Below are positions 1 through 64,000 of a DNA stretch of 64,000 nucleotides, piece by piece; position 1 is the first letter of the stretch, and each line of letters opens with the position of its first letter. The stretch covers positions 250,555 through 314,554 of the forward strand of contig CAZSJW010000001.1 in the NCBI GenBank assembly GCA_964607285.1. The letters are read 5' to 3'. Below the pieces are notes generated by a model. That model had not been told where the DNA came from. It made no database searches and saw only the letters and a list, made by a program, of their open reading frames with translations. The stretch is from an uncultured Pseudomonadales bacterium. GTDB lineage: Bacteria > Patescibacteriota > Microgenomatia > UBA1400 > PJMF01. The translations under genes were made by a program, and so were the position numbers.

Positions 1-114
1 TCTGTAGACATGTCTGAACTGCAAGAACTTGAAGAACTGGTTGATACGGCAATGAAAACAAAAAGTGCCACTAAGAAAAAATCAACCAAAACCAAACGAA
101 CAATTAAAAAATAA
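1..114 (+). CDS. 3' end of an upstream gene; C-terminal fragment with a Lys-rich tail ...MSELQELEELVDTAMKTKSATKKKSTKTKRTIKK*. Product not recognisable.
   Basis: The frame is open from base 1 to a TAA at 112-114. It continues in from outside the window. Confidence 0.3.
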   Translation, partial: SVDMSELQELEELVDTAMKTKSATKKKSTKTKRTIKK

Positions 115-140
115 CTTGCTTCAACCCACACAAGGATTGT

Positions 141-1259
141 ATGCATATTGCGATTGATTGCCGGCTGGGTGGCATTGCTCACGCCGGCATTGGTCGATAC
201 ATCACTCACATTGTTCAGGAATTGATCGCACTATCAACCCCTGATGTTCATTGGAGCATCATCTGTAGAGACGCAGCGCAGGCAAGTGAAGTACTTGGAA
301 AGTTTCAGAAACACAAATCCGTTGCTGTAGTGTTTGTCCGTGCTAGACACTACACAATCAGAGAACAACTAGAACTTATTCCCGTGCTTTGGCGACTAAA
401 ACCAGATGTTTTTCACGTTCCGCATTTTAATGCGCCAGTTTTCTATTTTGGAAAAACCGTAGTAACCATCCATGATTTGCTGTGGCATGAAATGCGGGGC
501 AGTAGTGTTACCACACTTCCAGCTTGGCAATACTGGCTTAAGTACTACTTTTACAAGCTGATAACAAGTATAGGTATATCGCATGCATCAAAAGTCTTGG
601 TGCCCACGAAAGCCGTAAGTAATACTATTCTCTCATTTTACCCAAACGCAAAGCAAAAAATTCAAATTACTAAGGAAGGCGTTTCAGCTTCTTTCCTAAG
701 TAAAAAGCCAGCAACATACTCTTGGACTGCCCGCAGCCAAGCAGGCCTGCTATATGTTGGTTCTTTGTACCCTCATAAGAATGTAGAGCTTGTTCTCAAG
801 GCAGTACAGCGTATGTCTGATACAACCTTAAAAATTGTCGGTGCTCGTTCAGCATTTCTTCCTGAAGTACAGGCACTGGCAGCTCAATTGGGTATAGCGA
901 ATAGGGTAGAATTTACCGGAGCACTAAGTGACACTGAACTTGCAAAAGCGTATCAAACAGCCACTGCTCTTGTACAACCTTCTCGTTCAGAAGGATTTGG
1001 TCTTACTGGTATAGAAGCAATGGCAAGTGGAACACCTGTTCTTTGTTCTAACATACTAGTATTTAGGGAAGTGTACGCAGACAACGCTTTCTACTTCGAC
1101 CCAACCTCAGTTGACTCATTCATTGCTACCTACTCCCAACTGAAACAAAAGAAATCTGCTTCAAAAATTGCTGCTGCCTACTCGTATGCTAGCACTTTCT
1201 CGTGGAAGTCTACAGCAAGTGAAACAATGTCCGCATACACACAAGCAGCGTATGCATAA
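141..1259 (+). CDS. Glycosyltransferase family 4 (GT-B fold, group 1)
   Basis: 372-aa ORF. Its C-terminal region carries the GT4 signature ...SRSEGFGLTGIEAMASGTPVLCSN... Confidence 0.7.
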   Translation: MHIAIDCRLGGIAHAGIGRYITHIVQELIALSTPDVHWSIICRDAAQASEVLGKFQKHKSVAVVFVRARHYTIREQLELIPVLWRLKPDVFHVPHFNAPVFYFGKTVVTIHDLLWHEMRGSSVTTLPAWQYWLKYYFYKLITSIGISHASKVLVPTKAVSNTILSFYPNAKQKIQITKEGVSASFLSKKPATYSWTARSQAGLLYVGSLYPHKNVELVLKAVQRMSDTTLKIVGARSAFLPEVQALAAQLGIANRVEFTGALSDTELAKAYQTATALVQPSRSEGFGLTGIEAMASGTPVLCSNILVFREVYADNAFYFDPTSVDSFIATYSQLKQKKSASKIAAAYSYASTFSWKSTASETMSAYTQAAYA

Positions 1260-2493
1260 TCAAGTTCTGACAGATAGCGAGCTATCTAGAAACCCTACAG
1301 TTGCAATTGTATATGACAAGGCAAGTGTGTCTTTTGGTGGCGCGGAACGAGTACTGAGTGCACTTCACGAATTGTATCCTCAGGCACCATTATTTACCTC
1401 ACTTTTCTCTTCCATGGCCCAGCAGTGGAACAGAGATATGCCCGTTGTTCCTTCATTCCTGCAATTCTTGAACTGGATTCCTAACAGTTACCGCCTTCTT
1501 GTCCCATTCTTTCCCTTAGCGTTTGAATCTTTTTCACTAGCTGATTTTGACATAATTGTATCTGTAACCAGTGGTGAAGCCAAAGGTGTACTAACAAAGC
1601 CAGACCAGTTGCATATTTGTTATCTGCTTACCCCACCTAGATATCTATACAGCCATGCACATGAGTATGAGTCTCACCCATCTGTCTCAAGTCGGATGCT
1701 ACAACCCTTCATTCGGACAGCGACCAAATATCTGAGATGGTGGGATCAAGCAGCGATTCACCGACCAGACTATATAGTTCCTATTTCACAGCTAGTGGCG
1801 AAAAGAGTGACCACATACTACAAACTAGGTACAGAGAAGGTACTGTACCCACCCGTTGCAGCCACATCTATCGAAAAAGCTTACAGTTTACCGTACAAGT
1901 ATTTTCTCAGCGTTTCCCGTCTGGTACCGTATAAAAGAGTAGACCTGAGCATTGCTGCCTGTGTAAAGCACCAGAAAACCCTCATAATTGTAGGCAGTGG
2001 CATGGAATACCAAAGATTGTTTACACTCGCCGCCAGCAACGCTGCAGTCAGAAAAAAAGATCAAAACCTCTATACATTTCTCCTAAGCGCCAGTAAGCTG
2101 CAAGCAACTATTTTATTTGTTGGTAATGTCTCTGAGGATGAACTACAGAAGCTATACGCTGGAGCAATAGCTCTAGTGCTCCCAGGACTTGAAGATTTTG
2201 GTATAGCAGCACTAGAAGCTGCCCTGCAAGGTACTCCAACAATTATGCAAAAAAACAGTGGTGTTGCAGAGATACTGACTGCTCCAAAACTTAGTATTCC
2301 TTTGTTAGAATTGACTGTTGATGCTATGATAGACAGTATGAAAAAGCTGGAAAAAACAAAATTTTCATCTGGACCACTCCAAGCTGCGGCTAGAAATCAT
2401 ACAACTTCATACTTTAAAAAGAGCTTCGCCCGACTGGTGAATCAGTTATGGCGACATCACAATACTACAAAGGAAACCTATGTCTCATCTTGA
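1252..2493 (+). CDS. Glycosyltransferase, GT1/GT4-like
   Basis: The ORF track starts at 1168. I chose the in-frame ATG at 1252 (MHNQ...), which overlaps the upstream stop by only 8 nt. C-terminal motif LPGLEDFGIAALEAALQGTPTI is an E-x-F-G...E-A GT4-like motif. Confidence 0.55.
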   Translation: MHNQVLTDSELSRNPTVAIVYDKASVSFGGAERVLSALHELYPQAPLFTSLFSSMAQQWNRDMPVVPSFLQFLNWIPNSYRLLVPFFPLAFESFSLADFDIIVSVTSGEAKGVLTKPDQLHICYLLTPPRYLYSHAHEYESHPSVSSRMLQPFIRTATKYLRWWDQAAIHRPDYIVPISQLVAKRVTTYYKLGTEKVLYPPVAATSIEKAYSLPYKYFLSVSRLVPYKRVDLSIAACVKHQKTLIIVGSGMEYQRLFTLAASNAAVRKKDQNLYTFLLSASKLQATILFVGNVSEDELQKLYAGAIALVLPGLEDFGIAALEAALQGTPTIMQKNSGVAEILTAPKLSIPLLELTVDAMIDSMKKLEKTKFSSGPLQAAARNHTTSYFKKSFARLVNQLWRHHNTTKETYVSS

Positions 2494-3583
2494 CCATGTC
2501 TACGCAGTTGTACTAGCTGGAGGTGGTGGCACAAGACTGTGGCCCAAAAGCCGTAATACTTCACCAAAACAGTTTTTGAAGCTTGTCGGTGACGAGACAA
2601 TGATTCAGGTTTCTGCTGCTCGTATCACTAAACTCGTACCATGGGAACGGGTGATTGTTGTGACAAATGAGCTATACAAAAATGAAGTCCACGAGCAACT
2701 ACCACAGGTACCTGTGGAAAATATTATTGCGGAGCCTCAGAAACGAGATACCGCATTAGCTATGTTGGTTGGAACCCTATATGCGAAATCTCTGGACCCA
2801 AATGCCATTATCGTCAACCTAGCTTCTGACCACATTGTGACAGATACTAAAGAGTTTTTGCGTGTTATGACAGCAGCTACAAAAGTCGCATTTGAACAGG
2901 ATGTGCTTGTGACTGTGGGTATTCAACCAACGTTTCCATCTAGTGGGTTTGGATACATTAAGATCGGCAATGATCTACAAAAGCTTGATAAGGGATTATC
3001 ATTATTCACCGTAGATAGTTTTACAGAAAAACCAAATGTTGCTACTGCACAAGCTTTTATTTCTACTGGTAAGTACTTCTGGAATGCGAACATGTATGTC
3101 TGGTCAGCAAAGTCACTACTGGCAGCTTTTGAAAAGTACATGCCTTCACTGTATGAACTTACTAAAAACCTTAGCTCTGAATCAGCAGAATTATTTCATA
3201 GCAAACTTGCAGCGATTTACCAAAACTCTGAGAGCATCTCTATAGATTACGCAATTTCAGAAAAAGCGAACAATTTAGTGCTCATCCCTGGAGATTTCGG
3301 TTGGAATGATGTGGGGGACTGGAAAGTTGTCTATGACCTTGGCACTAAAGACTCGGCAGGAAACGTAATCATGGGTGAACATACAATTGTTCAAACACTT
3401 GCAATTAACTCTAAAAATAACCTCGTTCACACTAATGGCAGATTAGTGGCATTGTATGGTATGAGCGACATGATTGTCATTGATACAGAAGAAATCCTGA
3501 TGGTTATACCAAAAGCTATGAGCCAAGATGTCAAAAAACTTGTGGAACACCTTAAAGCAGAGAATAAAAATGAGTATTTGTGA
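2480..3583 (+). CDS. Mannose-1-phosphate guanylyltransferase-like sugar-1-phosphate nucleotidyltransferase
   Basis: N-terminal VYAVVLAGGGGTRLWPKSR is the nucleotidyltransferase G-rich loop. Length of 367 aa fits ManC/GDP-mannose pyrophosphorylase. Confidence 0.7.
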   Translation: MSHLDHVYAVVLAGGGGTRLWPKSRNTSPKQFLKLVGDETMIQVSAARITKLVPWERVIVVTNELYKNEVHEQLPQVPVENIIAEPQKRDTALAMLVGTLYAKSLDPNAIIVNLASDHIVTDTKEFLRVMTAATKVAFEQDVLVTVGIQPTFPSSGFGYIKIGNDLQKLDKGLSLFTVDSFTEKPNVATAQAFISTGKYFWNANMYVWSAKSLLAAFEKYMPSLYELTKNLSSESAELFHSKLAAIYQNSESISIDYAISEKANNLVLIPGDFGWNDVGDWKVVYDLGTKDSAGNVIMGEHTIVQTLAINSKNNLVHTNGRLVALYGMSDMIVIDTEEILMVIPKAMSQDVKKLVEHLKAENKNEYL

Positions 3584-4254
3584 TCAACGCATGTTATATA
3601 CTGATGGGGTTCTTTTCTAGTATACTGAGCATAATGTCATACGCAGAACAAAAACGATTACTTGATTTAGTGGTAGCAACTATACTTGCGGTCGTGTTTT
3701 TGCCAATATGGTTTCTGATCCCAATTTTAATTTATGTGGACTCAGGTTTTCCAATTATTTTCAAACATAGACGTGTTGGCAAAAATGGCATGGCATTTGA
3801 TCTATACAAGTTTCGTTCTATGGTGCCAGATGCTGATGAAATCTTGCATAAGCGAAATCCACAGCTCCTAGAACAGTTTAAAAATGGTGACTGGAAAATT
3901 CAAAATGATCCTAGAATTACTAGACTGGGTAGGGTTCTCCGTTCGCTAACCATAGATGAATTCCCTCAGCTATACAATGTCTTTCGTGGTGAGATGAGTA
4001 TGATTGGTCCAAGAGCCTACGTCCAAAAAGAGCTCGATGAACAAACTACAAGATACCCTGAGACTAAACAATACGTTAGTCATATTCTTTCTGTAAAACC
4101 AGGGATCACTGGCCCTTGGCAAACAAGCGGCAGAAACGAGGTCCCATTCAAAACTCGTGCCAAAATGGATGCACAATATGCAAAAAAACAGTCTATCTGG
4201 GAAGATATTCAGATCTTGCTCAAAACACCTCAAGCGATGATCTCAAAATGGTAA
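3580..4254 (+). CDS. Polyprenyl-phosphate sugar phosphotransferase (bacterial sugar transferase, WbaP/PglC-like C-terminal domain)
   Basis: GTG start at 3580 overlaps the upstream stop; an alternative ATG is at 3604. There is one N-terminal TM helix. Motifs present: KFRSM, DE(I/L)PQL, PGITGPWQ(T)SGR. Confidence 0.75.
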   Translation: MINACYILMGFFSSILSIMSYAEQKRLLDLVVATILAVVFLPIWFLIPILIYVDSGFPIIFKHRRVGKNGMAFDLYKFRSMVPDADEILHKRNPQLLEQFKNGDWKIQNDPRITRLGRVLRSLTIDEFPQLYNVFRGEMSMIGPRAYVQKELDEQTTRYPETKQYVSHILSVKPGITGPWQTSGRNEVPFKTRAKMDAQYAKKQSIWEDIQILLKTPQAMISKW

Positions 4255-4284
4255 ATCACAATACTTTTTGCTATACTTGCCCCT

Positions 4285-6291
4285 ATGCCCAACGCGCACA
4301 CTCCTAGTAACTCCGATACACACGAAACTATAGCTACTCGATTGTATGAGGATACGATTACGGGCGTTTCCTCAGACCCTGCTGCACCAACTACTCCTGT
4401 AAAAAGCCGACTAAAAAAAAGCTGGAGCAAACGGAGTAAGATACTGCTGATTTCATTGCTTTTACTGTTACTTAGCTTTATTAGTACCGCTAGTGTGCTT
4501 GGATTTTACAGTTATCGTGTTGTTCTGTCGCTACGCGAACAAGCAACGATTGGTGAAACACAAGCCCGAGAAGCATATCAATTATTCAAGGCACAAGATT
4601 TACCAGGAGCAAAAAGTAAAATTGCAGACTTACAAAAAACTGTAGATACCACTAACTCACTATACGGTAAATTGTCATTTGCACGGTACATGCCAATTGC
4701 GAGAGGCTACTACACTGATGGACAACATGGCATGAACGCCGCTCAGGCTGGTCTGCGTGCTGCAGAACAATCAATGGCAGCTGTTGAACCATACGCCGAT
4801 GTACTCGGCTTCACAGGTGAAGGTTCATTTACGGGCGGTACCACAGAAGACAGACTAAAAGTCATATTAGAAACACTAGATAAAGTAACGCCGCTGTTCG
4901 ACCAGATCACAGAAGAGATGCGTACAGTGGAAACTGAGCTGGCAGCAATTGACCCAAATAGATATCCAGAGGATTTTAAAGACAAACCTATTCGTTCATA
5001 CATCCTGCAAGTACAAGAGTTAAGCACTGGTGCTGTAAGTGCACTGACTGAGTACCGACCCGTGCTTGAACAGTTACCAGATGTAGCAGGAGGTAGAGGT
5101 GAAAGAAAAAAGTACCTGATTTTATTTCAGAACGATAATGAGCTCCGACCAACCGGCGGTTTCTTGACAGCCTATGCCATTATCAATGTAGAAAATGGCA
5201 AAGTGGAAGCAGAAAAATCAGATGACATCTATGAACTAGACCAGAAGTATAAAAAAACAGAAGCTATTCCACCTGAACTAGGCAGATATCTCACTACTGA
5301 GAAACTGTGGAATTTACGTGATATGAATGTTTCGCCAGATTTCAAAACGTCAATGGATCAATTTTACAGTGTGTACAAGAACATTCCTGGTGAACCAGAG
5401 AGCATTGATGGCATAATTGCAGTAGACACCCACTTCCTGACAAACCTGATGAAAGTGCTCGGCCCTGTGGAAGTTCCTGGATACGGCACATTTAGTGCTG
5501 AAAATGATCCTCGCTGTGACTGTCCGCAAATTATCTACGTCTTGTCAGAAATTATTACCAGACCAACTCCATACCTGCGTGAAGATCGAAAAGGAATTTT
5601 AGGTCCTCTCATGCGTTCACTGCTAACGAAAGCCTATACTGCACCAAAACAGCAATGGCCTCAGTTGTTCGAGACAGGATTCAAGAGTGTCATGGCTCGT
5701 CATGCACAGATGTACTTCCTTGATGAAAGTGCACAAGCAGCAGCTGAAACTGCACAAGCTGCTGGCAGAATGCAACCTGTAGAGAACAGTGACTTCCTAG
5801 GTATAGTCAATGCAAACCTTGGTGGTGCCAAATCCAACTTATTTGTCAGCTATGATGCAGTACAAACCGTCTCAGCGCCACGTGACGGTATGATCACTAA
5901 ATCAGTCGAAATTACCTACAAAAACTCCCGTAAAGGGGACAACTGCAATCTTGAAGCAGGTCTGCTATGTTTGAACTCAACACTTCGAGACTGGACAAGA
6001 ATTTATGTGCCTGCAGGCTCTGAGCTGGTAGAGGCACAAGGATTCACAGAGGAAGCTAAAATCTATGATGAAAACGGCTTTACCGTTTTTGACGGATTTT
6101 TTACGCTAGAACCACTCGGTACAGCCAAACTAAAACTCACCTATAAAGTTCCTTACAATGATATGGAAAAATATCGCATCACTGTTTGGAAACAAGGTGG
6201 CATTGAACGCTATGAGCTACTCTCCGATGTAGAGGGCGGACAAGAGAAAGTACTTGTAGAATCAGATCTCACATACGAAACTGAGTTCTAG
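4285..6291 (+). CDS. DUF4012-like envelope protein with an N-terminal TM anchor and a large extracytoplasmic domain
   Basis: 668 aa with a TM helix at residues ~55-75. Motif LFQNDNELRPTGGFLTAYAIINVENGKV resembles the conserved RPTGGF core I recall for DUF4012. It sits directly beside the sugar transferase, as is usual for that family. Confidence 0.5.
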   Translation: MPNAHTPSNSDTHETIATRLYEDTITGVSSDPAAPTTPVKSRLKKSWSKRSKILLISLLLLLLSFISTASVLGFYSYRVVLSLREQATIGETQAREAYQLFKAQDLPGAKSKIADLQKTVDTTNSLYGKLSFARYMPIARGYYTDGQHGMNAAQAGLRAAEQSMAAVEPYADVLGFTGEGSFTGGTTEDRLKVILETLDKVTPLFDQITEEMRTVETELAAIDPNRYPEDFKDKPIRSYILQVQELSTGAVSALTEYRPVLEQLPDVAGGRGERKKYLILFQNDNELRPTGGFLTAYAIINVENGKVEAEKSDDIYELDQKYKKTEAIPPELGRYLTTEKLWNLRDMNVSPDFKTSMDQFYSVYKNIPGEPESIDGIIAVDTHFLTNLMKVLGPVEVPGYGTFSAENDPRCDCPQIIYVLSEIITRPTPYLREDRKGILGPLMRSLLTKAYTAPKQQWPQLFETGFKSVMARHAQMYFLDESAQAAAETAQAAGRMQPVENSDFLGIVNANLGGAKSNLFVSYDAVQTVSAPRDGMITKSVEITYKNSRKGDNCNLEAGLLCLNSTLRDWTRIYVPAGSELVEAQGFTEEAKIYDENGFTVFDGFFTLEPLGTAKLKLTYKVPYNDMEKYRITVWKQGGIERYELLSDVEGGQEKVLVESDLTYETEF

Positions 6292-6305
6292 GCTACAATA
6301 CAGTC

Positions 6306-6848
6306 ATGGCATCTCGAACATTTTCAGCGCAAGGCATAATCTTGAAGCGCACTGATAGTGGTGAACAAGACCGTATTGTCCACATCCTTACTAAAGAGCG
6401 TGGGAAAATGATTTGCGTTGCTAAAGGAGTTCGCCGTATCACTTCCTCCAAAGCAAGCAGCTTAGAACCTGGCAACTTCATCTCTGGTTTTTTCGTTGAA
6501 ACAAAAAGCTGGCCACTACTGACTCAAGCAAAACTGATTGCAGACTGCGCAACCATGCCGAGAACACTACAAGCGTTTAGGCAACTTTCGCAAATATTAG
6601 AAATATTTGACCAAGTATTCGTGGAAGAAGAAATTGATACACCAATGTTTACTCTAATTACCAAGCTACGAAGCACCGTGACAAAGCCCGTCGTATCTAC
6701 TGCTCTCATTAGGGCTCAATTAAGTCTTCTTATCACACAGTTGGGCTTCCCTCACCCAGACACCCGACCAAACCTTACTATCAGTGACTATATTTCACAA
6801 CTCACCGAGCGACAAATAAAAAGTTATGACTACCTGAAAACTAAGTAG
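6306..6848 (+). CDS. recO: DNA repair protein RecO (short form, 180 aa)
   Basis: N-terminus SAQGIILKRTDSGEQDRIVHILTKERGKMICVAKGVRR matches the RecO OB-fold N-terminal domain pattern. It is shorter than typical RecO (~240 aa). Confidence 0.6.
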   Translation: MASRTFSAQGIILKRTDSGEQDRIVHILTKERGKMICVAKGVRRITSSKASSLEPGNFISGFFVETKSWPLLTQAKLIADCATMPRTLQAFRQLSQILEIFDQVFVEEEIDTPMFTLITKLRSTVTKPVVSTALIRAQLSLLITQLGFPHPDTRPNLTISDYISQLTERQIKSYDYLKTK

Positions 6849-6856
6849 CTCTCACA

Positions 6857-6865
6857 TGGTATACT
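6857..6865 (+). promoter_or_regulatory. Extended -10 promoter element (TGgTATACT) for the glyQS leader
   Basis: catgGTATACTaac sits directly after the recO stop, about 150 nt upstream of the glyQS ATG. Confidence 0.3.
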
Positions 6866-6871
6866 AACTAC

Positions 6872-7012
6872 TGTGTACTACTGAGTCTGTGGCAAGCTCA
6901 AAAAAAAGTAGGATCACACTGAAAGTGTTTCGCAGTTAGCGAGAAAAAAGGGTGGAACCGCCGAACATTGTTTGGTCCCTTTAGTAACAAATGTTGCACG
7001 GGAAAGGGTTTC
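6872..7012 (+). promoter_or_regulatory. Candidate T-box riboswitch leader (glycine-specific) upstream of glyQS
   Basis: T-box core AAAAAGGGTGGAACCGCCG at 6944-6963 (consensus AAUUAGGGUGGNACCGCG). The variable base gives UGGA, complementary to the ACCA end of a tRNA with discriminator U. The tRNA-Gly(CCC) in this window has discriminator U. Candidate specifier GGC-A at 6891-6894. Downstream, CCCTTT (6977-6982) can pair with the SD-like GGGAAAGGG (7000-7008), giving a possible SD-sequestering helix. Confidence 0.45.
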
Positions 7013-8404
7013 ATGCTAATTGCACAAAGTTCTCAACCATCTCTAGAGCAGATTACTTCTTTGGCAAAGCGCCGTGGTTTTGTGTACCAAACATCTAGCA
7101 TTTACGGTGGCTTGACTAGTTCGTATGATTTAGGTCCACTTGGGACTGAGCTTATGCGCAACATTCGTGCAGCCTGGTGGGAGTTCTTTATTTCCAGACG
7201 ACCAGATATGGTGGGCCTAGACTCACAAATCATGCTGCACCCACAGACTTGGGTTGCGTCAGGACATGTTGCCTCTTTTAGTGACCCGCTTGTTGAAGAT
7301 ACGGTGACAAAAAAAAGATATCGGGCAGATCACTTGATAGAGGCCTGGCTTAACAAGCATCCCGACAGCTCTATAGTTGTTGAGACAATGGATCTAACGG
7401 CTATGGCGGTTTTCTTGACAGAACACAATGTCCTGAGTCCTGATGGAAATGCCATCACCGAACCGAAGTCATTCAACCTCTTGTTTGAGACCGAAATTGG
7501 TTCTGTGGCGGGAGACAAAGCAAAAGTCTACCTGCGCGGAGAAACTGCACAAGGTATTTTCACTAACTTTAAAAATATCTTAGATTCAACCCGCGTCCAA
7601 CTGCCATTTGGTGTTGGTCAGATTGGAAAAAGCTTCCGCAATGAAATCACTACGGGACAGTTTGTCTTCCGCACACTAGAGTTTGAACAAGCCGAAATCG
7701 AGTACTTTTTCAACCCTCAACAGACGGACTGGAAAGTGCTCTTCAAAGAGTGGCAAGACTTGATGTGGGAATTTGTGACAGAAGTCATTGGGATACAGCC
7801 AAAAAATTTGCGCTGGCGCACACACACCGATACTGAGCGAAGCTTCTATAGCTTAGAAACAATGGACCTTGAGTATCTCTTCTCATTCGGCTGGAAAGAA
7901 CTGTGGGGCATTGCATACCGTACTGACTATGATCTCAAGCAACATGAAGTGTTAAGTGGCGAATCACTCCACTACACCGACCCTCATTCAGGCGAATCAT
8001 TCATTCCCCACGTTATCGAGCCCGCACTTGGCTTATCTAGGCTTTTCCTAATGCTACTAACTGATAGTTATATTGTGGACACTGAACGAAACCGCACTGT
8101 ATTGCGATTACCAAAATCCTTGGCCCCTACCAGAGCAGCAGTGTTTCCTCTGGTTCGCAACAAACCAGAACTGGTTGCTGCTGCTAAGGATATATGGCAG
8201 ACGCTTGCGCCTCATCATAGAGTCAGTTGGGATGACAGAGGTAACATTGGTAAACGATACTTATACCAAGATGAAGTGGGCACTCCATACTGCATAACAG
8301 TGGACTACCAAACACTGGAGGATCAAACAGTTACTATACGCGAACGTGACACAGCTACACAACAACGAATTGCTATCTCCAAACTCATAGAATTCTTGAG
8401 GTAA
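7013..8404 (+). CDS. glyQS: Glycine--tRNA ligase, single-chain alpha2 (class II) type
   Basis: The stretch LAKRRGFVYQTSSIYGGLTSSYDLGPLGTELMRNIRAAWW...HPQTWVASGHVASFSDPLVEDTVTKKRYRADHL is near-collinear with Thermus/archaeal-type GlyRS. The start at 7013 is supported by the SD GGAAAGGG 5 nt upstream; the ORF track starts at 6968. Confidence 0.9.
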   Translation: MLIAQSSQPSLEQITSLAKRRGFVYQTSSIYGGLTSSYDLGPLGTELMRNIRAAWWEFFISRRPDMVGLDSQIMLHPQTWVASGHVASFSDPLVEDTVTKKRYRADHLIEAWLNKHPDSSIVVETMDLTAMAVFLTEHNVLSPDGNAITEPKSFNLLFETEIGSVAGDKAKVYLRGETAQGIFTNFKNILDSTRVQLPFGVGQIGKSFRNEITTGQFVFRTLEFEQAEIEYFFNPQQTDWKVLFKEWQDLMWEFVTEVIGIQPKNLRWRTHTDTERSFYSLETMDLEYLFSFGWKELWGIAYRTDYDLKQHEVLSGESLHYTDPHSGESFIPHVIEPALGLSRLFLMLLTDSYIVDTERNRTVLRLPKSLAPTRAAVFPLVRNKPELVAAAKDIWQTLAPHHRVSWDDRGNIGKRYLYQDEVGTPYCITVDYQTLEDQTVTIRERDTATQQRIAISKLIEFLR

Positions 8405-8438
8405 GTGACAGTTTGCGACTCTAGTATTTTAGTATAGA

Positions 8439-9248
8439 ATGGCCTCTATGCAGAAAAAGCTCATTATCCCGATAGCTGTTGTTTTACTTATCATTGGCGG
8501 TGTCAGTGCATATTTTTTGACCAGAGAAAACAAAACCGATGTAGCTGATACTAGGAAACAAAAGAAGAAAGTTGAAGAGCCTGTGAATGTCATCCCCGTA
8601 GCAGAACGCCCCTACGTACAGATCTCACCAGTAGCTGATGGCAGAAATATTGAACTACTTGTTAAATCGCTCAACAAACCAGCAACAAGCGCAGAGTATG
8701 AGCTTGAGTACCAGTCAGGCACTTTACTGCAAGGAGCGTTTGGTTTACTTGAGCTATCACAAGTTCCTGCAAAGGAAACAATTTTACTAGGCAGCTGTAG
8801 CGCAGGTGGCAAGTGTACTTACCATGAAGATGTGAAAGGTGGAAGTCTCAAGCTTACATTTGATGGTGCGGAGCGGTACGCAGTTAAATCAGATTGGCGA
8901 TACTTTGAGAATACAGCTAAGGAAACAGCATTTTCTTCAAAGGATGCCAAGTTTCAAATTGAGTCAAAGTCATTTGCAACCCAACCATATGTGGTAATTT
9001 ACAATAGCCCAGGGTATCCAGAGGGAGTAGAGGGTGTCGTGTCTGAAAGTTACTCATTGGCTGTGAGTAAAACAATTACTGGAACAGCTACCTTGACCAT
9101 ACGTGCTGAGCAAGAGGGTAATCTCCAGATTATGGGTTGGAATGGCAGTGAGTGGCAGAGCTTTGAGAGTACTGTAGATGGAAAGATGGTTAGTGCTGAG
9201 GTGGATTTGATGGAGTTGTATGTGGTAAAAAACCTCTTGAGTAACTAA
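8439..9248 (+). CDS. Hypothetical membrane-anchored or secreted protein
   Basis: N-terminal hydrophobic helix (KKLIIPIAVVLLIIGGVSAYFL) followed by a Ser/Thr/Gly-rich beta-like domain. No recognisable catalytic motif. Confidence 0.4.
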   Translation: MASMQKKLIIPIAVVLLIIGGVSAYFLTRENKTDVADTRKQKKKVEEPVNVIPVAERPYVQISPVADGRNIELLVKSLNKPATSAEYELEYQSGTLLQGAFGLLELSQVPAKETILLGSCSAGGKCTYHEDVKGGSLKLTFDGAERYAVKSDWRYFENTAKETAFSSKDAKFQIESKSFATQPYVVIYNSPGYPEGVEGVVSESYSLAVSKTITGTATLTIRAEQEGNLQIMGWNGSEWQSFESTVDGKMVSAEVDLMELYVVKNLLSN

Positions 9249-9259
9249 CCTTTTACTGT

Positions 9260-9901
9260 ATGAAGGATCAAGTAAGAATATCGTATAATACAATTGCTGA
9301 ACGGTACGCACAAACTAGAAAGCAATTCAGCAAGAGCAACAATTTTCACTTAGAACTACTTAATACATATCTAAAAAGTGGATCTACTGTGTTAGATCTT
9401 GGCTGTGGGTCAGGATTTCCAGTTTCAGCTTTCTTTGCAAACAAAGGTCACAAAGTAATTGGTTTGGACATTTCAGAAAAGCAGATTGAGCTTGCAAAAA
9501 GTAACGTCCCAGATGGGCAGTTTGAGGTAGGAGATATTGAAACCTTACATGAGTCAGCGTTCAAAGTTGATGCTGTACTTGCGTTTTACTCTATCTTTCA
9601 TATTTCTAGAGATAAACATGCTGAGATCATAACTAGAATAGCTAGTTTTTTAAGTCCAGGTGGAATGCTTTTGATAACTATGGGTGCTGCAGAATGGGAA
9701 GGAAATGATAACTTCCTTGGAGTTAAGATGTTTTGGAGTCACTGGGGTCAGGAAAGAAATACTGCCATTGTACTTCGCGCTGGCTTTAAGATTATCATCA
9801 ATGTAATTGATCACTCTGGTGAAGAAGAACACCAAGTAATACTCGCACAGTTAAAAAGCATTCAATTAACCAGAAAACCAATGATTTTTTCAAAACAGTA
9901 G
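9260..9901 (+). CDS. Class I SAM-dependent methyltransferase
   Basis: Motif I VLDLGCGSGFP with an acidic post-I residue (GLDIS). 213 aa. Confidence 0.65.
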   Translation: MKDQVRISYNTIAERYAQTRKQFSKSNNFHLELLNTYLKSGSTVLDLGCGSGFPVSAFFANKGHKVIGLDISEKQIELAKSNVPDGQFEVGDIETLHESAFKVDAVLAFYSIFHISRDKHAEIITRIASFLSPGGMLLITMGAAEWEGNDNFLGVKMFWSHWGQERNTAIVLRAGFKIIINVIDHSGEEEHQVILAQLKSIQLTRKPMIFSKQ

Positions 9902-11124
9902 TATTTCCCTCTGTTAGGATTATTGAGCAGCTCTGTAAGGAAACTTGAATTATAGTATGTATCGCCCAATCCGATCCCTTTTGAAGGGATGTCCATAATA
10001 TAATACATAGATGCCCACTCAATGGGCAATGACTTTCGCAGTTCTGTTATGAATGCTTCCTTTTCCATATCTACTGCATGAAATGATGGATGGTTATCTG
10101 TTTTGCATTGGGCACTATATGACAATACTCCCATCTTTGGAATAATTGTCTTCAATGTACCTGAATACTCTGTCTTTTTGCTGAAATACCTGTTCGGTGC
10201 TAAGTTTAGCGCATTGTTGTTGATACTGCTAACAACGTGAGTTAGCTCGTCCTCCTTGAGTACTACACTTGTCGGCACAAAAATATCATCAACTGACACA
10301 TCCTCTTTGCCCATATACCCAACACCTCCAACAATTCCGATCTTTGAAATATTTGGATTCAGTAGTAACAATGCCTTGAATTGTTGAGTTGTCAACTCAA
10401 CACCCCATTGCAATTGCACGATACTTATTTTTTCACCCCGATATACAACATTTATAGCACGTACATATGCAGAATCTGAATCAAGTGACTCAACCTGTAA
10501 TTGAGTGTCAATAAAAACAAAAGTAAGACCAAAACTTTCTAAGTAAAATTTTTCAATCGAATCTAAATAATTTGGATCAAAATCTTTCAATCGAGCCGTT
10601 TCAACAGCAAGCAACATTGACTCAATCTTTTCCCAAGGCATTTCGGTGTTTTCTAACAACCAAATGGCGCGAAGATAAAAAAGCACACTTTCAACCCTCC
10701 CTATGAAAACCCTATCTGATATACCCCAATGAGCACAGATAGAGGAGTAATCTGAGACTTCATTTGTTATGCAAACATCAATTGCAGAAGAATGGTTTAG
10801 GTGCTTGAAAACAATTGCTAATGAACGCATGGTATGTACTAACACATCATTACTAGCAACTTCACAATACAGTTCATCAGCCTTACCATTACGAAAATAT
10901 TTCGGTTTGAATAAATGGTTATTTATACTGTTCTGAGTCCTCATTCGGACTAAGTACTGTGGAACTCTGTCAAATAATGTGGTTTTGAAGGTAATCTTTT
11001 TAACTTTTTTCAGCTCTTCCCATATTGGTGTGAGAGAACTATGGTAATCAATGTCACCAATACTCAAAACATGATCTGACGGTAGTGGGTACATGCTAGT
11101 TAAATCACTGTTTGTTTCAGACAT
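9862..11124 (-). CDS. Hypothetical protein with a C-terminal nucleoside phosphorylase / MTA-SAH nucleosidase-like (PNP_UDP_1) fold and an unknown N-terminal ~180 aa
   Basis: GEKISIVQLQWGVELTTQQFKALLLLNPNISKIGIVGGVGYMGKEDVSVDDIFVPTSVV parallels the MTAN core (SGIGKVAAA...LI..F.PD.VINTGSAGGL...GDVVVS). Later HAVDMEKEAF...YYIMDIPS parallels AVEMEA.A......VVRAISD. This is from memory of the family, not a search. Confidence 0.45.
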   Translation of the reverse strand: MSETNSDLTSMYPLPSDHVLSIGDIDYHSSLTPIWEELKKVKKITFKTTLFDRVPQYLVRMRTQNSINNHLFKPKYFRNGKADELYCEVASNDVLVHTMRSLAIVFKHLNHSSAIDVCITNEVSDYSSICAHWGISDRVFIGRVESVLFYLRAIWLLENTEMPWEKIESMLLAVETARLKDFDPNYLDSIEKFYLESFGLTFVFIDTQLQVESLDSDSAYVRAINVVYRGEKISIVQLQWGVELTTQQFKALLLLNPNISKIGIVGGVGYMGKEDVSVDDIFVPTSVVLKEDELTHVVSSINNNALNLAPNRYFSKKTEYSGTLKTIIPKMGVLSYSAQCKTDNHPSFHAVDMEKEAFITELRKSLPIEWASMYYIMDIPSKGIGLGDTYYNSSFLTELLNNPNRGKYYCFEKIIGFLVN

Positions 11125-11230
11125 TTTTACCCCTATATGTATGTATTAAAATATATATTACGGTATCATTTATACACACCCAGTGTGTATTATACAGTAT
11201 GATTTAAAATATGGTGAATATAGGTAAGAG

Positions 11231-12079
11231 CTACATTCTCTTTCTTGCAACTAGAATCATATTTGGTGTAGATGTAAAAATCCTAATTAGTTTTTGCTTC
11301 AAAGATGCTGGGTCATTAATGTTCTTATATACTTCCTTCTCATTCGTACTAAGAACAACGTCAAATCCAAACGAATTAAGCATAACTTCCATTCCTACCT
11401 TTGTATAGGTAATAACATGTCCCTCATCTTGTAAAAACGGCGTCTTTAAACCAGCTAATCGGGCACCAAATCCGCCGACATCACCCGTATCGATTAATAA
11501 AAAGCCACCAGGACTTAGTAGTTTATTTATATGCAGCAATGCTAACTTTGGATTGGCAATATGCTCAATCACATCAGTCATAGTGATAAGGTTGATATCT
11601 GTTTCAGAAAATGGGGCTAGGACGGCTGGATCACAAATGTCACCACAAACAACTTTATCTAGTCGATTTTGCGCAATCTGGCAATCAGCCTCCGAGATTT
11701 CAATACCTGAAGAAAATTGTAGATTCAGTTGCCGTGAGATGCGGGATGCTAACATACCGATTCCACAACCAATGTCTAGCATTGAATCAATTTTCGCACC
11801 AGAATTTAAAAACTTTTGAATTAATTTAATATAGAATTCTGTATGGGCATCTCTCATCTCTTCATACGAATCAATATCAGACCACCTACGCAAGCCACCC
11901 GCATAGAAACTTTTTAATTCTTCATTTGTCGGAAGTGGATTGGCATAAATGCTACCACAAGCCGCACATTTACTCATACTGAGACCCATATTTTTTTCAA
12001 CAACGCCAATATGACTACCAGATACCGAAGCACAAACTGGGCATGAGGATTTTTCTTGTTCTGTAAGTAATCTTTTCAT
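11231..12079 (-). CDS. SAM-dependent methyltransferase with an N-terminal Cys4 zinc-ribbon
   Basis: CPVCAS...CAACGS zinc ribbon. Motif I MLDIGCGIGML and motif LSPGGFLLIDTGD. Confidence 0.65.
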   Translation of the reverse strand: MKRLLTEQEKSSCPVCASVSGSHIGVVEKNMGLSMSKCAACGSIYANPLPTNEELKSFYAGGLRRWSDIDSYEEMRDAHTEFYIKLIQKFLNSGAKIDSMLDIGCGIGMLASRISRQLNLQFSSGIEISEADCQIAQNRLDKVVCGDICDPAVLAPFSETDINLITMTDVIEHIANPKLALLHINKLLSPGGFLLIDTGDVGGFGARLAGLKTPFLQDEGHVITYTKVGMEVMLNSFGFDVVLSTNEKEVYKNINDPASLKQKLIRIFTSTPNMILVARKRM

Positions 12080-12082
12080 CTT

Positions 12083-13489
12083 TTACTTTCTTAGTTGAAT
12101 GATAGTATACGAAATGTTGTCAACTGTAGTGGTAGAGTAGATCGTAAATCTCCCAAAAACTCTCTCGAAAATACCGATAAATTTTGTTTGGAATGATTGT
12201 TCAATTACACAAAAGCACTTTCCTTTGTTTTCAAGTTTTGACCTAATGCCTATAAAAAAGTCAAGTAAGACTGGTATATCCAAGTGATACGGTGGATTGC
12301 TTAAAATTAAATCATACTTGCCTGCTATGTCTTCTTTAATATTTCCGGCATTCAATACTTGAACTCTTTCTGATAAGCCGAGCTTTTGAACATTCTGTTC
12401 AGCAACGTCAATTGCTCGCCTACTACTATCAATCAAATCCACCTGAGCTGCAGGAAAGTATTGTGCTGCAGTACAACCGATGACTCCCCAGCCACAGCCA
12501 GCATCTAGTATTTTTTTTGGTGTATCATCATTATTTTTGAAGATTGGAAGAACAGTCTCTAAAAGATACCTAGAGCCAAGATCAAGATTATTTTTTGAAA
12601 ATAGACCATGTTCAGTCTGGTAATTTGATTCAAGTCCAAAGATAGAAACAGGAACTTGTGGAGCTGAAAGTGACTGCACCAAATCTTGATCAGATACAAT
12701 ACGTTCAGCAGCAAAAACTCTGTAACCGCCCCTACCTGTGAAAATATGTGAGAATTGCTCTGAGCCAAAAACCTCAGAAACTATTTTTGCATGACGCGGT
12801 GCCCCACTCTTATTATGGGTTACAACATACAGTTTACCCCCAATCTTTAGTGATGCATACGCCGTTAAAATATAGTCACGAATTGCATCTAATCCTACAT
12901 GGGAGGGTGGTCTGAGTATCACAACATCATACTCGCTTCCAAGTGTATTCCCAGCAACGCAAAATGCGTTGCAAATTGGCAAAGTTTCCATTGTGTCCAT
13001 ATTTGCATCTAGATTCCTCTCAATAAGCCTAGTGTTGGATTCATCATCATCATATAAATAGATGCTTGCCATAGGATTTCTAGCGGCCAACAAAATGCCC
13101 ATTGATCCATTCCCAGCGTTCAATACAAGTGCCTTGGATTTTTCAGGAATAGGGATGGTTTTTAATGCGACTTCAGTTGTTAAATCTCGACCAAAATCGG
13201 TACAGACTTTGTCTCCAGTTAAACAAGCATAAATTTTTGCTGATACATCTAATATTGAAAGTACTGGCAACTCTTTCTGCTTTCGATTAAAAATCTCGCC
13301 AGTGTTACGCTCAGTTTTATTTCTACCAGAAAACGTATCAATTGGATCAACATCAGCATCAGAACTAAAAGTGTCTTGTGTTAGCAATTCACCGTAAGTA
13401 GCATCACTAACAACCTTTTCAAAGTCGTCATCGTTCTCGAAACTCCATGTTCTACCTTTTTTTTTGTTTGTTTCAAAAAAAAGTGTCAT
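12083..13489 (-). CDS. Tandem-domain SAM-methyltransferase, RsmC/RlmG-like (methyltransferase small domain) with a ~110-aa N-terminal extension
   Basis: C-terminal domain has VLDAGCGWGVIG and DLILSNPPYH (the NPPY amino-methyltransferase motif). The N-terminal domain is a degenerate copy (LVLNAGNGSMG ... VVILRPPSH). This is the RsmC/RlmG active-plus-inactive architecture. Confidence 0.55.
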   Translation of the reverse strand: MTLFFETNKKKGRTWSFENDDDFEKVVSDATYGELLTQDTFSSDADVDPIDTFSGRNKTERNTGEIFNRKQKELPVLSILDVSAKIYACLTGDKVCTDFGRDLTTEVALKTIPIPEKSKALVLNAGNGSMGILLAARNPMASIYLYDDDESNTRLIERNLDANMDTMETLPICNAFCVAGNTLGSEYDVVILRPPSHVGLDAIRDYILTAYASLKIGGKLYVVTHNKSGAPRHAKIVSEVFGSEQFSHIFTGRGGYRVFAAERIVSDQDLVQSLSAPQVPVSIFGLESNYQTEHGLFSKNNLDLGSRYLLETVLPIFKNNDDTPKKILDAGCGWGVIGCTAAQYFPAAQVDLIDSSRRAIDVAEQNVQKLGLSERVQVLNAGNIKEDIAGKYDLILSNPPYHLDIPVLLDFFIGIRSKLENKGKCFCVIEQSFQTKFIGIFERVFGRFTIYSTTTVDNISYTIIQLRK

Positions 13490-13628
13490 ATTAAATCCTA
13501 ATTAGTTTTTATATAAGACTCGTTCATTATAGTTCACATCATGAATATGTCAATATAAATAATTATTGCGATATTAATTTATACGTATATAATACACACA
13601 GTATACACAGAATTCAGTAAGTCAAGCA

Positions 13629-14900
13629 ATGTCAATTGAAAAAAAAAGAAATCTGTTATTCGTAACTAGAGACTTTAGTTACCCTGGTGGAACTGAACGC
13701 TTTTTTATTGACTTAGTGATTCATGCATCTCGATTCTCAGATTTCACTGTTCACACGCTCGATACAGAAGGCACAGGAATCTTCAACCCTGACACACATC
13801 AAGAGATGGAAAGTGCTGGAGCAAAGGTAATACGCACAAGAAATCATGGAAATCAGTTTTGGGACATATACAGAGCAAAGCAACTAGTTGATATTATCGA
13901 AAAAAGAAACATCGATATTGTCCATTCAGCACTATTTAATCCAGATTTTATAGTACTTTTAGCAAAACTTGGTTCAAAACAAGTTCGTCCATTGCTTGAG
14001 AGTTTTAGTTGCTACAAGCGTCTCCTGCAGATTTGTCCCGAGATTACGGATGCAGATGAGAACACACCTTCAACAAAATTATTTAAGTGGGTCTCCACAA
14101 AGTTTTGCTCATTCTCAGTAGCACTTGAAGAAAATACTCCTGCGTGGACAGTTCGTAAAAAAATTATTGACCACAAGCTGGAACCAATAGTCTCTACCCA
14201 TGCTGATATAAGTCAGCTTGTCTCAAGCAACCAATTTAAAAAATGGCGCAATTGGTCTGAATCTACCGAACTAACTCCCTGTTGTTCACTTGGAGAAAAG
14301 GACCTGATCTACATTGAATCATTAAAAGAACAAAGAAACCAGCTAAGATTAGAACTACATCTATCAGATGCTTGTAAAGTATTTTGTACAGCATCGCGGC
14401 TAGTCCCCGGAAAAGGATTAGAACTTCTAGTGGAGTCTTTCTTAGAACACATTCGCAACCATCCTCAAGATATATTAATAATTGCAGGCTCGGGGCAGAT
14501 TGAAGAACAACTAAAGCAAATGGCTGGCAACCATCCCAATATATTTTTTACTGGGTTTATACCGAGAGAAGAGCTCTTTAAAATTTTCATAGCTTCAGAT
14601 GTAGGACTTTTACTTTCAGAATCTGAAGGATTACCTCTGTCCATACAAGAGATGATGGGATGCTCATTGCCTGTTATTGCTACAAATGTCGGAGGTATCC
14701 CAGAGCTAGTAAACTCAAAAAATGGAATTCTAGTTGAACCAAATAATACGATACAAATAAAGCATGCCTTTAATAAAATAGTGGCATATTCAGATGAACA
14801 ACTTGCAGAGCTTGGTTCAAACTCATTAAAAAAAATTGAGCGAAATTTCATCAAAGAGCGTGTTTTTACAAAAATATTACAGTCCTATGAACAAAGCTGA
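13629..14900 (+). CDS. Glycosyltransferase family 4
   Basis: SESEGLPLSIQEMMGCSLPVIATNVGGIPELV is the GT4 E-x7-E region. 423 aa. Confidence 0.7.
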   Translation: MSIEKKRNLLFVTRDFSYPGGTERFFIDLVIHASRFSDFTVHTLDTEGTGIFNPDTHQEMESAGAKVIRTRNHGNQFWDIYRAKQLVDIIEKRNIDIVHSALFNPDFIVLLAKLGSKQVRPLLESFSCYKRLLQICPEITDADENTPSTKLFKWVSTKFCSFSVALEENTPAWTVRKKIIDHKLEPIVSTHADISQLVSSNQFKKWRNWSESTELTPCCSLGEKDLIYIESLKEQRNQLRLELHLSDACKVFCTASRLVPGKGLELLVESFLEHIRNHPQDILIIAGSGQIEEQLKQMAGNHPNIFFTGFIPREELFKIFIASDVGLLLSESEGLPLSIQEMMGCSLPVIATNVGGIPELVNSKNGILVEPNNTIQIKHAFNKIVAYSDEQLAELGSNSLKKIERNFIKERVFTKILQSYEQS

Positions 14901-15807
14901 ATCAAAAAATCACATTTTCTTTGAACCGCACAGAGATGACTTACTATTGACGTTTGGTGGCAGACTTATTGAATTGCTTGAAAAAGGTGAAAGTGTCACG
15001 AATCACCTAATCTATGGTCGTGATGGTTTCATAAGACCAGCTTTTCTAAGGAAGTTGAGTGAAAGGGATGCGGAAACCCACGCATACCTAAAAAACATTT
15101 CTCAATACACTGGAAAAGAAGAAATATACGATTGGATCGTAACAAATCTGCAGAGCCAATCCATAGATCGGCTAGATTCTGAGTCTATTACTGATATAGG
15201 CATAGCCATTCGACTTATTGAAGAGCGGGCATGCATGCAGTACCTCGGGGTACATCTGATAGAGCACGATCAACCATGTGCATACCCACTCCGTGGATAT
15301 AAAACTTTCAATGAAGACAATCCAACTGACATAGCAACTCAAACCGAACTACAATTTCATCAAATTGTCTTGCCAGCTGTTTTATCTGGAAATCTTAACA
15401 GTCAATATTACTTCTTATCAGGAATTGGTGGCCACCCTGATCACAGAATCCTTGCTGCTTCGGGAACTAAGGTTGCTCAATACACAAACAAAGATCAGTC
15501 TGTTTCTTTTGGTCAGGATTTACCCTATGCCGCAGTACTTGAGTGGTTTAGAAGATCAGACCTTGCATTGGAACAATTCGATATACAATACACCGATATA
15601 TCACACACTTTATTACAAAAAATTGATTTGCTAGAACGCTTTTACAAGTCACAGCTATCACCAGAAGATCTTCGCGTAGTAGAAATGTTTCACAGATCAA
15701 TCGTAAACTTGATGAGCAGGGAGTACTGTACGGACATACTAGCAAAACAAGGCATAGAGATTGATAAGGTTACCGCAATTGAATGCAGATATGGAACACA
15801 TGCATAA
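14887..15807 (+). CDS. PIG-L/LmbE-like deacetylase (putative)
   Basis: FFEPHRDDLLL is a degenerate HPDDE motif, and GIGGHPDHRIL is the H-x-D-H motif. Start chosen at the ATG at 14887 (14-nt overlap); the ORF track starts at 14836. Confidence 0.4.
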   Translation: MNKAESKNHIFFEPHRDDLLLTFGGRLIELLEKGESVTNHLIYGRDGFIRPAFLRKLSERDAETHAYLKNISQYTGKEEIYDWIVTNLQSQSIDRLDSESITDIGIAIRLIEERACMQYLGVHLIEHDQPCAYPLRGYKTFNEDNPTDIATQTELQFHQIVLPAVLSGNLNSQYYFLSGIGGHPDHRILAASGTKVAQYTNKDQSVSFGQDLPYAAVLEWFRRSDLALEQFDIQYTDISHTLLQKIDLLERFYKSQLSPEDLRVVEMFHRSIVNLMSREYCTDILAKQGIEIDKVTAIECRYGTHA

Positions 15808-17059
15808 AGAACAACTTCACCTTGTGTTTCCAGGCCTGCATGCAGAGAACTTTAACAAAGATTCTGGTGGTATCCAACTGGCTGAGGTAAACTTCGCCCA
15901 ATCATACGCAGAAATGCAACTACCAATAACTACATATGTTGGTTCGAAAACTACAAGGAGTCGTAAACACTCAAGTGGTGTACAGATTGAACATGTTTCT
16001 CTTGGTCTTAACGAACCACAGGGAGGAATTACTGACTCTGAAACATTCTGCCTTTCCACTGTAACAAAGTTGGTTACAGCAACCTATGGCCAACCAGATA
16101 ACATAGTTCATTTTACAAGTGTTGGTGCCGCAATGAACTTTTTTACTGACCCAATTAATTACCTACGAAGAAAACAAGGTGGGCCCCAAACTGTATACAC
16201 GTTGCACAACTACCATTACGCAATCGCTAACAAACCATATGATGTTTTTGAGAGCTACCCAACTGAATGGCAATTTCTTCATGAACAGGAATCAAAAGTA
16301 ATATCCTCTGCAGATGCTGTCTGGGTAACAAATCCCACTATTGCTGCTGAACTGTCAAGGCGTTTCTCTCGTAATATACAGTACGCTCCAAACACCATAG
16401 GATCCATTGAAAATCATCACATAAAATCTGTAAAAACGGACTTTATGATATTCACTACTATGTGCCGTCTTGCTAAAGAAAAAAATATCAAACGAACCAT
16501 TGAAGCATTTTTATTGCACGCTAAACAACATCCCGATGCACGACTACTGGTCGCAGGTTCTGGAGAAGAAGATCAAGCACTCTGTGAGTATCTTGATTCA
16601 ATACATTGCGCTTTTACCAGGAGAGGGCAGGAATCAATCAAAAACACAATACAACTATTGAATCAATTCAAAATAATATTTTTGGGGCAAGTTAAGGCTG
16701 CTGAAAAAAGACAGGTATGGCAAGTTACTGACCAATTTATTCTTCCTTCTTTGAGAGAGGTAAGTCCCTTAGTAGGGTTAGAAGCAATGATGTATGGAAA
16801 ACCCATTATTGGCAGTGACATCCCAGGTTGGGCCGACTATAAAAATGAGGGAGCACCAGTAGCCACACCTGATCCAGCATCAACTGAATCCATTGCTGCA
16901 GCAATGGATATCATGAGTCATCTTACAACAAAAGAATTTGAAAAAACTGCTAATACTGCTAGAAGCACCTATGATAAATATCATGCCCCAAATGTTGTGG
17001 TCCCAAAAAGGCTCGAACTCTACAAACTGGTAAAAAATAATTCGCAAGCAGAATTATGA
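15791..17059 (+). CDS. Glycosyltransferase, GT4-like
   Basis: VSPLVGLEAMMYGKPIIGSDIPGWADY. Start chosen at the in-frame ATG at 15791; the track starts at 15761 and 15800 is another candidate. Confidence 0.55.
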   Translation: MEHMHKEQLHLVFPGLHAENFNKDSGGIQLAEVNFAQSYAEMQLPITTYVGSKTTRSRKHSSGVQIEHVSLGLNEPQGGITDSETFCLSTVTKLVTATYGQPDNIVHFTSVGAAMNFFTDPINYLRRKQGGPQTVYTLHNYHYAIANKPYDVFESYPTEWQFLHEQESKVISSADAVWVTNPTIAAELSRRFSRNIQYAPNTIGSIENHHIKSVKTDFMIFTTMCRLAKEKNIKRTIEAFLLHAKQHPDARLLVAGSGEEDQALCEYLDSIHCAFTRRGQESIKNTIQLLNQFKIIFLGQVKAAEKRQVWQVTDQFILPSLREVSPLVGLEAMMYGKPIIGSDIPGWADYKNEGAPVATPDPASTESIAAAMDIMSHLTTKEFEKTANTARSTYDKYHAPNVVVPKRLELYKLVKNNSQAEL

Positions 17060-18186
17060 CGGAGAAGAAATATTTAAACATGAACCTAATGGCTGTTTGT
17101 GGGACAGTGTATCGCAGGGCATCTGATGAAGCTAGTTCATCAGGCTCAGATGTAGCCCTGGAACAACAATTAGATGATTTTTCACAGCATGTTGGCCAGA
17201 TATCTGCTGTATCGCTTGAAAAGACTGGTTTACCTCAAGTTGAAAAAATTGCCAAAAATATAACCGTCTATAGAGTGGCTGATGAATTGATCCCCCAAGC
17301 AATGCGCACAGTTCATGATTTACTTCACAAAGGTAGAACTGATGCAGTAATCGCTCAAGTTATGCACATGGACGTTGCCCTCAAAACTGCAAAAGATTTA
17401 CAAATCAAGACAATTTTCAATCAGCATGACTTTGACGTTTTGCCGAGCATGGGAAAGGGCGGTGAAATTGAACCTACTTTATTTCTGGCTCCAAGCCGTG
17501 CTGTTGCGGAGAGAATAGCAGAAGTGGCTGGCAAAGAAGCAATAATTTATCCAAACAGATTTGCAAATTTGCATGAAATCATAGGAAGTGACACTATTCA
17601 ACAAAAATATGACGTTCTAATGTTTAACCCAAATACGCTAAAGGGTGGCAATATATTTGTTGAACTTGCGAAACGTTTTCCTGAACTTCAGTTTGCCGCA
17701 GTTGAAGGATGGACCGATCTCAAAACCGGTGGAGTTTTTGATCTTCCTCTTATGCAAATCATGGCTCGGTCTTATAGTGGTGATGCTACTGCTGTCCAAA
17801 TCCCAGAAGAACCATCCTTTACTGACATAAAAAATCTAACTGTTTTGCAACCTCAAAAAAGGGTTGGTGACTTGATAAAGGCAGCGAGGCTGGTGCTAGC
17901 CCCTTCTCAATGGGAAGAGGCGTTCGGAAGAGTGATTGTGGATGCAGGTTTAAACAACAGACATATTATTGCTAGTAATATTGGTGGAATACCAGAGGCA
18001 ATGACTGTTGCGGGAATGCCAATTGAGACTCACCCACAACTTTTAGTGGACGATTACACAAACATTGAAGCATGGATTACCGCACTACGCTTCTTTTTAC
18101 AAAATGAGACTAAACTGCCTAAACCAGAGCCAAAATTACCAACACCAAATATTACAGCAGTCTTAGATTACCTAGTAAATAACTAA
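17056..18186 (+). CDS. Glycosyltransferase, GT1-fold (GT4-like)
   Basis: EEAFGRVIVDAGLNNRHIIASNIGGIPEAM. Start overlaps the upstream stop by 4 nt. Confidence 0.5.
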   Translation: MTEKKYLNMNLMAVCGTVYRRASDEASSSGSDVALEQQLDDFSQHVGQISAVSLEKTGLPQVEKIAKNITVYRVADELIPQAMRTVHDLLHKGRTDAVIAQVMHMDVALKTAKDLQIKTIFNQHDFDVLPSMGKGGEIEPTLFLAPSRAVAERIAEVAGKEAIIYPNRFANLHEIIGSDTIQQKYDVLMFNPNTLKGGNIFVELAKRFPELQFAAVEGWTDLKTGGVFDLPLMQIMARSYSGDATAVQIPEEPSFTDIKNLTVLQPQKRVGDLIKAARLVLAPSQWEEAFGRVIVDAGLNNRHIIASNIGGIPEAMTVAGMPIETHPQLLVDDYTNIEAWITALRFFLQNETKLPKPEPKLPTPNITAVLDYLVNN

Positions 18187-19265
18187 TGCAAGAAAAAATT
18201 AAGATTGGGTACGACCCAATCTACAATTACTATCCAACGCACCACGGCGAAATTATTAGAAGTACTCAAAATGACTTCGAGTGGAAGAGTATACCTGGAA
18301 TGGTTCAAAATCATTATGAGGAATCACTTCTATCCGACTCAGCAGATGAAAGAGTGCGTTTCATTAGCGGTGGGACACTTGCCGCTGATGCGTGCGATTG
18401 GGTTTTCTCACCACACATTTTGCCTCTAAATCCTGAACAAAATAATAAAGTTGCTATGGAGATAGAGGCAATTGGCTGGCTGTTTGGCGATACGTATGAG
18501 GAAGTTTCTCAACCAGTTCCACAATGGAAGATCGATATATTTTGTAGAGCTATCATGAATCCATCACTTGTAAAAATATGCTGGCAAAGCCAGTCTGCAT
18601 ACGCTCAATTTACTGAGTTTCAGGTAATCTACAAATTGCCTACTGATGTCACAGAAAAAATTATGAGTATCAGCTCGGTGTTGCTACCAGGCTCAGCCAT
18701 CACTGAGAAAAAGACACCTGACACTTCTGGTAATCACCTGCTTGCCACATGTACCACTGATAATTTCTTTAGAAAGGGGGGTGATGTTTTAGTTACACTT
18801 GTAGAGCTATTAACAAAATTGAATGTACCTCCCTGGAGTCTATCAATAGTCGGTAGCATGCCTAATGAGTTTATTAAGCGTATTTCAGCTGATAACGTAC
18901 ACATCTATCAATCAACCGATTTTAAAGGATTTCAAAAAAGACTTGATTCTGCAGATGTTTTTCTATTCCCTTCCCGTGCTGATTCATTTGGTTTAACTGC
19001 GATGGAAGCAATGAACCATGGTCTGTACGTACTATCAACAAGTGGAAAAGCCGTATTAGCTACAAAAGAGTTCCTATCAGACTATCCAAATCATCAAATT
19101 ATTGAAAGTAAGGGTCATGACGGCACTTACGATATTCTAGACGAGCAGCTTTTCTGTACTGCTGTAATTTCCTTACTTCAAAATCCTATCAAGTTGCAAA
19201 GCTTCGACTCTCCATGCAACCTTGCGAGGTTGCGAAAAGATGTGCTCTCCGTTTTTAGTAGTTGA
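18186..19265 (+). CDS. Glycosyltransferase, GT4-like
   Basis: PSRADSFGLTAMEAMNHGLYVLSTSG. Confidence 0.55.
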   Translation: MQEKIKIGYDPIYNYYPTHHGEIIRSTQNDFEWKSIPGMVQNHYEESLLSDSADERVRFISGGTLAADACDWVFSPHILPLNPEQNNKVAMEIEAIGWLFGDTYEEVSQPVPQWKIDIFCRAIMNPSLVKICWQSQSAYAQFTEFQVIYKLPTDVTEKIMSISSVLLPGSAITEKKTPDTSGNHLLATCTTDNFFRKGGDVLVTLVELLTKLNVPPWSLSIVGSMPNEFIKRISADNVHIYQSTDFKGFQKRLDSADVFLFPSRADSFGLTAMEAMNHGLYVLSTSGKAVLATKEFLSDYPNHQIIESKGHDGTYDILDEQLFCTAVISLLQNPIKLQSFDSPCNLARLRKDVLSVFSS

Positions 19266-19334
19266 TTGTTTTATCAATCATTCTTTTACCCTCTTTACAG
19301 AGGTTGTTTTTTTTGCCATACTCCATCTATTAAC

Positions 19335-19353
19335 AAAATGGTAAAAAATGGTA
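19335..19353 (+). promoter_or_regulatory. Tandem direct repeat AAAATGGTA / AAAAATGGTA with 10-bp period; putative MraZ operator
   Basis: caAAATGGTAaAAAATGGTAttcc lies 17-35 nt upstream of the mraZ ATG. MraZ is known to autoregulate via short direct repeats at its own promoter. Confidence 0.3.
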
Positions 19354-19369
19354 TTCCAGCCTAATAAAT

Positions 19370-19801
19370 ATGCTTATCGGGACTTACTATCACACCCTAG
19401 AAGCACATGGCCGAGTATCGTTACCCAAGTCTTTTCGCCAAACTCACTTACAGTGGGTGGTAACAAGAGGACTTGATGGAGGCTTGTTTCTTTTCCCAGC
19501 CGAGCAGTTTACTGCAGAGCTTCAGAAACTAAACAGTCGCTCCTTCACAACGAAACGCAACCGTGACTTTGTTCGCCTGATGACAAACGAAGCCATGGCA
19601 GTGACACCAGATAAGAACGGTCGAGTACAACTGCCCGAGTACTTGATTGAGTTCGCCAAACTCAACAAAAACCTTGTTGTAGTGGGAAGCTTGTCCCGAG
19701 CAGAAATCTGGGATCGAGATGCCTACCACACCTATATGCAAGCCACCGAATCGGAAGCAGAAGCAATCGCCGAAAGCCTAGCAGAAACAAAGCATGATTA
19801 A
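19370..19801 (+). CDS. mraZ: Transcriptional regulator MraZ
   Basis: MLIGTYYHTLEAHGRVSLPKSFR ... DKNGRVQLPEYL shows the two MraZ/SpoVT-AbrB repeats. First gene of the dcw cluster. Confidence 0.85.
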   Translation: MLIGTYYHTLEAHGRVSLPKSFRQTHLQWVVTRGLDGGLFLFPAEQFTAELQKLNSRSFTTKRNRDFVRLMTNEAMAVTPDKNGRVQLPEYLIEFAKLNKNLVVVGSLSRAEIWDRDAYHTYMQATESEAEAIAESLAETKHD

Positions 19802-20687
19802 GCTTGATAGACAACACAAATCAGTCCTCTTAGCAGAAAGCGTTGCCGCGCTGCAGATCCAGCCAAATCAGTGGTACGTAGATGCTACCTTTGGACGCGG
19901 CGGACACACGCAAGCAATTCTCAAAGCAGGGGGCAACGTATTAGCCTTCGACTGGGATGCAGAAGCAGTTGCATATGGCCAAACCATGTTCGTTCGCGAA
20001 CTTGAAGAACAGCGCTTGCTGCTAATTCACTCGAACTTCGAGTACTTGAGCAAAGAGCTACAAAACCTAGCTCCAGAGCAAAAAAGACCCAGCGGCTTCC
20101 TCTTTGACTTTGGCACCAGCACCGAGCAACTTACATCTAGCGAGCGAGGCTTCAGCGTCCATGATGACGGTCCATTGGACATGCGCATGGACACTCGCCT
20201 AGGAGTACAAGCCAAAGACCTGCTAGCAGCTGTTCCCGAAGTCCAGCTGGCCGATCTTTTTTTCAAGTTTGGTGGAGAAGAGGAGTCCAGAGGAGTCGCC
20301 AAAGCAATCAAGCGACACAAAGAGCCAATCACCACCACCAGGCAACTAACTGACATCATCAGCAAAGCAAAAAAGCGGCACGGAGGACACCTACATCCTG
20401 CAACAAAAGTCTTTCAAGCGCTAAGAATTGCAGTCAACAGCGAACTCACCGCAATCGAGCAAGCCTTACCAGAGGCACTCACCGCAGTTTTACCAGAAGG
20501 AAGAATCGTCACAATCGCGTTTCATGACGGAGAAGACCGCCTAGTTAAATTTGCTTTCCGAGACTGGGAAGCCAAAAACATGGGCAAAAGTATAACAAGT
20601 AAACCAATTACAGCATCAGCAGATGAGCTCAACCATAACCCCAGAGCTCGCAGTGCAAAACTACGTATTTTTGAAAAAAGTAAGTGA
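19794..20687 (+). CDS. rsmH: 16S rRNA (cytosine1402-N4)-methyltransferase RsmH (MraW)
   Basis: YVDATFGRGGHTQAIL. Position directly after mraZ. Confidence 0.9.
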   Translation: MIKLDRQHKSVLLAESVAALQIQPNQWYVDATFGRGGHTQAILKAGGNVLAFDWDAEAVAYGQTMFVRELEEQRLLLIHSNFEYLSKELQNLAPEQKRPSGFLFDFGTSTEQLTSSERGFSVHDDGPLDMRMDTRLGVQAKDLLAAVPEVQLADLFFKFGGEEESRGVAKAIKRHKEPITTTRQLTDIISKAKKRHGGHLHPATKVFQALRIAVNSELTAIEQALPEALTAVLPEGRIVTIAFHDGEDRLVKFAFRDWEAKNMGKSITSKPITASADELNHNPRARSAKLRIFEKSK

Positions 20688-20980
20688 ACATGACACATCG
20701 AACTATCGGAATTTACTACACTATTATCGGCATCATTGTACTGTCGCAAACAGTAGTAACCGTTATTTCTGGAGGAAGCATAGTGCTAAACAGTACAGCA
20801 CTAGCGGAACTAAAAAAGGAAAGACAAACACTCTTGCAAACGCGCCAAGTTTTTGAAACTGAACTAACAAAACAAAGTGCCCTAACCGCCTTGCCTGAAG
20901 ACGCGACTTTGCAGTATATTGCCATTACACACCCAATTGTGCTACCCAGCAGCAATACAGTGGCAAGTACACAACCCTAA
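20684..20980 (+). CDS. ftsL: FtsL-like division protein (small bitopic, coiled coil)
   Basis: 98 aa with a single TM (IGIYYTIIGIIVLSQTVVTVI) followed by a helical segment. Canonical position between rsmH and ftsI. Confidence 0.45.
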   Translation: MNMTHRTIGIYYTIIGIIVLSQTVVTVISGGSIVLNSTALAELKKERQTLLQTRQVFETELTKQSALTALPEDATLQYIAITHPIVLPSSNTVASTQP

Positions 20981-20989
20981 GCATCTCGT

Positions 20990-22789
20990 ATGACCTCCTC
21001 AGACCAGCCTGGATTACTTCCTGAAATAGTGGCACTTCGTGGTCGATGGTTTTTTGCTTTGCTGTGCATGATCTACATTGCTATTTTTTTTCGTTTAGGA
21101 TATTGGCAAGTAGTAGAGGGAGCAGAACTGAGCTCAGCAGCAGACGATCAATACTCTAGGTCAGTCACAAAAACTGGCAAACGAGGTGACATACTTACCG
21201 CCGATGGCTACACTCTTGTGACAAACGAAGTCATGTATCGATTGTTTGCACAACCCAAGCAACTGAAAGATGAACCATTGGATATTGCCACCCTGTTGGC
21301 TCCACTACTTGTATCGCAAACAGCTAGCTCTGCAGCAGAACGTACCGATGAACTAGCACAAATCAAGCTAGACCTCACGGAAAAACTTTCCAAAGACCGC
21401 TCTTGGATCAACTTGCAGTATTCGGTCTCAGCACCCGTCAAAAGTCAGATTGAAGATTTAAACATTCATGGCATCGGATTTGATCCTTACGACCGCAGAT
21501 ACTATCCAGAAGCTTCAATGGCTGCGCACATACTTGGCTTCGTTGGAAAGACTGAAAACGGTGACGAAGTTGGGTACTTTGGATTAGAAGGTTCACTAGA
21601 TAAAGAGCTAAAAGCACGTACAATAACTAACACAGTTTTGACCGATGCATTAGGTTCCTTAGTACAGTCTGATGGTATATTTTCAACGGCAATTTTAGAC
21701 GGTCGGCGTGTTACGACAACCATCCGCCGTGACATACAACATGTGGCAGAAACTCAACTCAAGTTAGGTATGGAACAATACGGTGCCAAAGCTGGTGAAA
21801 TCATCATTATGGAACCAAAGACAGGTAAAATTCTTGCTATGGCAAGCTTTCCCAACTATGAACCTGATCATTTTTATGACACGGACCCTCAGTTGTATAA
21901 AAATCCAAGCATCACAGATATTTATGAACCTGGATCTACTTTTAAGGTTTTGACTGTTTCCGCAGGCATCGACTCGGGGGTTATCAACCCAAGCACGGAG
22001 TGTCCAAAATGTGCGACTCCAAGGGTATTCGGACAATATACCATCCGAACTTGGAATGATGTGTATAACCCCAATATCATAATGGAGCAAGCACTTGCCA
22101 AATCTGACAACACCGCAATGATGTACATAACAGATTTGCTTGGTGCTGATCGCTTTAAAACATATGTGCAAAAGTTTGGAATAGGCCACACATTGGGGAT
22201 TGAACTACAAGAAGATACGAGCACGCCATTTCCACAAAAGTGGGGTCCTGTAGAGTTAGCAACTATCTCTTTCGGCCAGGGCATTAGCACAAATAGTTTG
22301 CAAATCACTAATGCCGTAGCTGCAATTGCTAATGGAGGCTCTCTCATGCGCCCCATGCTAGTTTCATCTGTAGAAGATACTGTTTCAAACGAAAGCATTG
22401 AAATAAAGCCGCAAACTATTCGACAGGTTGTTTCCCCCCAAACTGCAAGTACAGTCACTAACATGATGATCACAGCAGCGCAAAGTGGTGAGGCTCAGTG
22501 GACCTCATCCAAATCCCACACTATTGCTGGAAAAACTGGCACATCACAGGTAGCAAATGCTGGAGGATATGACGAGAATAAAACTATCGCAAGTTTTATA
22601 GGATTTGCACCTCCAGAAAATCCGAAATTTATTATGTTAGTCAAACTGACCGAACCAACAACTTCCCCATGGGCAGCGGAAACTGCTGCACCCCTGTGGT
22701 ACAAGATTGCAAGTAAATTGTTTTTGCTTTTGCAAATACAACCTGATAGAACTACGGGAACACCTGCTACAATTAGTACTAGTTTATGA
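20990..22789 (+). CDS. ftsI: Peptidoglycan D,D-transpeptidase FtsI (class B PBP)
   Basis: N-terminal TM. Motifs STFK (EPGSTFKV), SDN (KSDNTAM) and KTGT (AGKTGTSQ). Confidence 0.85.
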   Translation: MTSSDQPGLLPEIVALRGRWFFALLCMIYIAIFFRLGYWQVVEGAELSSAADDQYSRSVTKTGKRGDILTADGYTLVTNEVMYRLFAQPKQLKDEPLDIATLLAPLLVSQTASSAAERTDELAQIKLDLTEKLSKDRSWINLQYSVSAPVKSQIEDLNIHGIGFDPYDRRYYPEASMAAHILGFVGKTENGDEVGYFGLEGSLDKELKARTITNTVLTDALGSLVQSDGIFSTAILDGRRVTTTIRRDIQHVAETQLKLGMEQYGAKAGEIIIMEPKTGKILAMASFPNYEPDHFYDTDPQLYKNPSITDIYEPGSTFKVLTVSAGIDSGVINPSTECPKCATPRVFGQYTIRTWNDVYNPNIIMEQALAKSDNTAMMYITDLLGADRFKTYVQKFGIGHTLGIELQEDTSTPFPQKWGPVELATISFGQGISTNSLQITNAVAAIANGGSLMRPMLVSSVEDTVSNESIEIKPQTIRQVVSPQTASTVTNMMITAAQSGEAQWTSSKSHTIAGKTGTSQVANAGGYDENKTIASFIGFAPPENPKFIMLVKLTEPTTSPWAAETAAPLWYKIASKLFLLLQIQPDRTTGTPATISTSL

Positions 22790-24003
22790 TCAAAGAACTT
22801 ATTTATAAAATCAAGCGACCGTATCACTTTTTGAAAACAGGAATTCTAAACGGATTGATTTCCGAAGTTGCAAATGGTTTTCCAGCTAGAAAACTTAGCG
22901 TGTTAGCAATTACGGGTACGGACGGCAAAACCACATCAGCAACCCTACTGTACTTTGCTCTCAAGCAAGCTGGTTTTAAAGTAGCACTGCTTTCAACTGT
23001 TGCCGCATTCAAGGGTGAAACCGTCATTGACACTGGTTTTCACGTAACTAGTCCTCAGCCATCAGATGTTCAAAAGTTCATGGCAGAGTTAGTTCAAGAT
23101 GGGTTTACGCATTTAGTTCTAGAAGTAACGTCTCATGGTGCATACCAATACCGTACCTGGGGCATTAATCCCAGCATTGCAGGCATAACAAACATAAACC
23201 AAGAACACCTTGACTACCATCTTTCGTACGACAGATACGTTGCTGCCAAGACACTTGTACTAAAACAGGCCCCAACAGTTGTGCTTAACGAAGATGACAT
23301 TTCCTATTATCGTTTAAGAAAAATACTAAGCAACCAGGATATATCAATCCTGGCATACAGCATGAGTGACCGACTACCAACAGTTGTTTCCAAGGCAATT
23401 AGCGAAAGATTTCCCGAACAATACAATCGAATGAACGCACGATTAGTATACAAAATTGCCAAAGAGTACGGTATATCCAATAGTGACTTTGCAACTGCTG
23501 TGCAAAACTTCCCTGGCATACCTGGCAGAATGGAGAGCATCCCAAATAAACTAGGCATCTCCATTATTGTGGACTTTGCTCACACACCCCAAGGTCTGGA
23601 AGCCGCGCTCACTGCATTACGAAAACAACTGAACCAACAAAAGAACCCTGGGAAACTCATTGCAGTTTTCGGCTGTGCGGGACTTAGAGATAGCGGTAAA
23701 CGTCCTATCATGGGAGCAATCGGTGCGGAACTTGCTGACTTCGCAGTATTTACAGCTGAAGACCCTCGAACTGAAAATCTTTGGTCTATACTGAACCAAA
23801 TGAAGAGCTCACTTGGTACTCACCATACTTCCGTCACCTCAATTGCAGATAGAGGAGAAGCTATTGCTTTCGCACTATTTTCTATAGCTAAGCGTGGTGA
23901 CACAGTTGTGATTCTCGGCAAGGGTCACGAACAAAGTATGTGCTTTGGCACAATTGAGTACCCATGGAGTGACCAGAAAGCTGTACTTGAACTGCTCACA
24001 TAG
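22786..24003 (+). CDS. murE: UDP-MurNAc-L-Ala-D-Glu--2,6-diaminopimelate (or L-Lys) ligase MurE, lacking the usual N-terminal domain
   Basis: ITGTDGKTTSA is the P-loop. LEVTSHGAYQYRTWGI, NINQEHLDYHLSYDRYVAAK, IVDFAHTPQGLEAAL (MurE-specific DYAHTPDAL), VFGCAGLRDSGKRPIMG and GKGHEQ are collinear with E. coli MurE. Only ~40 aa precede the P-loop, versus ~110 in E. coli. Confidence 0.8.
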   Translation: MIKELIYKIKRPYHFLKTGILNGLISEVANGFPARKLSVLAITGTDGKTTSATLLYFALKQAGFKVALLSTVAAFKGETVIDTGFHVTSPQPSDVQKFMAELVQDGFTHLVLEVTSHGAYQYRTWGINPSIAGITNINQEHLDYHLSYDRYVAAKTLVLKQAPTVVLNEDDISYYRLRKILSNQDISILAYSMSDRLPTVVSKAISERFPEQYNRMNARLVYKIAKEYGISNSDFATAVQNFPGIPGRMESIPNKLGISIIVDFAHTPQGLEAALTALRKQLNQQKNPGKLIAVFGCAGLRDSGKRPIMGAIGAELADFAVFTAEDPRTENLWSILNQMKSSLGTHHTSVTSIADRGEAIAFALFSIAKRGDTVVILGKGHEQSMCFGTIEYPWSDQKAVLELLT

Positions 24004-24009
24004 TAACCT

Positions 24010-25005
24010 ATGAGGAAAAAAACAAACATCCCACATGTGGTCGTCATGGGAGGCGGCACGGGCACCTTTGCGGTCACCAGTGCATTGAAGCGACTTCCTT
24101 GCACAATTAGTGCCATTATTGCCGTTTCTGATTCTGGTGGATCAACAGGAAGAATCAGAGACGAGTTCGGGTTTCAGCCTGTTGGTGACTTGCGGCAATC
24201 ATTAGCAGCACTAGCTGATCTCTCAAGCCAGCAATGGATTCAAAAAATTCTCTTGTATCGTTTTGATAAGGGCAGCGGACTGCAAGGTCACAATCTTGGG
24301 AATCTTATTCTCACCGCACTTCAAGATATGAGCGGTAGCACAGGTAAAGCACTAGAGATTGCAGAAAAGATCTTCAACTTGCACGGGAAGGTTATTCCCG
24401 TCACAAACCAAACTGTGGACCTTAAAATTTTTTACCAAGATGGGTCTACAGTGATTGGGGAGCATATCTTAGATGAGTCTGATGAAAACCCCAAAAGCAT
24501 TGATCGAGTAGAACTGACCCCCGAATGCACACTAAATCCAGTCGCGCATGAAGAAATTCTTACAGCTGATTTTATTTGTATTGGTCCAGGGGACTTATAC
24601 GCGAGTTTACTTGCTACATTGGTAGTACCAGGGATCTCTGAAGCTTTTGCGCAAACCAAGGCAAAGATTGTGTATATACCAAACTTGATGACTAGACGAA
24701 CGCAAACTCACAATATGACAGCTCGTCAACACGTTGATAAAATTGCCGAGGTGTTAGGTCGTAATGTAGACATCATTCTCATAAATAACACTACTATTCC
24801 TCAAGCTATTTTGAAAGCCTATGCTGCCGAACAAGAGTTTCCAGTAACAGACACTCTAGCTGCTGATACTAGAGTGATTCGAGCAGACTTTCTCAAAGAG
24901 CAGCCCGTACCAAAAACCGCAACAGATACTGCATATCGGTCGTTACTTAGACACGACCCAGAAAAACTTTGTGCTGTATTTAGAACGATACTTTTCAAGG
25001 CATGA
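24010..25005 (+). CDS. yvcK: YvcK/CofD-family protein (UPF0052; gluconeogenesis factor / UDP-sugar-binding)
   Basis: VVVMGGGTGTFAVTSALKRL...IIAVSDSGGSTGRIRDEFG matches the YvcK GGGTG / DDGGSSGRLR motifs. Confidence 0.7.
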   Translation: MRKKTNIPHVVVMGGGTGTFAVTSALKRLPCTISAIIAVSDSGGSTGRIRDEFGFQPVGDLRQSLAALADLSSQQWIQKILLYRFDKGSGLQGHNLGNLILTALQDMSGSTGKALEIAEKIFNLHGKVIPVTNQTVDLKIFYQDGSTVIGEHILDESDENPKSIDRVELTPECTLNPVAHEEILTADFICIGPGDLYASLLATLVVPGISEAFAQTKAKIVYIPNLMTRRTQTHNMTARQHVDKIAEVLGRNVDIILINNTTIPQAILKAYAAEQEFPVTDTLAADTRVIRADFLKEQPVPKTATDTAYRSLLRHDPEKLCAVFRTILFKA

Positions 25006-26420
25006 AAAAAATATTTCACTTCAACCACGCACATTTAGTCGGTATCAAGGGCGTTGCTATGACCTCGCTGGCTCAAATACTCACTGATGCCGAAATTTCA
25101 GTTACTGGATCAGATGTACCAGAAAACTATGTGACAAAGCAGCAACTTGATCGTCTTGCAGTTGATGTCCAGTCTAGTTTCCATGAACCATTACCGCCCT
25201 TGACAGATGTAGTTATTTACACAGCAGCTCATCAGGGAGAAAACAACCCTCAGGTCCAAGCTGCGCAAAAACAAGGGATACCTTGTTATTCTCAGGCAGA
25301 GGCTATCAGTTTTTTTGCAAATGCAAAAGAGGTGATTGCTGTCTGTGGCGTAGGTGGAAAATCTACTGTGAGTGCAATGATTACCTGGATTTTAGAATGG
25401 AATCAACGCCACCCTTCCTTTTCAGTTGGCGTTGGCAATATTCCAGGACTCGAAAAAACTGGAGCGTGGAGAGCTAGTGGGCATCATTTTGTTGTCGAAG
25501 CAGATGAGTACGTCACAAACCCTACTGCTGTACTGGCAGGTGAGTTTGGCACCCCTAGGTTTTCATACCTCAAACCTAACTGTATTGTTGCCACAAACAT
25601 TACCTTTGATCACCCTGACGTGTACGCGGACTTCGAGCACACAAAGTCCACTTTTGCGGGGTTCTTTTCTAAACTGCCGCAGAATGGTCACTTAATTGCA
25701 ACCGAGCAAATATTACAACTTGGACTTCCTTTGCCAAACTGTGCAGTAGTTTCTGTATCAGATAGAGCGAATGCTACATATAGATATGAATATCTACCCC
25801 AAAAGAGCAAAGCGGGAACATCAGTCAGCCGCCTTATCATATCAAACTCAACCTTTACTGTTACCTTAGGACTGCCTGGAGAGTACAACATGCAAAATGC
25901 CGTGTGCGCAATTGCTGCCACCTCTACCGTAGGTGTTTCCGTACCAGATGCTATTGCTGCCTTGAGTACCTTTCGTTCCACTCAAAGACGATTTGAACTT
26001 CGGAAAACACGACTAAATAGTATTTTTTATGATGACTACGCACATCATCCGAGTGAAATTGAGGCAGTGATCAAAGCACTGAAGGAGTGGTATCCCGAGA
26101 AAAACGTGGTCGTTGCATTTCAGCCACATACATTTTCTAGAACACGTGCACTACTACAACAGTTTGCAGAGAGCTTGCAGCTTGCTGATAGGGTTCTCAT
26201 CTTAGACATTTTTGCATCTGCACGTGAGGCATACGACCCTAGTATCACAGCTGCAACCCTGGCAGATTCTGTCCGCACCATAAATCCTCACATACCAACA
26301 ACTGTCATTCCCGACACCCATGCGTTAAGTCAATACTTTTTGCACAAATTACCAGTCAATGCCGTTGTTCTCACTGCAGGAGCAGGCAATATTTATCAAG
26401 TGTATGATGAACTTCAATAG
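25002..26420 (+). CDS. murC: UDP-N-acetylmuramate--L-alanine ligase MurC
   Basis: N-terminal HLVGIKGVAMTSLAQIL...GSD. MurC-specific motif DDYAHHPSEIEAV. Confidence 0.85.
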   Translation: MKKIFHFNHAHLVGIKGVAMTSLAQILTDAEISVTGSDVPENYVTKQQLDRLAVDVQSSFHEPLPPLTDVVIYTAAHQGENNPQVQAAQKQGIPCYSQAEAISFFANAKEVIAVCGVGGKSTVSAMITWILEWNQRHPSFSVGVGNIPGLEKTGAWRASGHHFVVEADEYVTNPTAVLAGEFGTPRFSYLKPNCIVATNITFDHPDVYADFEHTKSTFAGFFSKLPQNGHLIATEQILQLGLPLPNCAVVSVSDRANATYRYEYLPQKSKAGTSVSRLIISNSTFTVTLGLPGEYNMQNAVCAIAATSTVGVSVPDAIAALSTFRSTQRRFELRKTRLNSIFYDDYAHHPSEIEAVIKALKEWYPEKNVVVAFQPHTFSRTRALLQQFAESLQLADRVLILDIFASAREAYDPSITAATLADSVRTINPHIPTTVIPDTHALSQYFLHKLPVNAVVLTAGAGNIYQVYDELQ

Positions 26421-27423
26421 TACTGAATCTATGACACCACTGCAAAAGCAACTACTAGCATCGTTTCCCAACTACACCTGGTTGTTTGACGAGCCTCTCT
26501 CACCCCTAACGTATGCAAAAATTGGTGGTGCTGCAGAAGCATTGCTAAAAGTGACTGATCCTGAAATTGCGGCAAGCGTTATTAAATTTTGCACCCAGTC
26601 AAACATACGGTGTACCTATCTTGGTGGCGCAAGTAATGTCCTCATAGACGATGCTGGTATTTCGGGTGTGGTGCTTCAATATCAGGATACTACCGTGCGT
26701 GTGATCCAAAGTGTTCCTTCGAAACAAACTATTGTCTTTATTGCGAGTGGAACAAAAACAGCACTTGCAGTATCAAAAACGGTTGCGTTGGGATTGACAG
26801 GTTTAGAGTATTTTCTGGGGGTACCTGGAACTATCGGCGGAGCAATTTATAACAATGCTCATTACTTGAGCGACTTGATTGACAAACACATTCTTCGAGT
26901 CCAGGCTATAACAGAACATGGAGACATTGTTTGGTATACACATGATGCCTGTGCATTCGACTATGAACAATCTAGGTTTCAATCCAATCATGAACTTATC
27001 GTTGGCGCAGAGTTTGCGCTGACCGCTGGCGATCCTGAAACGTCAAAAGCAAAAATTGCCCAAGCTACTCAATATCGTGCTGCTTCACAACCGCTTGGCA
27101 TACCTAGCTCGGGATGCATGTTTCGCAATCCAGCAAATACCCCAACACTTCGCCAACTGTTTCCACAATTTGCAGATAAGGATTACATTCCAGCAGGTTA
27201 CCTTATTGATCAAGCAGGGCTGAAAGGTGAGCGGGTGGGTGCAGTTAGTGTGAGTAAAAAGCATGCGGCATGGATTATCAATGGAGGTAATGGCACAAGT
27301 GCTGACGTAAAGAAATTAGTGAGCAATATTCAAAAGAAAATTGTAGAAAAGTATGGTGTTCAGTTAGAAACTGAAGTTTTTTTCTTGTCAGATAACACTG
27401 ACGAGAGTAGAAAGAACATATGA
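26404..27423 (+). CDS. murB: UDP-N-acetylenolpyruvoylglucosamine reductase MurB
   Basis: KIGGAAEALLKV...YLGGASNVLIDDAGISGVV is the FAD-binding domain. Start chosen at the ATG at 26404; the track starts at 26359 and 26431 is another candidate. Confidence 0.8.
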   Translation: MMNFNSTESMTPLQKQLLASFPNYTWLFDEPLSPLTYAKIGGAAEALLKVTDPEIAASVIKFCTQSNIRCTYLGGASNVLIDDAGISGVVLQYQDTTVRVIQSVPSKQTIVFIASGTKTALAVSKTVALGLTGLEYFLGVPGTIGGAIYNNAHYLSDLIDKHILRVQAITEHGDIVWYTHDACAFDYEQSRFQSNHELIVGAEFALTAGDPETSKAKIAQATQYRAASQPLGIPSSGCMFRNPANTPTLRQLFPQFADKDYIPAGYLIDQAGLKGERVGAVSVSKKHAAWIINGGNGTSADVKKLVSNIQKKIVEKYGVQLETEVFFLSDNTDESRKNI

Positions 27424-28751
27424 TGAGTTTACAAGTCACAGGAGGAACACCACTGCATGGATCTGTCAGGATTGGTGGAGCAAAAAATGCATCATTCAAA
27501 TTGATGATCGCAGCACTTTTAGGAGATACCGAGTCTAGGTTATTGAATTTTTCCCACATCAGTGACGTATCACTTGTTTCCAACATCATTGAATATCTGG
27601 GTGGTACAGTAACCCATGCAGGAGAGAGAGCCCTGTTTATAGACCCAACGCACCTAAACTCAGCCATCATAAACCCAGAACATGGTGAACAAGGTCGTTT
27701 TTCAACTATGTTTATTCCTGCATTGCTGGCAAAATTTGGCAGGGCAGAAGTTCCAACTCCTGGCGGTGACAAAATTGGCGTGAGACCACTGGATCGTCAC
27801 TTCGATGGTCTTGAGGCTATGGGTGTAGTGATTACCCATAAAGATGGCATGTTCATTGCTGAGGCAAAAGAACTACATGGTGCTAAGTATCGCTTCTCAA
27901 AAAACACTCACACAGGTACAGAGACACTTATTATGGCTGCCGTGAAAGCCAAAGGAACGACTGTGCTTGAAAATGCGGCAGTTGAACCAGAAATTGATGA
28001 TTTGATTACATTCTTGAACTCCATGGGAGCAAAAATCAAGCGAACAAAACCGCGAACCATTGAAATTTTTGGCGTACCATCTTTACATGGTGCTATACAC
28101 AAACTATTACCAGATCGTAACGAGGCAGTGAGTTATGCCTGTGCCGCGTTGGTTACTAAGGGTGACGTTGTGATAGAAAATGCTATTCCACAACATCTCA
28201 CCTCTTTCCTAGAGAAACTTGATGTAATCGGTGCTGGTTACGAAATAGGTAGCTATGGCATTCGTTTTTACTACAAAGGTCCTTTGCGTGCCACAGATGT
28301 AACAACTGCAATTGAACCTGGCTTCATGACAGACTGGCAGCCACTTTGGGGGACTGTGCTTACGCAATGTGAAGGGATAAGTACAATCCATGAGACAATT
28401 CACCCTTACCGATTTCACTATGTTGATGCTTTGCAAGCAATGGGAGCGCAGATAGAAAAATTCAACCCCAAAGTTTCAAATCCTGAATCAGTGTATAATT
28501 TCGATTTGGCCAATGACCAACCAGAACACTATCATGCTATTCGAGTCAAAGGGAGCACACAGTTACGTAGTGGCACATTCACTGTTAAAGACCTAAGACA
28601 TGGTGCTACCCTCATCTGTGCTGCCATGGCAGCACAAGGTACATCCACTATAACGGGTATAGAGCACATCGACAGAGGTTATGAAGCCCTGGATGATCGC
28701 TTGCGCTCAATGGGTGCTGCTATTGAACGAGTGAAAATCAATGACAAATGA
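27420..28751 (+). CDS. murA: UDP-N-acetylglucosamine 1-carboxyvinyltransferase MurA
   Basis: LQVTGGTPLHGSVRIGGAKNASFKLMIAALL. 443 aa. Confidence 0.9.
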   Translation: MMSLQVTGGTPLHGSVRIGGAKNASFKLMIAALLGDTESRLLNFSHISDVSLVSNIIEYLGGTVTHAGERALFIDPTHLNSAIINPEHGEQGRFSTMFIPALLAKFGRAEVPTPGGDKIGVRPLDRHFDGLEAMGVVITHKDGMFIAEAKELHGAKYRFSKNTHTGTETLIMAAVKAKGTTVLENAAVEPEIDDLITFLNSMGAKIKRTKPRTIEIFGVPSLHGAIHKLLPDRNEAVSYACAALVTKGDVVIENAIPQHLTSFLEKLDVIGAGYEIGSYGIRFYYKGPLRATDVTTAIEPGFMTDWQPLWGTVLTQCEGISTIHETIHPYRFHYVDALQAMGAQIEKFNPKVSNPESVYNFDLANDQPEHYHAIRVKGSTQLRSGTFTVKDLRHGATLICAAMAAQGTSTITGIEHIDRGYEALDDRLRSMGAAIERVKINDK

Positions 28752-28792
28752 ACTATAGTATTGAGTACTAGAAGACGAATAAGGTAACACGT

Positions 28793-29836
28793 ATGGGATC
28801 ACTTGCATTGTTTTTAAGCGTTTTAATTCTCTCATTTATTGTCATGAGTGTAGCTATCATCCCTTTTATAAATTTGCTCTATAAACTCAAGTTCCAAAGA
28901 GCCCAGCAAGAAACACGCGATGTATTTGGTGTTCTAACACCAATATTTAACATGTTTCATCAATCCAAAGCTGGAGTCCCTGTTGGCGGTGGTTTACTCA
29001 TCATCACGGTAGTGTCTTTGCTATTTGCAGGTCTACTACCCCTGCTACACTCTGCAGGAGTCACAATCACCAGTATTCATAGAAATGCCCAAGCAGAAGT
29101 AAACATTCTTTTTTTCACCTTTTTGTCTTTCGGACTATTGGGGTTAGTCGATGACGTGAAGAAGTTTTTTAAGCTAAAAAATGCAGGTTTGTTCGGGTTA
29201 CGAATGAAACACAAGCTAGTACTTGAACTTATTTTAGGAACTGCAATAAGTTACCTGTTGTACAGCTCACTTGGGATTTCAATTCTACATGTGCCGTTCA
29301 TTGGTACGTTTGAGTTAGGGTTTTTCTTTGTTCCATTTGCTACTTTCACTATCGTAGCATTTGCTAATGCCATCAATGTTACTGATGGACTTGATGGTCT
29401 AGCATCGGGGTCGCTGATGATTTCTCTCTTTGGTTTGTGGTTCTTATCTGCACACATTTTGGATGTACCGATTTCATTGTTTCTAGCACTATTGATAGGA
29501 GCACTTATATCATTTCTTTACTTCAACGTTTTCCCCGCTCGACTTTTTATGGGAGATGTTGGATCACTGGCTTTTGGTGCGACCCTTGCAGTAGTTGGGT
29601 TGCTTCTTGGAAAAACAATTGCCTTGGTTGTCATCGGTTTTATCTTTGTCTTTGAAATTAGTAGTACTTTGATCCAATTGCTGGCAAAAAGATTTTTAAA
29701 ACGCAAAGTTTTTCCCGCAGCTCCATTTCACCTGACATTACAGCAATATGGCTGGGAAGAACCAAAAATTGTGCAACGCGCGTGGTTAGTACAAATCATG
29801 CTCACCTTGTTTGGCGTATGGCTAGCCGTCCTTTAA
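28793..29836 (+). CDS. mraY: Phospho-N-acetylmuramoyl-pentapeptide transferase MraY
   Basis: NAINVTDGLDGLASG and FMGDVGSLAFGATLA. Ten TM segments. Confidence 0.9.
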   Translation: MGSLALFLSVLILSFIVMSVAIIPFINLLYKLKFQRAQQETRDVFGVLTPIFNMFHQSKAGVPVGGGLLIITVVSLLFAGLLPLLHSAGVTITSIHRNAQAEVNILFFTFLSFGLLGLVDDVKKFFKLKNAGLFGLRMKHKLVLELILGTAISYLLYSSLGISILHVPFIGTFELGFFFVPFATFTIVAFANAINVTDGLDGLASGSLMISLFGLWFLSAHILDVPISLFLALLIGALISFLYFNVFPARLFMGDVGSLAFGATLAVVGLLLGKTIALVVIGFIFVFEISSTLIQLLAKRFLKRKVFPAAPFHLTLQQYGWEEPKIVQRAWLVQIMLTLFGVWLAVL

Positions 29837-29843
29837 AACTCAT

Positions 29844-30941
29844 ATGCGATCACTTGTCCGATCTACAACATGGGTTCAACTTAGTCCTGTACAAATCTTC
29901 GTACTTTTTGCAGTCCTATTTTGCGTCTTGGGTGTACTTTTTGTGTTTGAAGCATCAGTTGCAGAAAGCCAGGCTATAGTTGGACATCCATACCTTTTTG
30001 TTCGTCAACACCTTTTAGGATTAGGTATCGGTGCGATAGCTGCAGTTATCGGGTATCTGGTTCCCACAAAATTTTGGATTACCTGGAGTCATATTATTTT
30101 CTTTTTTTCAGTGCTATTACTCTGTTTAGTGCTTGTACCTGGAATTGGACTTGAATTGAATGGAGCACAACGCTGGCTATCCATTGGTCCACTCACATTC
30201 CAACCCGTTGAGCTTGCAAAGTTTGGAGTTGTAGCCTTCTATTCAGCATGGCTGAGCAAACACCAGAGAATTCAGCCGTTCATTGTCATTACAGGTCTAC
30301 TAGCAGTGCTTGTCATGCTTCAGCCAGATTTAGGTTCATTGTTAGTACTTGGTGGCATAGCTTGTAGTATGTATTTTTTAGCAGGTGGCCAAATAAAGTA
30401 CCTACTTGGTACAGCTGCGGGCATTGTTCCTGCATTAGGACTACTTATTTTCTTCTCACCATACAGATGGCAACGAGTCCAAACGTTTATAAATCCCGAT
30501 TCAGATCCACTCGGCGCGAGTTACCATTTTAGACAAATCACCATTGCCCTCGGGCGTGGCGGTATATTTGGACAGGGTATAGGCAACTCCAGACAACGCT
30601 TCTCATTTATTCCTGAGGCAAGTACCGACTCCATATTTGCAATTATTGCTGAAGAAATTGGATATGTAGGATCGGGCATGTTACTCCTATTTTTTGTAGC
30701 CTTTTTTTGGGTAGGGTATAAAGCAGTGCTTCGCTCTTCAGTAACTGAGCCTGAGCGACTACTAGGACTGGGACTACTCGCATGGCTTAGTCTTCAAAGT
30801 GTGCTAAACCTTAGTGCAGTTGTTGGGTTGGTCCCTCTCACAGGGATACCTTTGCCATTTTTCTCATATGGAAGAACCTCACAAGTCATGATATTGTTTG
30901 CCACAGGCATACTTGCTCGTGTAGCAAAAAAACAACGGTAA
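29844..30941 (+). CDS. ftsW: SEDS-family peptidoglycan glycosyltransferase FtsW
   Basis: Polytopic membrane protein with PEASTDSIFAIIAEEIGYVGSG. Position between mraY and murG. Confidence 0.8.
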   Translation: MRSLVRSTTWVQLSPVQIFVLFAVLFCVLGVLFVFEASVAESQAIVGHPYLFVRQHLLGLGIGAIAAVIGYLVPTKFWITWSHIIFFFSVLLLCLVLVPGIGLELNGAQRWLSIGPLTFQPVELAKFGVVAFYSAWLSKHQRIQPFIVITGLLAVLVMLQPDLGSLLVLGGIACSMYFLAGGQIKYLLGTAAGIVPALGLLIFFSPYRWQRVQTFINPDSDPLGASYHFRQITIALGRGGIFGQGIGNSRQRFSFIPEASTDSIFAIIAEEIGYVGSGMLLLFFVAFFWVGYKAVLRSSVTEPERLLGLGLLAWLSLQSVLNLSAVVGLVPLTGIPLPFFSYGRTSQVMILFATGILARVAKKQR

Positions 30942-30955
30942 CTGTGTGATGCATT

Positions 30956-32071
30956 ATGAAAATCTTACTAACTGGTGGTCATCTGACTCCTGCTTTAGCA
31001 CTCATTGATTACCTCAAGGTACATCTCCCTGAAGCTGAGTTGGTTTTCGTGGGAAGGGAGTACGCTCAATCAAATCGACAAAAAGCACATGAGAGAACGG
31101 AAGTACAAGAACGAAATGTGCCGTTTTTCCCCATTCATTCAGGTAAGTTGGGATTTGCCAACCCAGTCCAATTAATTGGGCAAAGCTTTAGAATAATAGC
31201 TGCAACAATAACATCATTTGTAATCCTGCTAAAACTTAAACCAGACATCTGCGTATCATTCGGAAGTTATTTAGCAGTACCCGTAACACTTGCTGCTTGG
31301 GTCTTAAGAATTCCAGTCCTTACTCATGAACAAACCAAAACAGCTGGTTTCGCAAATCGAGTAATTGGACTCATGGCAAAAAAAATTGCCATAGCGTATC
31401 CTGAAAGCGTACCATTTTTCCCAAGAAAAAAAACTCTACTTACGGGTAATTTGGTACGAGAGCGAGTACTAACACAGTCAAACACAAAACCTGAATGGAT
31501 AACCAATAAAACAGTACTCCCAATCCTGTATATTACTGGTGGAAGTCAAGGGTCAGAAATTATTAATAGCACAATATCACAGTCGCTCAAACGCTTACTG
31601 AAGGGGTGGTGTATCATCCATCAGTGTGGAAACCCCAGTGCGCACCGGGATTATGCTGCCGAATTACGCTTATCTGCAGCCCAACTGCCCAGCAGCTTGC
31701 AACAAAGGTACTATGTGAGAGAGTGGATTTCTGATAGTGACTTAGCTTGGATTTACACCCACGCTACAGCAATAATCTCGCGTGCAGGTGCGAACTCGGT
31801 AGAAGAAATAGCTTTACGAGGAATTCCTGCAATACTAATTCCACTTCCATTCTCTTTACGTGATGAGCAGCTACATAATGCTTTGGCACTGAGTGAAAAG
31901 GGGCAAGCCATGTTACTTCCACAAAAAGATTTGAATCCTGAGACATTGCTTTTGACTATTAGTCAGCTTACAAAAAAAAGTAGGAGCATTAAAGAATCTT
32001 TGAGCGATTATGTAAGTGATTCTAAGACAGCCTTACCAACTGTGACTAAACTGATAACTGAGATTGTGTAA
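30956..32071 (+). CDS. murG: UDP-GlcNAc:lipid I N-acetylglucosaminyltransferase MurG
   Basis: MKILLTGGHLTPALAL and ITGGSQGSEIIN. Confidence 0.85.
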   Translation: MKILLTGGHLTPALALIDYLKVHLPEAELVFVGREYAQSNRQKAHERTEVQERNVPFFPIHSGKLGFANPVQLIGQSFRIIAATITSFVILLKLKPDICVSFGSYLAVPVTLAAWVLRIPVLTHEQTKTAGFANRVIGLMAKKIAIAYPESVPFFPRKKTLLTGNLVRERVLTQSNTKPEWITNKTVLPILYITGGSQGSEIINSTISQSLKRLLKGWCIIHQCGNPSAHRDYAAELRLSAAQLPSSLQQRYYVREWISDSDLAWIYTHATAIISRAGANSVEEIALRGIPAILIPLPFSLRDEQLHNALALSEKGQAMLLPQKDLNPETLLLTISQLTKKSRSIKESLSDYVSDSKTALPTVTKLITEIV

Positions 32072-32094
32072 GTAGCCTTTATAAACTAGTACGC

Positions 32095-32802
32095 ATGAAA
32101 ACTATCATAAGTAAGATTTTTATTATTTGTATTGCTGTCACTTTTTTGTTTTGCATGCTTCGATACGTTGTTGTTGTCCACACAATTACTTGTTCAGTAA
32201 CAGACACAAGCGAACCTTGTCCAAACGAAGTAGTCTCAGATCTTCAAGTGTTGCTTGGAAACCCATTACTTTTTTCAAATCTTCCCACTGCAATTGAGTC
32301 GAGTATTTCAACTCAAGCATATGTATTGAACGGTTACAACCGACAACTACCTAACACCCTTGAAGTGCAACTGCACACAGCTGAGTATGAATTCGGAATC
32401 TCTACTGCAAAACGCAGTTTTACAGTCACCACAACTGGCAACATCCTTGAGAGACCAATCCCCTCCGAATTGCCTACTATTCATATGGAAAACAACTCTA
32501 TCTCAGAGCACACTCTTCCTTCAAATGAAATTATCACAATAGGGGAAACAGCGCTTAGCACATTATCTGCAATTAACCTCCCTTACAAATCAATACGGTA
32601 TGTATCTGACCAAGAAATGAAAATCGAATTGCAGGATACACCGATAACAGTTATAGTAGATCCCACAAGTGCTGAAGAGCAAATCAAATCTGTCCCACTT
32701 ATTCTGCAAAGTACTCAGGTTCAAACAATACCAGAGAAAATAATTGAACTTGATTTGCGATTTAACTTGCCCGTCATTCGTACCTCAGTACTAACAGAAT
32801 GA
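32095..32802 (+). CDS. ftsQ: FtsQ/DivIB-like division protein (TM plus POTRA)
   Basis: N-terminal TM, then a POTRA-like pattern (VTDTSEPCPNEVVSDLQVLLGNPLLFSNLP...RQLPNTLEVQLHTAE). Position between murG and ftsA. Confidence 0.5.
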   Translation: MKTIISKIFIICIAVTFLFCMLRYVVVVHTITCSVTDTSEPCPNEVVSDLQVLLGNPLLFSNLPTAIESSISTQAYVLNGYNRQLPNTLEVQLHTAEYEFGISTAKRSFTVTTTGNILERPIPSELPTIHMENNSISEHTLPSNEIITIGETALSTLSAINLPYKSIRYVSDQEMKIELQDTPITVIVDPTSAEEQIKSVPLILQSTQVQTIPEKIIELDLRFNLPVIRTSVLTE

Positions 32803-32874
32803 CAAGTGATGCAACATCTCAGACTGCAGTTTCCCAAACTGCGGCAACTCTGATATGCTTAGCAGACTGAAACT

Positions 32875-34200
32875 ATGGCTCAAACTTCTGTAATTACCGC
32901 GATTGATGTTGGGACTGATAAGTGCGTCACACTGATTGCATCTTTAGTACCCAACACGAACGAACTGCGAGTCTTGGGGGTCTCTGCCGTACCTTCCAAA
33001 GGCATGCGTAAAAGTCAGATCATTGACTTAGAACAAGTTCTCTCCACCATTACCGAAAGCTTGGATGGCGCAGAGCGTATGGCAGGCATGGATATAAAGA
33101 GTGCCTATGTATCAGTTTCAGGAGCACACATTGGTTCTTTGAACTCTAAAGGAGTTGTTGCTGTTGCTGCACCAGACCAGGAAATTATTCAAGAAGATGT
33201 AAACCGTGTTATTGAGGCAGCAAGAGCAATTTCGCTGTCTTCTGACAGAGAAATAATTCATGTCATTCCTAAGAATTTCAAAGTAGATTCACAGGATGGC
33301 ATAAAGGACCCCGTCGGCATGACGGGAGTACGGCTTGAGTCTGAAGCCCACATAATCACTGGTATGTCTACAGCCCTCCGCAATTTAGAAAAGTGCATGC
33401 ATGATCTTGGTCTGACCGTGGATGGTTTTGTGTTTGCTGGGCTTGCTGCAGCTGAAGTTGTACTCTCGGATACAGAGAAAGAACTAGGAATTGCAGTGAT
33501 CGATATTGGGGCGGGCAGCACTTCGCTTTGTGTATATGTGGATGGATCACTTGAGTTTACTACTTGCCTACCTGTAGGGGCACGGCACATAACACAAGAT
33601 ATAGCCCTTGGTTGCCGCGTAAGTATTGATACAGCTGAAAAAATAAAGATAGCGCTTTCAGCGGAAGTTCAGAAACCACTACTACCACATGCTGGAGAGT
33701 CCAAAGCAGAGTTTAATAAAAGGCGCAAAAAAGCTGATGAACTTAAACTGGCTGACATTGAGCAATCGGAGAGCACAGAAGTTCTCTCAAAACGTGATAT
33801 TCTTGAGGGAATTATGCTTCCTCGGATGCAAGAGATATTTTCTCTGGTTTCTGAAAAGCTCAAAGCACAGAATTTGCTATCCTCCATTCCTGCTGGTGTA
33901 GTAATCTCTGGTGGTGGGGCTGAAACTGCTCAAATTGCAGAAGTTGCAAAACGGGAACTCAATTTACCTGCTCGAATAGGGAAACCTGTAGAGCTGCAAG
34001 GATTAATCACAGACATTCATAAACCATCATACGCAGCAAGTGTCGGTCTGCTCATGCATGGTAAAAAACGAGGCAGCAGTGTGCCACCAAGTACATTGGG
34101 AGGCATTTCTGCTTTTTTCAAAGCCTCTCAACATACTGGTGGGGCTAATGGTTCTCTAGTACAAAAAATCATTTCATTTGCCAAGTCATTTTTGCCGTAA
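32875..34200 (+). CDS. ftsA: Cell division protein FtsA
   Basis: Actin-like ATPase: ITAIDVGTDKCV, IDIGAGSTSL, VISGGGAETAQIAEV. C-terminal amphipathic helix LVQKIISFAKSFL. Confidence 0.85.
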   Translation: MAQTSVITAIDVGTDKCVTLIASLVPNTNELRVLGVSAVPSKGMRKSQIIDLEQVLSTITESLDGAERMAGMDIKSAYVSVSGAHIGSLNSKGVVAVAAPDQEIIQEDVNRVIEAARAISLSSDREIIHVIPKNFKVDSQDGIKDPVGMTGVRLESEAHIITGMSTALRNLEKCMHDLGLTVDGFVFAGLAAAEVVLSDTEKELGIAVIDIGAGSTSLCVYVDGSLEFTTCLPVGARHITQDIALGCRVSIDTAEKIKIALSAEVQKPLLPHAGESKAEFNKRRKKADELKLADIEQSESTEVLSKRDILEGIMLPRMQEIFSLVSEKLKAQNLLSSIPAGVVISGGGAETAQIAEVAKRELNLPARIGKPVELQGLITDIHKPSYAASVGLLMHGKKRGSSVPPSTLGGISAFFKASQHTGGANGSLVQKIISFAKSFLP

Positions 34201-34326
34201 AACGTACAAGCTATATACACAGATAACTTTGTTCCAAGGTGTTTAAACCGAAAGCAAGCTTTGCAATCCTCACGAAACAGTGATACACTTTGAGCCGAAT
34301 AGTAGATAGTATTTTTAAGCGATGTT

Positions 34327-35649
34327 ATGGCATTAGTCAAACCTTCAAACACAACCTTCGCAAAGATAAAAGTTATAGGTGTTGGGGGTGGTGGTGGTAA
34401 TGCGGTTAACTCAATGATTTCTTCAAACCAAATTCAAGGTGTGGAGTTTATTACAGTAAACACTGATGCTCAGGCTTTACTGACGTCAAAAGCAGACACC
34501 AAGCTGCAAATCGGCTCAAACTTCACTAAAGGTTTGGGTTCAGGAGCAGACCCAGAGGTTGGGCGGACAGCAGCCGAGGAATCATATGAGAAATTGAAAG
34601 ATCTTCTTTACGACACAGACATGATTTTCATCACAGCAGGTATGGGTGGTGGCACAGGAACTGGTGCTTCTCCTATTATTGCTGAAATTGCCAAAGAGAG
34701 TGGAGCACTGACAGTAGCAGTGGTCACCAAACCATTTGCCTTCGAGGGTGTCCGACGTATGCGCACCGCAGAAGATGGCATCGCTTCACTAAAAGAAACT
34801 GTAGACACTCTCATTGTTATCCCTAATCAACGTTTGATGGATGTAGTTGATAAAAAAATGACCTTACTAGATGCATTTCGCCTTGCGGACAACGTTCTTG
34901 GTCAAGGAGTACAAGGCATTTCTGACCTTATTACTGTACCAGGTCTGATCAACGTAGACTTTGCAGACGTCAAAACTATCATGACTGAGTCGGGATCAGC
35001 TCTGATGGGAATAGGAGAAGCTAGCGGTGAAAATAGAGCTGCAACCGCAGCTCGTATGGCAATCGCCTCACCACTTCTGGAAGTCTCTATTGATGGTGCA
35101 AAGGGCATTCTCTACAACATCATTGGTGGTGAAGATATGACTATGACAGAAGTTTCAGATGCTTCAGCAATTATAGCTAATGCTGCTGATCCAGATGCAA
35201 ACATAATTTTTGGTGCAACCATAAACGAGAACATGGGTACTAACATCAAAATTAGCGTCATTGCCACTGGATTTGACGACCGACAAATGGGATATGCAAA
35301 TTCCAACCGACCTCTATTTGGAGCATACAGCAGAGACTCCAGGAGTCGATTAGGAGCACAGCGTGCGGATCAGCAACCACCTGAACCAACAGAGCCCACA
35401 CAACCTAGGATAGACAGAGCTCCTTCTGGTTTTACACAACCTCTCACAACTTCACAAATTTCTTCTCAAAATTTATCTATGGCAACATCTGACCCTTTCG
35501 TAAGATCTCAAGCTTTTGGTGATCAAGTAGGAAATCAAACTCAACAAAAATCATCTGCTGTAGATACCAACCAAGATGAGGATTCTGATACAGATTCCAC
35601 AGCGTTTGATGACGAGTTTGAGATTCCAGCCTTCTTGAGAAAGAAGTAG
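34327..35649 (+). CDS. ftsZ: Cell division GTPase FtsZ
   Basis: [11 protein letters not shown] and the tubulin signature [10 protein letters not shown]. Long disordered linker, then the conserved C-terminal peptide [13 protein letters not shown]. Confidence 0.95.
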
Positions 35650-35674
35650 CGTACAAAGTTGAAAAAACTACTAT

Positions 35675-36250
35675 ATGGCAGTACCCACAGAGTTATTTGG
35701 TAAAGGTGAGTGTGCATTCGATTTTTATACCTGGGCTAAAAATGATGGTTCGTTTTCATGGGTTTCCTATGCAGTTCTGGTTGGCATTCTCAATGGATGC
35801 CCACGACCAAGAACTAATGTCGAAAAAAAAGTCACACATACTTTTGGACCTGAAAGTTCTGCCAAAGCATATGTAAAAGACCATCTGCCACAAAATTTTT
35901 GGTGGGGGTGGTTGTTAGATACTATGAAACAACATAACCCCGTGTTGCATACTGCCTGGATTGAGTACAGCGAACCAGTTCCATCTGACATCAAGTATGA
36001 GCCTGAAAATGTGCCCGCAAACTTCTTGAATAATCCTATTCGATTATTAGCTACAGATGCAGCTTACTCACTGATTCTGGGCATACATCAAAGACTAACG
36101 AGCGAAAAACATGTTCTATATGAGTTTACTGACATCATGGATGTGGTGTATCAAGAGCTACTGGTTGCTACCACCGTTGAGACATTTGTTGCGAACGTCA
36201 CACACATACTGAATGACAAGTTTCCTGTTCACCCTGAAGCGTCATCTTAA
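35675..36250 (+). CDS. Hypothetical protein (191 aa)
   Basis: Intact ORF immediately after ftsZ. No motif recognised. Confidence 0.4.
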   Translation: MAVPTELFGKGECAFDFYTWAKNDGSFSWVSYAVLVGILNGCPRPRTNVEKKVTHTFGPESSAKAYVKDHLPQNFWWGWLLDTMKQHNPVLHTAWIEYSEPVPSDIKYEPENVPANFLNNPIRLLATDAAYSLILGIHQRLTSEKHVLYEFTDIMDVVYQELLVATTVETFVANVTHILNDKFPVHPEASS

Positions 36251-36361
36251 AACGATTGATCAACATTTTTTGTTGCAATTTATGCAGTCATCTGCAGTTT
36301 GCATATCCCAATAGTTTTGTTATAATCAGCTCAGAAATAGTAGTAACTACTCATATCAACT

Positions 36362-37206
36362 ATGCGCTTCATCGAATCCATTCGCTTATACCTCAATAGG
36401 AAAGAAAATAGCCAACAGGCTCCTGATGATTCTGGTGCTACAGATCTAGGAGTGCAGCTATTTCAAGATATGGCAAGTAAGTTACAGGCTGACAATCAAG
36501 GTTTAAAAGATGAGGTAGCTCAGCGAAATGCAGCAATTTCACAACTCAAGCTGGAGTATGCAGTAAAATTGCCGAACTTGAATCACTTCTTGCACAAAGT
36601 GTGCAATATCCACAGCAACCTAACGAATTTGGAACTGTCATTGCTCTGACAGAATCACAATCCAATCTGAATCTTGCTGTACAAATCGCTCATGAACAGC
36701 AAGAAACACCTGCAAAGTATGAAACGCTTCTCAAACAGTTCATTGCAGAAGTAGAGCAGTTGCCAACTGACACTGACAGCTGGTTTTCATACTTTATCAA
36801 TATTTGGTCAAAAGAGTTTCCTGTCAGTATATCTTTTCGATTTAGAAATCAAAATGGACTGGAGCAGCTGGATTTTCTGGTGGTGGGAAACAGTGGTGCT
36901 GAACAAAAAGTGCTCACTTGCTCAAGAATTATTGGAGCGAAAACAGCTGAATTTACTGTTACTGAACATAGTAAACACCAACTTGAAAAAGTTGTTGCCT
37001 TTTGCGTGGGGCTTGCGGAACAGTGTGCGAGTACTCAAACCTCCGCGATCTCAATTTTGCAACATTTCGATCATACAAAAACTACCACCCTCATGGGGTA
37101 TTCAGCCGATAAACCAGGAATACTGGCCGTTGAGCAACCAGCTACTAGAATGAACAACCAACTGAATCTAATGCACCTACTGCATGAATTTGGGAAAAAT
37201 TTGTAG
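36362..37206 (+). pseudogene. Coiled-coil protein gene split by an apparent single-base frameshift at an A4 run near 36564-36567. The two ORFs 36362-36649 and 36601-37206 read through as one ~282-aa product.
   Basis: Frame 2 reads ...ISQLKLEYAVK and frame 1 continues IAELESLLAQSVQYPQQ... The second frame is open from 36514 and the second ORF starts only with GTG. One extra A in gtAAAAtt would fuse them. Confidence 0.4.
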
Positions 37207-37227
37207 CTGCAGTGCTATACTTTCCCT

Positions 37228-37977
37228 ATGGAAACTGAACAATATACCCCGTTACGCTTGCCAGAGCTGGCAGCGAAACTGCTAAAAGAACTTGGTCCCG
37301 CCAGTGAAATACTCTGTGATATCAATGATCAAGGTTTTGTCACACTTACGACTAATCATGGAGTGGTATTAAATTCTTTACTTACTCCAAAATCCAAAAT
37401 TAAACAGGATGAGAAAAGAAATTCATATACGGGATGGTGGTTTGGAGATACACTTCATATAAATGCTAGGGATGCGGTCAAACATACAGTTGGTAAAGCA
37501 ATTCTTGCACATGAATTCGGTCATAATGATATATGGTTACAGAGATATGATCATGATGAAGTCTTAGAAATGCAACTATTAAATAGCTATTCAAGGTCGG
37601 GTGAACCACTAGAAAATTTGGTTTCACAAATTAGCAAAGTAGCACGTATTGTAATTACGACAGAGTTAGAAGCATGGGAAAGCGGTATTCCTGTAGCAAA
37701 ACTGATCGGCGTACCTGAGCGAGTTTTTGAAAGTGTTCGCGCGAAAGCCTTAGAGCTGTCATTTCTGACAACACTTGAGACACTTGCTGAGAGGTTAGAA
37801 TTTTTTGTTCTCAGTAACAATCAATTTCATAGCGATTTTTTGACACAATCAATGGAAATCTTTCATCCTTTCGAGGGGGAGCAAGTTAAGTCAATTGGTG
37901 AACTCATTGATACAAAGCTTACAAAAAAAATGATTGAGGACGGCGAGCATCAACTGCAATTGTTACTCGAGAAATAA
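37228..37977 (+). CDS. Hypothetical protein with an HExxH motif (possible zinc metallopeptidase-like)
   Basis: AILAHEFGHNDIWLQRYDHDE has an HEFGH zincin-type motif, with acidic residues 12-16 aa downstream as a possible third ligand. No other similarity recognised. Confidence 0.35.
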   Translation: METEQYTPLRLPELAAKLLKELGPASEILCDINDQGFVTLTTNHGVVLNSLLTPKSKIKQDEKRNSYTGWWFGDTLHINARDAVKHTVGKAILAHEFGHNDIWLQRYDHDEVLEMQLLNSYSRSGEPLENLVSQISKVARIVITTELEAWESGIPVAKLIGVPERVFESVRAKALELSFLTTLETLAERLEFFVLSNNQFHSDFLTQSMEIFHPFEGEQVKSIGELIDTKLTKKMIEDGEHQLQLLLEK

Positions 37978-38082
37978 TCAGGGACACTTTCTGAGTGTAT
38001 GTTGGAATCTATCTACTCAGTCAGCAATCTAGTGCAATACTTCTGTTGATCTTAATACAATGAGTAGATACCGACACTTCAG

Positions 38083-39687
38083 CTAGCGTGCCTCTGCAAT
38101 CAAGTCCGGATGTTCTTTATCGATATACCAGTAATAAATAATTTCTAGCAATCTTCCAAAGTATTTTTCTGCATAACTGTCTTCTGCATCATCTGGATCT
38201 GGGTAGTATGTTCTCAAGAACTGCATAGCCATTGTGATTAGTACTTCCCTGTTCTGATCTTCGAGTGGCAACCGCAACACTGCCTCGGCAAACGCACCTA
38301 CGTTTCTCAGTTTAAGTCTGTTAAGGACAACACCAATCAGTAAACAATGATTAAAATTGTCTTCTCTCAATTCAAAGCTTAAAGCTCTGTACAATCCCAA
38401 CAACGTTGAGAACTCACTCGGTTTTCCTTGATCGTGCTCAACAACCTCAAGAGCATTGTTCATACTTCGCAAGGTAACGTCTGAAATTGCATTATTGTGG
38501 GCTCTCAAAGCTGCTTTTGTGGTTGCATCCACAAATGGTAACAACGGAACCACAAAGGCTGGATTGTGATCCGAAATTGAAGGGTCAATAGCTATTAGAT
38601 CTTTGAAAACCTGCATCAGTTCAACCAGTTCACTGGAGTTTAGTTGGAGAATGTTTTTTGAATCTTTGCACACTTCCAAGAAACCATTAAAAATAATTCC
38701 TGCATACTTAGGTAGGTTAAATCGATCTCGCTGTAACATAGCTCGTACCTCTTGAGGATCCAGTACTGCTACAATATCAGATACAGTTGCTTCAGACTGA
38801 TCATCTGTCCCAAGGGTATCAGCAAACTTGCTGAGGAGGGTGTTCCTGATCGCAAGTATTGCACTTTTCATTTCTGCAAAAATCACAGGGAAGGCGAGAT
38901 CGTTTACTCCAGGTTTTAGTTCTGTTCTATCCAAATATTTATGAATTCCTGGAATTGGCTTATCTTCATTCCTAGCTAATCGAACCAAGTGCTTGTAGTC
39001 AGAGAGCAACTCAAAAAAATTTTCAGCTCGTTTTTCATTTGTAAAGCGTGACAAACTACAGTCTTCAAAGGCCCTGATAATCAAGGCGGCTTGTTGCTCC
39101 GTAGTCAACTCTTCCCGTGCGCAAAGAGAGATGACCCTATACGAATCTTCCTCTTGCCATGAGTGCTTGGTCATTCTTAGGGAGACTGCAACTAAATCAG
39201 AAAATAATTGAAAAACACTGTCGTCATTCTGCTTTGTGTTTCTGGGAAACTTAACTTCGCCCGCAATATACTCTATCCATGCTTCAATCTTTTCACGGAG
39301 AGCACGGGTAATCAAGGCATCTGATCTACAGAGTGCAGCCAGTGCATGTGCAAGTCCTTTTGAGAAAGTGTTCACGTATCGATTTTTATCTTTCTCAGAC
39401 CAATCAACCCAGTCTGTAAACGACTCTTTAAACTGAATTATAAGAGTTTCTAAGTCTACCGTGAATGAGGCGCCACTAGATTCACGACCTCCACCCTGCA
39501 TTTCCATAATCTGTCCAATGGTTTCAAAATCCTGAAGAAATTTTTTTTCAATCCTTGCTACATCACCACGATTTGCTCGCACTTTTCCAGTCAGATGTTG
39601 GTGCAGTTCCTGCAATTCATTCCGCAATTGTGGTAGTACCCGCTTATAAATGAATGAAGGATGCTCTGTATACTCTGGTGATTTCAT
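38083..39687 (-). CDS. Hypothetical protein (534 aa, predicted all-alpha, cytoplasmic)
   Basis: Long intact minus-strand ORF. Divergent from the ileS leader. No recognisable domain. Confidence 0.5.
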   Translation of the reverse strand: MKSPEYTEHPSFIYKRVLPQLRNELQELHQHLTGKVRANRGDVARIEKKFLQDFETIGQIMEMQGGGRESSGASFTVDLETLIIQFKESFTDWVDWSEKDKNRYVNTFSKGLAHALAALCRSDALITRALREKIEAWIEYIAGEVKFPRNTKQNDDSVFQLFSDLVAVSLRMTKHSWQEEDSYRVISLCAREELTTEQQAALIIRAFEDCSLSRFTNEKRAENFFELLSDYKHLVRLARNEDKPIPGIHKYLDRTELKPGVNDLAFPVIFAEMKSAILAIRNTLLSKFADTLGTDDQSEATVSDIVAVLDPQEVRAMLQRDRFNLPKYAGIIFNGFLEVCKDSKNILQLNSSELVELMQVFKDLIAIDPSISDHNPAFVVPLLPFVDATTKAALRAHNNAISDVTLRSMNNALEVVEHDQGKPSEFSTLLGLYRALSFELREDNFNHCLLIGVVLNRLKLRNVGAFAEAVLRLPLEDQNREVLITMAMQFLRTYYPDPDDAEDSYAEKYFGRLLEIIYYWYIDKEHPDLIAEAR

Positions 39688-39741
39688 GCGACATTTCTCT
39701 ATTTAAAACTTAATAGCTGAATTATACTGACGTTTTTTTGG

Positions 39742-39770
39742 TTGACAACAGGTGTTTATCATGTGACAAT
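39742..39770 (+). promoter_or_regulatory. Sigma70-type promoter: TTGACA, 17-bp spacer, extended -10 TGtGACAAT
   Basis: gTTGACAacaggtgtttatcaTGtGACAATacg, about 225 nt upstream of the ileS ATG. Confidence 0.45.
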
Positions 39771-39776
39771 ACGAAC

Positions 39777-39994
39777 ACGCCATCATCCGCCATCAACGGA
39801 GAGCCTCGCAGCATGCGGGGTGCGCAGACCAAAGAACTCGCCACAATGCGACACTAGACTGGTCCGGGTAAGCCCGTAATCGCTGGAATAAGTCTCGCCA
39901 AAGGCGGGAGAACAGAGGTGGTACCACCACATAGTTGGTCCTCTTGCAAACGTATATACGTGCAAGGGGATTTTTTTGTCCCCAGAAAGTAACA
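39777..39994 (+). promoter_or_regulatory. Candidate T-box riboswitch leader (isoleucine-specific) upstream of ileS
   Basis: GC-rich structured leader in an AT-rich genome. T-box-like core AACAGAGGTGGTACCACCAC at 39911-39930 (GGUGGUACC core). The variable base gives UGGU, complementary to ACCA with discriminator A as in tRNA-Ile. ATC-A candidates for the specifier are at ~39782-39795. Downstream are a long hairpin (39943-39966), a T7 tract (39971-39977) and a GGGGA/TCCCC hairpin. Confidence 0.4.
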
Positions 39995-42817
39995 ATGCCA
40001 ACCAAACAACCACTACCAGCCCAACCTAGCTTTCCACAAATGGAGGAAGAAGTCTTGGCATACTGGCAAAAAACCAAAGCTTTTGAGAAGTCAGTGGAGA
40101 TGCGCTCCGCTGATAAAGCGTACATTTTTTATGATGGACCTCCATTCGCCACTGGCCTGCCACACTACGGACACCTCCTCGGCTCAACATCTAAAGACGT
40201 CATCCCTCGCTACTGGACTATGAAGGGCTACCGTGTGGAACGCATCTGGGGCTGGGACTGCCATGGCTTGCCAATTGAGCACATGATAGAAAAAAAACTC
40301 AAGATAACTGGCGGCAAAAAAGGCATCGAGAAACTAGGTATCCACAAGTTCAACGAAGCCTGTCGCTCCGAAGTGCTACGCCTAGATACCGAGTGGGAGA
40401 AAATCATCGCTAGACTAGGACGTTGGGTAGACTTCAAGAACAACTACAAAACCATGGATACATCATATATGGAGTCTGTTTGGTGGGGCTTTAAGCAGCT
40501 GTTTGACAAGGGTTTGGTCTATGAAGGCAAGAAAGTGATTCTCTACTGTCCACGCTGTGCCACCCCACTCTCAAACTTTGAGATCGCCATGGATAACAGC
40601 TACCAAACCGTCACTGAACCTTCTAACACCTACAAGTACAAGCTCAAGGCAGAAGAAAATACCTACATCCTGGCTTGGTCTACAACTCCATGGAACAAGC
40701 TGGCAACTCCAGCTTTAGCAGTTCACCCAACACTCAAGTACGTCAAAGTCAAACAAGGTACAGAGTTCTACGTCTTGGCAGAGAGCACTCTCAAAATTCT
40801 TAGCGATGAATCATACGAAATTGTCAAAACCTATTCGGGCAAAGACCTAGAAAAGTTTGAGTTCGAGCTTCACTACGATTTCTATCCGCGTTCTCAAGGT
40901 CAAAAAGCAGGCGTGATAGTGGCAGATGAGTTCGTCACAGCTGAGGAGGGCACGGGTGTTGTTACCCTAGCCGTCTACGGCGAAGATGACTATCGTGTTA
41001 TGAAAGCCCACAACATTCAGATGGTGGAGCATGTTGATGATGAAGGCAAGCTCAAACCAGAGGTTACACAGTGGGCTGGTATGAACATCCAAGCCGTTAA
41101 TCCCTTAGTCAATGCTGATCTTGCGGAGAGAGGCCTACTGTACTCCGAAGAACCACACACCCACAGTGTGGCCGAGTGTTATCGCTGTAGCACTAGGCTG
41201 TACTACGCACCAATGCCAGCTTGGTTTATCAATGTGCAAGAACTCAAACAGGATTTACTCGAACACAACGAGAGTATCAACTGGTTCCCCAAACATCTCA
41301 AACATGGTCGCTTCAAACATGGCTTAGAAACAGCACCAGACTGGAATATCTCCCGCTCCCGCTACTGGGGCACTCCAATGCCAATCTGGGAAAGTGCAGA
41401 CAAAAAACTGCGCAGAATTGTTGGTTCTGTAGCAGAGCTGCAAGAATGGGCTGTTGATCCAGCCAAGGCTGCTGCAGTAACCGATATTCATCCCGAGTTC
41501 TTGAGTGATATCGAGCTTTGGGTTGATGCTGAGCGCACAGTCAAAGGTACCCGAATCAGTGAAGTCTTCGACTGCTGGGTCGAGTCGGGCTCCATGCCGT
41601 TTGCCCATCGTCACTATCCGTTTGCAAACAAAAAGCAGTTTGAGGCAACTTATCCTGCACAGTTCATCAGCGAGTACATTGCCCAGACCCGAGCCTGGTT
41701 CTACACCATGCACGTTATGTCAGTGGGTGTGTTTGGCAAACCCGCTTTTGAGAACGTTCTCACCACGGGCACAATCTTAGCTGAGGATGGCAGTAAAATG
41801 AGTAAGTCTAAAAATAACTACCCAGATCCCATGGTCTTGATTGACAAATATGGCGTAGATAGCTTGAGGCTGTATTTGATGAGCTCAACGGTCATGAAAT
41901 CGGAAAATCTGAACTTTTCTGAAAAAGAAGTTGGAGACATTCGCAAGAAAGTCTTCCTGATCTGGTGGAATATGTATGCGTTTTACCATCTGTATGCGCC
42001 ATTTGAGGCACAGGAAGTAGCTGAGTTGCCACCGCTCGAAGAAGTCACTGATGTCATGGATCGCTGGGTGCTGAGTCGTTTGGCAACAGTTACGCTGGAA
42101 GTCACCAAGGCATTTGATTCGTACAATACTATCAAGGCGTCTCGGCCGCTGATGGAGTTTGTGAATGAACTTTCTACCTGGTACTTGCGTAGAAGTCGTG
42201 AGCGGTTGAAGGACAACCAGACATCGCTACGGGTGTTTGGGCATGTTTTGTATCGACTGGCACAGTTGTTTGCGCCGCTTGCACCTTTTTTTAGTGAGAA
42301 TATCTACCAGCGAGTGCTAAACACAGATCTTAGTGTGCACCACACGGATTGGCCAGTGCTGGATGCTAGCTTGAGGCATCCAAAGCTAGAAACTAACATG
42401 ACACTCATCCGCTCCGTTGTTGAACGAGTGCATGCTGCTCGCTCTGAGGCTGGAATCAAAGTTCGGCAGCCACTGGCAAATGTGGCAGTTACTGCACCAT
42501 CCAAACCTGAAGATAATCTGCTTGCGGTATTGTTGGAAGAGGTCAATGTTAAGACTGTTAAGTGGACAGTGGGAAGCGACTTAACGGTTAATCTCAACAC
42601 AGAGCTTACTCCTGAATTAGAAGCTGAGGGCAAAGCGCGGGAGCTAATCCGAAGCATTCAGAAGTTGCGGAAGGAAGCGGGGTTGCAGGTTGGAATGCAC
42701 GCTACTGTTACTGTGCCGATGAATACAATTTCAGAAGAGTGGCAGAATCGGGTAGCTGAAATCACGTGCTCAACCATTTTGGTTGGTGACGATTTAAAAA
42801 TCAGTACCGAATCTTGA
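39995..42817 (+). CDS. ileS: Isoleucine--tRNA ligase
   Basis: HIGH motif (PPFATGLPHYGHLL) and KMSKS (GSKMSKSKNN). 941 aa from the ATG at 39995 (MPTKQPL...); the ORF track starts at 39935 inside the leader. Confidence 0.9.
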   Translation: MPTKQPLPAQPSFPQMEEEVLAYWQKTKAFEKSVEMRSADKAYIFYDGPPFATGLPHYGHLLGSTSKDVIPRYWTMKGYRVERIWGWDCHGLPIEHMIEKKLKITGGKKGIEKLGIHKFNEACRSEVLRLDTEWEKIIARLGRWVDFKNNYKTMDTSYMESVWWGFKQLFDKGLVYEGKKVILYCPRCATPLSNFEIAMDNSYQTVTEPSNTYKYKLKAEENTYILAWSTTPWNKLATPALAVHPTLKYVKVKQGTEFYVLAESTLKILSDESYEIVKTYSGKDLEKFEFELHYDFYPRSQGQKAGVIVADEFVTAEEGTGVVTLAVYGEDDYRVMKAHNIQMVEHVDDEGKLKPEVTQWAGMNIQAVNPLVNADLAERGLLYSEEPHTHSVAECYRCSTRLYYAPMPAWFINVQELKQDLLEHNESINWFPKHLKHGRFKHGLETAPDWNISRSRYWGTPMPIWESADKKLRRIVGSVAELQEWAVDPAKAAAVTDIHPEFLSDIELWVDAERTVKGTRISEVFDCWVESGSMPFAHRHYPFANKKQFEATYPAQFISEYIAQTRAWFYTMHVMSVGVFGKPAFENVLTTGTILAEDGSKMSKSKNNYPDPMVLIDKYGVDSLRLYLMSSTVMKSENLNFSEKEVGDIRKKVFLIWWNMYAFYHLYAPFEAQEVAELPPLEEVTDVMDRWVLSRLATVTLEVTKAFDSYNTIKASRPLMEFVNELSTWYLRRSRERLKDNQTSLRVFGHVLYRLAQLFAPLAPFFSENIYQRVLNTDLSVHHTDWPVLDASLRHPKLETNMTLIRSVVERVHAARSEAGIKVRQPLANVAVTAPSKPEDNLLAVLLEEVNVKTVKWTVGSDLTVNLNTELTPELEAEGKARELIRSIQKLRKEAGLQVGMHATVTVPMNTISEEWQNRVAEITCSTILVGDDLKISTES

Positions 42818-42848
42818 TCATAGCTCAGCAACAACCAGGGTACACTAT

Positions 42849-44147
42849 TTAACTTCTTAGAATTAGATACGTAGCATCATCAGTGACTCGGTCAGCCAGT
42901 TGAGCAAGTACTTGCACAGGATTCGATGTCCTCCCGATTTCAAATGCAAGCTTTAGCATCTCTTCCGGCGTGCGTTCTCTAGTACCTATCGGAAGTTTGT
43001 CCAGTCCGTCTGTCCTCACAGTAATTGTAAACTGCATTTCAGGCTCACGAATAAATTCATGCGCTGAAATTTTCTCTCTGTATTGGGACGCGTCTTGCGT
43101 TCCTGCTCCATAGTTTATTTGAGCTGGAGCTGCACCTGATTTGTATGCTATTTCACTGTGATAATTGTCATAGTCTGGTCCTGCAGTGACACCAATCCCT
43201 CCATCACCACCATCTAAATATAAAATCTTCAGAGGATCTGTCTTCGCATCATCATCTATCACGGCAAGACCTAATAAAGTCGAGCTCGCTATTGTTTGAG
43301 GATTACTCATGCCTGCTAGGTAACCCTCTCTTTGCAACTGAGGTAGTGATGCAGATCTCTTAACTGCAATCTGCTCTAACGTGTCCTTCCCAATTGAATG
43401 AAGGTATGCATCCGCGTAGGCAGCAGCTTGACTCATAACCTCAGCAACTCCATCAGCGTCTTTGATATCTCCATTTTTAACTGCTTTGATGCAATACTCT
43501 TGCGCTTTATTTACCAATACTCGAGCCGCAACATCTCCCAGAATAGTACTGCCAACTCCGTCTGCAACGAAAACCACCCTTACGGTGTGACTATTACCAC
43601 TTCCATTTTCGATCCTGAAGGCAAAGACAGTAAGTGCATCAGCACATACCGATAGATCCCTTCCAGCCTCTGAGGCTCTAATACCTATCAAACCTAAATC
43701 GGGGGCATCAATAGTTTCTAGTAAAAATGCAGTAGTATCCTGTGTTGTTGCCTTAATTAAATTTGTATCAGTTTTAGACTCGCCACCCTTTCCAATAGAT
43801 GTAATTCTTGACTTATCCTGGGTTAGAGCATGCAGCTCTGATAGGCTCGGTGCAGAATCCTGATGTTCTTGAGCTGGAACTATAGGTCTAAGAGCAGTAA
43901 TTACTTTATCTGCAGCCACCTCAGGAACTGAGCTCGCACCTGTAATCGGCACCCATGATGTCACGAAACTTGGAGACTGCCGAGCTTCAATCTGCGCAAC
44001 GAGCTCAACTAACTCATTGTCCTGGGGAGGAATCGTTTTTTTCTCGAATCTGAAGGGTAATGCTTTTTCAATTCTTTCTTTTGCCCTATAAAAAACTTCC
44101 ATTATTCTCATGGGTGCAATTTTAAATGATTTTTTACATTTTTGCAT
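42849..44147 (-). CDS. Hypothetical protein with a possible PP2C/SpoIIE-like phosphatase core
   Basis: VRVVFVADGVGSTILGDVAARV resembles the PPM motif lfaVaDGmGGhaaGevAs. SEAGRDLSVCADAL resembles G.R...ED. A later acidic cluster is LAVIDDD / YLDGGDGG. 432 aa with a ~140-aa N-terminal extension. Confidence 0.35.
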   Translation of the reverse strand: MQKCKKSFKIAPMRIMEVFYRAKERIEKALPFRFEKKTIPPQDNELVELVAQIEARQSPSFVTSWVPITGASSVPEVAADKVITALRPIVPAQEHQDSAPSLSELHALTQDKSRITSIGKGGESKTDTNLIKATTQDTTAFLLETIDAPDLGLIGIRASEAGRDLSVCADALTVFAFRIENGSGNSHTVRVVFVADGVGSTILGDVAARVLVNKAQEYCIKAVKNGDIKDADGVAEVMSQAAAYADAYLHSIGKDTLEQIAVKRSASLPQLQREGYLAGMSNPQTIASSTLLGLAVIDDDAKTDPLKILYLDGGDGGIGVTAGPDYDNYHSEIAYKSGAAPAQINYGAGTQDASQYREKISAHEFIREPEMQFTITVRTDGLDKLPIGTRERTPEEMLKLAFEIGRTSNPVQVLAQLADRVTDDATYLILRS

Positions 44148-44243
44148 TAGTTGCGATATAGCAAGTTATAAAATAACTGTATACGCAAACCAAAACACGC
44201 CCAATTTTTGGATTTTGCGAAGAAGTGAGCACCTAGAGCCTTC

Positions 44244-45356
44244 ATGCCTCGACGAGCTACAAAATTCCAAAAAATAAACTGCTACAATGACACCATGAGA
44301 ACCTGGATCCTACCAGCAACTATCATGGTTTTGGCGCTACTCAGCCTGGTGGTACTGTCTAGCATTGCACCGACCTTAGCACCCCGACAGGCAGTCTTTT
44401 TCTTGTTGGGGGGTGCTGTTTTCTATGCCGCAAGCTCAATTTCGTTCTCCCGATATCAACAGTCGCATTGGCTGGGTTTTTGGACGACCATAGCATTACT
44501 AATCCTGACGCAGGTACTCGGTCAGGTGACACGAAGCACAACTAGTTGGTTTACCATAGGTGGTTTATTTGCCGTACAACCCTCTCAGCTGGCGGTTCCG
44601 CTGGTTGGACTGAGTGCTGCCGTGACTGCCGCCCGCTTACACATGAGCGCCTTGCTATCAGTTGGAAAATATTTATTGCTGATTGGCGTCCCAACCCTTT
44701 TAATTCTCACTGAGCCAGACCTAGGAACCACAGTCATTTTTGTCGGGGGCATGCTGAGTATTCTCTGGCTGGCACCCACTCGCTTGGCCCATCTGCTCGG
44801 CTTAGTTGCTGCAGGTCTGATATTGATCTTCATCAGCTGGCAGTTTTTAGCTCCGTATCAACAAGCGCGCATTTCTTCTTTCGTCAGCTCGGAAGATCCT
44901 AGAGGAGCTGGGTATAACGCGCGGCAATCGTTAATCGCTGTCGGGTCAGGTGGGGTATGGGGAAGGGGACTAGGTCAGGGAGTACAATCACACCTACGAT
45001 TCTTACCTGAACGCCAAACTGACTTTATATTTGCATCTCTGGCTGAAGAGTTTGGACTGCTTGGTTCACTGTTAGTGCTCTCGCTGTACGCTGCAGTTGT
45101 GTTCACTCTAGTAAGGACGGGTGTGTACAGTGACCACCCTGCAGCACAGTACTTTTGCTTAGCTATGGCCACAGCATTGTTTTTGCAGATTATGGTCAAT
45201 ATTGGGATGAATACTGGCATCATGCCAATTACTGGTATCACCCTGCCACTACTGTCTTATGGGGGAAGTTCTGTGATTGCTACCTGTGGGATGTTGGGGA
45301 TTGTACAAGGTATTGTGCGGCAGATGCCTAAAAGCCAAGCAGTACTAATTTCATAG
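44244..45356 (+). CDS. rodA: SEDS-family protein RodA/FtsW paralog
   Basis: Polytopic protein with PERQTDFIFASLAEEFGLLGS. This is a second SEDS gene, outside the dcw cluster. The start could instead be the ATG at 44295. Confidence 0.75.
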   Translation: MPRRATKFQKINCYNDTMRTWILPATIMVLALLSLVVLSSIAPTLAPRQAVFFLLGGAVFYAASSISFSRYQQSHWLGFWTTIALLILTQVLGQVTRSTTSWFTIGGLFAVQPSQLAVPLVGLSAAVTAARLHMSALLSVGKYLLLIGVPTLLILTEPDLGTTVIFVGGMLSILWLAPTRLAHLLGLVAAGLILIFISWQFLAPYQQARISSFVSSEDPRGAGYNARQSLIAVGSGGVWGRGLGQGVQSHLRFLPERQTDFIFASLAEEFGLLGSLLVLSLYAAVVFTLVRTGVYSDHPAAQYFCLAMATALFLQIMVNIGMNTGIMPITGITLPLLSYGGSSVIATCGMLGIVQGIVRQMPKSQAVLIS

Positions 45357-45413
45357 CGTATCTAAATTAAAACACATCTACAGACGTATCCTTCTGCCAT
45401 CAACACATATTTG

Positions 45414-45422
45414 TGGTATAAT
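45414..45422 (+). promoter_or_regulatory. Extended -10 promoter element TGgTATAAT upstream of rplU
   Basis: tttgTGgTATAATcac, 43 nt upstream of the rplU ATG. SD AAAGGG precedes the ATG at 45465. Confidence 0.35.
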
Positions 45423-45464
45423 CACTCTTCTAACGAAACTTCTCGAATTAGTCTGAAAGGGAAT

Positions 45465-45794
45465 ATGTCAGCAGTTGCAGTTATTCAACTCGCCGGAAAG
45501 CAGTATGTTGTCACTGAAGGGGAAACCATTAGTGTAAACAAACTCGAAGTAGCAGAAGGTGAAACCGTAAAGGTCACCGATGTTCTTTTGGCAAACAACG
45601 GTACAAATACACTAGTAGGTGCGCCGATCGTGGCAGGTGCAACTGTAACCCTCAAAGCAACTGAGAACCTAAAGGGTGAAAAAATTAGAGTTTTTAAGTA
45701 TAAATCAAAGTCTCGCTACCGAAAAACTAAAGGTCACAGACAACTTCTGACCAAGCTCGTAGTTGAGTCTATTAAGCTCCCGAAAGCCAGTTAA
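45465..45794 (+). CDS. rplU: 50S ribosomal protein L21
   Basis: MSAVAVIQLAGKQYVVTEGETI... is the typical L21 N-terminus. SD-supported ATG at 45465; the track starts at 45411. Confidence 0.9.
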   Translation: MSAVAVIQLAGKQYVVTEGETISVNKLEVAEGETVKVTDVLLANNGTNTLVGAPIVAGATVTLKATENLKGEKIRVFKYKSKSRYRKTKGHRQLLTKLVVESIKLPKAS

Positions 45795-45832
45795 ACTCGT
45801 ACTGGATAAGAGTAGAGTACCGTGGGGGTCAT

Positions 45833-46981
45833 ATGCAAGAATATTTATTCCTTCTCGGCAATACTCCTACACTTTCCTTGGCGGAAATTAATTCTGTATT
45901 TCCTGATTTAAACTGCTCACTTATTCATCCTCAAGTAGCCTTTGGAAGTAGTGCTTCCTTCGATCCCCACACTGCAATACGTAGACTTGGCGGCACAATA
46001 AAAATATTGAAGCCAATCGAGCAACACTCCCTGCTAAGCACAGAGGAAGCTGAAGAAAAACTCTTGGAAATCCTCCGAGTTCACCCAAAAGCAATCTCCA
46101 AACTACAGTTTGGCATCGGTGAAATTGGACGAGATCACCTACAACCTATTGAAGAAGCTGTCATTAAAGCCGCATTACAAAAAGAAGGTATCCCTGCACG
46201 ATACCTCTTAGACAGTCGAGCTGGACTCTCTGCTGCAATCCTCTCACATAAAAAAGCCATTATTGAGTTTCTACTCATCAACAACGAAACAGCAACTTTC
46301 ATTGCTGAAACTTTGGCTGTCCAAGATGTAGACAACTGGACAAATCGAGATCGAAATAAGCCATACGCAGATAGTAAAAAAGGCATGCTTCCACCAAAAG
46401 TCGCTCGCATGATGGTCAACTTGGCACTGAGTACAACAGAACCAAACTCAACAATCGTGTGCGATCCATTCTGTGGTTCAGGAACCGTACTACTTGAAGC
46501 AAGTGTGCTTGGTTGTTCTATCATGGGCAGTGATGCTGACCCAGTAGCTATCGATGGCACTGCTAAAAACCTGCGTTGGCTCAACTCGGAGTACAATTTA
46601 GAAAAAGAGTACACACTTCGTAATGCAGACGTTACAAAAGTACAGTTCCCAGCAAACAGTGTTTCACATTTAGTTACAGAACCATTCTTGGGTAAACCAG
46701 GTCCTAGAGAGCACCAGCTTCCAGGAATTTTTAAAGGCCTGCAAAAGCTGTATCTAGGAGCATTTAAGCACTGGAGGAACTTCTTGCAAGATGGTGCCAC
46801 AGTTGTCATTGTTATGCCACTGGTCACAGATTTTGCAGAAACATTTAGTTTGAGATCTTTTATTGACGGTCTAACCGTGTTGGGGTATACTACTTCCTCT
46901 GAGCCGATCGTCTACGCACGTCCAAATGCAACTGTCCAACGCGAGATCTATCAACTCAAGTACACTAAACAAAGTAAGTAA
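45833..46981 (+). CDS. Putative RNA (guanine-N2)-methyltransferase, UPF0020/Trm11-like SAM-MTase
   Basis: Motif I VCDPFCGSGTVLLEA (DPxCGSGT) and motif IV LVTEPFLGKP (a DPPYG variant). Inserted between rplU and rpmA. Confidence 0.55.
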   Translation: MQEYLFLLGNTPTLSLAEINSVFPDLNCSLIHPQVAFGSSASFDPHTAIRRLGGTIKILKPIEQHSLLSTEEAEEKLLEILRVHPKAISKLQFGIGEIGRDHLQPIEEAVIKAALQKEGIPARYLLDSRAGLSAAILSHKKAIIEFLLINNETATFIAETLAVQDVDNWTNRDRNKPYADSKKGMLPPKVARMMVNLALSTTEPNSTIVCDPFCGSGTVLLEASVLGCSIMGSDADPVAIDGTAKNLRWLNSEYNLEKEYTLRNADVTKVQFPANSVSHLVTEPFLGKPGPREHQLPGIFKGLQKLYLGAFKHWRNFLQDGATVVIVMPLVTDFAETFSLRSFIDGLTVLGYTTSSEPIVYARPNATVQREIYQLKYTKQSK

Positions 46982-46987
46982 CATACT

Positions 46988-47245
46988 ATGTCACACGTTA
47001 AAGCTTCAGGTAGCGTCCGCCAACACAAACAAGGCAAAAGAGAAGGTAAACGTCTCGGTGTCAAGTTATTTGGTGGCCAAGCTGTGAAAACTGGCATGAT
47101 TATTCTTCGCCAACGCGGTGAACAGTACAAACCAGGCAAAGGTGTTGGGTTGGGCAGAGATCACACAATTTTCGCAATGATGGATGGTGTAGTGGCTTTC
47201 GGCAAGCGTTTCGGGCGCACCGTCGTCAATGTTGTAGCACAGTAA
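46988..47245 (+). CDS. rpmA: 50S ribosomal protein L27
   Basis: [31 protein letters not shown]... 85 aa. Confidence 0.9.
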
Positions 47246-47586
47246 CTACCTCCTCCGTTTCTTTAATTGCGTTCAAATCGATGACACTTCTTTGAGATTT
47301 ATTGTACACTTATTTCATGTAAATGACATTTCAACTCAGTGGCTGGTTTTTGCAAACTGTAACGCAATCAGCTGGAGAAACCGAAGCTGCAACTTTTACT
47401 CGAGGCACATCAGTATTTAAGCCCGCCAAAATCACCTATCAAGATTAAGTTTGGAAGATTTACGAAAGAGGCTTAATCAAAACAGATTTGAAGTAGTGGA
47501 TCAGACCAGCAAGCAAGTCATTGGATATTCAACTAAAACTTATTTCCTTAGTTAAGCAACTATCCAAGTGATGCTATACTACTCGT

Positions 47587-48411
47587 ATGGCAGAAACCGT
47601 TCAATTGCTGGCAGTCAACTTGCTGCAGCCAAACCCATTCCAACCTCGCAACAAAATAGTCAAGGATGAGCTTGATGAGCTGGCAGACTCAATCAAAAAG
47701 CACGGTATTTTGGAACCTTTGATCGTGGCACACACTCCTGCAGGATACCAAATAATAGCGGGGGAGCGCAGATGGCGTGCTGCACAGCTTGCTGGACTCA
47801 CAGAAGTCCCAGCTTTGATCCGAAAAACCACTCCAAAGGGTATGTTGGAGATGGCGCTTATTGAAAATGTCCAGCGCATAAACCTTAGTGCACTTGAGCG
47901 TGCACAAGCCTTTCAGCAACTCATGCGAGAGTTTAGCTACTCCGTTAGTGAAATTGCCGACCGCATCAGCAAATCAGGATCATACATCAGTAATTCACTG
48001 AAGTTATTGCAACTTCCTGATGCTATCAAAGATGGGTTGCTAGGAAAAATGATATCAGAAGGTCATGCTCGAGCAATTGCGGGCATCTCTGATGCCAAAG
48101 AGATGGTTGAAGTTTACAAACAAATTCTCAAAGAAAACGCATCGGTCCGCAGAGCAGAAGAGTTAGCACGTCTCACCAAACAAAAAATTGGCCAAGGTCC
48201 TGTAAGACCAATTCAGCCCAAACGTTTATATCAAGTAAACGACCCTCGAATTGCAGATTGGGAGGAGAGACTTAAAAAAATTCTTCATGCACAATCTAAA
48301 ATAAAACTAAATCGAACCTATAAGCAAACACAGATCACCATCACTTTAAAAGGTGACCCCGAAGAGACACAGCGCGATCTAGAAACAATTATGAAGCTTG
48401 TGGAAAAGTAA
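47587..48411 (+). CDS. parB: ParB/Spo0J-family partition protein
   Basis: ParB box GILEPLIVAHTPAGYQIIAGERRWRAAQLAGL and an HTH region. No parA gene adjacent. Confidence 0.85.
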   Translation: MAETVQLLAVNLLQPNPFQPRNKIVKDELDELADSIKKHGILEPLIVAHTPAGYQIIAGERRWRAAQLAGLTEVPALIRKTTPKGMLEMALIENVQRINLSALERAQAFQQLMREFSYSVSEIADRISKSGSYISNSLKLLQLPDAIKDGLLGKMISEGHARAIAGISDAKEMVEVYKQILKENASVRRAEELARLTKQKIGQGPVRPIQPKRLYQVNDPRIADWEERLKKILHAQSKIKLNRTYKQTQITITLKGDPEETQRDLETIMKLVEK

Positions 48412-48473
48412 CTGTTTGTCTCTGCTGAAACGCATGACAGCGTAGATGCCCAGGTAGTATCACTGTTTTCTAA

Positions 48474-49049
48474 TTAGTAATTCACTGCTGGAATTGTACC
48501 AATTGTATCTACTGGCCAGTAGCGGAAAAACGCCTTGCCGACAATTTCTGATTTCTGCACTGGTCCCCAAGCCCTTGAGTCACTCGAGTATGGTCTGTTA
48601 TCACCTACCATAAAGTACTCATCTGGTCCTAGAGTCACAATCCGATCCTTGGTGTATGCACCTGGCAAAGTTTCGTACTCTTCAGGAATATACGGTTCCG
48701 TTAAAGGTGAGCCGTTTACAATGACTGAGTCATTTCTTACTTCAATGGTATCCCCAGGTAGTCCTAAAACCCGCTTAATGAAGTCACAGCCAGTACCTGC
48801 TGGACACTGTGCTCCTTCAGGAGCATGAAAAACTGCCACATCACCACGTTCTGGGTTGCCCACACGATAACTTACTTTGTCTGTTAGAACATACTCACCA
48901 CTTAAAAAGCTTGGAACCATAGACTGCCCATTCACCTGATGCGGCTGCATAAAAAATAAGTACACAACTAAAAAGATTGACAGTCCAATGACTATTGTTT
49001 CAGTTAAATCTAAAAACAAACTACTAAATGAGCGAAAAATCTTAAACAT
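48474..49049 (-). CDS. lepB: Signal peptidase I (S26)
   Basis: N-terminal TM; catalytic Ser box GQSMVPSF; box E GDNRPYSSDSRAWGPV. Confidence 0.85.
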   Translation of the reverse strand: MFKIFRSFSSLFLDLTETIVIGLSIFLVVYLFFMQPHQVNGQSMVPSFLSGEYVLTDKVSYRVGNPERGDVAVFHAPEGAQCPAGTGCDFIKRVLGLPGDTIEVRNDSVIVNGSPLTEPYIPEEYETLPGAYTKDRIVTLGPDEYFMVGDNRPYSSDSRAWGPVQKSEIVGKAFFRYWPVDTIGTIPAVNY

Positions 49050-49170
49050 ACTCGGCCAATTATGGATGCTCGGACTAAGAGTTTCAAGCGGTAAATATGA
49101 GTAGACATGCAGGCATATCTATACACTATTGAGAATGGAGTTTTCCCAATAATTCAGTAATAATACAGAT

Positions 49171-50391
49171 GTGGGATATACAAATGCAGCAATTAGCGGA
49201 TTTAGTTGGCAGACAGTGCTTAAGGTAGCCACAGCAGGTATCACACTTGCTAAGATAGCGGTACTAGCTAGACTGCTTACCCCAGACCAATTTGGTCAAT
49301 TCTCACTGGTGAGTATTGCGCTTGGCCTGTCTGAGGCCGTCACCGAAACAGGCATCAATGTAACCATCCTCCAATCAAAGCACTCAATTGAGTACTTTGT
49401 AAATACTGCATGGGTTGTTGCAATCTGTCGAGGACTACTTATAGGGTGTTTGATGGTACTGCTTGGCATTGGGATGAGTGAGTACTACGCAGACTCAACA
49501 CTTGCCCTGCTCGTGGCTGTAGCAGCTCTTATCCCTGTAATAAAGGGATTTATTAATCCCGCCATTATTCATCTACGCAAAGAGCTCAGATTTTTTGCTG
49601 ACAGTAGCTTTCGTTTCTCGCTAATAGTTGTAGATGCCGTGCTAGCAATTATATTATCCCTAGTAATGCCTTCTGTCGCCGCTCTAATTTTGTCTATGAT
49701 TGGCGCAGCACTCTTTGAGGTAGCATTATCATTCATAGCTCTGGGGCTACGACCAAAGTTTGTAGTTGTGCCATCGAGACTCAAAGAAATACTAGTGAAT
49801 GGCAAAAACTTGACCCTAGCAACTGCACTCACATACTTGAATGAGAATATGGATAACTTAATTGTCGGCAAATTGCTTGGCACCTACAACTTAGGGCTCT
49901 ATCACAACGGATATCGCCTAGGACATAAACCAAACGCTGAGCTGGCGAGTGCGGCAAATCATGGCATCTTTCCAGTTTTTACCAAAATCGGGGAGGACGC
50001 AGTTCGCTTGCGCAGAGCCTTCTATCGCACGGGCATACTAATTTCACTGTTAGCACTGGTGGCTTCACTCCCATTACTCATCCACCCAGAATTCTTTGTG
50101 CAACTTGTCCTCGGTGATCAATGGCTGGCTGTGGCACCAGCACTACCATGGTTTACACTTGCAGGTTTTATGCAAGCACTACATGTAGTTGGCTACTCTG
50201 TCCTCATTACTAAAAAGAGGTATTCCATGCTCAACTGGCATCAGCTAGGCACTGTCTTGGCTACTACTGCTGCACTCGTAGTATTGTGTCCTCTCTACGG
50301 TGTGGTAGGTGCTGGCATAGCTGTGTTCTTGGGGAGGCTGCTGTTTTCACCCCTCTTAGGGTATGGAGTGTACAAAAGCCTGCACACATGA
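49171..50391 (+). CDS. Polysaccharide biosynthesis protein / Wzx-like oligosaccharide flippase (polytopic)
   Basis: 406 aa with ~12 hydrophobic segments. N-terminal region typical of the PST family, and adjacent to glycan genes. This is a family-level call from topology. Confidence 0.5.
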   Translation: MGYTNAAISGFSWQTVLKVATAGITLAKIAVLARLLTPDQFGQFSLVSIALGLSEAVTETGINVTILQSKHSIEYFVNTAWVVAICRGLLIGCLMVLLGIGMSEYYADSTLALLVAVAALIPVIKGFINPAIIHLRKELRFFADSSFRFSLIVVDAVLAIILSLVMPSVAALILSMIGAALFEVALSFIALGLRPKFVVVPSRLKEILVNGKNLTLATALTYLNENMDNLIVGKLLGTYNLGLYHNGYRLGHKPNAELASAANHGIFPVFTKIGEDAVRLRRAFYRTGILISLLALVASLPLLIHPEFFVQLVLGDQWLAVAPALPWFTLAGFMQALHVVGYSVLITKKRYSMLNWHQLGTVLATTAALVVLCPLYGVVGAGIAVFLGRLLFSPLLGYGVYKSLHT

Positions 50392-51149
50392 AACATACAG
50401 AACACTCAATCACAGTCTGCATTCTTACCCACAGGTCTGACTCACTATTCCTACAATCACTTGAATCTTCCCAATTTGCCCCTGAAGTACTCATCTTGGA
50501 TCACGCAAGTAATAATGACTGGCAAGCCTTAGCAAAAAGGTTCAGATTCACAGTAAAAAAACTGGACTCTACATCCATCAGCAACTTTGGAGCAGTGCGA
50601 AATCTAGCATTGGAGGTTGTGACCACGGATTGGATTTTTTTTCTTGATAGTGATGAGTCTGTCTCGCCAAATCAAGCAGCTGTTCTCCTCACACTACTGG
50701 ATAACCCCAAAGCTGCAGGATACACAATAACAAGGAATGATACTTTTTTAGGTCAACCCATTCGCCACGCTGAGGGTACAATCCGATTGACTAGGCTTAT
50801 GAGAAAAAAGCGAGCCAAATTTGTAGGCAAGGTGCATGAAAAACCGACCATTTCTGGCGGTGTCTTTCACAGTTCGGTGCACATAGCACATCATCCACAC
50901 ATTTCTATTACTTCATTCATTAACAAAGTTAGTTGGTACTCACGGCTAGCTGCAGCTGAAAAACAATCAAGTGCTGCACAAAATTTCTTGGAATTACTCT
51001 GGTATCCTCTTGGCAAGTTTACATACAATTACTTTGTAAGAGCAGGATGGCGAGATGGTTGGGCAGGGCTATCCTACTGTTATATCATGAGTCTGCACTC
51101 ACTTTTTGTAAGAATAAATTGGTATGAAAAAAATATTGTACAAAACTAA
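50388..51149 (+). CDS. Glycosyltransferase family 2
   Basis: ICILTHRSDSLF..., acidic motifs LILDHASNND and FFLDSDE (DxD). Start at the ATG at 50388, overlapping the upstream stop; the track starts at 50286. Confidence 0.6.
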   Translation: MKHTEHSITVCILTHRSDSLFLQSLESSQFAPEVLILDHASNNDWQALAKRFRFTVKKLDSTSISNFGAVRNLALEVVTTDWIFFLDSDESVSPNQAAVLLTLLDNPKAAGYTITRNDTFLGQPIRHAEGTIRLTRLMRKKRAKFVGKVHEKPTISGGVFHSSVHIAHHPHISITSFINKVSWYSRLAAAEKQSSAAQNFLELLWYPLGKFTYNYFVRAGWRDGWAGLSYCYIMSLHSLFVRINWYEKNIVQN

Positions 51150-52341
51150 TGCTCAAAACACTGTGCTGGTGCACCATAAAGTACTACTCTGGCTGCTCAT
51201 TGGACTACTTGCTCTAGGACAGCTGCAGCGCATACAGCTAACCACCACTGTTGCTGGTTATATGCATGAAATCATACTGGCAGCAATGCTAGCTATCTTT
51301 CTAATTGAAAATCGAACCAATCGCTCAAATCTTTTTTCTATGTTTTCTCATGTAGCACATTCCCCTTTGATCTGGTTTATAGGCTGGATCGGTATTTGGA
51401 CTAGCATCAATGCCATTCTTCAGGCAGATATTGTTCCCTTGCTGTATTTGGGTAGACTTGGGTTACTGGCTATGAGTGCAGTAAGTATTCACCTAACGTT
51501 TCAGTCAAATCGAACGTACTTACACTACTCGTTACTAGCGCTGGGTTGCATATGGGCAGTGTTGGGTGTGCTTCAGTATCTATTTATTCCAGATACCCGT
51601 TTCCTTCTGATTCTAGGCTGGGATGAGCATTACTACAGACTTATTGGCACAGTTTTTGACCCTGCCTACATGGGCATACTTATGGTACTTGTAAGTATTT
51701 TTTTATTTTCTGTACTCTCTAAAAAACCTACTCTACAAAAAACAATGCTAGTTTGCCTGTTCTCAGCGGTTTGCGCACTAACATATTCAAGAGCAAGCTA
51801 CGGTGCACTCGCAATAGCGTATCTTGGCGTCTTGATCGTACAAAGAAAAACTGCTGTCTTTCCTGTGCTTGTCAGCGCGGTAATAGCTGTTGTCATAGTT
51901 TTTGTAGCACCAAAACCTGGTGGGGAGGGAGTGATCCTGACCAGAACCGCAAGCATCACTGCACGAACAGGACAAGCACAACAGCTTTTGCAAAACTTGC
52001 AACCAATGCAAGTACTCTGGGGTGAAGGTCTATTTTCAAAGCTAACAATAGAAGAATCCAAACAGGCAACCGTATTAGGTATTCCACAACACGCACGTGT
52101 GCCTGACAACATCTTATTGTTGCTTTTCAGAGGCACTGGTTTGGTGGGCTGCACATTCTTACTGTACGGTATCTGGAAACAATTTCACCAATTAGTAGAA
52201 TCATTGCCATACCTTACCATTGCACTCGCCAGCACCATCTGGCATAGCCAATTTAACAATACGCTGCTACAACCCTTTGTGCTGTTATTTTTGTTGCTTG
52301 GATTTATGCCCACACTTGAAAAATTTACAAACGGAAAGTGA
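51124..52341 (+). CDS. O-antigen ligase/polymerase-like polytopic membrane protein (Wzy_C-like)
   Basis: About 10-12 TM segments with a large loop containing ...YSRASYGALAIAYLGVLIV... Follows the flippase and GT2. Confidence 0.4.
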   Translation: MKKILYKTNAQNTVLVHHKVLLWLLIGLLALGQLQRIQLTTTVAGYMHEIILAAMLAIFLIENRTNRSNLFSMFSHVAHSPLIWFIGWIGIWTSINAILQADIVPLLYLGRLGLLAMSAVSIHLTFQSNRTYLHYSLLALGCIWAVLGVLQYLFIPDTRFLLILGWDEHYYRLIGTVFDPAYMGILMVLVSIFLFSVLSKKPTLQKTMLVCLFSAVCALTYSRASYGALAIAYLGVLIVQRKTAVFPVLVSAVIAVVIVFVAPKPGGEGVILTRTASITARTGQAQQLLQNLQPMQVLWGEGLFSKLTIEESKQATVLGIPQHARVPDNILLLLFRGTGLVGCTFLLYGIWKQFHQLVESLPYLTIALASTIWHSQFNNTLLQPFVLLFLLLGFMPTLEKFTNGK

Positions 52342-53050
52342 CTTTGTATTCCTGTTCCAAAACGTTTCCACCCTGATCGGTAACAGTAAACTTCAAGTTG
52401 TTCTCACCCTCAGATAATCGTATTCTATGAGTAAATGCTCCCTCGCTATCAGGAAAGACTAAGCGATCATTGATAAGAATTCTTGATTTAGGCTCTGTTT
52501 TCCCCGTAATGGTGAGGTCTTGGTTAGCTCTACCCTGAATTTCTTGTCCTTCAGATGGATTCGTAATTTGGATGGAAGGTTTCTCTGTGTCTAGCAACAC
52601 CAAATATGATTTACTGACAGCTGACTCATTTTTTGCTGCATCAATGGCATACGCTGAGACTGTGTTTTCACCCTCTAGTAAAGTGGCATCTATCTCGAAA
52701 TCGCCAGTGTCTTGTATAGTAATCTCCTGATCTCTATTACCATTCAGTAAAAATACTAGCGTACTACCAGCTTCACCAAACCCTGTGATTAGTAATTGAG
52801 CACTGTTTGTGGCTTGGACAGGAGCAGAAACTATTGGTACTTGCGGTGGTAAGGTATCGATGGGGTTGAGAGAACTGGCATCGCTTAGAAATGCATTGAT
52901 TATTCTGATAAACCCAGGAATTACAACAAAAATAAAGCCGAATAGAATCAGTATCGAAGCAATAATCAACAAAAAGGTTTGCTTTACAAGTTTTTGTCGT
53001 TCTTTGCGAACAAGTCGAGACGATGCATATTCGGGTCTTGGGGTTGCCAT
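52325..53050 (-). CDS. Membrane-anchored protein with two tandem Ig-like (Big-type) domains
   Basis: N-terminal TM (LLIIASILILFGFIFVVIPGFI). Two ~90-aa beta-rich repeats ending ...GENTVSAYAIDAAKNES and ...GENNLKFTVTDQGGNVLE. Confidence 0.4.
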   Translation of the reverse strand: MATPRPEYASSRLVRKERQKLVKQTFLLIIASILILFGFIFVVIPGFIRIINAFLSDASSLNPIDTLPPQVPIVSAPVQATNSAQLLITGFGEAGSTLVFLLNGNRDQEITIQDTGDFEIDATLLEGENTVSAYAIDAAKNESAVSKSYLVLLDTEKPSIQITNPSEGQEIQGRANQDLTITGKTEPKSRILINDRLVFPDSEGAFTHRIRLSEGENNLKFTVTDQGGNVLEQEYKVTFRL

Positions 53051-53116
53051 ACTGCGCCAGTATAACTGTTGACCTTGCCAGACGCAAGCGGGGGTACATC
53101 TAGTTGGAGCAAGTGG

Positions 53117-53878
53117 CTATTTATCTTTTTTCGCCCGAATAGCTAGAAACAGCGGAAACTCACTCCTTGCCCTGTTTTCCATCCGTGCCGCTGAACCAGA
53201 GCTACTTTTGTTTGAGATCCATTCTTCAAGTGCGGTCACCGCAAACCCTCGATCTGTAAGCAACCCGACAATCTCCTGCATCGATCTATGAAATGACCAA
53301 GTCACGCTAGAATTTGGTTGCCCAGGGCTCATGGTTATTGGCACTTCTAGCGGGGAGATATATCTGTTCATCCATCGGTACTGCTGTTTAGTGTTTTCAT
53401 CTACCCCCCATCCAGATTGTCTGGGCACTCTAAAGCAAGGGTGATTTAACACAAGCACGATAGTTCCATTCTCGTCTAACATGCGTGTAGCATTGTTTAA
53501 AGCTCCATCCCAATTTCGCATATTCTGCAATGACAGCAAGAACACTGCATGGCTAAAGTGCGATGCATTGGTGAGAAGGGGCTTTGTGACGTCCTTACAT
53601 ACAAATGTGTAATTTTGCTTCTTACAATGCGTACATGCATACTTGATTAATTCAGCTGAAGCATCTATTCCTAGGTACCCAGCAATCTGTGGCAATGCTT
53701 GTGTCAGAATTCCCTGTCCACAACCGAAATCTACCAAGGAGCTAGAAGGAGAAAGTTGCAGCAAGCGTAAAAGACCAGGCAAAATGACCTGCTGGTGGTA
53801 GTAGTGACCATCAGTTCCAACCAACTTGTCATACCAGGAGTTGACTGAGTTCCACGATGTGTTTGGCGGTGCTTTCAT
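53117..53878 (-). CDS. Class I SAM-dependent methyltransferase
   Basis: Motif I LVDFGCGQGILTQAL. 253 aa. Confidence 0.65.
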   Translation of the reverse strand: MKAPPNTSWNSVNSWYDKLVGTDGHYYHQQVILPGLLRLLQLSPSSSLVDFGCGQGILTQALPQIAGYLGIDASAELIKYACTHCKKQNYTFVCKDVTKPLLTNASHFSHAVFLLSLQNMRNWDGALNNATRMLDENGTIVLVLNHPCFRVPRQSGWGVDENTKQQYRWMNRYISPLEVPITMSPGQPNSSVTWSFHRSMQEIVGLLTDRGFAVTALEEWISNKSSSGSAARMENRARSEFPLFLAIRAKKDK

Positions 53879-53915
53879 GCGATTTTTATTCTATATGCAG
53901 CTACACTGAACGGTG

Positions 53916-53988
53916 AGCCTGCGACCGGAATTGAACCGATGACCCGCGGTTTACGATACCGCTGCTCTACCATCTGAGCTACGCAGGC
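53916..53988 (-). tRNA. tRNA-Thr (anticodon CGT)
   Basis: The reverse complement folds as a cloverleaf: acceptor GCCTGCG/CGCAGGC, D-arm GCTC-AGATGGTA-GAGC, anticodon arm GCGGT-ATCGTAA-ACCGC (U33, CGT, A37), T-arm ATCGG-TTCAATT-CCGGT, discriminator U. CCA is not encoded. Confidence 0.8.
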
Positions 53989-54193
53989 AAGAAAAGAGAA
54001 GCTGATATATTGTACCGCATTTTTATATCTTACGACTTGTATCTATCATGAAGAGATTAAATTTGTTTTAGTGACCAGACTTGGCAACATTTCACTGGAA
54101 AAGATATGCCACTTAATTCGGACAGTTTTGTCCTTTATTCATACTCAGTTTTAATGAATTTCTCACAAACCAAACTTAGAATGAACTCAGAAT

Positions 54194-54766
54194 ATGCTTG
54201 ATACTCTAAAGCAAACCGACGCAAACAGTCAGTTTCGAACTAGAAACATGGCTTTTTTTGCTTTAACTGAAGTTGCAGTACTCACTGTATTGCTTCTCAT
54301 TGCAGTAACTTGGTCACGACCCGATGCTGATAAACAAACTGTAGTAGTTTCACCATCAGCGAGTCCGATTGAACTGCAAGAACCATCAGCAACAACTTAC
54401 ATCGATGATGACCGCACTACTCCAACAGCAAAAGAAGCACTCCTAGAAAATATTATTGAAGACCCAGAGGCATATACTGGTCAACAGGTGACAGTCACCG
54501 GTGTTGTGAATGTTGTCTATACAGATAGAGCATTTTTACTTGATGGACCAGGGCTGATAAATGATACTATCTTGGTGATCAGTAAGACCGCATACAATGT
54601 AGAGTCTTTTGAATCTGTTGCAGACACCACTAAAACAAGTATTACTATTTCTGGTACAGTAGGGGTATTCGACCTGGCAACTGTTGAGTCGATGCTGAAT
54701 TCAACTCTATCTTCTGCCCAGCTTGACACTTTTGCGAGAAAACTTTTATCCTTGTTGATTCTGTAG
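54194..54766 (+). CDS. Hypothetical membrane-anchored protein (190 aa)
   Basis: N-terminal TM (MAFFALTEVAVLTVLLLIAV), then a Thr/Ser-rich extracytoplasmic region. Confidence 0.4.
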   Translation: MLDTLKQTDANSQFRTRNMAFFALTEVAVLTVLLLIAVTWSRPDADKQTVVVSPSASPIELQEPSATTYIDDDRTTPTAKEALLENIIEDPEAYTGQQVTVTGVVNVVYTDRAFLLDGPGLINDTILVISKTAYNVESFESVADTTKTSITISGTVGVFDLATVESMLNSTLSSAQLDTFARKLLSLLIL

Positions 54767-54816
54767 TAGCGAATTCCGAATGATACAGACTGCATATTCG
54801 TACTGAGATATGAATG

Positions 54817-56136
54817 CTACTCAACAAGATGTCTTTCAGAAGGTAAGTAAGCAGTGATTGCAGGTCCGTTTGGTTGCCTTAAAAAAACGGTTGAGAGTTT
54901 TTTTCCCACAAGTAACTTACTTCCACCCTCTACCTTCCATACCCGCTCAATCCTCATCTCTTTTTCAATAATTTTTCGTGATCTTTCCAGTTCAGCTTCA
55001 CGAGATTGGTGGGAATCTTCCTTTTCTGTTGCTCCCGTATCGTTATTTATATATACGCCTTTTTCATCAAGCAGAGCAATTAGTAACGCCAGGTGCAAAC
55101 TTGGAATTCTACTATGCAGAGAAATTGCATTCATGTCGCATATGACAGCCACGTTACGTAGCAGATTCGTACCTTTAATATTCAATGTAAGCAAGTCTAT
55201 CAAATCCATTTTAACTGAAACAACGAGGTGTTTATTATCTTCAATGAATTTCAGTTCGTCATATTCTAGGTATGGTGGTTTTTCTTCGCTCTCTGGGTCA
55301 ACCACTCTGCTAGTGTACGGTCCAGTACTATAGTAGTAGCCCTTTATTCTCTGGATACATTCATCAACATCCGCTCCCAGACTAGTAGTAACGAAAAGTA
55401 CATTGCCATCTTGAACAGCATGTTCAAAGTGCTTTGCCAATCTAATCCAACTAACACTCAACATACCTCCCACATCTAGCATGATAAGCGGAAAGTCTGT
55501 CAGTTTTTTCTCTTTTAATCGTTGTTGGATAATGCTTGCAATCGTGAGCTCTTCGCCAATGAGCTCACCAAACTCTACATCCTCTGGCAATTCCTGTGCC
55601 TGCAGCCAAAATTTTCTTTCTAGGCTCGCTGAAGTATTGTCATTCGGTATCCAAACTGCTTTAGCGCTACCATATTCTCTCCCATAATCTCCGTCACCCA
55701 GTGGCCAATCTAGCTCTACTTTTTTCATTTCCAGCTCAAACTCATGATTTTTCTTAGCACGTTCCTCAAATGCGGATAGTTGATGCAAATGAGCAAAACC
55801 CGCAACTGTTTGCTTTCCTGCTAACACAAATGCTATTTCTTCTTCCGATAAATTAATTTTTTTGAGTAGCTTGATATCAGCGCTACTCAGTGGGCAAACT
55901 GTTCTCATACCCTCGTCATCAACCACAGATTTTTGCAGGCTTTCTACAAGTTTAATTTCAGATGAACTAAGATGTACTGCAGTTTGCGTGTTCAAGTTTG
56001 GCATGATTTCATTCCTATCAGCAAAGAATGAAAAGCTCTCAACCTGATTCAGTTCCTGTTCACTCAGCTGTGATCTTCCATACGTTTGATCACTAGCTAA
56101 GTATTGTTTACCTAACAAACTCATTTCGTTTTTCAT
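54817..56136 (-). CDS. Hypothetical protein (439 aa) with short N-terminal internal repeats
   Basis: Repeats LSSSEIKLVESL / LSSADIKLLKKINLSEEEI. Central Rossmann-like stretch LIMLDVGGMLSVSW...VLFVTTSLGADVDE. No family recognised. Confidence 0.45.
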   Translation of the reverse strand: MKNEMSLLGKQYLASDQTYGRSQLSEQELNQVESFSFFADRNEIMPNLNTQTAVHLSSSEIKLVESLQKSVVDDEGMRTVCPLSSADIKLLKKINLSEEEIAFVLAGKQTVAGFAHLHQLSAFEERAKKNHEFELEMKKVELDWPLGDGDYGREYGSAKAVWIPNDNTSASLERKFWLQAQELPEDVEFGELIGEELTIASIIQQRLKEKKLTDFPLIMLDVGGMLSVSWIRLAKHFEHAVQDGNVLFVTTSLGADVDECIQRIKGYYYSTGPYTSRVVDPESEEKPPYLEYDELKFIEDNKHLVVSVKMDLIDLLTLNIKGTNLLRNVAVICDMNAISLHSRIPSLHLALLIALLDEKGVYINNDTGATEKEDSHQSREAELERSRKIIEKEMRIERVWKVEGGSKLLVGKKLSTVFLRQPNGPAITAYLPSERHLVE

Positions 56137-56236
56137 ATAATTATGGTATCACTCATTTTTCGTTCAGATGCTAGAACAGAGCTGGGTGAAGAATAAGGGC
56201 GCAAATCAGAATTGAGAAAGTTGAATAGCAACAGTA

Positions 56237-56310
56237 TGGAGCGGGATACGGGAATCGAACCCGCTTCTTATCCTTGGGAAGGATACATACTACCAGTGTA
56301 CTAATCCCGC
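56237..56310 (-). tRNA. tRNA-Gly (anticodon CCC), CCA encoded
   Basis: The reverse complement is GCGGGAT-TA-GTAC-ACTGGTA-GTAT-G-TATCC-TTCCCAA-GGATA-AGAA-GCGGG-TTCGATT-CCCGT-ATCCCGC-T-CCA. Anticodon loop U33-CCC-A37; discriminator U. Confidence 0.8.
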
Positions 56311-56397
56311 TAGAAATCACGTCTATTGTAACACTGCTCACTGCAACCAACAATTTTTACAGTACCGTTTTCCCTATTCTAGAAATGGGAGAAGTGT

Positions 56398-58440
56398 TTG
56401 TATACTGAGTGCATGAGTGAAAGCCCACCAAAGATATTGGGTCGTTCTTTTGAGGCTTCCCAAAAAATCTCCACTGCTAGTAGAGAAGGGAGTACCTTGG
56501 CGCAGCTCGCAAGACAAGAGGGCTTACCAAGCAGCGAGGCGACAGAGCTGACATATAGAAAAGAGCTACTCAAGCAAGAACATTTGCAAGAGATTTGTTT
56601 GATGCAAGCGCGAGCCTTACAGTTTGTATTCGATGTCGCAATAGAAAATCCTCACATCACTAAGCAGGAGCTTATTGACCTGCTGAAAAACTCAGCAGAC
56701 GTAGTACAACCACGATTCCTGGAGCAATTGGCTGAAACTGTTACAACATGTGCTGCATCTATTGAATCACTGCGTAGGGAAGTCATTCATGACGACACAG
56801 AAATTCAAGACAATCAGCGATTCACTGAAGAGGTTTTTACTAGTTTGGTAACTCCAGCGTATGTCACCAAAAAGGGTTTGTCCTCTGAGGATGTACTAAG
56901 CCTGACCAAGTTACCTCATACAGTAGTGTTTACTAGCTTTGGACTTATCTTGCATGTATACAATGAAGAGGCTTTCTCAATTTTATGGCAACCACCTATC
57001 GCTGGTGTAGTTATTGCATCGCATACGCTTACTTACAAAGCGAGACAATCACAGAATGAAAAAACACTCATTCTACCGATCACTGTAATTAGTGGTCAAA
57101 ATCAAACCATGGTCATTGACCATGAGCAAGCGCACTCTGAGTACAACGCACTTGTTGACACCCAAAAGATACTAGATGTAGAAAAGAAGAGTTCAAGTTC
57201 TAGTGAAACAAAAGTAGCTGCAGAGATGGTTGTGAGTCAAGAAACTGATGTTACATCACTGACTGCAGAACTTGCACAATTAGTAGAACTACTCAGATCA
57301 GATCCAAATAATATATACAGTGTGCGAAAACAACCAGCTTTTCTTGCGGCTATAACATATGCATTACACAGAGCCAAAGATGAGTACATAGCAGACATGA
57401 AGCCAAAGGAAGGAGATGCAAATGGCAGATATAACATCTTGACTGATGAGTTTGGACCCTACAATTTTTTTTCATCTGCACTCAAAGTCGGTTCACGAAC
57501 ACCCTTGATGACAGAACTTTGGGATGTATATGCCCCACTGCTAGAGGAATACACAGCATCTGCCCGTTCTCTATATCGCTTTTACTCATCAGATTCAACT
57601 TGGGCACAACGAAAAGAACTCTTCCGCTTAGTGCTTGTTCAGTTCCCGATTGATCAGTGGGAAAGTCAGCTAGACCGCCTTGGTTTCATGAGAGAACGTG
57701 AATTAGCAACCTGTGCTGAGGCCGCTTCATTTGCCTTCAACATGGAGCTTTCTGCTCTAAATGGACTAACTGATGAGCATTTGATCTATCAGAAATTTTT
57801 CAGGCCCCACCTACAGCGATTTGATCAGATTTCGGAAGAAAATACACATGCGATAACCAAGAACCAATCGTATTCACGGCTGTCTGTTCTTTCTCAATCA
57901 AAAGAGAAAGTTAGAGCAGTACAAAATGAAATTAGGCAAACCCCAGAATACCGTTTTCTAAACAGACTGCAAGCATTCAGGAACATGGCACATGAAATTG
58001 AAAACAATATACATGAACTTTCAAACAGCATCCCCAGAAACTTTGCAAACATACAGGAGCTCGATCATCAGCTACAAATCCTTATCCAAAAACTGAATCA
58101 AACTGTCAAGTTTTCTGCTGATAGTACTCAGATGGAAGCTGCACTCATTCCCATAGTTGAGGAAATCCTACCACTCCATCAAAAATGTAAATCTATTGCT
58201 GATGCTATAACAACAATGCAAAATGCGGAACTGCTTGCTGAAGAGAAAGCTGCTGAATGGAGTATCACTCTGCCTAGAAAAGAACGACATATCCGAGAGA
58301 GTATTTTTTTTGCACACTTGCGAAAGTTGGAAGACAGCTTTTACGACAGAATCAAAGATCTTCCAGATTCAGAAGGCCTTATTCCAGAAGTGGCAAAGTT
58401 TGTCTCAGAGGTAGAGTCATACTTGGATACTGCTGGTTAG
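56398..58440 (+). CDS. Hypothetical protein (680 aa, helical, no recognisable domain)
   Basis: TTG start at 56398 preceded by the SD GGGAGAAG; first ATG at 56413. Divergent from tRNA-Gly. Confidence 0.45.
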   Translation: MYTECMSESPPKILGRSFEASQKISTASREGSTLAQLARQEGLPSSEATELTYRKELLKQEHLQEICLMQARALQFVFDVAIENPHITKQELIDLLKNSADVVQPRFLEQLAETVTTCAASIESLRREVIHDDTEIQDNQRFTEEVFTSLVTPAYVTKKGLSSEDVLSLTKLPHTVVFTSFGLILHVYNEEAFSILWQPPIAGVVIASHTLTYKARQSQNEKTLILPITVISGQNQTMVIDHEQAHSEYNALVDTQKILDVEKKSSSSSETKVAAEMVVSQETDVTSLTAELAQLVELLRSDPNNIYSVRKQPAFLAAITYALHRAKDEYIADMKPKEGDANGRYNILTDEFGPYNFFSSALKVGSRTPLMTELWDVYAPLLEEYTASARSLYRFYSSDSTWAQRKELFRLVLVQFPIDQWESQLDRLGFMRERELATCAEAASFAFNMELSALNGLTDEHLIYQKFFRPHLQRFDQISEENTHAITKNQSYSRLSVLSQSKEKVRAVQNEIRQTPEYRFLNRLQAFRNMAHEIENNIHELSNSIPRNFANIQELDHQLQILIQKLNQTVKFSADSTQMEAALIPIVEEILPLHQKCKSIADAITTMQNAELLAEEKAAEWSITLPRKERHIRESIFFAHLRKLEDSFYDRIKDLPDSEGLIPEVAKFVSEVESYLDTAG

Positions 58441-58515
58441 TTCGCTGCTGCACTACTACATTTTATTTGTAGCAAAATCAGTGAAAGAGTACTCTCTGCT
58501 TAGAGAGCACAGTCT

Positions 58516-58900
58516 CTAACTGTCTGTATTAGTACGTTCAGCTTGATAGTACTTAATCAATTCTTTATCGTAGGCGATACGATTGCCTTGATACAGCACC
58601 TCTTTTGCAGAAGCTAAATCAGGAAACGATATGCGAAAAGTAGTGAGTGTCCATTTTATTAACTCGAATACCAATCTGTTCTTTTTACTTCGAGAATCTT
58701 CAGTACTACCATAACGGTTGATATCAGCATCAATATGTGCCAACTCTCCAACTGTTCTTACTATTTCAGGTTGTTGTAAGCCAAGATCAGTAATTAAGGT
58801 TACTAAATATCCGCACCTCGCAGCGCATCATACCGTAAACTTCCTGAGAGTGTCACAGTTCCTTGATATTGTTCAGTACCTATACCAGTCTCTTTAACCA
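58516..58900 (-). pseudogene. Decayed gene remnant: two short minus-strand reading frames (about 32 aa MVKETGIGTEQYQGTVTLSGSLRYDALRGADI*, then 75+ aa ...LAHIDADINRYG...) that join with a 1-nt shift
   Basis: A stop closes one frame 6 codons before the other opens. The downstream frame starts only with TTG. The region sits in ~0.9 kb of otherwise non-coding DNA. Confidence 0.25.
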
Positions 58901-59332
58901 TAGAATGCCTTTGATTTGTAAGTACTGAGAACAAGTATAGCAAACTACAAGATCAGTATATTGCACCTATTGATGCTTTTACTTAAGAAGATTCTGGTAA
59001 ATTTTTCACTATATAGCCTTCATAATTGTTATTGTTTCTTTCTTTACAAGAGGTGGGATTAACAAACCCATCATTGCCATTGCATCCGTAGCAGTGGGAG
59101 CAGCAGCGACTGCGTTGCTATTCATTCCACTTCCCATCGGATTTCAATGGCATTACATTTGGGGTATTGCGGCAATCGCTGCTCTCTTTGGTCACAGATA
59201 CATAGAGTAGCGAAAAAGCATCAAACCAAATCACAAAGCCGACTCAGAAATGGGTCGGTTTTTACTTCTCTAATTTTTTACTGAAAAAATCTAAAAATTA
59301 ACTGCAGACGTAGCAAAAAAAGACTGTCTCTA

Positions 59333-59866
59333 CTATCTCACGTAGTAGTAAAATGCACCATTCTTATGTTCCACGATTATTCTATCTTTGTCCTGATAAA
59401 CATTGGTTACATGCCCTGGCACATACCAAGGACCTACGCTAGCAGAAACAATCTGGACTAAAAGCTTTTTTGCGTTGTCAGTTAACCTGTCATTGTTCTC
59501 AACAAAATCAGTAATAAAACGAGTCTCAAATGCAACCTGAGCTACAAATTCATCTATCACCATTTGTAAATACTCACGAGGATTCTTGGATTCCTTGTCT
59601 GCAGGACGGATATAACGTCTTGCTGATACTGAGTTTGGTTCAAAACTGCCTGTTGAAGCAGGGTATTTACCTCGTTTTTTTCTATCTATAGAATCTAATA
59701 TAACTTTCACAGCTTCTGCTTTGAAGTAGCTATAACCCCATCTATCTTGCATGTCTTTCACCCGCTCAATAATTGTCTCAGGCTTTTCTCCTACATTTAA
59801 CAAGCCTCTCTCTAAACCCCAATCCACAACATCTTGTCTTGTTTCAAATGGTGATTCTACAAACAT
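59333..59866 (-). CDS. Hypothetical protein (177 aa)
   Basis: Intact minus-strand ORF adjacent to tRNA-Asp. No motif recognised. Confidence 0.4.
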   Translation of the reverse strand: MFVESPFETRQDVVDWGLERGLLNVGEKPETIIERVKDMQDRWGYSYFKAEAVKVILDSIDRKKRGKYPASTGSFEPNSVSARRYIRPADKESKNPREYLQMVIDEFVAQVAFETRFITDFVENNDRLTDNAKKLLVQIVSASVGPWYVPGHVTNVYQDKDRIIVEHKNGAFYYYVR

Positions 59867-59973
59867 ACGAAACTTTCTTAGTCATTTGTAAAGATAGGCA
59901 AATTAATATACATCAAATGCAAGTAACAAGTAAGTACAACAACAAATTTTAATTTAATTTTTGTTTACAATTG

Positions 59974-60046
59974 CGAGCCCGACCAGATTCGAACTGGCGA
60001 TCTCTTCCGTGACAGGGAAGCATGTTAACCGCTACACCACGGGCCC
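59974..60046 (-). tRNA. tRNA-Asp (anticodon GTC)
   Basis: The reverse complement is GGGCCCG-TG-GTGT-AGCGGTTA-ACAT-G-CTTCC-CTGTCAC-GGAAG-AGAT-CGCCAG/TTCGAAT/CTGGT-CGGGCTC-G. Anticodon loop U33-GTC-A37. Discriminator G, as expected for tRNA-Asp. Confidence 0.8.
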
Positions 60047-60388
60047 ATTTGTGTCATTAGCTGATCCTTTGTTGGGACGGATGGCACCTTCACCATCCTC
60101 ATGAGCCGTCTCCAGATAAGCGTGCGGTACAACAAGGTACCAATTGTCTACGGTTCAAAGCCGCAACATAGGCTCATCTAATGACAAAGTATCAGCAAAT
60201 GTATTTGTTTATTAAAGCTCTCACTATTCAGTCTATCACTATTCCAACAGCCAGAGCAGAGCGATATTATACGCTACCTTCCGCAGGTTTGCCAAGCCTA
60301 AACAATACCCTGAACACTGAGCAAAAAACTCATTACCTCTACAGTTTTTGTCAGGATGAGGTATGATAATACAGAAAGTGAGAAACCT

Positions 60389-60973
60389 ATGCCAACACTC
60401 ATCATACTTGCCGTTATTGTCGGAGTCGCTTTGTACGTAGTTTCTATTTACAACGCTCTGCAACGCCTGAAAACCCAAATAGCAGCCAGCATCCAAGAAA
60501 TTGGCAACCAGCTGAAACGCCAAGCTTCATTGATTCCTAACCTTGAGACAGCAGTCAAAGGCTTTCTCAAACATGAAAAAGGTATTTTCGAGATGCTCAC
60601 TGCAGCCCGCAAGTCTGTGGCACATGCCCAAGAAACAGGTGCAACCGCAGACATTGAAACAGCAATCACTAAGGTTCAGCAAATGGTTCCTCAACTTAGC
60701 ATAGCGGTTGAAGACAATCCAGAGCTTAAAAGTGATGCCACTGTCACCAAGTTTATGTCAGAACTAACAGACACCGCTGACAAACTCACCTACGCCCGCC
60801 GTGCTGTTATTGATTTATCACAAAGATATAATGAAAAACTAGTTACAGTTCCTTCTAGTTTGATTGCAAACATGTTCGGCTTTAAACCTGAGCAAGGTTT
60901 AGAGATGCCAACTAGCGGCTCACATTTATCCGTTTCTGGCAAAGAAATGGAAGACCACCGCGTTAGTTTGTAG
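60389..60973 (+). CDS. lemA: LemA-family protein
   Basis: N-terminal TM then YNALQRLKTQIAASIQEIGNQLKRQASLIPNL is the LemA signature region. Start at the ATG at 60389 (MPTLII...). Followed by htpX, a common pairing. Confidence 0.75.
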   Translation: MPTLIILAVIVGVALYVVSIYNALQRLKTQIAASIQEIGNQLKRQASLIPNLETAVKGFLKHEKGIFEMLTAARKSVAHAQETGATADIETAITKVQQMVPQLSIAVEDNPELKSDATVTKFMSELTDTADKLTYARRAVIDLSQRYNEKLVTVPSSLIANMFGFKPEQGLEMPTSGSHLSVSGKEMEDHRVSL

Positions 60974-61001
60974 TCTCCACAGCTACCTTTCAGAAAAAAC
61001 C

Positions 61002-61907
61002 ATGACACACTACGATTTGGTTTCCAGCAACAAAAACAAGTCTCTGGTCATCATCACACTTTTCATGACTTTTATAGTCGGAGCGGTGTATATCATGTCC
61101 GTTGGACTTGGATATGGATTAGACATAGTGGGGATTGCACTGATCATATCTGGAGTCATGTCATTCGCCTCCTACTGGTGGTCTGACAAAATTATCCTAG
61201 GTATGTCTGGTGCACGTCCTGCTACCCGAGAAGAATTCTTTGATTACTACACTGTAACCGAAAACATAGTGCTCGGGCAGCGTATGCCCATGCCAAAACT
61301 CTATGTTATTGATGACACTGCGATGAATGCATTTGCGACAGGTCGTGATCCTGACCACGCCGTAGTGTGCGCAACGACAGGATTACTCACTAGGTTGAAT
61401 AGAGCAGAGATTGAAGGAGTTGTGGCTCATGAATTAGCACATGTTCAAAATTACGATATTCGATTGATGTCGATTGTGACCATCCTAGTAGGATTCATTG
61501 CACTTCTATCAGACTGGATGCTGCGTATGTCCTTCTATGGCGGGGGTAAGCGTGACAAAAATAGTGGGGGACAACTGCAAGTTGTGTTTATGGTGGCAGG
61601 CATTTTGCTAGCGCTGCTTTCGCCAATCATTGCACAGTTAATTCAGCTTGCTATCTCTCGTAGACGAGAGTTCCTGGCAGATGCCACCGGGGTAGGGATG
61701 ACCAAAAACCCTGAGGGCTTAGCTAAAGCTTTGGAGAAAATTAGTCAAGATCGTGAGCCTCTAGAGGCTGCTAATAAAGCGACAGCACATTTATATATTT
61801 CCAACCCACTGAAAAATGTTCATGGAGCAGTTGGAACTTTTGCCTCGATGTTTCAGACTCATCCTCCTGTCAAAGATAGACTGGACGCTCTAAGGGGATT
61901 ACAATAA
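61002..61907 (+). CDS. htpX: Protease HtpX homolog (M48 zinc metalloprotease)
   Basis: Two TMs, HELAHVQNYD (HExxH) and a downstream EFLAD glutamate. Four TM segments overall. Confidence 0.85.
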   Translation: MTHYDLVSSNKNKSLVIITLFMTFIVGAVYIMSVGLGYGLDIVGIALIISGVMSFASYWWSDKIILGMSGARPATREEFFDYYTVTENIVLGQRMPMPKLYVIDDTAMNAFATGRDPDHAVVCATTGLLTRLNRAEIEGVVAHELAHVQNYDIRLMSIVTILVGFIALLSDWMLRMSFYGGGKRDKNSGGQLQVVFMVAGILLALLSPIIAQLIQLAISRRREFLADATGVGMTKNPEGLAKALEKISQDREPLEAANKATAHLYISNPLKNVHGAVGTFASMFQTHPPVKDRLDALRGLQ

Positions 61908-61908
61908 T

Positions 61909-62394
61909 ATGATGGAACATTCAAGCAGTCTTAAACCAGCTGCAACACTACCCTTGGTAATCAATAAAATTATGTCTCCAGATGGCCTAGGCTTCAGCGT
62001 AGTTGCCTTTCTGCTAAGCAGTATGCTGTTTGGTGTGTTAGTACCCATCATAAGGATGAGTCCACTTTCAGTAACAATCAGTGAGGTTTTTTTATATAGT
62101 CTCATGACCGCACTAGCAGTCATCTTACTACAAGTAGTTTCAACGGTACTGTACGTACAGAGCACAATTATAGAGAGAAAAACAGCAACAATTGAAGTGT
62201 TGATCGGTGGATTCAGACATACCACGCTCTCCATCCCGCTCAATCAGCTGCAAAACGTACTGGTTCACCAATCAATACTTGAGAGAGCATTTGGGCTAGT
62301 TACCATTCAGATTTCTCAGCTTTCAGGATTCATTTCTGTTTGGGGTTTTCCCATCACCCGCGCTCAAAAATTTGTACAACAATTACAACAATAG
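61909..62394 (+). CDS. Small membrane protein, YdbS/bPH_2-like (bacterial PH domain)
   Basis: Two TM helices, then a ~80-aa domain ending ERAFGLVTIQISQLSGFISVWGF, typical of bPH_2. Confidence 0.4.
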   Translation: MMEHSSSLKPAATLPLVINKIMSPDGLGFSVVAFLLSSMLFGVLVPIIRMSPLSVTISEVFLYSLMTALAVILLQVVSTVLYVQSTIIERKTATIEVLIGGFRHTTLSIPLNQLQNVLVHQSILERAFGLVTIQISQLSGFISVWGFPITRAQKFVQQLQQ

Positions 62395-62445
62395 ATTTCA
62401 ACTTGTCCTCGAGTTACCTTACGTGTATACTCGAGCGTTAGTAGT

Positions 62446-62772
62446 ATGCCAAAAAAGCACACCGCAACTCACCAGTTTACCCCACAGTTTGTTACTTCCG
62501 TTGCTGCGTTAGCCAACATCCCCATCACAGATGAGGAGGCAGCAGCATATGGCGGCTCTTTTGCAGATACCATGCAAGTTGTCAACCAACTACAGTCAGT
62601 GGACATTTCAAATGTAGAACCCACTAATCAGGTAACGGGCCTAGAAAACGTCTGGCGTGAAGATGAACTTTGGCCAGAGTATATGTTCAGCCAAGAACAG
62701 GCACTTGCCAACGCAACACATACCCACAATGGATATATAGTAGTCAATCAAATAATTGATCAAGAAGATTAG
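62446..62772 (+). CDS. gatC: Asp/Glu-tRNA(Asn/Gln) amidotransferase subunit C
   Basis: 108 aa; ...ALANIPITDEEAAAYGGSFADTMQVVNQLQSVD... Immediately precedes gatA. Confidence 0.8.
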   Translation: MPKKHTATHQFTPQFVTSVAALANIPITDEEAAAYGGSFADTMQVVNQLQSVDISNVEPTNQVTGLENVWREDELWPEYMFSQEQALANATHTHNGYIVVNQIIDQED

Positions 62773-62773
62773 T

Positions 62774-64000
62774 ATGGCTGATCTTAATACACAGACGCTA
62801 GCTACCACAATCAAACAGCTGCGAGCCAAGGAAATTTTGCACGCTGAACTTTCTGCTGCACTAGAAACTGCAGTAAACAATGAAAATAAGCATCTCAATA
62901 TTTTCCTAACACTGAATGATAATCAGAGAGAAGAATCCGCAAAAGCAGATCTGATGAGCCCACTTGCGGGTGTTCCAATTGCCCTAAAAGATAATATCTC
63001 CACCAAGGGTATGCGAACAACAGCTTCATCAACTGTACTGGATACTTACATACCAGTTTTTGACGCCAAAGTAACGGCAAACCTCAAATCTGCAGGAGGC
63101 GTTATTCAGGGTAAAACTAATCTTGACGCCTGGGCACACGGTTCATCAACTGAAACATCCCAATATGGCAGAACTCTAAACCCTCGCAACCCTGAGCACC
63201 TTCCTGGGGGCTCATCTGGAGGCAGTGCTGCAGCTGTAGCAGCGAATATGTGTATCGCAGCTATCGGCACTGAAACCGCAGGCTCAATTCGCCAGCCTGC
63301 TGCTTGGTGCGGAGTGGTGGGCGTCAAACCCACCTATGGCAGGGTAAGCAGAGCAGGCATTGCTGCCATGGCTTCATCTACCGACTCCCCAGGACCAATG
63401 ACAAAAACGGTAGAGGACGGCGCGTACCTCCTAAACTACCTTGCAGGTAAAGATCCTCATGATGCTACAACTTCGGCACAGAAGGTTCCAGACTTTACAA
63501 AAGCTCTGCACAAAGACATCAAAGGTCTGAAAGTGGGGTATATGTACCACGACTTAGATGGCATGGAGTCTACAAACAACCTATTTTCTACAGAACTGAA
63601 AGTGCTGGAACGCTTGGGTGCTCATGTTGAACTGACTGATGCTATGGATCCTCGCCATGCTGTAGGTGTTTATACTGTTGTACAACGTGGAGAAGTGAGT
63701 AGTAATCTTGCTCGGTACGATGGGATTAGGCTTGGCAAAGATCGATCTTTTTTTGGAGCTGAAGCCAAGAGACGTATTATGCTGGGTACGTTTACACTCA
63801 GCAAAGGGTTTTCGGATCAGTATTACGTATTGGCACAAAAGGTGCGAACTTTGTTTATCCAAGACTTCGAGCGATTATTCAAAAAATATGATGTTCTAGT
63901 TGGACTCTCTTCACCTGGTTTTGCTAAAAAAATTGGTGCCACTGAAGGTGCTGCAATGTTTGGTGAGCTTGAAGACATGTTACTCGAGCCAAGTTCTATC
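62774..64000 (+). CDS. gatA: Asp/Glu-tRNA(Asn/Gln) amidotransferase subunit A (5' partial; runs off the window end)
   Basis: The ATG at 62774 is 1 nt after the gatC stop. Amidase signature GGSSGGSAAAVAA, and PIALKDNISTKGMRTTASS. It is absent from the ORF track because no stop lies in the window. Confidence 0.85.
   Translation, partial: MADLNTQTLATTIKQLRAKEILHAELSAALETAVNNENKHLNIFLTLNDNQREESAKADLMSPLAGVPIALKDNISTKGMRTTASSTVLDTYIPVFDAKVTANLKSAGGVIQGKTNLDAWAHGSSTETSQYGRTLNPRNPEHLPGGSSGGSAAAVAANMCIAAIGTETAGSIRQPAAWCGVVGVKPTYGRVSRAGIAAMASSTDSPGPMTKTVEDGAYLLNYLAGKDPHDATTSAQKVPDFTKALHKDIKGLKVGYMYHDLDGMESTNNLFSTELKVLERLGAHVELTDAMDPRHAVGVYTVVQRGEVSSNLARYDGIRLGKDRSFFGAEAKRRIMLGTFTLSKGFSDQYYVLAQKVRTLFIQDFERLFKKYDVLVGLSSPGFAKKIGATEGAAMFGELEDMLLEPSSI

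Follow-up and report, generated by a model that had tools for sequence, protein, structure and literature searches.

We examined a 64-kb stretch of DNA (64,000 nucleotides, hereafter the window) in which glyQS (glyS), the gene for a single-chain (alpha2-type) glycine--tRNA ligase, follows recO on the same strand. From the recO stop at 6848 to the glyQS ATG at 7013 the gap measures 164 nt. The glyQS product scores 576 bits against NCBIfam NF003211 and 492 bits against TIGR00389 glyS_dimeric. The gene order recO-leader-glyQS is kept in the related contigs L161, L162, L168 and L169, and in Bacillus and Staphylococcus, too, recO precedes glyQS/glyS.

The gap opens with an extended -10 promoter box. 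Boxes of the form TGnTATACT are a feature upstream of many genes here, where they end about 7 nt 5' of the ATG; because of this spacing, and by analogy with those genes, the glyQS transcript probably starts at about G6873. The box is retained in relatives, as TGCTATACT in L161 and TGGTATACT in L162. A sigma-70 scan passed over the glyQS -10 box for want of a -35 match; the box was checked by eye. The genome is nearly devoid of Shine-Dalgarno (SD) sequences and largely leaderless; the glyQS mRNA, having a 5' leader, carries one of the few recognisable ribosome-binding sites (RBSs) in the genome, and its upstream AAAGGG is the sole instance among 50 genes in the 64-kb window. The features of the locus are as follows, with the evidence on which each assignment rests.

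6306-6848, + strand: recO (Pfam RecO_N), the upstream neighbour, outside the riboswitch
6857-6865, + strand: extended -10 promoter TGGTATACT (direct sequence reading)
6878-6911, + strand: ultrashort Stem I (alignment, covariance model R2, folding)
6878-82 with 6907-11, + strand: P1, CUACU with AGUAG; still pairs in L161 and L162 despite different sequence
6883-86 with 6896-99, + strand: P2 (4 bp), GAGU with GCUC (covariation)
6887-95, + strand: apical loop CUGUGGCAA, closed by P2
6891-6894, + strand: specifier GGC (glycine) plus conserved purine A; the amino acid is that of the downstream GlyRS gene
6900-06, + strand: A-rich loop of 7 nt, on the 3' strand of Stem I only
6912-6921, + strand: linker of 10 nt from Stem I to the AAAGUG/Stem III module
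6922-27, + strand: purine motif AAAGUG (RF00230 alignment)
6928-33 with 6939-44, + strand: Stem III, UUUCGC with GCGAGA, loop AGUUA (covariation)
6945-6962, + strand: T-box core AAAAAGGGTGGAACCGCC
6945-6982, + strand: T-box discriminator, antiterminator/antisequestrator (RNAalifold without input structure)
6947-52 with 6977-82, + strand: helix A1, AAAGGG with CCCUUU (covariation)
6953-59, + strand: 7-nt bulge UGGAACC, with UGGA as partner for the tRNA 3' UCCA
6960-66 with 6970-76, + strand: helix A2 (covariation)
6984-6997, + strand: spacer hairpin GUAAC-AAAU-GUUGC, between A1' and the RBS (minimum free energy, MFE, folds)
7000-7008, + strand: SD region GGGAAAGGG (direct sequence reading)
7000-7015, + strand: ribosome-binding region GGGAAAGGGUUUC plus AUG at 7013-15 (conservation, folding)
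7007-14 with 6952-59, + strand: proposed sequestered segment GGUUUCAU with G-UGGAACC (MFE of the window, L161 and L162)
7003-08 with 6977-82, + strand: alternative sequestration, AAAGGG with CCCUUU (folding)
7013-8404, + strand: glyQS/glyS, the regulated gene (NF003211, TIGR00389, Pfam HGTP_anticodon)

The elements that an initial annotation of this DNA had named are all present where it put them: TGGTATACT (6857-65), GGC-A (6891-94), AAAAAGGGTGGAACCGCC (6945-62), CCCTTT (6977-82) and GGGAAAGGG (7000-08). That annotation had proposed a glycine T-box leader with a possible SD-sequestering helix.

A family of reduced glycine T-box leaders

At the Rfam gathering threshold, the T-box model RF00230 gave no match on the window. 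A search of this kind had been put forward in the initial annotation as a check on its proposal; run permissively on 6700-7100, it did return the element, with 32.3 bits where the gathering score is 93 (E 1.3e-5). The permissive alignment placed the AAAGUG motif, Stem III and the antiterminator confidently, with AAAGUG on the 'aaAGuG' of the model at high posterior probability, and essentially skipped the Stem I and Stem II parts. Across the window and 39 related loci, Rfam at its gathering threshold found no T-box, its sole match being a cobalamin riboswitch. We do not regard this as evidence of absence, because the model depends on a long Stem I.

A GlyRS protein search restricted to one genome per species yielded 80 loci with 50-71% identity, which belong to Patescibacteria/CPR and Anaerolineae. 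The motif GGTGGAACC[G/A]C lies upstream of glyQS in 19 of them, always as the UGGA variant, and none of these 19 relatives reached the Rfam threshold for RF00230. We aligned the window with the 19 by plain MAFFT (alignment A1) and folded the alignment with RNAalifold, giving no input structure. Stem III, helix A1, the 7-nt UGGAACC bulge and the base of A2 were recovered, with compensatory changes at 11 of 16 pairs. For pair counting on the same alignment, the proposed 4-bp specifier hairpin was added to the RNAalifold structure. Paired cells then amounted to 89.1%, as against 31-50% when the partners were slid, and the covariation score was 0.572, as against at most 0.13; none of 500 shuffles matched the observed pairing and covariation. 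A 40-member alignment agreed with this result.

Helix by helix, compensatory changes were seen at all four pairs of P2 (in both the unbiased MAFFT and the 40-member alignments) and at all 7 pairs of Stem III, while A1 and A2 covaried with 97-100% of cells paired. That a Stem I with a specifier loop can be folded was thereby borne out, since P2 covaries and also appears in the unconstrained MFE structure; it was aligned by an independent covariance model, R2, too. The sequence U-GGC-A-A in the apical loop is nearly invariant across the family. The proposed reading of GGC-A as the specifier thus holds, U-GGC-A being near-invariant and the downstream gene encoding GlyRS.

A first covariance model (R1), built from alignment A1 and therefore including the window in its training, retrieved more members from the genome loci and 20 from 80 metagenome loci. 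The second, R2, was built from 36 other leaders (alignment A4) with the window left out. Searched over both strands of the whole 64-kb window, R2 matched 6869-6983 at 61.7 bits (E 6.9e-13). In total, about 47 glyQS leaders from CPR/Patescibacteria and Anaerolineae have a common architecture with strong covariation, and none reaches the Rfam threshold.

One might object that the element is not a T-box at all, and that GGC and the core motif have arisen by chance in a spacer rich in A and T, as the failure at the gathering threshold would allow. The R2 score, obtained by a model trained without the window, and the retention of an element with covarying helices before glyQS in about 47 genomes effectively refute this objection. 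This comparative evidence identifies 6873-7012, the 5' leader of the glyQS mRNA, as a true glycine T-box; the proposal that had been made from a single sequence is upheld by the R2 score, the covarying helices and a specifier that matches the regulated gene.

The alignments also show a reduced class, in which a short Stem I with an apical GGC-A, but with no platform and no Stem II after it, is followed by Stem III and a discriminator of canonical form. None of the family members has a Stem II/IIA-B domain or a platform at the distal end of Stem I. In many of them the promoter, often near-consensus (e.g. TTGACA-17-TAGAAT), ends 6-15 nt upstream of P1, which leaves no extra 5' RNA to hold more structure. 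In about 24 of 40 relatives a K-turn occupies the base of Stem I (e.g. GCAGC-GAU-GA-U-CGC...GCG-G-GA-GCUGC), and in these members the linker from Stem I to AAGUG measures 5-20 nt; the Stem I's of Anaerolineae were read from the alignment view. Stem I of the window (6878-6911) is without a K-turn, a distal platform or an AG bulge. Its lack of a K-turn is unremarkable, because the GA motif is absent from 29% of T-boxes (PMC11404447). Downstream, GAAAGG(G/A) followed after 4-7 nt by AUG is conserved before glyQS in the CPR relatives.

Probable loss of the terminator and predicted occlusion of the RBS

Among the 40 aligned members, 35 carry a U6-8 tract 19-51 nt after A1', behind a long hairpin that starts in A1'. 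In the window a U-tract is missing, and A1' lies closer to the AUG than in any other aligned leader. At most 4 U occur there per 8 nt, in a run that is CCCUUU itself. A terminator scan of 6600-7200 found nothing terminator-like; the sole candidate hairpin, at 6977-7008, has -8.5 kcal/mol and a z-score of -0.96, which does not set it apart from shuffled sequence (31 of 200 shuffles), contains a 1x5 internal loop and is followed by UUUC, with only 3 U's.

The window also provides an internal control in the form of a second T-box, upstream of ileS.

39773-39977: ileS T-box (RF00230 29.6 bits, below the Rfam threshold)
39995-42817: ileS coding sequence (TIGR00392 777 bits)

The ileS T-box has an apical-loop specifier AUC-A (UCCG-CCAUCAA-CGGA) and a canonical discriminator with UGGU, and ends in a hairpin of -11.6 kcal/mol (z -3.56) followed by A-U7. 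The terminator scan missed this terminator, whose stem is bulged; it was checked by eye and by folding. Ending as it does in an A-U7 hairpin, the ileS T-box shows that the organism equips T-boxes with classical terminators; the one on glyQS has none.

To find close relatives, we searched a large protein collection and compared the contigs. In two of them, L161 (82% GlyRS identity) and L162 (77%, 'Candidatus Woesebacteria'), recO again precedes the leader, the extended -10 box recurs, and the reduced T-box is the same, scoring 60.5 and 55 bits against R2. Neither has a U-tract. In both, A1' is followed by a short hairpin, at the position of the window's spacer hairpin and of unrelated sequence, and then by GAAAGG(G)UU(U/C)C-AUG. 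The RBS lies 29-34 nt after A1' in the window, L161 and L162. Within this trio helix A1 covaries, AAAGGG:CCCUUU in the window becoming GAAGGG:CCCUUC in L162, and P1, Stem III and A2 have diverged in sequence with pairing kept. Of the more distant sisters (at most 75% identity), L163-L166, L168 and L169 have a U6-7 terminator and the same RBS 25-30 nt further on, and L167, which has the DUF4012-recO-glyQS synteny in common with the window, has lost the T-box. Since L161 and L162 lack a U-tract whereas the sisters at 75% or below have either a terminator or no T-box, the terminator-free arrangement is, on this comparison, a conserved state of the subclade and not a one-off lesion. The subclade probably descends from a terminator-type ancestor through loss of the terminator 3' arm and the U-tract. 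U-tracts are likewise missing from two further lineages, L007 and L036/L113, in which A1' pairs with the SD via different sequences.

Could the same glycine T-box nevertheless act by transcription attenuation, or at both levels? The helix CCCUUU...AAAGGG (6977-7008) followed by UUUCAU would then be an intrinsic terminator, albeit a weak one, in competition with the antiterminator. It does use the A1' strand exactly as the family terminators do. In L001, a relative at 71%, no more than UUUCUC comes after a strong hairpin, and the RBS is 45 nt further on, so that weak U-tracts may work in this group; and the terminator-type sisters carry complementarity between the RBS and the T-box core, which suggests a dual-control ancestor. 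These points are outweighed in our judgement by the poor energy, z-score, internal loop and U content of the hairpin, the empty terminator scan, the U6-8 tracts of 35 of the 40 aligned members and the U7 of the ileS T-box in the same genome, and the conserved absence of a U-tract in L161 and L162. We therefore consider attenuation unlikely. Translational control is favoured because the window, L161 and L162 have no U-tract, because their RBS lies so close behind A1', and because the ileS T-box has its U7; the initial annotation had leaned the same way, preferring translation to termination.

Folding supplies a candidate for how the RBS might be masked. Folded unconstrained and without tRNA, the leaders of the window, L161 and L162 all give MFE structures that retain Stem I, Stem III and A2 and add an 8-bp helix, G-UGGAACC:GGUU(U/C)CAU, which spans the spacer together with the last bases of the SD and the first two of AUG. 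The z-scores of these folds are -3.07 (window), -1.86 (L161) and -4.32 (L162), and in L161 the A1' strand pairs besides with AAAG of the SD. When A1 was enforced with UGGA left free, modelled RBS accessibility rose in all three (window, 0.31 to 0.62; L161, 0.14 to 0.64; L162, 0.26 to 0.75), a shift that terminator-type controls also show to some extent, so that accessibility alone does not cleanly separate them from the candidates lacking a U-tract. Enforcing A1 cost 5-8 kcal/mol.

That annotation had assigned SD sequestration to CCCTTT. In local energies for the window, the ON fold (A1, A2 and spacer hairpin) has -16.1 kcal/mol, the CCCUUU:AAAGGG fold -14.9 kcal/mol and the fold pairing T-box core with RBS -20.1 kcal/mol, the MFE (the extended core-RBS fold) being -25.4 kcal/mol. 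As sole sequestrator we accordingly rejected CCCUUU:AAAGGG, at -14.9 as against -16.1 for ON and -20 to -25 for core-RBS; it is retained as an auxiliary option beside the core G-UGGAACC:GGUU(U/C)CAU helix, which is more stable and more conserved. Another pairing was also set aside. In the MFE of the whole gap, GCAGUUAGCG (6932-41) forms a long-range helix with UGCUAAUUGC (7014-23) that disrupts Stem III. It vanishes when the fold ends at 7018, and since by our estimate about 0.7 such 10-bp matches (Watson-Crick plus GU) are expected per 160-nt RNA, we judged it a chance pairing.

The bases of the core-RBS helix are invariant or nearly so, the only changes being U/C opposite two G's, and for this reason the helix has no true covariation support. 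The same RBS and the same 8-bp complementarity are present in the terminator-type sisters, and GGGGUUUC precedes glyQS also in L018, a relative without a T-box. Because of these occurrences phylogenetic inertia is possible, and ancestry rather than selection could explain the complementarity.

These observations bear on a further reading, that of a decaying T-box whose terminator was deleted and whose regulation is gone, with glyQS expressed constitutively from TGGTATACT and the RBS pairing incidental. Many relatives fit such a course: those lacking the element have no T-box whatever and start glyQS directly behind the promoter, L167 among them, and the sequestrator pairing is not backed by covariation. 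Decay nevertheless seems quite improbable to us. Every conserved family position is intact in the window, in keeping with its score against R2, the terminator-free architecture has been kept in genomes at 77-82% GlyRS identity, and Stem I, Stem III, A1 and A2 have changed in sequence yet continue to pair, a sign that the fold is under purifying selection.

Our preferred reading is thus a reduced glycine T-box on glyQS with translation initiation as its output, set by occlusion of the RBS, and we hold this to be probable, if well short of certain. Following the established T-box mechanism, uncharged tRNA-Gly(GCC) would pair through its anticodon with GGC and through its 3' UCCA with UGGA, so that A1 is stabilised; charged tRNA would be unable to stabilise A1. 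Without uncharged tRNA, G-UGGAACC would pair with the segment at 7007-14 and occlude the RBS, and in an auxiliary OFF pairing CCCUUU of A1' might engage AAAGGG or the GGG of the SD. With uncharged tRNA on UGGA and A1 formed, the RBS would be freed and GlyRS made. A functional T-box could instead act on mRNA stability or processing, for example through ribonuclease access in the tRNA-free fold. No terminator is present, as such an output would allow, and the two folds differ in their single-stranded A/U-rich segments. Nothing specific speaks for it, though, and RBS occlusion is simpler, the RBS being the pairing partner in three genomes; an effect on stability would surprise us. Across the folding models and genome comparisons, translational control is the best-supported reading for glyQS in the window, and a fairly likely one.

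Comparison with known T-boxes and the tRNA partner

The leaders of Firmicute glyQS/glyS genes (B. subtilis, G. kaustophilus and S. aureus; RF00230) resemble that of the window in several respects. They have GGC followed by a purine and UGGA for U73; they lack Stem II and IIA/B and have a purine-rich linker, Stem III and the A1/7-nt bulge/A2 arrangement; and they regulate GlyRS, which in S. aureus is of the alpha2 type (PMC4574755, PMC7583486, PMC11404447). They differ in possessing a long Stem I with an internal-loop specifier, a distal platform of interdigitated T-loops stacking on the tRNA elbow, and a terminator, whereas the window leader has a Stem I of about 34 nt, an apical specifier, no platform and no terminator. 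The suggestion that a glycine T-box on an alpha2 GlyRS is unusual therefore does not stand, S. aureus glyS being already such a case. What is unusual is the architecture, which the initial annotation had overlooked: an ultrashort Stem I, an apical specifier loop, no Stem II and no contact with the tRNA elbow. Characterised glycine T-boxes are all without Stem II and all with a long Stem I (PMC11404447, PMC7583486), and Chloroflexi and Deinococci have also been noted to carry glycine T-boxes (PMC5622331).

Apical specifiers on an ultrashort Stem I are known from the translational ileS T-boxes of Actinobacteria, in which Stem II is essential (Sherwood et al. 2015, as described in PMC7583486 and PMC11297988). 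These elements (M. tuberculosis, N. farcinica) share with the window leader a truncated Stem I without an elbow platform, the apical specifier, the opposition of SD sequestration to a discriminator-based antisequestrator (predicted in the case of glyQS) and bistable energetics, with ON and OFF a few kcal/mol apart (computed values for glyQS). They differ in requiring Stem II and the IIA/B pseudoknot for tRNA binding (PMC7583486), neither of which the glyQS element has, in responding to Ile rather than Gly, and in belonging to Actinobacteria rather than CPR/Chloroflexota. The predicted sequestrator of the window uses the tRNA-binding bulge itself and not the 3' strand of A1 alone; and the glyQS family is mostly of the terminator type. 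Judged by its aligned leaders, the family joins both reductions, an ultrashort Stem I and the lack of Stem II, mostly with terminators. We found no description of such reduced glycine T-boxes in the searchable literature, which did not cover Vitreschak 2008 or Sherwood 2015, and an earlier account is possible.

We tentatively propose, as a possibility rather than as our expectation, that the glyQS leaders of CPR and Anaerolineae are a natural minimal T-box that works by anticodon and NCCA recognition alone, in attenuators as well as translational switches. Such an element would span about 90-115 nt from Stem I to A1' and rely on three G-C anticodon pairs, with neither elbow platform nor Stem II, and would act as an attenuator in most members and as a translational switch in the subclade of the window. 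In that subclade the acceptor-binding bulge would double as the anti-RBS, its seven bases being contested directly by tRNA and RBS.

The B. subtilis glyQS element has been described as the simplest T-box, and according to the same review transcriptional T-boxes need a long elbow-binding Stem I, while truncated Stem I's bind appreciably only with Stem II (PMC7583486). If true, a minimal T-box would contradict both rules and be a natural counter-example, as most members carry clear terminators. Structural work and the engineering of tRNA sensors would gain a smaller scaffold from it, T-boxes being a model for the recognition of one structured RNA by another. The co-occurrence in one clade of terminator-type leaders, the predicted RBS-occluding form and complete loss of the T-box would expose the evolutionary step from transcriptional to translational control. 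T-box regulation appears to be present in CPR/Patescibacteria, where Rfam-based annotation finds none, suggesting that, in uncultivated phyla, T-boxes are under-counted when homology searches apply curated thresholds.

Truncated Stem I's without Stem II bind tRNA poorly according to the 2020 review (PMC7583486), and binding by the present element, which has neither elbow contact nor Stem II, is assumed here by analogy with other T-boxes. The expected ligand, tRNA-Gly(GCC), is absent from the 64-kb window, which contains one tRNA-Gly gene.

56237-56310, - strand: tRNA-Gly(CCC), discriminator U, encoded CCA

The UGGA bulge is complementary to U73, and the only tRNA-Gly in the window does have U73, with an anticodon other than one for GGC. 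The initial annotation had paired UGGA with the discriminator of this tRNA; the U is indeed there, but because a CCC anticodon cannot read GGC, the gene is informative for the discriminator base only.

The two T-boxes of the window can also be compared with each other. The ileS T-box shares with the glyQS leader its genome, a sub-threshold Rfam score, an apical-loop specifier and a canonical discriminator, but beside its own ultrashort Stem I it keeps a Stem II/IIA-B-like region, and it has a hairpin-U7 terminator. According to a published argument, Stem II can be dispensed with when the codon is the G-C-rich one for glycine, but is needed with A/U-rich codons (PMC7583486), and the contrast between ileS and glyQS in the window fits this dispensability of Stem II for the glycine codon.

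Ribosome-binding sites of terminator-type glyQS leaders

Most members of the family of reduced glycine T-boxes are of the terminator type, and six such sisters of the window (L163, L165, L168, L002, L009, and L083) carry the ribosome-binding site (RBS) GAAAGG(G)UUCU-AUG at glyQS, located 25-100 nt past the terminator. This RBS provides the same 8-bp complement (Watson-Crick and G-U pairs) to the T-box core GUGGAACC. Such complementarity in leaders that possess a terminator suggests, from sequence, that the ancestral leader may have regulated both transcription and translation.

Translation starts in the window were also surveyed. None of the 50 ORFs of at least 120 aa was preceded by GGAG or GAGG, and in many window ORFs an extended -10 box (TGnTATACT or TACAAT) ends about 7 nt upstream of the ATG. 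Judged by these motifs, the genome appears to be nearly devoid of Shine-Dalgarno (SD) sequences and mostly leaderless. Example start codons are as follows:

3604, 4285, 6306, 37228, 47587, 56413 (whole window): ATGs of the apparent leaderless/SD-poor pattern

A second T-box upstream of ileS

The window contains another T-box with its own promoter:

39742-70, + strand: promoter TTGACA-17-(TG)GACAAT
39773-39994, + strand: second T-box, 5' of the ileS CDS (39995-42817)

This element scored 29.6 bits (E 5.6e-5) against the Rfam T-box model RF00230, which is under the Rfam threshold, and 13 bits against R2, our covariance model of 36 homologous glyQS leaders. Its Stem I appears to be ultrashort (UCCG-CCAUCAA-CGGA), with an AUC-A specifier at the apical loop, and is followed by a Stem II/IIA-B-like region (CGGG-UAAG-CCCG-UAA) and then by the core AGAGG-UGGU-ACCAC. 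Downstream of the core, the terminator consists of a hairpin with a bulge (folding energy -11.6 kcal/mol, z -3.56) and A-U7, and GUCCCCAGAAAGUAACA-AUG comes next. The ileS element would be a transcriptional T-box with a short Stem I of the actinobacterial style.

Variation and genomic setting of the glyQS T-boxes

A subset of the reduced glycine T-boxes (L001, L015, L042, L082, L083, L085, L088, L091, L147, L163, L165, and L168) has a longer Stem III with a conserved apical loop, consensus about UGGAUAUCAUG. This loop might be an extra tRNA contact replacing the lost Stem I platform. The extended Stem III with the conserved loop is absent from the glyQS leaders of the window and its closest relatives, L161 and L162. 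Specifiers vary as well:

L085:969-1087: specifier GGA-A in loop GUGGAAC
L063:1306-1428 and L003:238-364: specifier GGC-C

The former would call for tRNA-Gly(UCC), and the latter two leaders are missing the usually conserved post-codon purine.

In the window (4285-9248), L161, L162, and L167, a gene for a DUF4012 protein is followed by a short recO (~180 aa), glyQS, and an unannotated protein (~266-269 aa), an arrangement conserved in Woesebacteria-like relatives; L167 keeps it and lacks the T-box. A cobalamin riboswitch (RF00174, 76 bits, L012:2296-2485), unrelated to the glyQS T-box, occurs 3' of glyQS in a Chloroflexota MAG.

Several small-genome MAGs, including L001, L004, L007, and L010, group with CPR or Anaerolineae by their GlyRS and leader but are named Vitreimonas, Pseudomonadales or Gammaproteobacteria in public records. 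Some of these MAGs consist of one contig of 1.2-1.4 Mb. The labels are probably taxonomic misassignments.

Follow-up and report, generated by a model that had tools for sequence, protein, structure and literature searches.

Organization of the Cassette

At positions 13629–19265 of the window (the whole stretch of DNA that was analysed, 64,000 nucleotides long) lie five plus-strand genes whose ends overlap or abut, with no space for a sixth. The sequence-only reading of this DNA placed the boundaries exactly as the ORF listing does, but counted six co-directional genes and five GT4 enzymes; the listing gives five genes, four of them GT4-type glycosyltransferases (GTs) by Pfam and the other an LmbE/PIG-L-fold hydrolase. 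The notion of a GT operon with an embedded LmbE-type hydrolase is nevertheless borne out, and co-transcription of its genes is supported. The first gene, g1 (GTA; 13629–14900; 423 residues), and the third, g3 (GTB; 15791–17059; 422 residues), encode GT4-type GT-B glycosyltransferases. Between them, g2 (14887–15807; 306 residues) encodes an LmbE/PIG-L-fold zinc hydrolase, a putative N-deacetylase; its longest ORF begins at 14836, and the ATG at 14887 is backed by homologues. The last two genes, g4 (GTC; 17056–18186; 376 residues) and g5 (GTD; 18186–19265; 359 residues), encode divergent GT-B glycosyltransferases.

Upstream, on the minus strand, are genes for NPI (9862–11124), a protein of 420 residues with a C-terminal NP-I-fold domain; MT23 (11231–12079), a class I SAM-dependent methyltransferase with an N-terminal zinc-ribbon-like motif; and MTS2 (12083–13489), a two-domain RsmC/RlmG-like methyltransferase. 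This “methyltransferase module” had been taken as a boundary of the island, but its three genes (9862–13489) are conserved partners of the island genes. The 139-bp divergent intergenic region holds two promoter-like sites, both of them consensus matches only: a perfect TTGACA-16-TATAAT (13526–13553, minus strand; 12/12) for the MTS2-MT23-NPI unit, and TTGCGA-16-TATAAT (13566–13593, plus strand; 10/12) for g1–g5, 36 bp 5′ of the g1 start codon. The eight-gene cassette (9862–19265) is predicted to consist of two units under back-to-back divergent promoters. A terminator-like hairpin with a T-run, CCTCTTTACAGAGG then TTGTTTTTTT (19290–19313, plus strand; pattern match only), lies 25 bp past the g5 stop codon, ahead of mraZ, which does adjoin the island as first read.

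GC3 is low in all eight genes (0.28–0.34) and mostly higher in the other genes sampled (0.32–0.52), though the two ranges overlap somewhat. None of the eight proteins contains a hydrophobic segment of at least 1.6 on the Kyte-Doolittle scale, a test that does flag the Wzx, Wzy, Bac_transf, and DUF4012 proteins of the window. Genes for nucleotide-sugar synthesis are absent from the cassette.

Conservation among Relatives

The five island genes travel with the upstream trio in about ten metagenomic contigs, and the cassette was found only in uncultivated bacteria. In independent contigs the island genes are one-to-one orthologous and syntenic, which argues that their association is more than chance. 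Most relatives carry all eight genes in one operon. Two contigs (L004 and L016) show the co-directional order GTA-NPI-LmbE-GTB-GTD-GTC-MT23-MTS2, with one-to-one orthologues of all eight genes; a third (L017) has this order as far as MT23, where the contig ends; and the layout of L001 is identical to that of the window. The gene set persists through an inversion and a swap of GTC and GTD, and truncated or variant cassettes occur in L005/L018, L014, L015, L002, and L012. The LmbE, NPI, and MTS2 protein families are each very rare, numbering 12, 22, and about 15 cluster representatives in a set of 5.8 billion proteins, and they are co-distributed. The sequence-only reading had foreseen two ways in which the island might dissolve, namely GTs of unrelated families with no conserved neighbourhood, or deacetylase motifs that profile searches do not support; comparative synteny reveals a conserved neighbourhood and the motifs stand up to profile and structure searches, so neither tells against it.

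What surrounds the cassette is unrelated between clades. A flippase or priming transferase is never linked to it in the related contigs, and the genes beside it include no conserved candidate for a target. L012 retains GTA, NPI, and MTS2 without LmbE, GTB, GTC, or GTD, and has HD, HAD, and radical-SAM genes alongside, whereas L003 has the LmbE gene alone. On this evidence the cassette may be a pair of sub-modules and not a single linear pathway.

The LmbE-Fold Hydrolase

The sequence-only reading proposed that the deacetylase motifs of g2 be checked against the PIG-L model (PF02585). The Pfam score, 22.5 bits (E = 1.7e-4), misses the gathering cut-off of 28.2 bits, but the motifs hold by profile and structure. 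All 12 homologues keep the HRDD (HxDD) and HPDH metal/catalytic motifs unchanged; the family profile matches only LmbE-superfamily chains in the PDB, the best being Orf2* at 3.6e-9; and with the AlphaFold2 model (pLDDT 91) as query, all 42 Foldseek matches in the PDB at E ≤ 1e-3 are LmbE-fold proteins. Assignment of g2 to the LmbE fold is thus well supported by motifs, profile, and model despite the sub-threshold score. The fold also includes amidases and a hydratase (GalB), so that “deacetylase” names only its commonest activity. A full HMMER profile search picks out 17 representatives of this subfamily among 1.84 billion at E ≤ 2e-43; the scores then fall off to weaker and eventually to generic LmbE proteins (totals of 18 at E ≤ 1e-30 and 2236 at E ≤ 1e-3). 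The LmbE gene has GTB directly 3′ of it in all cassette loci, the short contig L013 among them.

The Four Glycosyltransferases

Pfam matches of all four GTs exceed the gathering score, and all four retain an acidic pair at seven-residue spacing (EX7E or variants). Two, g1 and g3, are clear GT4 enzymes, and g4 and g5 are divergent. In g1 (PF00534, 1.5e-27; PF13439, 2.5e-4) the EX7E motif is conserved; the nearest solved structures, in the C-terminal domain only, are PimB′ and BshA, and no NCBIfam equivalog cut-off is reached. In relatives its gene directly adjoins NPI, even in L012, which has no LmbE gene. In g3 (PF00534, 2e-20) both EX7E and an N-terminal DSGGIQ motif are conserved, and the sole solved structure matched at E ≤ 1e-3 is Gtf1, which we take to be a protein O-GlcNAc transferase.

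Only the C-terminal nucleotide-sugar domain of g4 is recognisable (PF00534, 8.7e-9, residues 262–353). The best PDB matches of its profile are Alr3699 (4xso; 1.3e-3) and 3c4q (2.4e-3), a “predicted glycosyltransferase” that is presumably MshA. Its acidic motif is E-x7-D here and E-x7-E in the orthologues, and PSQWE is invariant. Matches to g5 are likewise confined to the C-terminal half (PF13692, 1.1e-11; PF00534, 3.7e-11; PF20706, 4.4e-11); its profile matches the C-terminal domains of GlgA and PimB′ at about 2e-6, and its acidic motif is D-x7-(E/D). In L002 a GT1-family UDPGT gene stands in for g5. The four enzymes are barely alike, which implies four different specificities.

The Minus-Strand Trio

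The C-terminal domain of NPI has the nucleoside phosphorylase/nucleosidase (NP-I) fold, with invariant DME (ribose-binding-type) and MD (acid-type) motifs; its hhalign alignment with MTAN is statistically weak (E = 0.13), and the N-terminal domain of about 200 residues is without a match. Its gene usually has GTA, whose stop codon it overlaps, on one side and the LmbE gene on the other. It adjoins a HAD hydrolase gene in L002, L009, and L010, with a PfkB kinase gene nearby in L009, and the family also occurs alone beside HAD and PfkB genes. NPI could therefore have a role independent of methylation and glycosylation.

MT23 matches Pfam Methyltransf_23 (2.1e-18), and its nearest solved structures and NCBIfam models are generic small-molecule O/N-methyltransferases, all under cut-off. 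Both cysteine pairs of its N-terminal CxxC...CxxC are kept in all orthologues, which occur in L001, L004, L005/L018, L015, L016, and L017. MTS2 matches Pfam MTS in two stretches (8e-46), and its C-terminal domain carries an invariant DxGCGWG SAM motif and an invariant SNPP(Y/F/L)H amino-methyltransferase motif. PDB matches are MJ0882, RsmC, TTHA0533, and RlmG, but MTS2 misses all NCBIfam equivalog cut-offs (for RsmC, 93 versus 295 bits). It belongs to a clade of its own, of 15 cluster representatives including that of the window (E ≤ 2e-34), the next being generic RsmC at 4e-16. Every cassette locus that extends far enough includes an orthologue.

A Possible Cytoplasmic Glycoconjugate Pathway

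The reading that we favour, at a probability of about one half, is that the cassette encodes a self-contained soluble (cytoplasmic or membrane-peripheral) pathway for a short de-N-acetylated, methylated glycoconjugate, built on an acceptor that is possibly nucleoside-related. Four mutually dissimilar GT-B enzymes would each transfer a single sugar from its nucleotide-sugar donor, and the LmbE-fold hydrolase would expose a free amine by removing the N-acetyl (or another N-acyl) group of an amino sugar that the pathway has installed. Because the LmbE gene always lies beside GTB, the GTB step is its likeliest neighbour in the pathway; that g1 makes the LmbE substrate is not established, since in relatives g1 pairs with NPI and LmbE with g3. 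Both SAM-dependent methyltransferases may methylate the product, with MTS2, the NPP(Y/F/L)H enzyme, most likely acting at an amino group. The NP-I-fold protein would cleave an N-ribosidic bond, either in the by-product SAH or in a nucleoside or nucleotide of the pathway. The analysis shows the gene set, operon structure, conservation, folds, and motifs, and that membrane segments and linked export genes are missing; all substrates, the order of steps, and a small rather than polymeric product are inferred. A nucleosidase-like NP-I protein and an RsmC-like amino-methyltransferase are atypical of glycan pathways, and hint at a nucleobase-containing substrate.

Alternative Explanations

An alternative that we regard as unlikely takes up this hint: a purine nucleoside or nucleotide may serve as acceptor or intermediate, the product being a modified nucleoside or nucleoside-derived glycoside. 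With similarly low likelihood, MTS2 would N-methylate the base, the NP-I enzyme would handle the N-ribosidic bond, and the GTs and LmbE would build an amino-sugar chain. The usual targets of NPPxH methyltransferases are nucleobase exocyclic amino groups and glutamine amides, and the closest MTS2 structures are m2G rRNA methyltransferases. The invariant NPI motifs, the usual position of its gene over the GTA stop codon, and the trio kept in L012 without the remaining genes are all consistent with such a scaffold, and the HAD genes (L002, L009, L010, and the L012 cluster) and PfkB (L009) fit nucleoside or nucleotide substrates. However, no cassette enzyme obviously attaches a nucleoside to anything, the MTAN alignment is weak, and a role as SAH/5′-dAdo nucleosidase is a simpler account of the NP-I protein.

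The sequence-only reading joined the island with a 5′ locus and a Wzx/GT2/Wzy-like trio at 49–52 kb in one multi-locus pathway that would make a surface glycan or glycolipid, a link that finds no support and a model that is unlikely. All the genes named are present in the window. The 5′ locus holds two GT4 genes and, as claimed, ManC-like, polyprenyl-phosphate sugar transferase (Bac_transf), and DUF4012 genes; of the trio, the Wzx-type (Polysacc_synt_3) and GT2 assignments stand, but the Wzy-like protein, with eight hydrophobic segments, is sub-threshold for Wzy_C (26.3 versus 31.7 bits). The ManC-like gene could supply GDP-mannose, the nearest solved structure to g1 is a GDP-mannose-dependent enzyme, and GT4 enzymes often extend lipid-linked glycans on the cytoplasmic face. 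The cassette also lies near cell-envelope genes, both in the window (dcw cluster) and in L014 (YkuD, LytR_C). Yet neither the 5′ locus nor the trio accompanies the cassette at any of its other loci, the flanks differing completely between clades, and together the two make a plausible complete Wzy-type set without g1–g5. Conservation ties the island rather to two methyltransferases and a nucleosidase-like protein, and the base composition of the cassette is distinct.

It is improbable that what the cassette glycosylates and methylates is a protein or RNA, such as a ribosomal component, pilin, or S-layer protein. MTS2 does have the same two-domain build as RsmC and RlmG, which are rRNA m2G methyltransferases, and also scores against PrmC/HemK protein-glutamine methyltransferase models, the one solved-structure match of g3 is Gtf1, and lipid-carrier or export genes are not linked to the cassette. 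However, MTS2 reaches no equivalog cut-off for an rRNA or protein methyltransferase and stands in a clade of its own, a conserved target-gene candidate is lacking beside the cassette, and we know of no precedent for four different GTs and a deacetylase acting on RNA.

A role in anti-phage defence or biological conflict is very improbable. On PF20706 (“GT4 in conflict systems”) g5 scores the same as on the generic PF00534, and two unrelated 5′ GT4 genes reach 45.9 and 31.2 bits against PF20706, versus 42.8 for g5. A domain of MTS2 matches the PADLOC mad2 model (8e-32), but of the other seven proteins five are without a PADLOC match and two match weakly (MT23 to mad2, 2.5e-7; g3 to JetB, 2.4e-4). 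The NP-I domain is a known effector type, NP-superfamily domains being found in conflict systems (PMC7159879). Nevertheless, the cassette contains no NTPase, sensor, nuclease, or restriction partner, nor the defining component of any known defence system; searches of 50,697 phage records with NPI and of 72,556 plasmid records with the LmbE protein gave no match.

Comparison with Known Systems

A GT4 beside an LmbE-fold enzyme typifies the first half of both the mycothiol and the bacillithiol route, and BshA is among the better NCBIfam and PDB matches of g1, but a low-molecular-weight thiol or cofactor pathway, in which a GT4 makes GlcNAc-X, LmbE deacetylates it, and cysteine is ligated, is most improbable and close to refuted already: NCBIfam equivalog scores lie far under cut-off (BshA, 69 versus 274 bits; MshA, 47.5 versus 462.5 bits), which speaks against the membership in mycothiol, bacillithiol, or GPI synthesis first suggested, g2 has no MshB or BshB match in NCBIfam, no Cys-ligase gene and none of the MshC, BshC, or MshD type occurs in the window ORFs scanned or the annotated related loci, and three further GTs and two methyltransferases would have no role.

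The nucleoside-based alternative has a logic similar to that of the hopanoid side-chain route, which employs the nucleosidase HpnG, the glycosyltransferase HpnI, and the LmbE-type deacetylase HpnK; tunicamycin-type clusters are likewise analogous. The eight-gene core differs from both in having no squalene-hopene cyclase gene, HpnH, or TunA/B. The cassette is best read as a variation, so far uncharacterised, on the known “GT4 + LmbE” theme.

Organization and conservation of the cassette

Five genes are arrayed on the plus strand between 13629 and 19265: g1 (13629-14900, 423 aa), g2, the LmbE gene (14887-15807, 306 aa), g3 (15791-17059, 422 aa), g4 (17056-18186, 376 aa) and g5 (18186-19265, 359 aa). 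The start of g2 is an ATG backed by homologues; the other lengths are those of the ORF listing. The sequence-only reading had placed an island of six genes here, and its location and the kinds of gene stand, but the count must be revised. A sixth gene, or a fifth glycosyltransferase (GT), is excluded because the five ORFs overlap or abut, successive neighbors sharing 14, 17, 4 and 1 nt, so that another gene cannot fit. A hairpin with a T-run, found as a pattern match, follows g5 at 19290-19313, and mraZ starts at 19370.

Upstream of g1-g5, three genes lie on the minus strand: NPI (9862-11124), MT23 (11231-12079) and MTS2 (12083-13489). The two sets diverge across a 139-bp spacer between MTS2 and g1 that holds candidate promoters back to back, one on the plus strand before g1 (13566-13593, a 10/12 match to the sigma-70 consensus) and one on the minus strand on the MTS2 side (13526-13553, TTGACA-16-TATAAT, 12/12). 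Promoter-like sites in the 10.4-kb region scanned number 19, fewer than in shuffled controls (30.3 ± 5.5). Since NPI, MT23 and MTS2 travel with g1-g5 across related loci, and since the divergent halves share the 139-bp spacer, the functional unit is 9862-19265, a cassette of eight genes that is wider than the island first described. The "methyltransferase module" that had served as the boundary of that island consists of conserved cassette partners.

Orthologues in the relative contigs fetched for comparison were assigned by BLAST and by HMMs built per gene. For every gene from g1 to g5 there are 1:1 orthologues, 30-55% identical, and these are syntenic in the related contigs, so that the neighborhood is conserved. 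With g1, g3, g4 and g5 denoted GTA, GTB, GTC and GTD, locus L001 has the layout of the window, and in L004 and L016 the complete set of eight runs in one direction as a single operon, GTA-NPI-LmbE-GTB-GTD-GTC-MT23-MTS2. The operon order recurs in L017, where the contig stops after MT23, and in L005/L018 and L015, which are cut off at contig ends; L014 reads MTS2-GTA-NPI-LmbE-GTB-GTD-GTC. Six of the eight genes are present in L002, with a GT1-family (UDPGT) gene in the place of GTD. Inversion and the GTC/GTD swap leave the gene set intact. The flanks vary by clade, being the dcw cluster in the window and Lon/YkuD, DUF362, TPR or xanthine-dehydrogenase-type genes elsewhere. All relatives of the cassette come from metagenome assemblies, and one contig with LmbE and GTB carries the sample label "Hain-H41-02um". 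That the window itself stems from Patescibacteria/CPR is plausible.

Two variant clusters depart further from the standard set. L012 (314-11407) has GTA-NPI and MTS2 together with other GTs and with HD, HAD and radical-SAM genes, and lacks the LmbE gene; in L003 (1-11941) the LmbE gene is accompanied by other GTs. Judging from these variants, the cassette seems to have been assembled from exchangeable sub-modules. L012 also encodes a GT2, a second GT4, a radical SAM/SPASM protein, an epimerase and a single-domain MTS methyltransferase; L003 also encodes a GT2, TauD, a radical SAM protein, Methyltransf_24 and two unannotated proteins of ~416 aa that are not NPI homologues.

The GC content of 9862-19265 is 0.383, as against 0.430 in the rest of the window. 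GC3 is low in all eight cassette genes (0.28-0.34) and mostly higher, with some overlap, in the other window genes sampled (0.32-0.52). It is possible, given this differing composition, that the cassette was acquired horizontally.

Two plus-strand genes adjoin the cassette on its NPI side. One (9260-9901, 213 aa) encodes a further class I methyltransferase and is convergent with NPI, overlapping its 3' end by 40 nt; the gene before it (8439-9248, 269 aa) encodes a protein that matches no family and has a hydrophobic segment at its N-terminus. In the other loci, neither is conserved beside the cassette. Within the dcw cluster, a CofD/YvcK-family gene (24010-25005; PF01933, 1e-75) sits between Mur ligase genes at 22786-24003 and 25002-26420. 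Two genes belong to the FtsW/RodA/SpoVE family, one in the dcw cluster (29844-30941) and one 13 kb downstream (44244-45356), the latter adjoining a PP2C-like phosphatase gene on the minus strand (42849-44147). Pfam matches nothing at E ≤ 1e-4 (E ≤ 1e-3 for the one of 439 aa) in sizeable ORFs of 534, 439, 680, 191, 201 and 249 aa; they are located at 38083-39687 (minus), 54817-56136 (minus), 56398-58440 (plus) and 35675-37977 (plus), and those of 439 and 680 aa flank a tRNA-Gly(ccc).

The LmbE-fold hydrolase

The g2 protein scores 22.5 bits against PF02585 (PIG-L), under the 28.2-bit gathering score; a precomputed match to this family is found in 7 of 12 cluster representatives of g2 and is absent in five, the window's own protein among them. 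The earlier assignment as a deacetylase therefore fails at the gathering score, but it is well supported by motifs, family profile and fold. Neither the motif H15-R-D17-D18 nor H183-P-D185-H186 varies among 12 homologues or among all 12 locus copies, and both align with the corresponding motifs of Orf2* when the family profile is compared with the PDB. We take these HxDD and HPDH residues to be the zinc ligands and general base of LmbE enzymes, as in MshB, BshB and Orf2*. The profile matches LmbE-superfamily chains only, best Orf2* (3.6e-9) and Dbv21 (6.2e-9). An AlphaFold (AF2) model of g2 (pLDDT 91.1, pTM 0.90) gave 42 Foldseek matches in the PDB at E ≤ 1e-3, every one of LmbE fold: Orf2*, Dbv21, Dac, BshB, MshB, TT1542, LnmX and GalB are among them.

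On the strength of the invariant motifs and of profile and Foldseek matches confined to LmbE proteins, g2 is an LmbE-fold metal hydrolase with its active site intact. N-deacetylation is most likely its activity, as predicted from sequence and model; the superfamily also holds amidases and a hydratase.

The g2 family is rare, with 12 cluster representatives among 5.8 billion protein clusters. When 1.84 billion representatives were searched exhaustively with a HMMER profile, 17 members of the g2 subfamily emerged at E ≤ 2e-43; beyond these come weaker matches and then generic LmbE proteins of ~230 aa, the totals being 18 at E ≤ 1e-30 and 2236 at E ≤ 1e-3. Eight fetched loci, L006-L008 from actinomycetes and the short L019-L023, hold generic LmbE proteins that match at the HPDH motif region only, and were set aside.

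Four glycosyltransferases

All four remaining proteins of the plus-strand set pass the 26.4-bit gathering cut-off of PF00534 (Glycos_transf_1), at 96.7 bits for g1, 73.5 for g3, 35.6 for g4 and 43.3 for g5. By E-value the assignments of g1 (1.5e-27) and g3 (2e-20) are firm; those of g4 (8.7e-9) and g5 (about 1e-11) are weaker and cover only the C-terminal nucleotide-sugar domain. An acidic pair spaced by seven residues is kept across the orthologues of each: EX7E in g1 and g3, E-x7-D in g4 (E in orthologues) and D-x7-E/D in g5. The island thus comprises four GT4-type enzymes and one other gene; of the five GT4 genes claimed for it, the type is upheld and the number falls to the four above cut-off.

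The N-terminal GT-B domains of g1 and g3 are matched weakly (PF13439, 2.5e-4; PF13579, 4.8e-3), and those of g4 and g5 neither by Pfam nor by family profiles, whose matches in GT4/GT5-type structures are confined to the C-terminal domains. By BLAST and per-gene HMMs the four transferases are barely alike among themselves and are therefore four old, distinct enzymes. None of them reaches any NCBIfam cut-off, nor do g2 and the methyltransferases. A match of g5 to PF20706, considered as a signal of a conflict system, was rejected as generic GT4 similarity.

NPI and the methyltransferases

A fold search gives NPI the fold of NP-I nucleoside phosphorylases and nucleosidases. The protein has no sequence-level annotation, its profile matches nothing in the PDB, and its N-terminal domain of ~200 aa is without a match. 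Two motifs are invariant, DME (D352-M-E354) and Y-x-MD (M377-D378). They align with E-M-E174 and S-D197 of E. coli MTAN, in an hhalign match that is weak and not significant (E 0.13); in MTAN, Glu174 is the ribose-binding residue and Asp197 the catalytic one. The NPI family has ~22 clusters and the MTS2 family ~15, a rarity comparable to that of the g2 family. One NPI-family member (MBD3362283.1), from Candidatus Dojkabacteria, lies in a locus without the cassette.

Genes for HAD-type hydrolases adjoin NPI in L002, L009 and L010, and one is in the same cluster as NPI in L012. A PfkB kinase gene is near NPI in L009, and the HAD pairing is seen even where the GT cassette is missing. The sites concerned are L002 6751-7395, L009 11451-12104 and 12132-13181, L010 918-1619 and L012 1265-1879. 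Such proximity hints at a nucleoside or nucleotide as the substrate of NPI.

MTS2 is built from two MTS domains, the N-terminal one degenerate and the C-terminal one of active type with NPP(F/Y)H; its invariant motifs are DxGCGWG and SNPP(Y/F/L)H, with NPPLH in some orthologues. It misses all NCBIfam cut-offs, scoring 93 bits for RsmC (cut-off 295) and 56.4 for RlmG (cut-off 468), and forms a rare clade of its own that travels with glycosyltransferases. MT23 is a class I methyltransferase whose CxxC...CxxC N-terminus is conserved. By a test that flags the Wzx, Wzy-like, Bac_transf and DUF4012 proteins of the window, no hydrophobic segment in any of the eight cassette proteins is strong enough to span a membrane.

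Possible functions

The set is self-contained and comprises four distinct GT-B transferases, an LmbE hydrolase, two SAM methyltransferases and an NP-I-fold enzyme, all conserved and predicted to be soluble, and no primer, flippase, polymerase or transporter is linked to it in the loci examined. The general model that we favor, with a probability of about one half, is that the cassette builds a short, de-N-acetylated, methylated glycoconjugate. Assembly would be stepwise, up to about four sugars, with an amino sugar de-N-acetylated by g2; the constant adjacency of the LmbE gene and GTB suggests that the g3 step neighbors the g2 step. MT23 and MTS2 would methylate the glycoconjugate, and NPI would clear SAH (and 5'-dAdo) or handle a nucleoside-type intermediate.

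The main rival makes the scaffold itself a nucleoside or nucleotide. The NPI gene mostly lies between those of GTA and LmbE, L012 keeps the trio of GTA, NPI and MTS2 without the rest, and HAD and PfkB genes accompany NPI. The usual target of an NPPxH methyltransferase, moreover, is a Gln amide or the exocyclic amine of a base. This rival is tentative, and we consider it rather unlikely. It has a bolder form, which we hold to be doubtful, in which the cassette makes or acts on a nucleobase-containing molecule, either a glycosylated nucleoside metabolite or, more radically, glycosylated RNA. Either system would occur solely in bacteria that are uncultivated and probably episymbiotic. In the first version, a purine nucleoside or nucleotide would be N-methylated by MTS2 and processed by NPI, and an amino-sugar oligosaccharide would be added. 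Were the nucleoside version true, it would define a new class of glycosylated nucleoside metabolite.

The sequence-only reading had joined the island to a multi-locus pathway for a surface glycan. The other parts of that pathway do exist in the window: a 5' locus of ManC-like, priming transferase and DUF4012 genes, and a Wzx/GT2/Wzy trio. However, these loci together look complete without the island, and the priming transferase, flippase and polymerase genes (3580-4254 and 49171-52341) never adjoin the cassette in other loci. The logic of GT plus LmbE and the conserved neighborhood survive from the earlier interpretation; the surface pathway, whose loci are never linked to the cassette in the other contigs, is improbable, and membership in a thiol or GPI pathway must be given up with it. 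Directly after the Wzy-like gene, a 241-aa protein with Big_6/Big_13 and Glucodextranase_B domains is encoded (52325-53050, minus strand); as a partner of that separate trio, it may be exposed at the surface or bind glycan. The GT2 gene of the trio (50286-51149) has as its sole NCBIfam match the SunS-family peptide S-glycosyltransferase, at 30.7 bits against a cut-off of 350, which probably reflects generic GT2 similarity.

It is quite improbable that the cassette modifies a macromolecule. A shared transporter, acceptor or carrier gene was sought beside it, and none is common between clades. A thiol-cofactor pathway is a very distant prospect: g1 scores 69.1 bits for BshA (cut-off 273.7) and 47.5 for MshA (cut-off 462.5), g2 has no match to NCBIfam MshB/BshB at E ≤ 0.01, and no cysteine-adding enzyme of MshC/BshC type occurs in the window ORFs scanned or in the loci with Pfam annotation listed or scanned. 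A defence system is equally far-fetched, the sole strong PADLOC match being that of the MTS2 methyltransferase domain to mad2, with weak single matches for MT23 and g3, none for the other five proteins, and nothing relevant in phage and plasmid collections.

If the product of the cassette matches its parts, an uncharacterised glycoconjugate pathway will have been defined, one that joins three enzyme families, each of which numbers just one or two dozen sequence clusters in the billions of proteins known. Organisms of this sort depend on other cells, and their surface and cytoplasmic glycoconjugates are almost unknown; the compact eight-gene unit could be expressed in a heterologous host. For annotation, the functional unit was broader than the run of look-alike genes, neighbors named "rRNA methyltransferase" or "hypothetical protein" may be integral members of a pathway, and a family profile with a structure model can settle a sub-threshold Pfam match.

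Relation to known systems

Like the cassette, the MshA/MshB and BshA/BshB systems encode together a retaining GT4 and a zinc deacetylase of LmbE fold; the structural matches of g2 include BshB and MshB, and those of g1 include BshA. Nevertheless, g1 and g2 are not orthologues of these enzymes: the NCBIfam scores lie 4- to 10-fold under cut-off, and g2 is only 11-16% identical to solved LmbE-fold enzymes. The cassette lacks the cysteine ligase and acetyltransferase of the mycothiol and bacillithiol pathways, which in turn have no counterpart of its three further GTs, two methyltransferases and NP-I protein. Membership of the cassette in the mycothiol, bacillithiol or GPI pathways is contradicted by equivalog scores far under cut-off and by the absence of required downstream enzymes. 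In the GPI pathway, PIG-A and PIG-L follow the same two-step logic, and PIG-L gives its name to PF02585, which g2 matches below the gathering score; both are membrane proteins that act on phosphatidylinositol, whereas the cassette proteins have no membrane segments.

The nearest solved relatives of g2 are Orf2* and Dbv21 of teicoplanin and A40926 synthesis (profile 3.6e-9, fold 1.3e-11), which deacetylate a scaffold-bound GlcNAc, that of the N-acetylglucosaminyl pseudoaglycone, within a multi-GT pathway. Identity to g2 is 14-16%, and g2 has an added helical insertion (model residues ~50-120). Unlike those clusters, the cassette has no NRPS, acyltransferase or GT1-family partner, with the exception of L002 and its UDPGT gene.

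To our knowledge, the hopanoid route of hpnG, hpnI and hpnK is the sole characterised one that unites an NP-I nucleosidase, a GlcNAc transferase and an LmbE deacetylase, hpnG being the nucleosidase, hpnI the glycosyltransferase and hpnK the LmbE-type deacetylase. The roles of these genes in the hopanoid side chain have been described (PMC5462960). The parallel with the cassette is one of logic alone; squalene-hopene cyclase, HpnH and HpnJ are absent here and the cassette GTs, being GT-B/GT4, differ from that route.

Methylation of glycans has other precedents. In E. coli O9a, the GT4 mannosyltransferases WbdA/B/C work with the terminating methyltransferase WbdD, and the mycobacterial polymethylated polysaccharide clusters are comparable. 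Both combine cytoplasmic GT4s with SAM-dependent glycan methyltransferases, as the cassette does, but neither is known to have an LmbE, NP-I or RsmC-like enzyme such as those of the cassette, and O9a, unlike the cassette, requires an undecaprenyl-linked primer as well as an ABC transporter. MTS2 shares its two-MTS-domain build with the rRNA m2G methyltransferases RsmC and RlmG, from which it is set apart by scores far below the equivalog level, a separate rare clade and the NPPLH of some orthologues.

No account of such a combination of genes turned up in searches of the literature. The aminoglycoside 2'-N-acetylparomamine pathway also opens with a GT4 and then an LmbE enzyme. As read from its sequences, the cassette resembles this "GT4 then LmbE" opening of the mycothiol, bacillithiol, GPI and aminoglycoside pathways while belonging to none of them, and it is a rare, uncharacterised eight-gene unit.

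Follow-up and report, generated by a model that had tools for sequence, protein, structure and literature searches.

A clade-typical dcw operon with a yvcK-family gene and without murD, murF and ddl in a Microgenomates bacterium

The 64,000-nucleotide stretch of DNA analysed here (the window) comes from a Microgenomates bacterium (Patescibacteria/CPR) and carries an intact dcw operon whose genes share one direction and for the most part overlap. It contains no gene for MurD, MurF or Ddl, and a yvcK-family gene lies between murE and murC. We read it, with a probability of about 0.7, as a clade-typical derived operon that was shaped by stepwise gene removal, with the D-Glu and D-Ala-D-Ala steps encoded elsewhere on the chromosome.

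Gene order and operon structure

Gene identities were assigned with Pfam and NCBIfam profiles. All 15 ORFs were found on the plus strand at positions 19370-35649 of the window, in the order mraZ-rsmH-ftsL-ftsI-murE-yvcK-murC-murB-murA-mraY-ftsW-murG-ftsQ-ftsA-ftsZ:

19370..19801, plus: mraZ, 143 aa; TIGR00242 111.7 bits (cut-off 98.35), PF02381
19794..20687, plus: rsmH/mraW, 297 aa; TIGR00006 267 bits
20684..20980, plus: ftsL-like, 98 aa, GTG start; by position, N-terminal hydrophobic (membrane) helix and coiled-coil-like stretch
20990..22789, plus: ftsI, class B penicillin-binding protein, 599 aa; PBP_dimer and Transpeptidase domains
22786..24003, plus: murE, short form without N-terminal domain, 405 aa; TIGR01085 309 bits (cut-off 257)
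24010..25005, plus: yvcK/glmR-family (CofD-like), 331 aa; TIGR01826 275.5 bits (cut-off 196), PF01933
25002..26420, plus: murC, 472 aa, three Mur ligase domains; TIGR01082 310 bits (cut-off 335), PF01225, PF08245 and PF02875
26359..27423, plus: murB, longest ORF 354 aa; NF010480 250 bits (from residue 39), TIGR00179 185 bits
27420..28751, plus: murA, 443 aa; TIGR01072 419 bits (cut-off 393)
28793..29836, plus: mraY, 347 aa; TIGR00445 169 bits, PF00953
29844..30941, plus: ftsW, SEDS family, 365 aa; PF01098 288 bits
30956..32071, plus: murG, 371 aa; PF03033 and PF04101
32095..32802, plus: ftsQ/divIB-like, 235 aa; by position and N-terminal membrane helix
32875..34200, plus: ftsA, 441 aa; PF02491 and PF14450
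34327..35649, plus: ftsZ, 440 aa; PF00091 and PF12327

The profile matches bear out the gene order and identities proposed in an earlier sequence-only reading of this DNA, including the YvcK-family gene flanked by murE and murC. Packing is also as tight as had been described there: mraZ and rsmH overlap by 8 nt, the pairs rsmH/ftsL, ftsI/murE, yvcK/murC and murB/murA by 4 nt each, and murC and murB by 14 nt, provided that murB starts with the ATG at 26407. The true murB start is probably this ATG or the one at 26404. Only 41 nt separate murA from mraY and 7 nt mraY from ftsW, so that the murF and murD slots are truly empty, and the vacancy of the murD, murF and ddl slots noted in that reading holds.

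The FtsL-like protein gave no HMM match in Pfam or NCBIfam; an ORF of 96-99 aa occupies the same position in the relatives. The FtsQ-like protein of the window likewise had no HMM match, and its positional orthologues in the relatives match PF03799 weakly. The catalytic motifs of FtsI are intact (STFK at 316, SDN at 372, KTG at 515). The nearest MurE homologues carry the names Woesebacteria, Microgenomates, Pacebacteria or Patescibacteria. Across the clade, identity to the window proteins amounts to 66-78% for MraY, 59-74% for MurA, 56-65% for YvcK and 55-64% for MurE, with 92.5% between the MraY proteins of the window and of locus L001; these levels suggest that the cluster genes are under purifying selection.

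Identity of the two Mur ligases

The earlier reading had allowed for the 405-aa ligase being a misread MurD or MurF. This protein scores 309 bits with the MurE profile against 90 for MurD (cut-off 212) and 47 for MurF (cut-off 289), and the 472-aa ligase scores 310 bits with MurC against 62 and 51 for the same two families; MurD and MurF were rejected for both. A misannotation, which would make the in-cluster pathway less incomplete than it appears, could be suspected from the size of the 405-aa protein (about 90 residues below a normal MurE, no PF01225 domain) and from the score of the 472-aa protein, which falls slightly short of the MurC equivalog cut-off of 335 bits. MurC is nevertheless by far the best family for the latter (Mpl 173 bits, MurD 62 bits). 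We give the misannotation almost no credence, since besides the profile scores all PDB matches of the 405-aa protein are MurE, and in the relatives the true MurD and MurF are encoded by separate genes that coexist with orthologues of the two window ligases. The 405-aa protein is an authentic orthologue of MurE.

Its shortness is due to a missing N-terminal substrate-binding domain. The protein covers only positions 78-471 of the TIGR01085 profile, its PDB alignments begin at chain residues 90-101, and a stop codon directly 5' of murE means that the ORF cannot be extended. The missing domain had been overlooked in the earlier reading. Compared with MurE of E. coli (1e8c), T. maritima (4bub) and M. 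tuberculosis (2wtz), the window protein keeps the central ATPase and C-terminal domains, including the P-loop (GTDGKTT), a lysine (K155) aligned with the carbamylated K224 of E. coli and an xDPR motif (EDPR) in place of DNPR, but lacks the whole N-terminal domain of about 90 residues. In this last respect its architecture is like that of MurT, FolC and CapB-type ligases.

MurE without the N-terminal domain occurs in over 120 Microgenomates/Patescibacteria sequence clusters at an identity of at least 56%. Throughout the radiation both MurE and MurF lack this domain, also in relatives whose cluster encodes Ddl and MurF or MurD. Because the short MurE stands alongside Ddl and MurF in the cluster of L040, and alongside MurF and MurD in that of L088, the truncation does not imply that MurE function was lost.

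Synteny in related genomes

The window gene order is the standard layout of a whole clade within the Microgenomates and recurs in many relatives, whose MurE is 52-64% identical to that of the window. The same order, including cofD/yvcK, was found in L007 (on a 332-kb contig), L009 (BOKR01000001.1, 1.17 Mb, GCA_016861085.1), L010, L011, L024, L026, L031-L033 and L037. The cluster composition, unusual as had been claimed, is therefore not peculiar to one genome.

More distant Microgenomates show the arrangement murE-[accessory gene]-murC-murB-murA-(ddl)-murF-mraY-(murD)-ftsW, the identities of MurF, Ddl and MurD having been checked with TIGR01143, TIGR01205-type models and TIGR01087. Here ddl-murF or murF alone lies between murA and mraY (L040, L042, L043, L088) and murD between mraY and ftsW (L052, L088). 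An intermediate layout, with yvcK, without murF and with murL-murD between mraY and ftsW, is present in L013, L025, L092, L093 and three JGI contigs. As relatives hold ddl-murF and murL-murD or murD in exactly these places, the empty slots of the window are secondary deletions, and with both slots closed to 41 and 7 nt the window represents the last stage of a process in which ddl-murF and murL-murD were removed step by step from the cluster. Variation goes further in other loci: the murE-murC pair stands alone in the 21-kb loci L002, L027, L029 and L030, and the gene order is scrambled in L044, L060, L063 and L072.

Search for MurD, MurF and Ddl

A six-frame phmmer search of the whole 64 kb with MurC, MurE, three MurD, five MurF, two Ddl and one MurL as queries recovered only the two known ligases and no MurD, MurF, Ddl or MurL. 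Among the remaining ORFs of at least 240 aa, Pfam profiles revealed neither an ATP-grasp/Ddl domain nor another Mur ligase. The missing genes do not lie just outside the cluster, a possibility raised earlier: none was found in the 19 kb before it or the 28 kb after it. The in-cluster murD of the relatives described above set aside, no MurD, MurF or Ddl was found in any 21-kb locus carrying yvcK, nor was one seen in a genome with a window-type cluster.

We consider it likely that the three genes are located elsewhere in the genome, as dcw genes are commonly dispersed in this radiation. The cluster would then still drive a normal lipid II pathway, in which MurA and MurB would provide UDP-MurNAc, MurC would add L-Ala and MurE the diamino acid, MraY and MurG would form lipid I and lipid II, and FtsW/FtsI would polymerise and cross-link the product. 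Genes at other chromosomal sites would provide MurD for the D-Glu step, and Ddl and MurF for the D-Ala-D-Ala steps.

Alternatively, the subclade might truly have lost MurD (or MurL-MurD), MurF and Ddl and complete the precursor in another way, by salvage of peptides or muropeptides from a host, by altered specificity of the MurC-like and the domain-1-less MurE-like ligases, or by a non-canonical stem peptide. CPR bacteria are often episymbionts. The absence of the three genes from the 64 kb and from the yvcK-bearing loci is in line with such a loss, as are the positions of the clade MurD homologues: in the seven with readable context the gene was inside the cluster beside murL, and none was relocated. 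About 56 matches of the MurD search had at least 39% identity, among the matches listed; those below were mostly weaker and had the N-terminal domain of canonical MurD, a few of these being named Bacteroidales. Clade-like MurD clusters are thus, among the matches listed, much rarer than short-MurE clusters. The sub-cut-off MurC score with its secondary Mpl match (173 bits) and a MurE without the domain that binds the UDP-MurNAc-peptide substrate (PMC10214165) point the same way. None of the 120 MurD matches listed was tied to the window contig (317,779 bp) or to window-type contigs of 1.09, 1.17 and 1.19 Mb, but this comparison is weak, as the query's own 1.2-Mb contig was also not among them, and the MurF search matches did not extend to the window lineage. 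True loss is unlikely in view of the intact genes that are meaningful only with a complete pentapeptide (MurE, MraY with up to 92% identity, MurG, FtsW, and FtsI with its SxxK/SxN/KTG motifs), the short MurE of relatives with in-cluster Ddl and MurF or MurF and MurD, and the frequent dispersal of dcw genes. Moreover, all genes required for peptidoglycan synthesis have been identified in CPR genomes according to a review (PMC10221324).

The YvcK-family gene

The yvcK-like gene is conserved to the level of murE and is hence a real member of the cluster. Its product matches solved UPF0052 proteins with E-values of 1e-40 to 1e-55 over about 270 residues, the best being the UPF0052/YvcK proteins 2hzb and 2o2z (about 1e-55). 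It passes the TIGR01826 model and in this is like YvcK/GlmR of B. subtilis, CuvA of M. tuberculosis and the UPF0052 proteins 2hzb, 2o2z, 2ppv, 2q7x and 2p0y. The window gene differs from those of YvcK/GlmR and CuvA in its place inside the dcw operon, between murE and murC; no glmS, rapZ or whiA neighbour was found within the window. Functionally, the YvcK family is tied to UDP-GlcNAc and to the supply of cell-wall precursors, and judging by family membership the protein is most likely a UDP-GlcNAc-sensing regulator. As in Firmicutes and mycobacteria, it would bind UDP-GlcNAc and match precursor supply to the co-translated MurA, MurB and MurC steps.

A different role would be that of an enzyme, a CofD-type phosphotransferase with a nucleotide-diphospho precursor as substrate (for example a UDP-sugar or UDP-MurNAc-peptide), which would compensate for the loss of murF from the cluster or modify the pathway after it. 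CofD itself transfers a phospholactyl group from a GDP-linked donor and releases GMP, a reaction that formally resembles the transfer of a phospho-sugar from a UDP donor. No cluster among the loci fetched has both yvcK and murF, in L052 yvcK lies between murA and mraY, exactly in the murF slot, and conservation is as strong as for MurE. We nevertheless hold an enzymatic role to be quite improbable: the protein passes the YvcK model and has no match to the true CofD model, an ATP-dependent amide ligase is not replaceable by a phosphotransferase, and YvcK proteins are not known to catalyse any reaction. L020 and L022, otherwise identical in their clusters, have neither yvcK nor murF, which means that the two genes are not simply exchangeable.

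Comparison with known dcw clusters

As in the window, murF and ddl of B. subtilis are outside the dcw cluster and murB is inside. Unlike in the window, Firmicutes keep murD between mraY and ftsW/spoVE, and their yvcK belongs to a separate yvcJ(rapZ)-yvcK-whiA operon rather than to the dcw cluster.

Of the alternative MurD2/MurL pathway for D-Glu of Xanthomonas, whose published distribution does not include CPR bacteria (PMC8788868), the window has neither gene. Close relatives of the window organism have a MurL homologue in the dcw cluster, immediately 5' of murD (NF041275, E 3e-72; PF26299 and PF26298); with 243 bits this homologue scores far below the Xanthomonadales equivalog cut-off of 700.

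With the canonical E. coli-type cluster of 15-16 genes (17 with murA and murB, PMC8871954) the window shares the mraZ-rsmH-ftsL-ftsI-murE start, the core order mraY-ftsW-murG, the ftsQ-ftsA-ftsZ end, the same-strand orientation and the tight packing. It differs in the lack of murF, murD and ddl, in the inserted YvcK-family gene, and in the murC-murB-murA genes, which do not follow murG. The claim that murA and murB were recruited stands insofar as both are in the operon; recruitment itself is doubtful, given that the murC-murB-murA block is also present in a Bacillota MAG (L003), there after murG, and that murA and murB are part of the 17-gene version inferred to be ancestral (PMC8871954). What is specific to the window-type cluster is the placement of this block directly after murE.

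Gene content and packing of the dcw cluster

Fifteen ORFs, all running in one direction on the plus strand, fill the window from 19370 to 35649. Pfam and NCBIfam models identified MraZ, RsmH, a class B PBP (FtsI, transpeptidase motifs intact), MurE, a YvcK-family/CofD-like protein, MurC, MurB, MurA, MraY, FtsW, MurG, FtsA and FtsZ. The order given in the sequence-only reading, mraZ-rsmH-ftsL-ftsI-murE-yvcK-murC-murB-murA-mraY-ftsW-murG-ftsQ-ftsA-ftsZ, is thus real and was correctly described. Both ends of a dcw cluster are present and co-directional, with mraZ-rsmH-ftsL-ftsI at the 5' side and ftsQ-ftsA-ftsZ at the 3' side. The ORFs in the ftsL position (98 aa) and ftsQ position (235 aa) gave no HMM match; each carries an N-terminal membrane helix, the former also a coiled-coil-like stretch, and positional orthologues of the latter in relatives show a weak FtsQ_DivIB_C match. 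These two genes are assigned solely by position and sequence features.

Features of the dcw cluster
19370-35649, plus strand, dcw cluster of 15 ORFs
22786-24003, plus strand, murE (405 aa)
24010-25005, plus strand, yvcK-like gene (331 aa)
25002-26420, plus strand, murC (472 aa)
26359-27423, plus strand, murB
27420-28751, plus strand, murA

The 4-14 nt overlaps claimed for several neighbouring genes were also found, the other neighbours lying 6-126 nt apart. Only 41 nt separate murA from mraY and 7 nt mraY from ftsW, which leaves no room for murF and murD at their canonical places. Promoter and terminator scans of the cluster returned counts at the shuffled expectation (37 versus 36.7 and 15 versus 15.5), and the sole promoter-like/terminator-like pair, a weak one, lies 5' of mraZ at 19290-19322. 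A 191-aa ORF without family match (35675-36250) begins 25 nt past ftsZ and may be a member of the operon.

murD, murF and ddl are missing from the window

In the window murE is followed by yvcK-murC-murB-murA and not by murF, and mraY is not followed by murD. A misassigned ligase does not explain this. The 405-aa protein scores 309 bits with the MurE model TIGR01085 (cut-off 257.3), the next families being MurD (TIGR01087, 90.5 bits, cut-off 212), MurC (TIGR01082, 67.7 bits) and MurF (TIGR01143, 47 bits, cut-off 288.6), and its solved-structure (PDB) matches are MurE without exception. For the 472-aa protein MurC is the top family (TIGR01082, 310.3 bits, slightly short of the cut-off of 335.1; Mpl 173 bits), with all three Mur ligase domains (PF01225, PF08245, PF02875); against the same cut-offs it reaches 62 bits for MurD and 51.4 bits for MurF, and both identities were rejected.

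All six frames of the 64 kb were searched by phmmer with MurC, MurE and relatives' MurD, MurF, Ddl (two) and MurL sequences as queries; the two known ligases were the sole matches, with no MurF or MurD homologue and no Ddl either between murB/murC and ftsQ or elsewhere. Pfam scans of all other window ORFs of at least 240 aa and most smaller ones gave no Ddl/ATP-grasp domain and no further Mur ligase. By both methods a MurL gene next to murD is likewise absent from the window. The reported lack of murD, murF and ddl in the cluster is therefore borne out, and extends to the genes just beyond it as far as the window reaches.

Gene order in relatives

For the synteny comparison, MurE orthologues in assemblies were read with their 21-kb surroundings, and a metagenome scan contributed 80 loci (L-numbers). 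Annotation was by phmmer, with key genes confirmed by NCBIfam; P-numbers denote single proteins. The window order including yvcK recurs in relatives with MurE 52-64% identical (among them L007, L009 on a 1.17-Mb contig, L010, L011, L024, L026 and L031-L033) and in the more distant L037 (48%), while L020 and L022 show this order minus yvcK. The cluster is thus atypical against the canonical dcw cluster, as had been stated, but not peculiar to one genome. In the 52-64% group none of the 16 loci spanning the murA-mraY junction carries an insert; the mraY-ftsW junction has no insert in 10 loci and murL-murD in two (L013, L025), and is again without insert in L037. Five further contigs with the murL-murD pair were reached via MurD homologues; four have yvcK and no murF, and the fifth (P0138) was read over part of the cluster only. 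A MurL homologue lies beside murD in L013, L025, L092 and L093, and several MurD proteins there (L013:17054-19824, L025, L092:8626-11302, L093:8620-11374) are named L-glutamate ligases by JGI.

In more distant Microgenomates, which lie within the candidate phyla radiation (CPR), with MurE 39-48% identical (for example L040, L042, L043 and L088), the order is murE-[Fem/ATE_C-like gene or nothing]-murC-murB-murA-(ddl)-murF-mraY-(murD)-ftsW. L041 and L047 read murE-murF-mraY-ftsW, and in L052 yvcK sits where murF would be, after murA and before mraY. Among the loci analysed no cluster contains both yvcK and murF; a strict exchange of the two is nevertheless broken by L020 and L022, whose clusters have neither. 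The simplest reading of these gene orders is that the window would represent the most reduced state of a stepwise gene removal from a Microgenomates-type cluster, in which ddl-murF may have left first and murL-murD or murD afterwards.

In other Microgenomates and a Dojkabacteria MAG the gene between murE and murC is not yvcK but one for a 245-276-aa protein. The Dojkabacteria copy matches ATE_C and arginyltransferase models, and the protein is suspected to be an aminoacyl transferase of the Fem type; this position appears to be a hotspot for accessory genes of the cell wall.

The 245-276-aa protein in the murE-murC slot
L040:4727-5554
L004:9215-9952
also in L042, L043 and L048

Two loci titled 'uncultured Pseudomonadales bacterium', L001 (CAZBMX010000082.1) and L002 (CAZOVA010000003.1), have CPR/Microgenomates-like content (short MurE, murC-murB-murA-mraY, MraY 92% identical to that of the window), for which reason their label is probably wrong.

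The YvcK-like protein

The YvcK-family gene between murE and murC is confirmed by TIGR01826, which the 331-aa protein matches with 275.5 bits (cut-off 196), its residues 10-327 covering profile positions 1-308 of 310; solved UPF0052/YvcK proteins (PDB) match at E about 1e-55. CofD proper (F420 biosynthesis) was rejected, as the 2-phospho-L-lactate transferase model is unmatched and only TIGR01826 and a GAK-system CofD-like model were hit (E <= 1e-5). No RapZ (yvcJ) or WhiA domain was found in the window ORFs scanned, where the yvcK neighbours are murE and murC, and the window holds no glmS gene. Across relatives YvcK is 56-65% identical, about as much as MurE (55-64%) and more than MurC (44-49%); yvcK therefore belongs stably to the operon and is under selection there. 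GlmR/YvcK of B. subtilis is a UDP-GlcNAc-binding protein that stimulates GlmS, and in mycobacteria the family is represented by CuvA. By analogy the YvcK-like protein most likely couples UDP-GlcNAc supply in a regulatory manner to the MurA/MurB/MurC steps. A literature search yielded no paper on the mur gene content of Microgenomates. It also yielded no description of yvcK inside a dcw cluster; outside that search stands the dcw cluster survey of Megrian et al. 2022, which reportedly includes CPR genomes, and parts of the cluster layout may already have been described earlier.

A short MurE

The 405-aa MurE has no PF01225, matches TIGR01085 at profile positions 78-471 only, and its alignments with the MurE chains of E. 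coli, T. maritima and M. tuberculosis start at residues 90-101, all of which shows that its N-terminal domain is missing. In Mur ligases this domain binds the UDP-MurNAc-peptide (PMC10214165). An upstream stop codon blocks 5' extension of the ORF. The protein keeps the P-loop GTDGKTT, its K155 aligns with the carbamylated K224 of E. coli MurE, and its EDPR aligns with DNPR, with Arg kept and Asn changed to Asp, as in DDPR of T. maritima. At 56-100% identity to the window MurE there are more than 120 clusters (90% identity), in every one of which the protein is 401-438 residues long and carries its two Pfam domains, and many of the best 150 MurE representatives (50%-identity clusters) are of the short form as well. 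Judging from these sequences, the short form is not an artefact. Named homologues belong to Candidatus Woesebacteria, the Microgenomates group, Candidatus Pacebacteria and the Patescibacteria group; by lineage, MurE is full-length in WWE3 and short in Dojkabacteria and Microgenomates. MurF in the CPR lineages of L042, L040 and L005 is shortened like MurE (399-429 aa, TIGR01143 matched only from profile position 59-70), so that MurE is not the only ligase there to have lost its N-terminal domain.

Short MurF (TIGR01143)
L042:15639-16838
L040:10278-11498
L005:11697-12986

Fusions of Mur enzymes occur in this radiation. Among long MurE representatives the partners are MurC, MurC-MurB, MurD or a nucleotidyltransferase, and no MurE-YvcK fusion was found.

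Mur fusions
MurC-MurB, 817-839 aa
short MurE-MurC, 862 aa
MurE-MurC-MurB, 1251 aa
MurE-MurD, 912 aa
MurE with C-terminal nucleotidyltransferase domain (several), 657-716 aa
Loci: L031/L032:12161-14677; L052:11847-14297
Proteins: P0366, P0371, P0373, P0369, P0395, P0417, P0479, P0375, P0418

MurB and MurA

That murA and murB lie inside the cluster holds true; a murC-murB-murA block is not unique to the group, however, as the Bacillota MAG L003 has it too (ftsW-murG-murC-murB-murA). A 17-gene dcw version inferred to be ancestral also includes murA and murB (PMC8871954). What is specific to the group is the placement of murC-murB-murA directly after murE. When loci L009 (BOKR01000001.1), L024 and L033 were set against the window, MurB identity split into about 28% in some relatives and 46-56% in others; from these values two MurB types seem to occupy one slot within one clade. 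The window MurA carries GGDKIG, with Asp apparently in place of Cys. In E. coli MurA the motif at this site is GGCAIG, with Cys115 as the residue modified by fosfomycin, and comparison with other Asp-type MurA enzymes predicts intrinsic fosfomycin insensitivity.

Flanks of the cluster

Directly 5' of the cluster, between a conserved pair of genes (GlyRS and a 269-aa ORF) and mraZ (19370), stands a block of about 10 kb whose genes are of methyltransferase, glycosyltransferase and PIG-L-like type and whose GC is lower (0.37-0.39 at 10-16 kb). The corresponding interval measures just 130-210 nt or so in L007, L011, L020 and L031, which suggests that an island for glycan synthesis was inserted immediately upstream of the dcw operon in this lineage specifically. 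On the 3' side IleRS follows ftsZ in the window and in relatives. A second SEDS-family gene, RodA-like, adjoins a divergent PP2C-type phosphatase gene; no class B PBP partner is adjacent to it (42849-45356).

Flanking features
6968-9248, GlyRS and 269-aa ORF
9260-19265, methyltransferase, glycosyltransferase and PIG-L-like genes
39935-42817, IleRS
42849-44147, minus strand, PP2C-type phosphatase
44244-45356, RodA-like SEDS-family gene

Where MurD, MurF and Ddl may be encoded

We consider it probable (about 0.7) that MurD, MurF and Ddl are encoded elsewhere in the genome; a genuine absence of some or all of the three is unlikely. In the fullest form of such a loss, which we hold to be similarly improbable, a sizeable Microgenomates subclade would have lost MurD (with MurL), MurF and Ddl altogether and would build or complete the precursor by an undescribed route, conceivably from salvaged host peptides, with re-specified ligases or as a non-canonical stem peptide. 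It would have retained MurA, MurB, MurC, a MurE without domain 1, MraY, MurG, FtsW, an intact FtsI and the in-operon YvcK-like protein. In keeping with a loss, all seven clade MurD proteins read in context lie inside the cluster, and the MurD search gave only about 56 matches at 39% identity or more among the matches listed, those below 39% being mostly weaker, with a canonical MurD N-terminal domain and some named Bacteroidales. Of the at least 120 matches listed, none lies on a contig equal in length to that of the window (317,779 bp) or to the window-type contigs of roughly 1.1 Mb, a comparison prone to false negatives, as the 1.2-Mb contig of the query itself was not among them; three other lengths did coincide (268,319, 77,951 and 383,035 bp), and both of the contigs inspected have murL-murD within the cluster. 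The MurF search with the L042 query carries no information on the window's lineage, as all matches listed (at least 120, at least 53% identical) come from that of L042. Arguing against a loss, MraY, MurA, MurE, MurG and FtsW are strongly conserved, the FtsI motifs are preserved, and clusters of other lineages combine the short MurE either with Ddl plus MurF or with MurF plus MurD. Moreover, dcw genes are often dispersed in this radiation, and according to a review CPR genomes contain all genes needed for peptidoglycan synthesis (PMC10221324). A class IV aminotransferase 5' of mraZ in L009, considered as a D-amino-acid aminotransferase, is actually a branched-chain aminotransferase, and the hint of a canonical MurD that it offered was dropped.

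Comparison with known systems

Few bacterial gene arrangements are as conserved as the dcw cluster. A clade-wide variant with three essential precursor enzymes out of the operon, a YvcK-type gene in it and Mur ligases devoid of the N-terminal domain bears on the extent of dcw reshaping in reduced CPR genomes, on the function of YvcK proteins and on the dispensability of this domain in MurE and MurF. If the genes are simply elsewhere, the cluster is a tidy lineage-specific operon remodelling; true absence would suggest that uncultured bacteria, probably dependent on a host, complete their peptidoglycan precursor in an as yet unknown way, and only if the three enzymes prove missing genome-wide does the value of the finding rise sharply.

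Reports of the MurD2/MurL route are confined to some Proteobacteria and rare actinobacteria and do not extend to CPR bacteria (PMC8788868); here the murL-murD pair is present in relatives of the window and not in the window itself. With the canonical dcw cluster the window shares the ends and the core, while it departs from it in the murE-murF, mraY-murD and ddl features. In Firmicutes murF and ddl lie outside the dcw cluster, murD inside, and yvcK elsewhere with rapZ and whiA. The window resembles this arrangement in the exclusion of murF and ddl and differs in that murD is excluded as well and yvcK lies inside the cluster. The window's cluster is thus a known system in a variant typical of its lineage.
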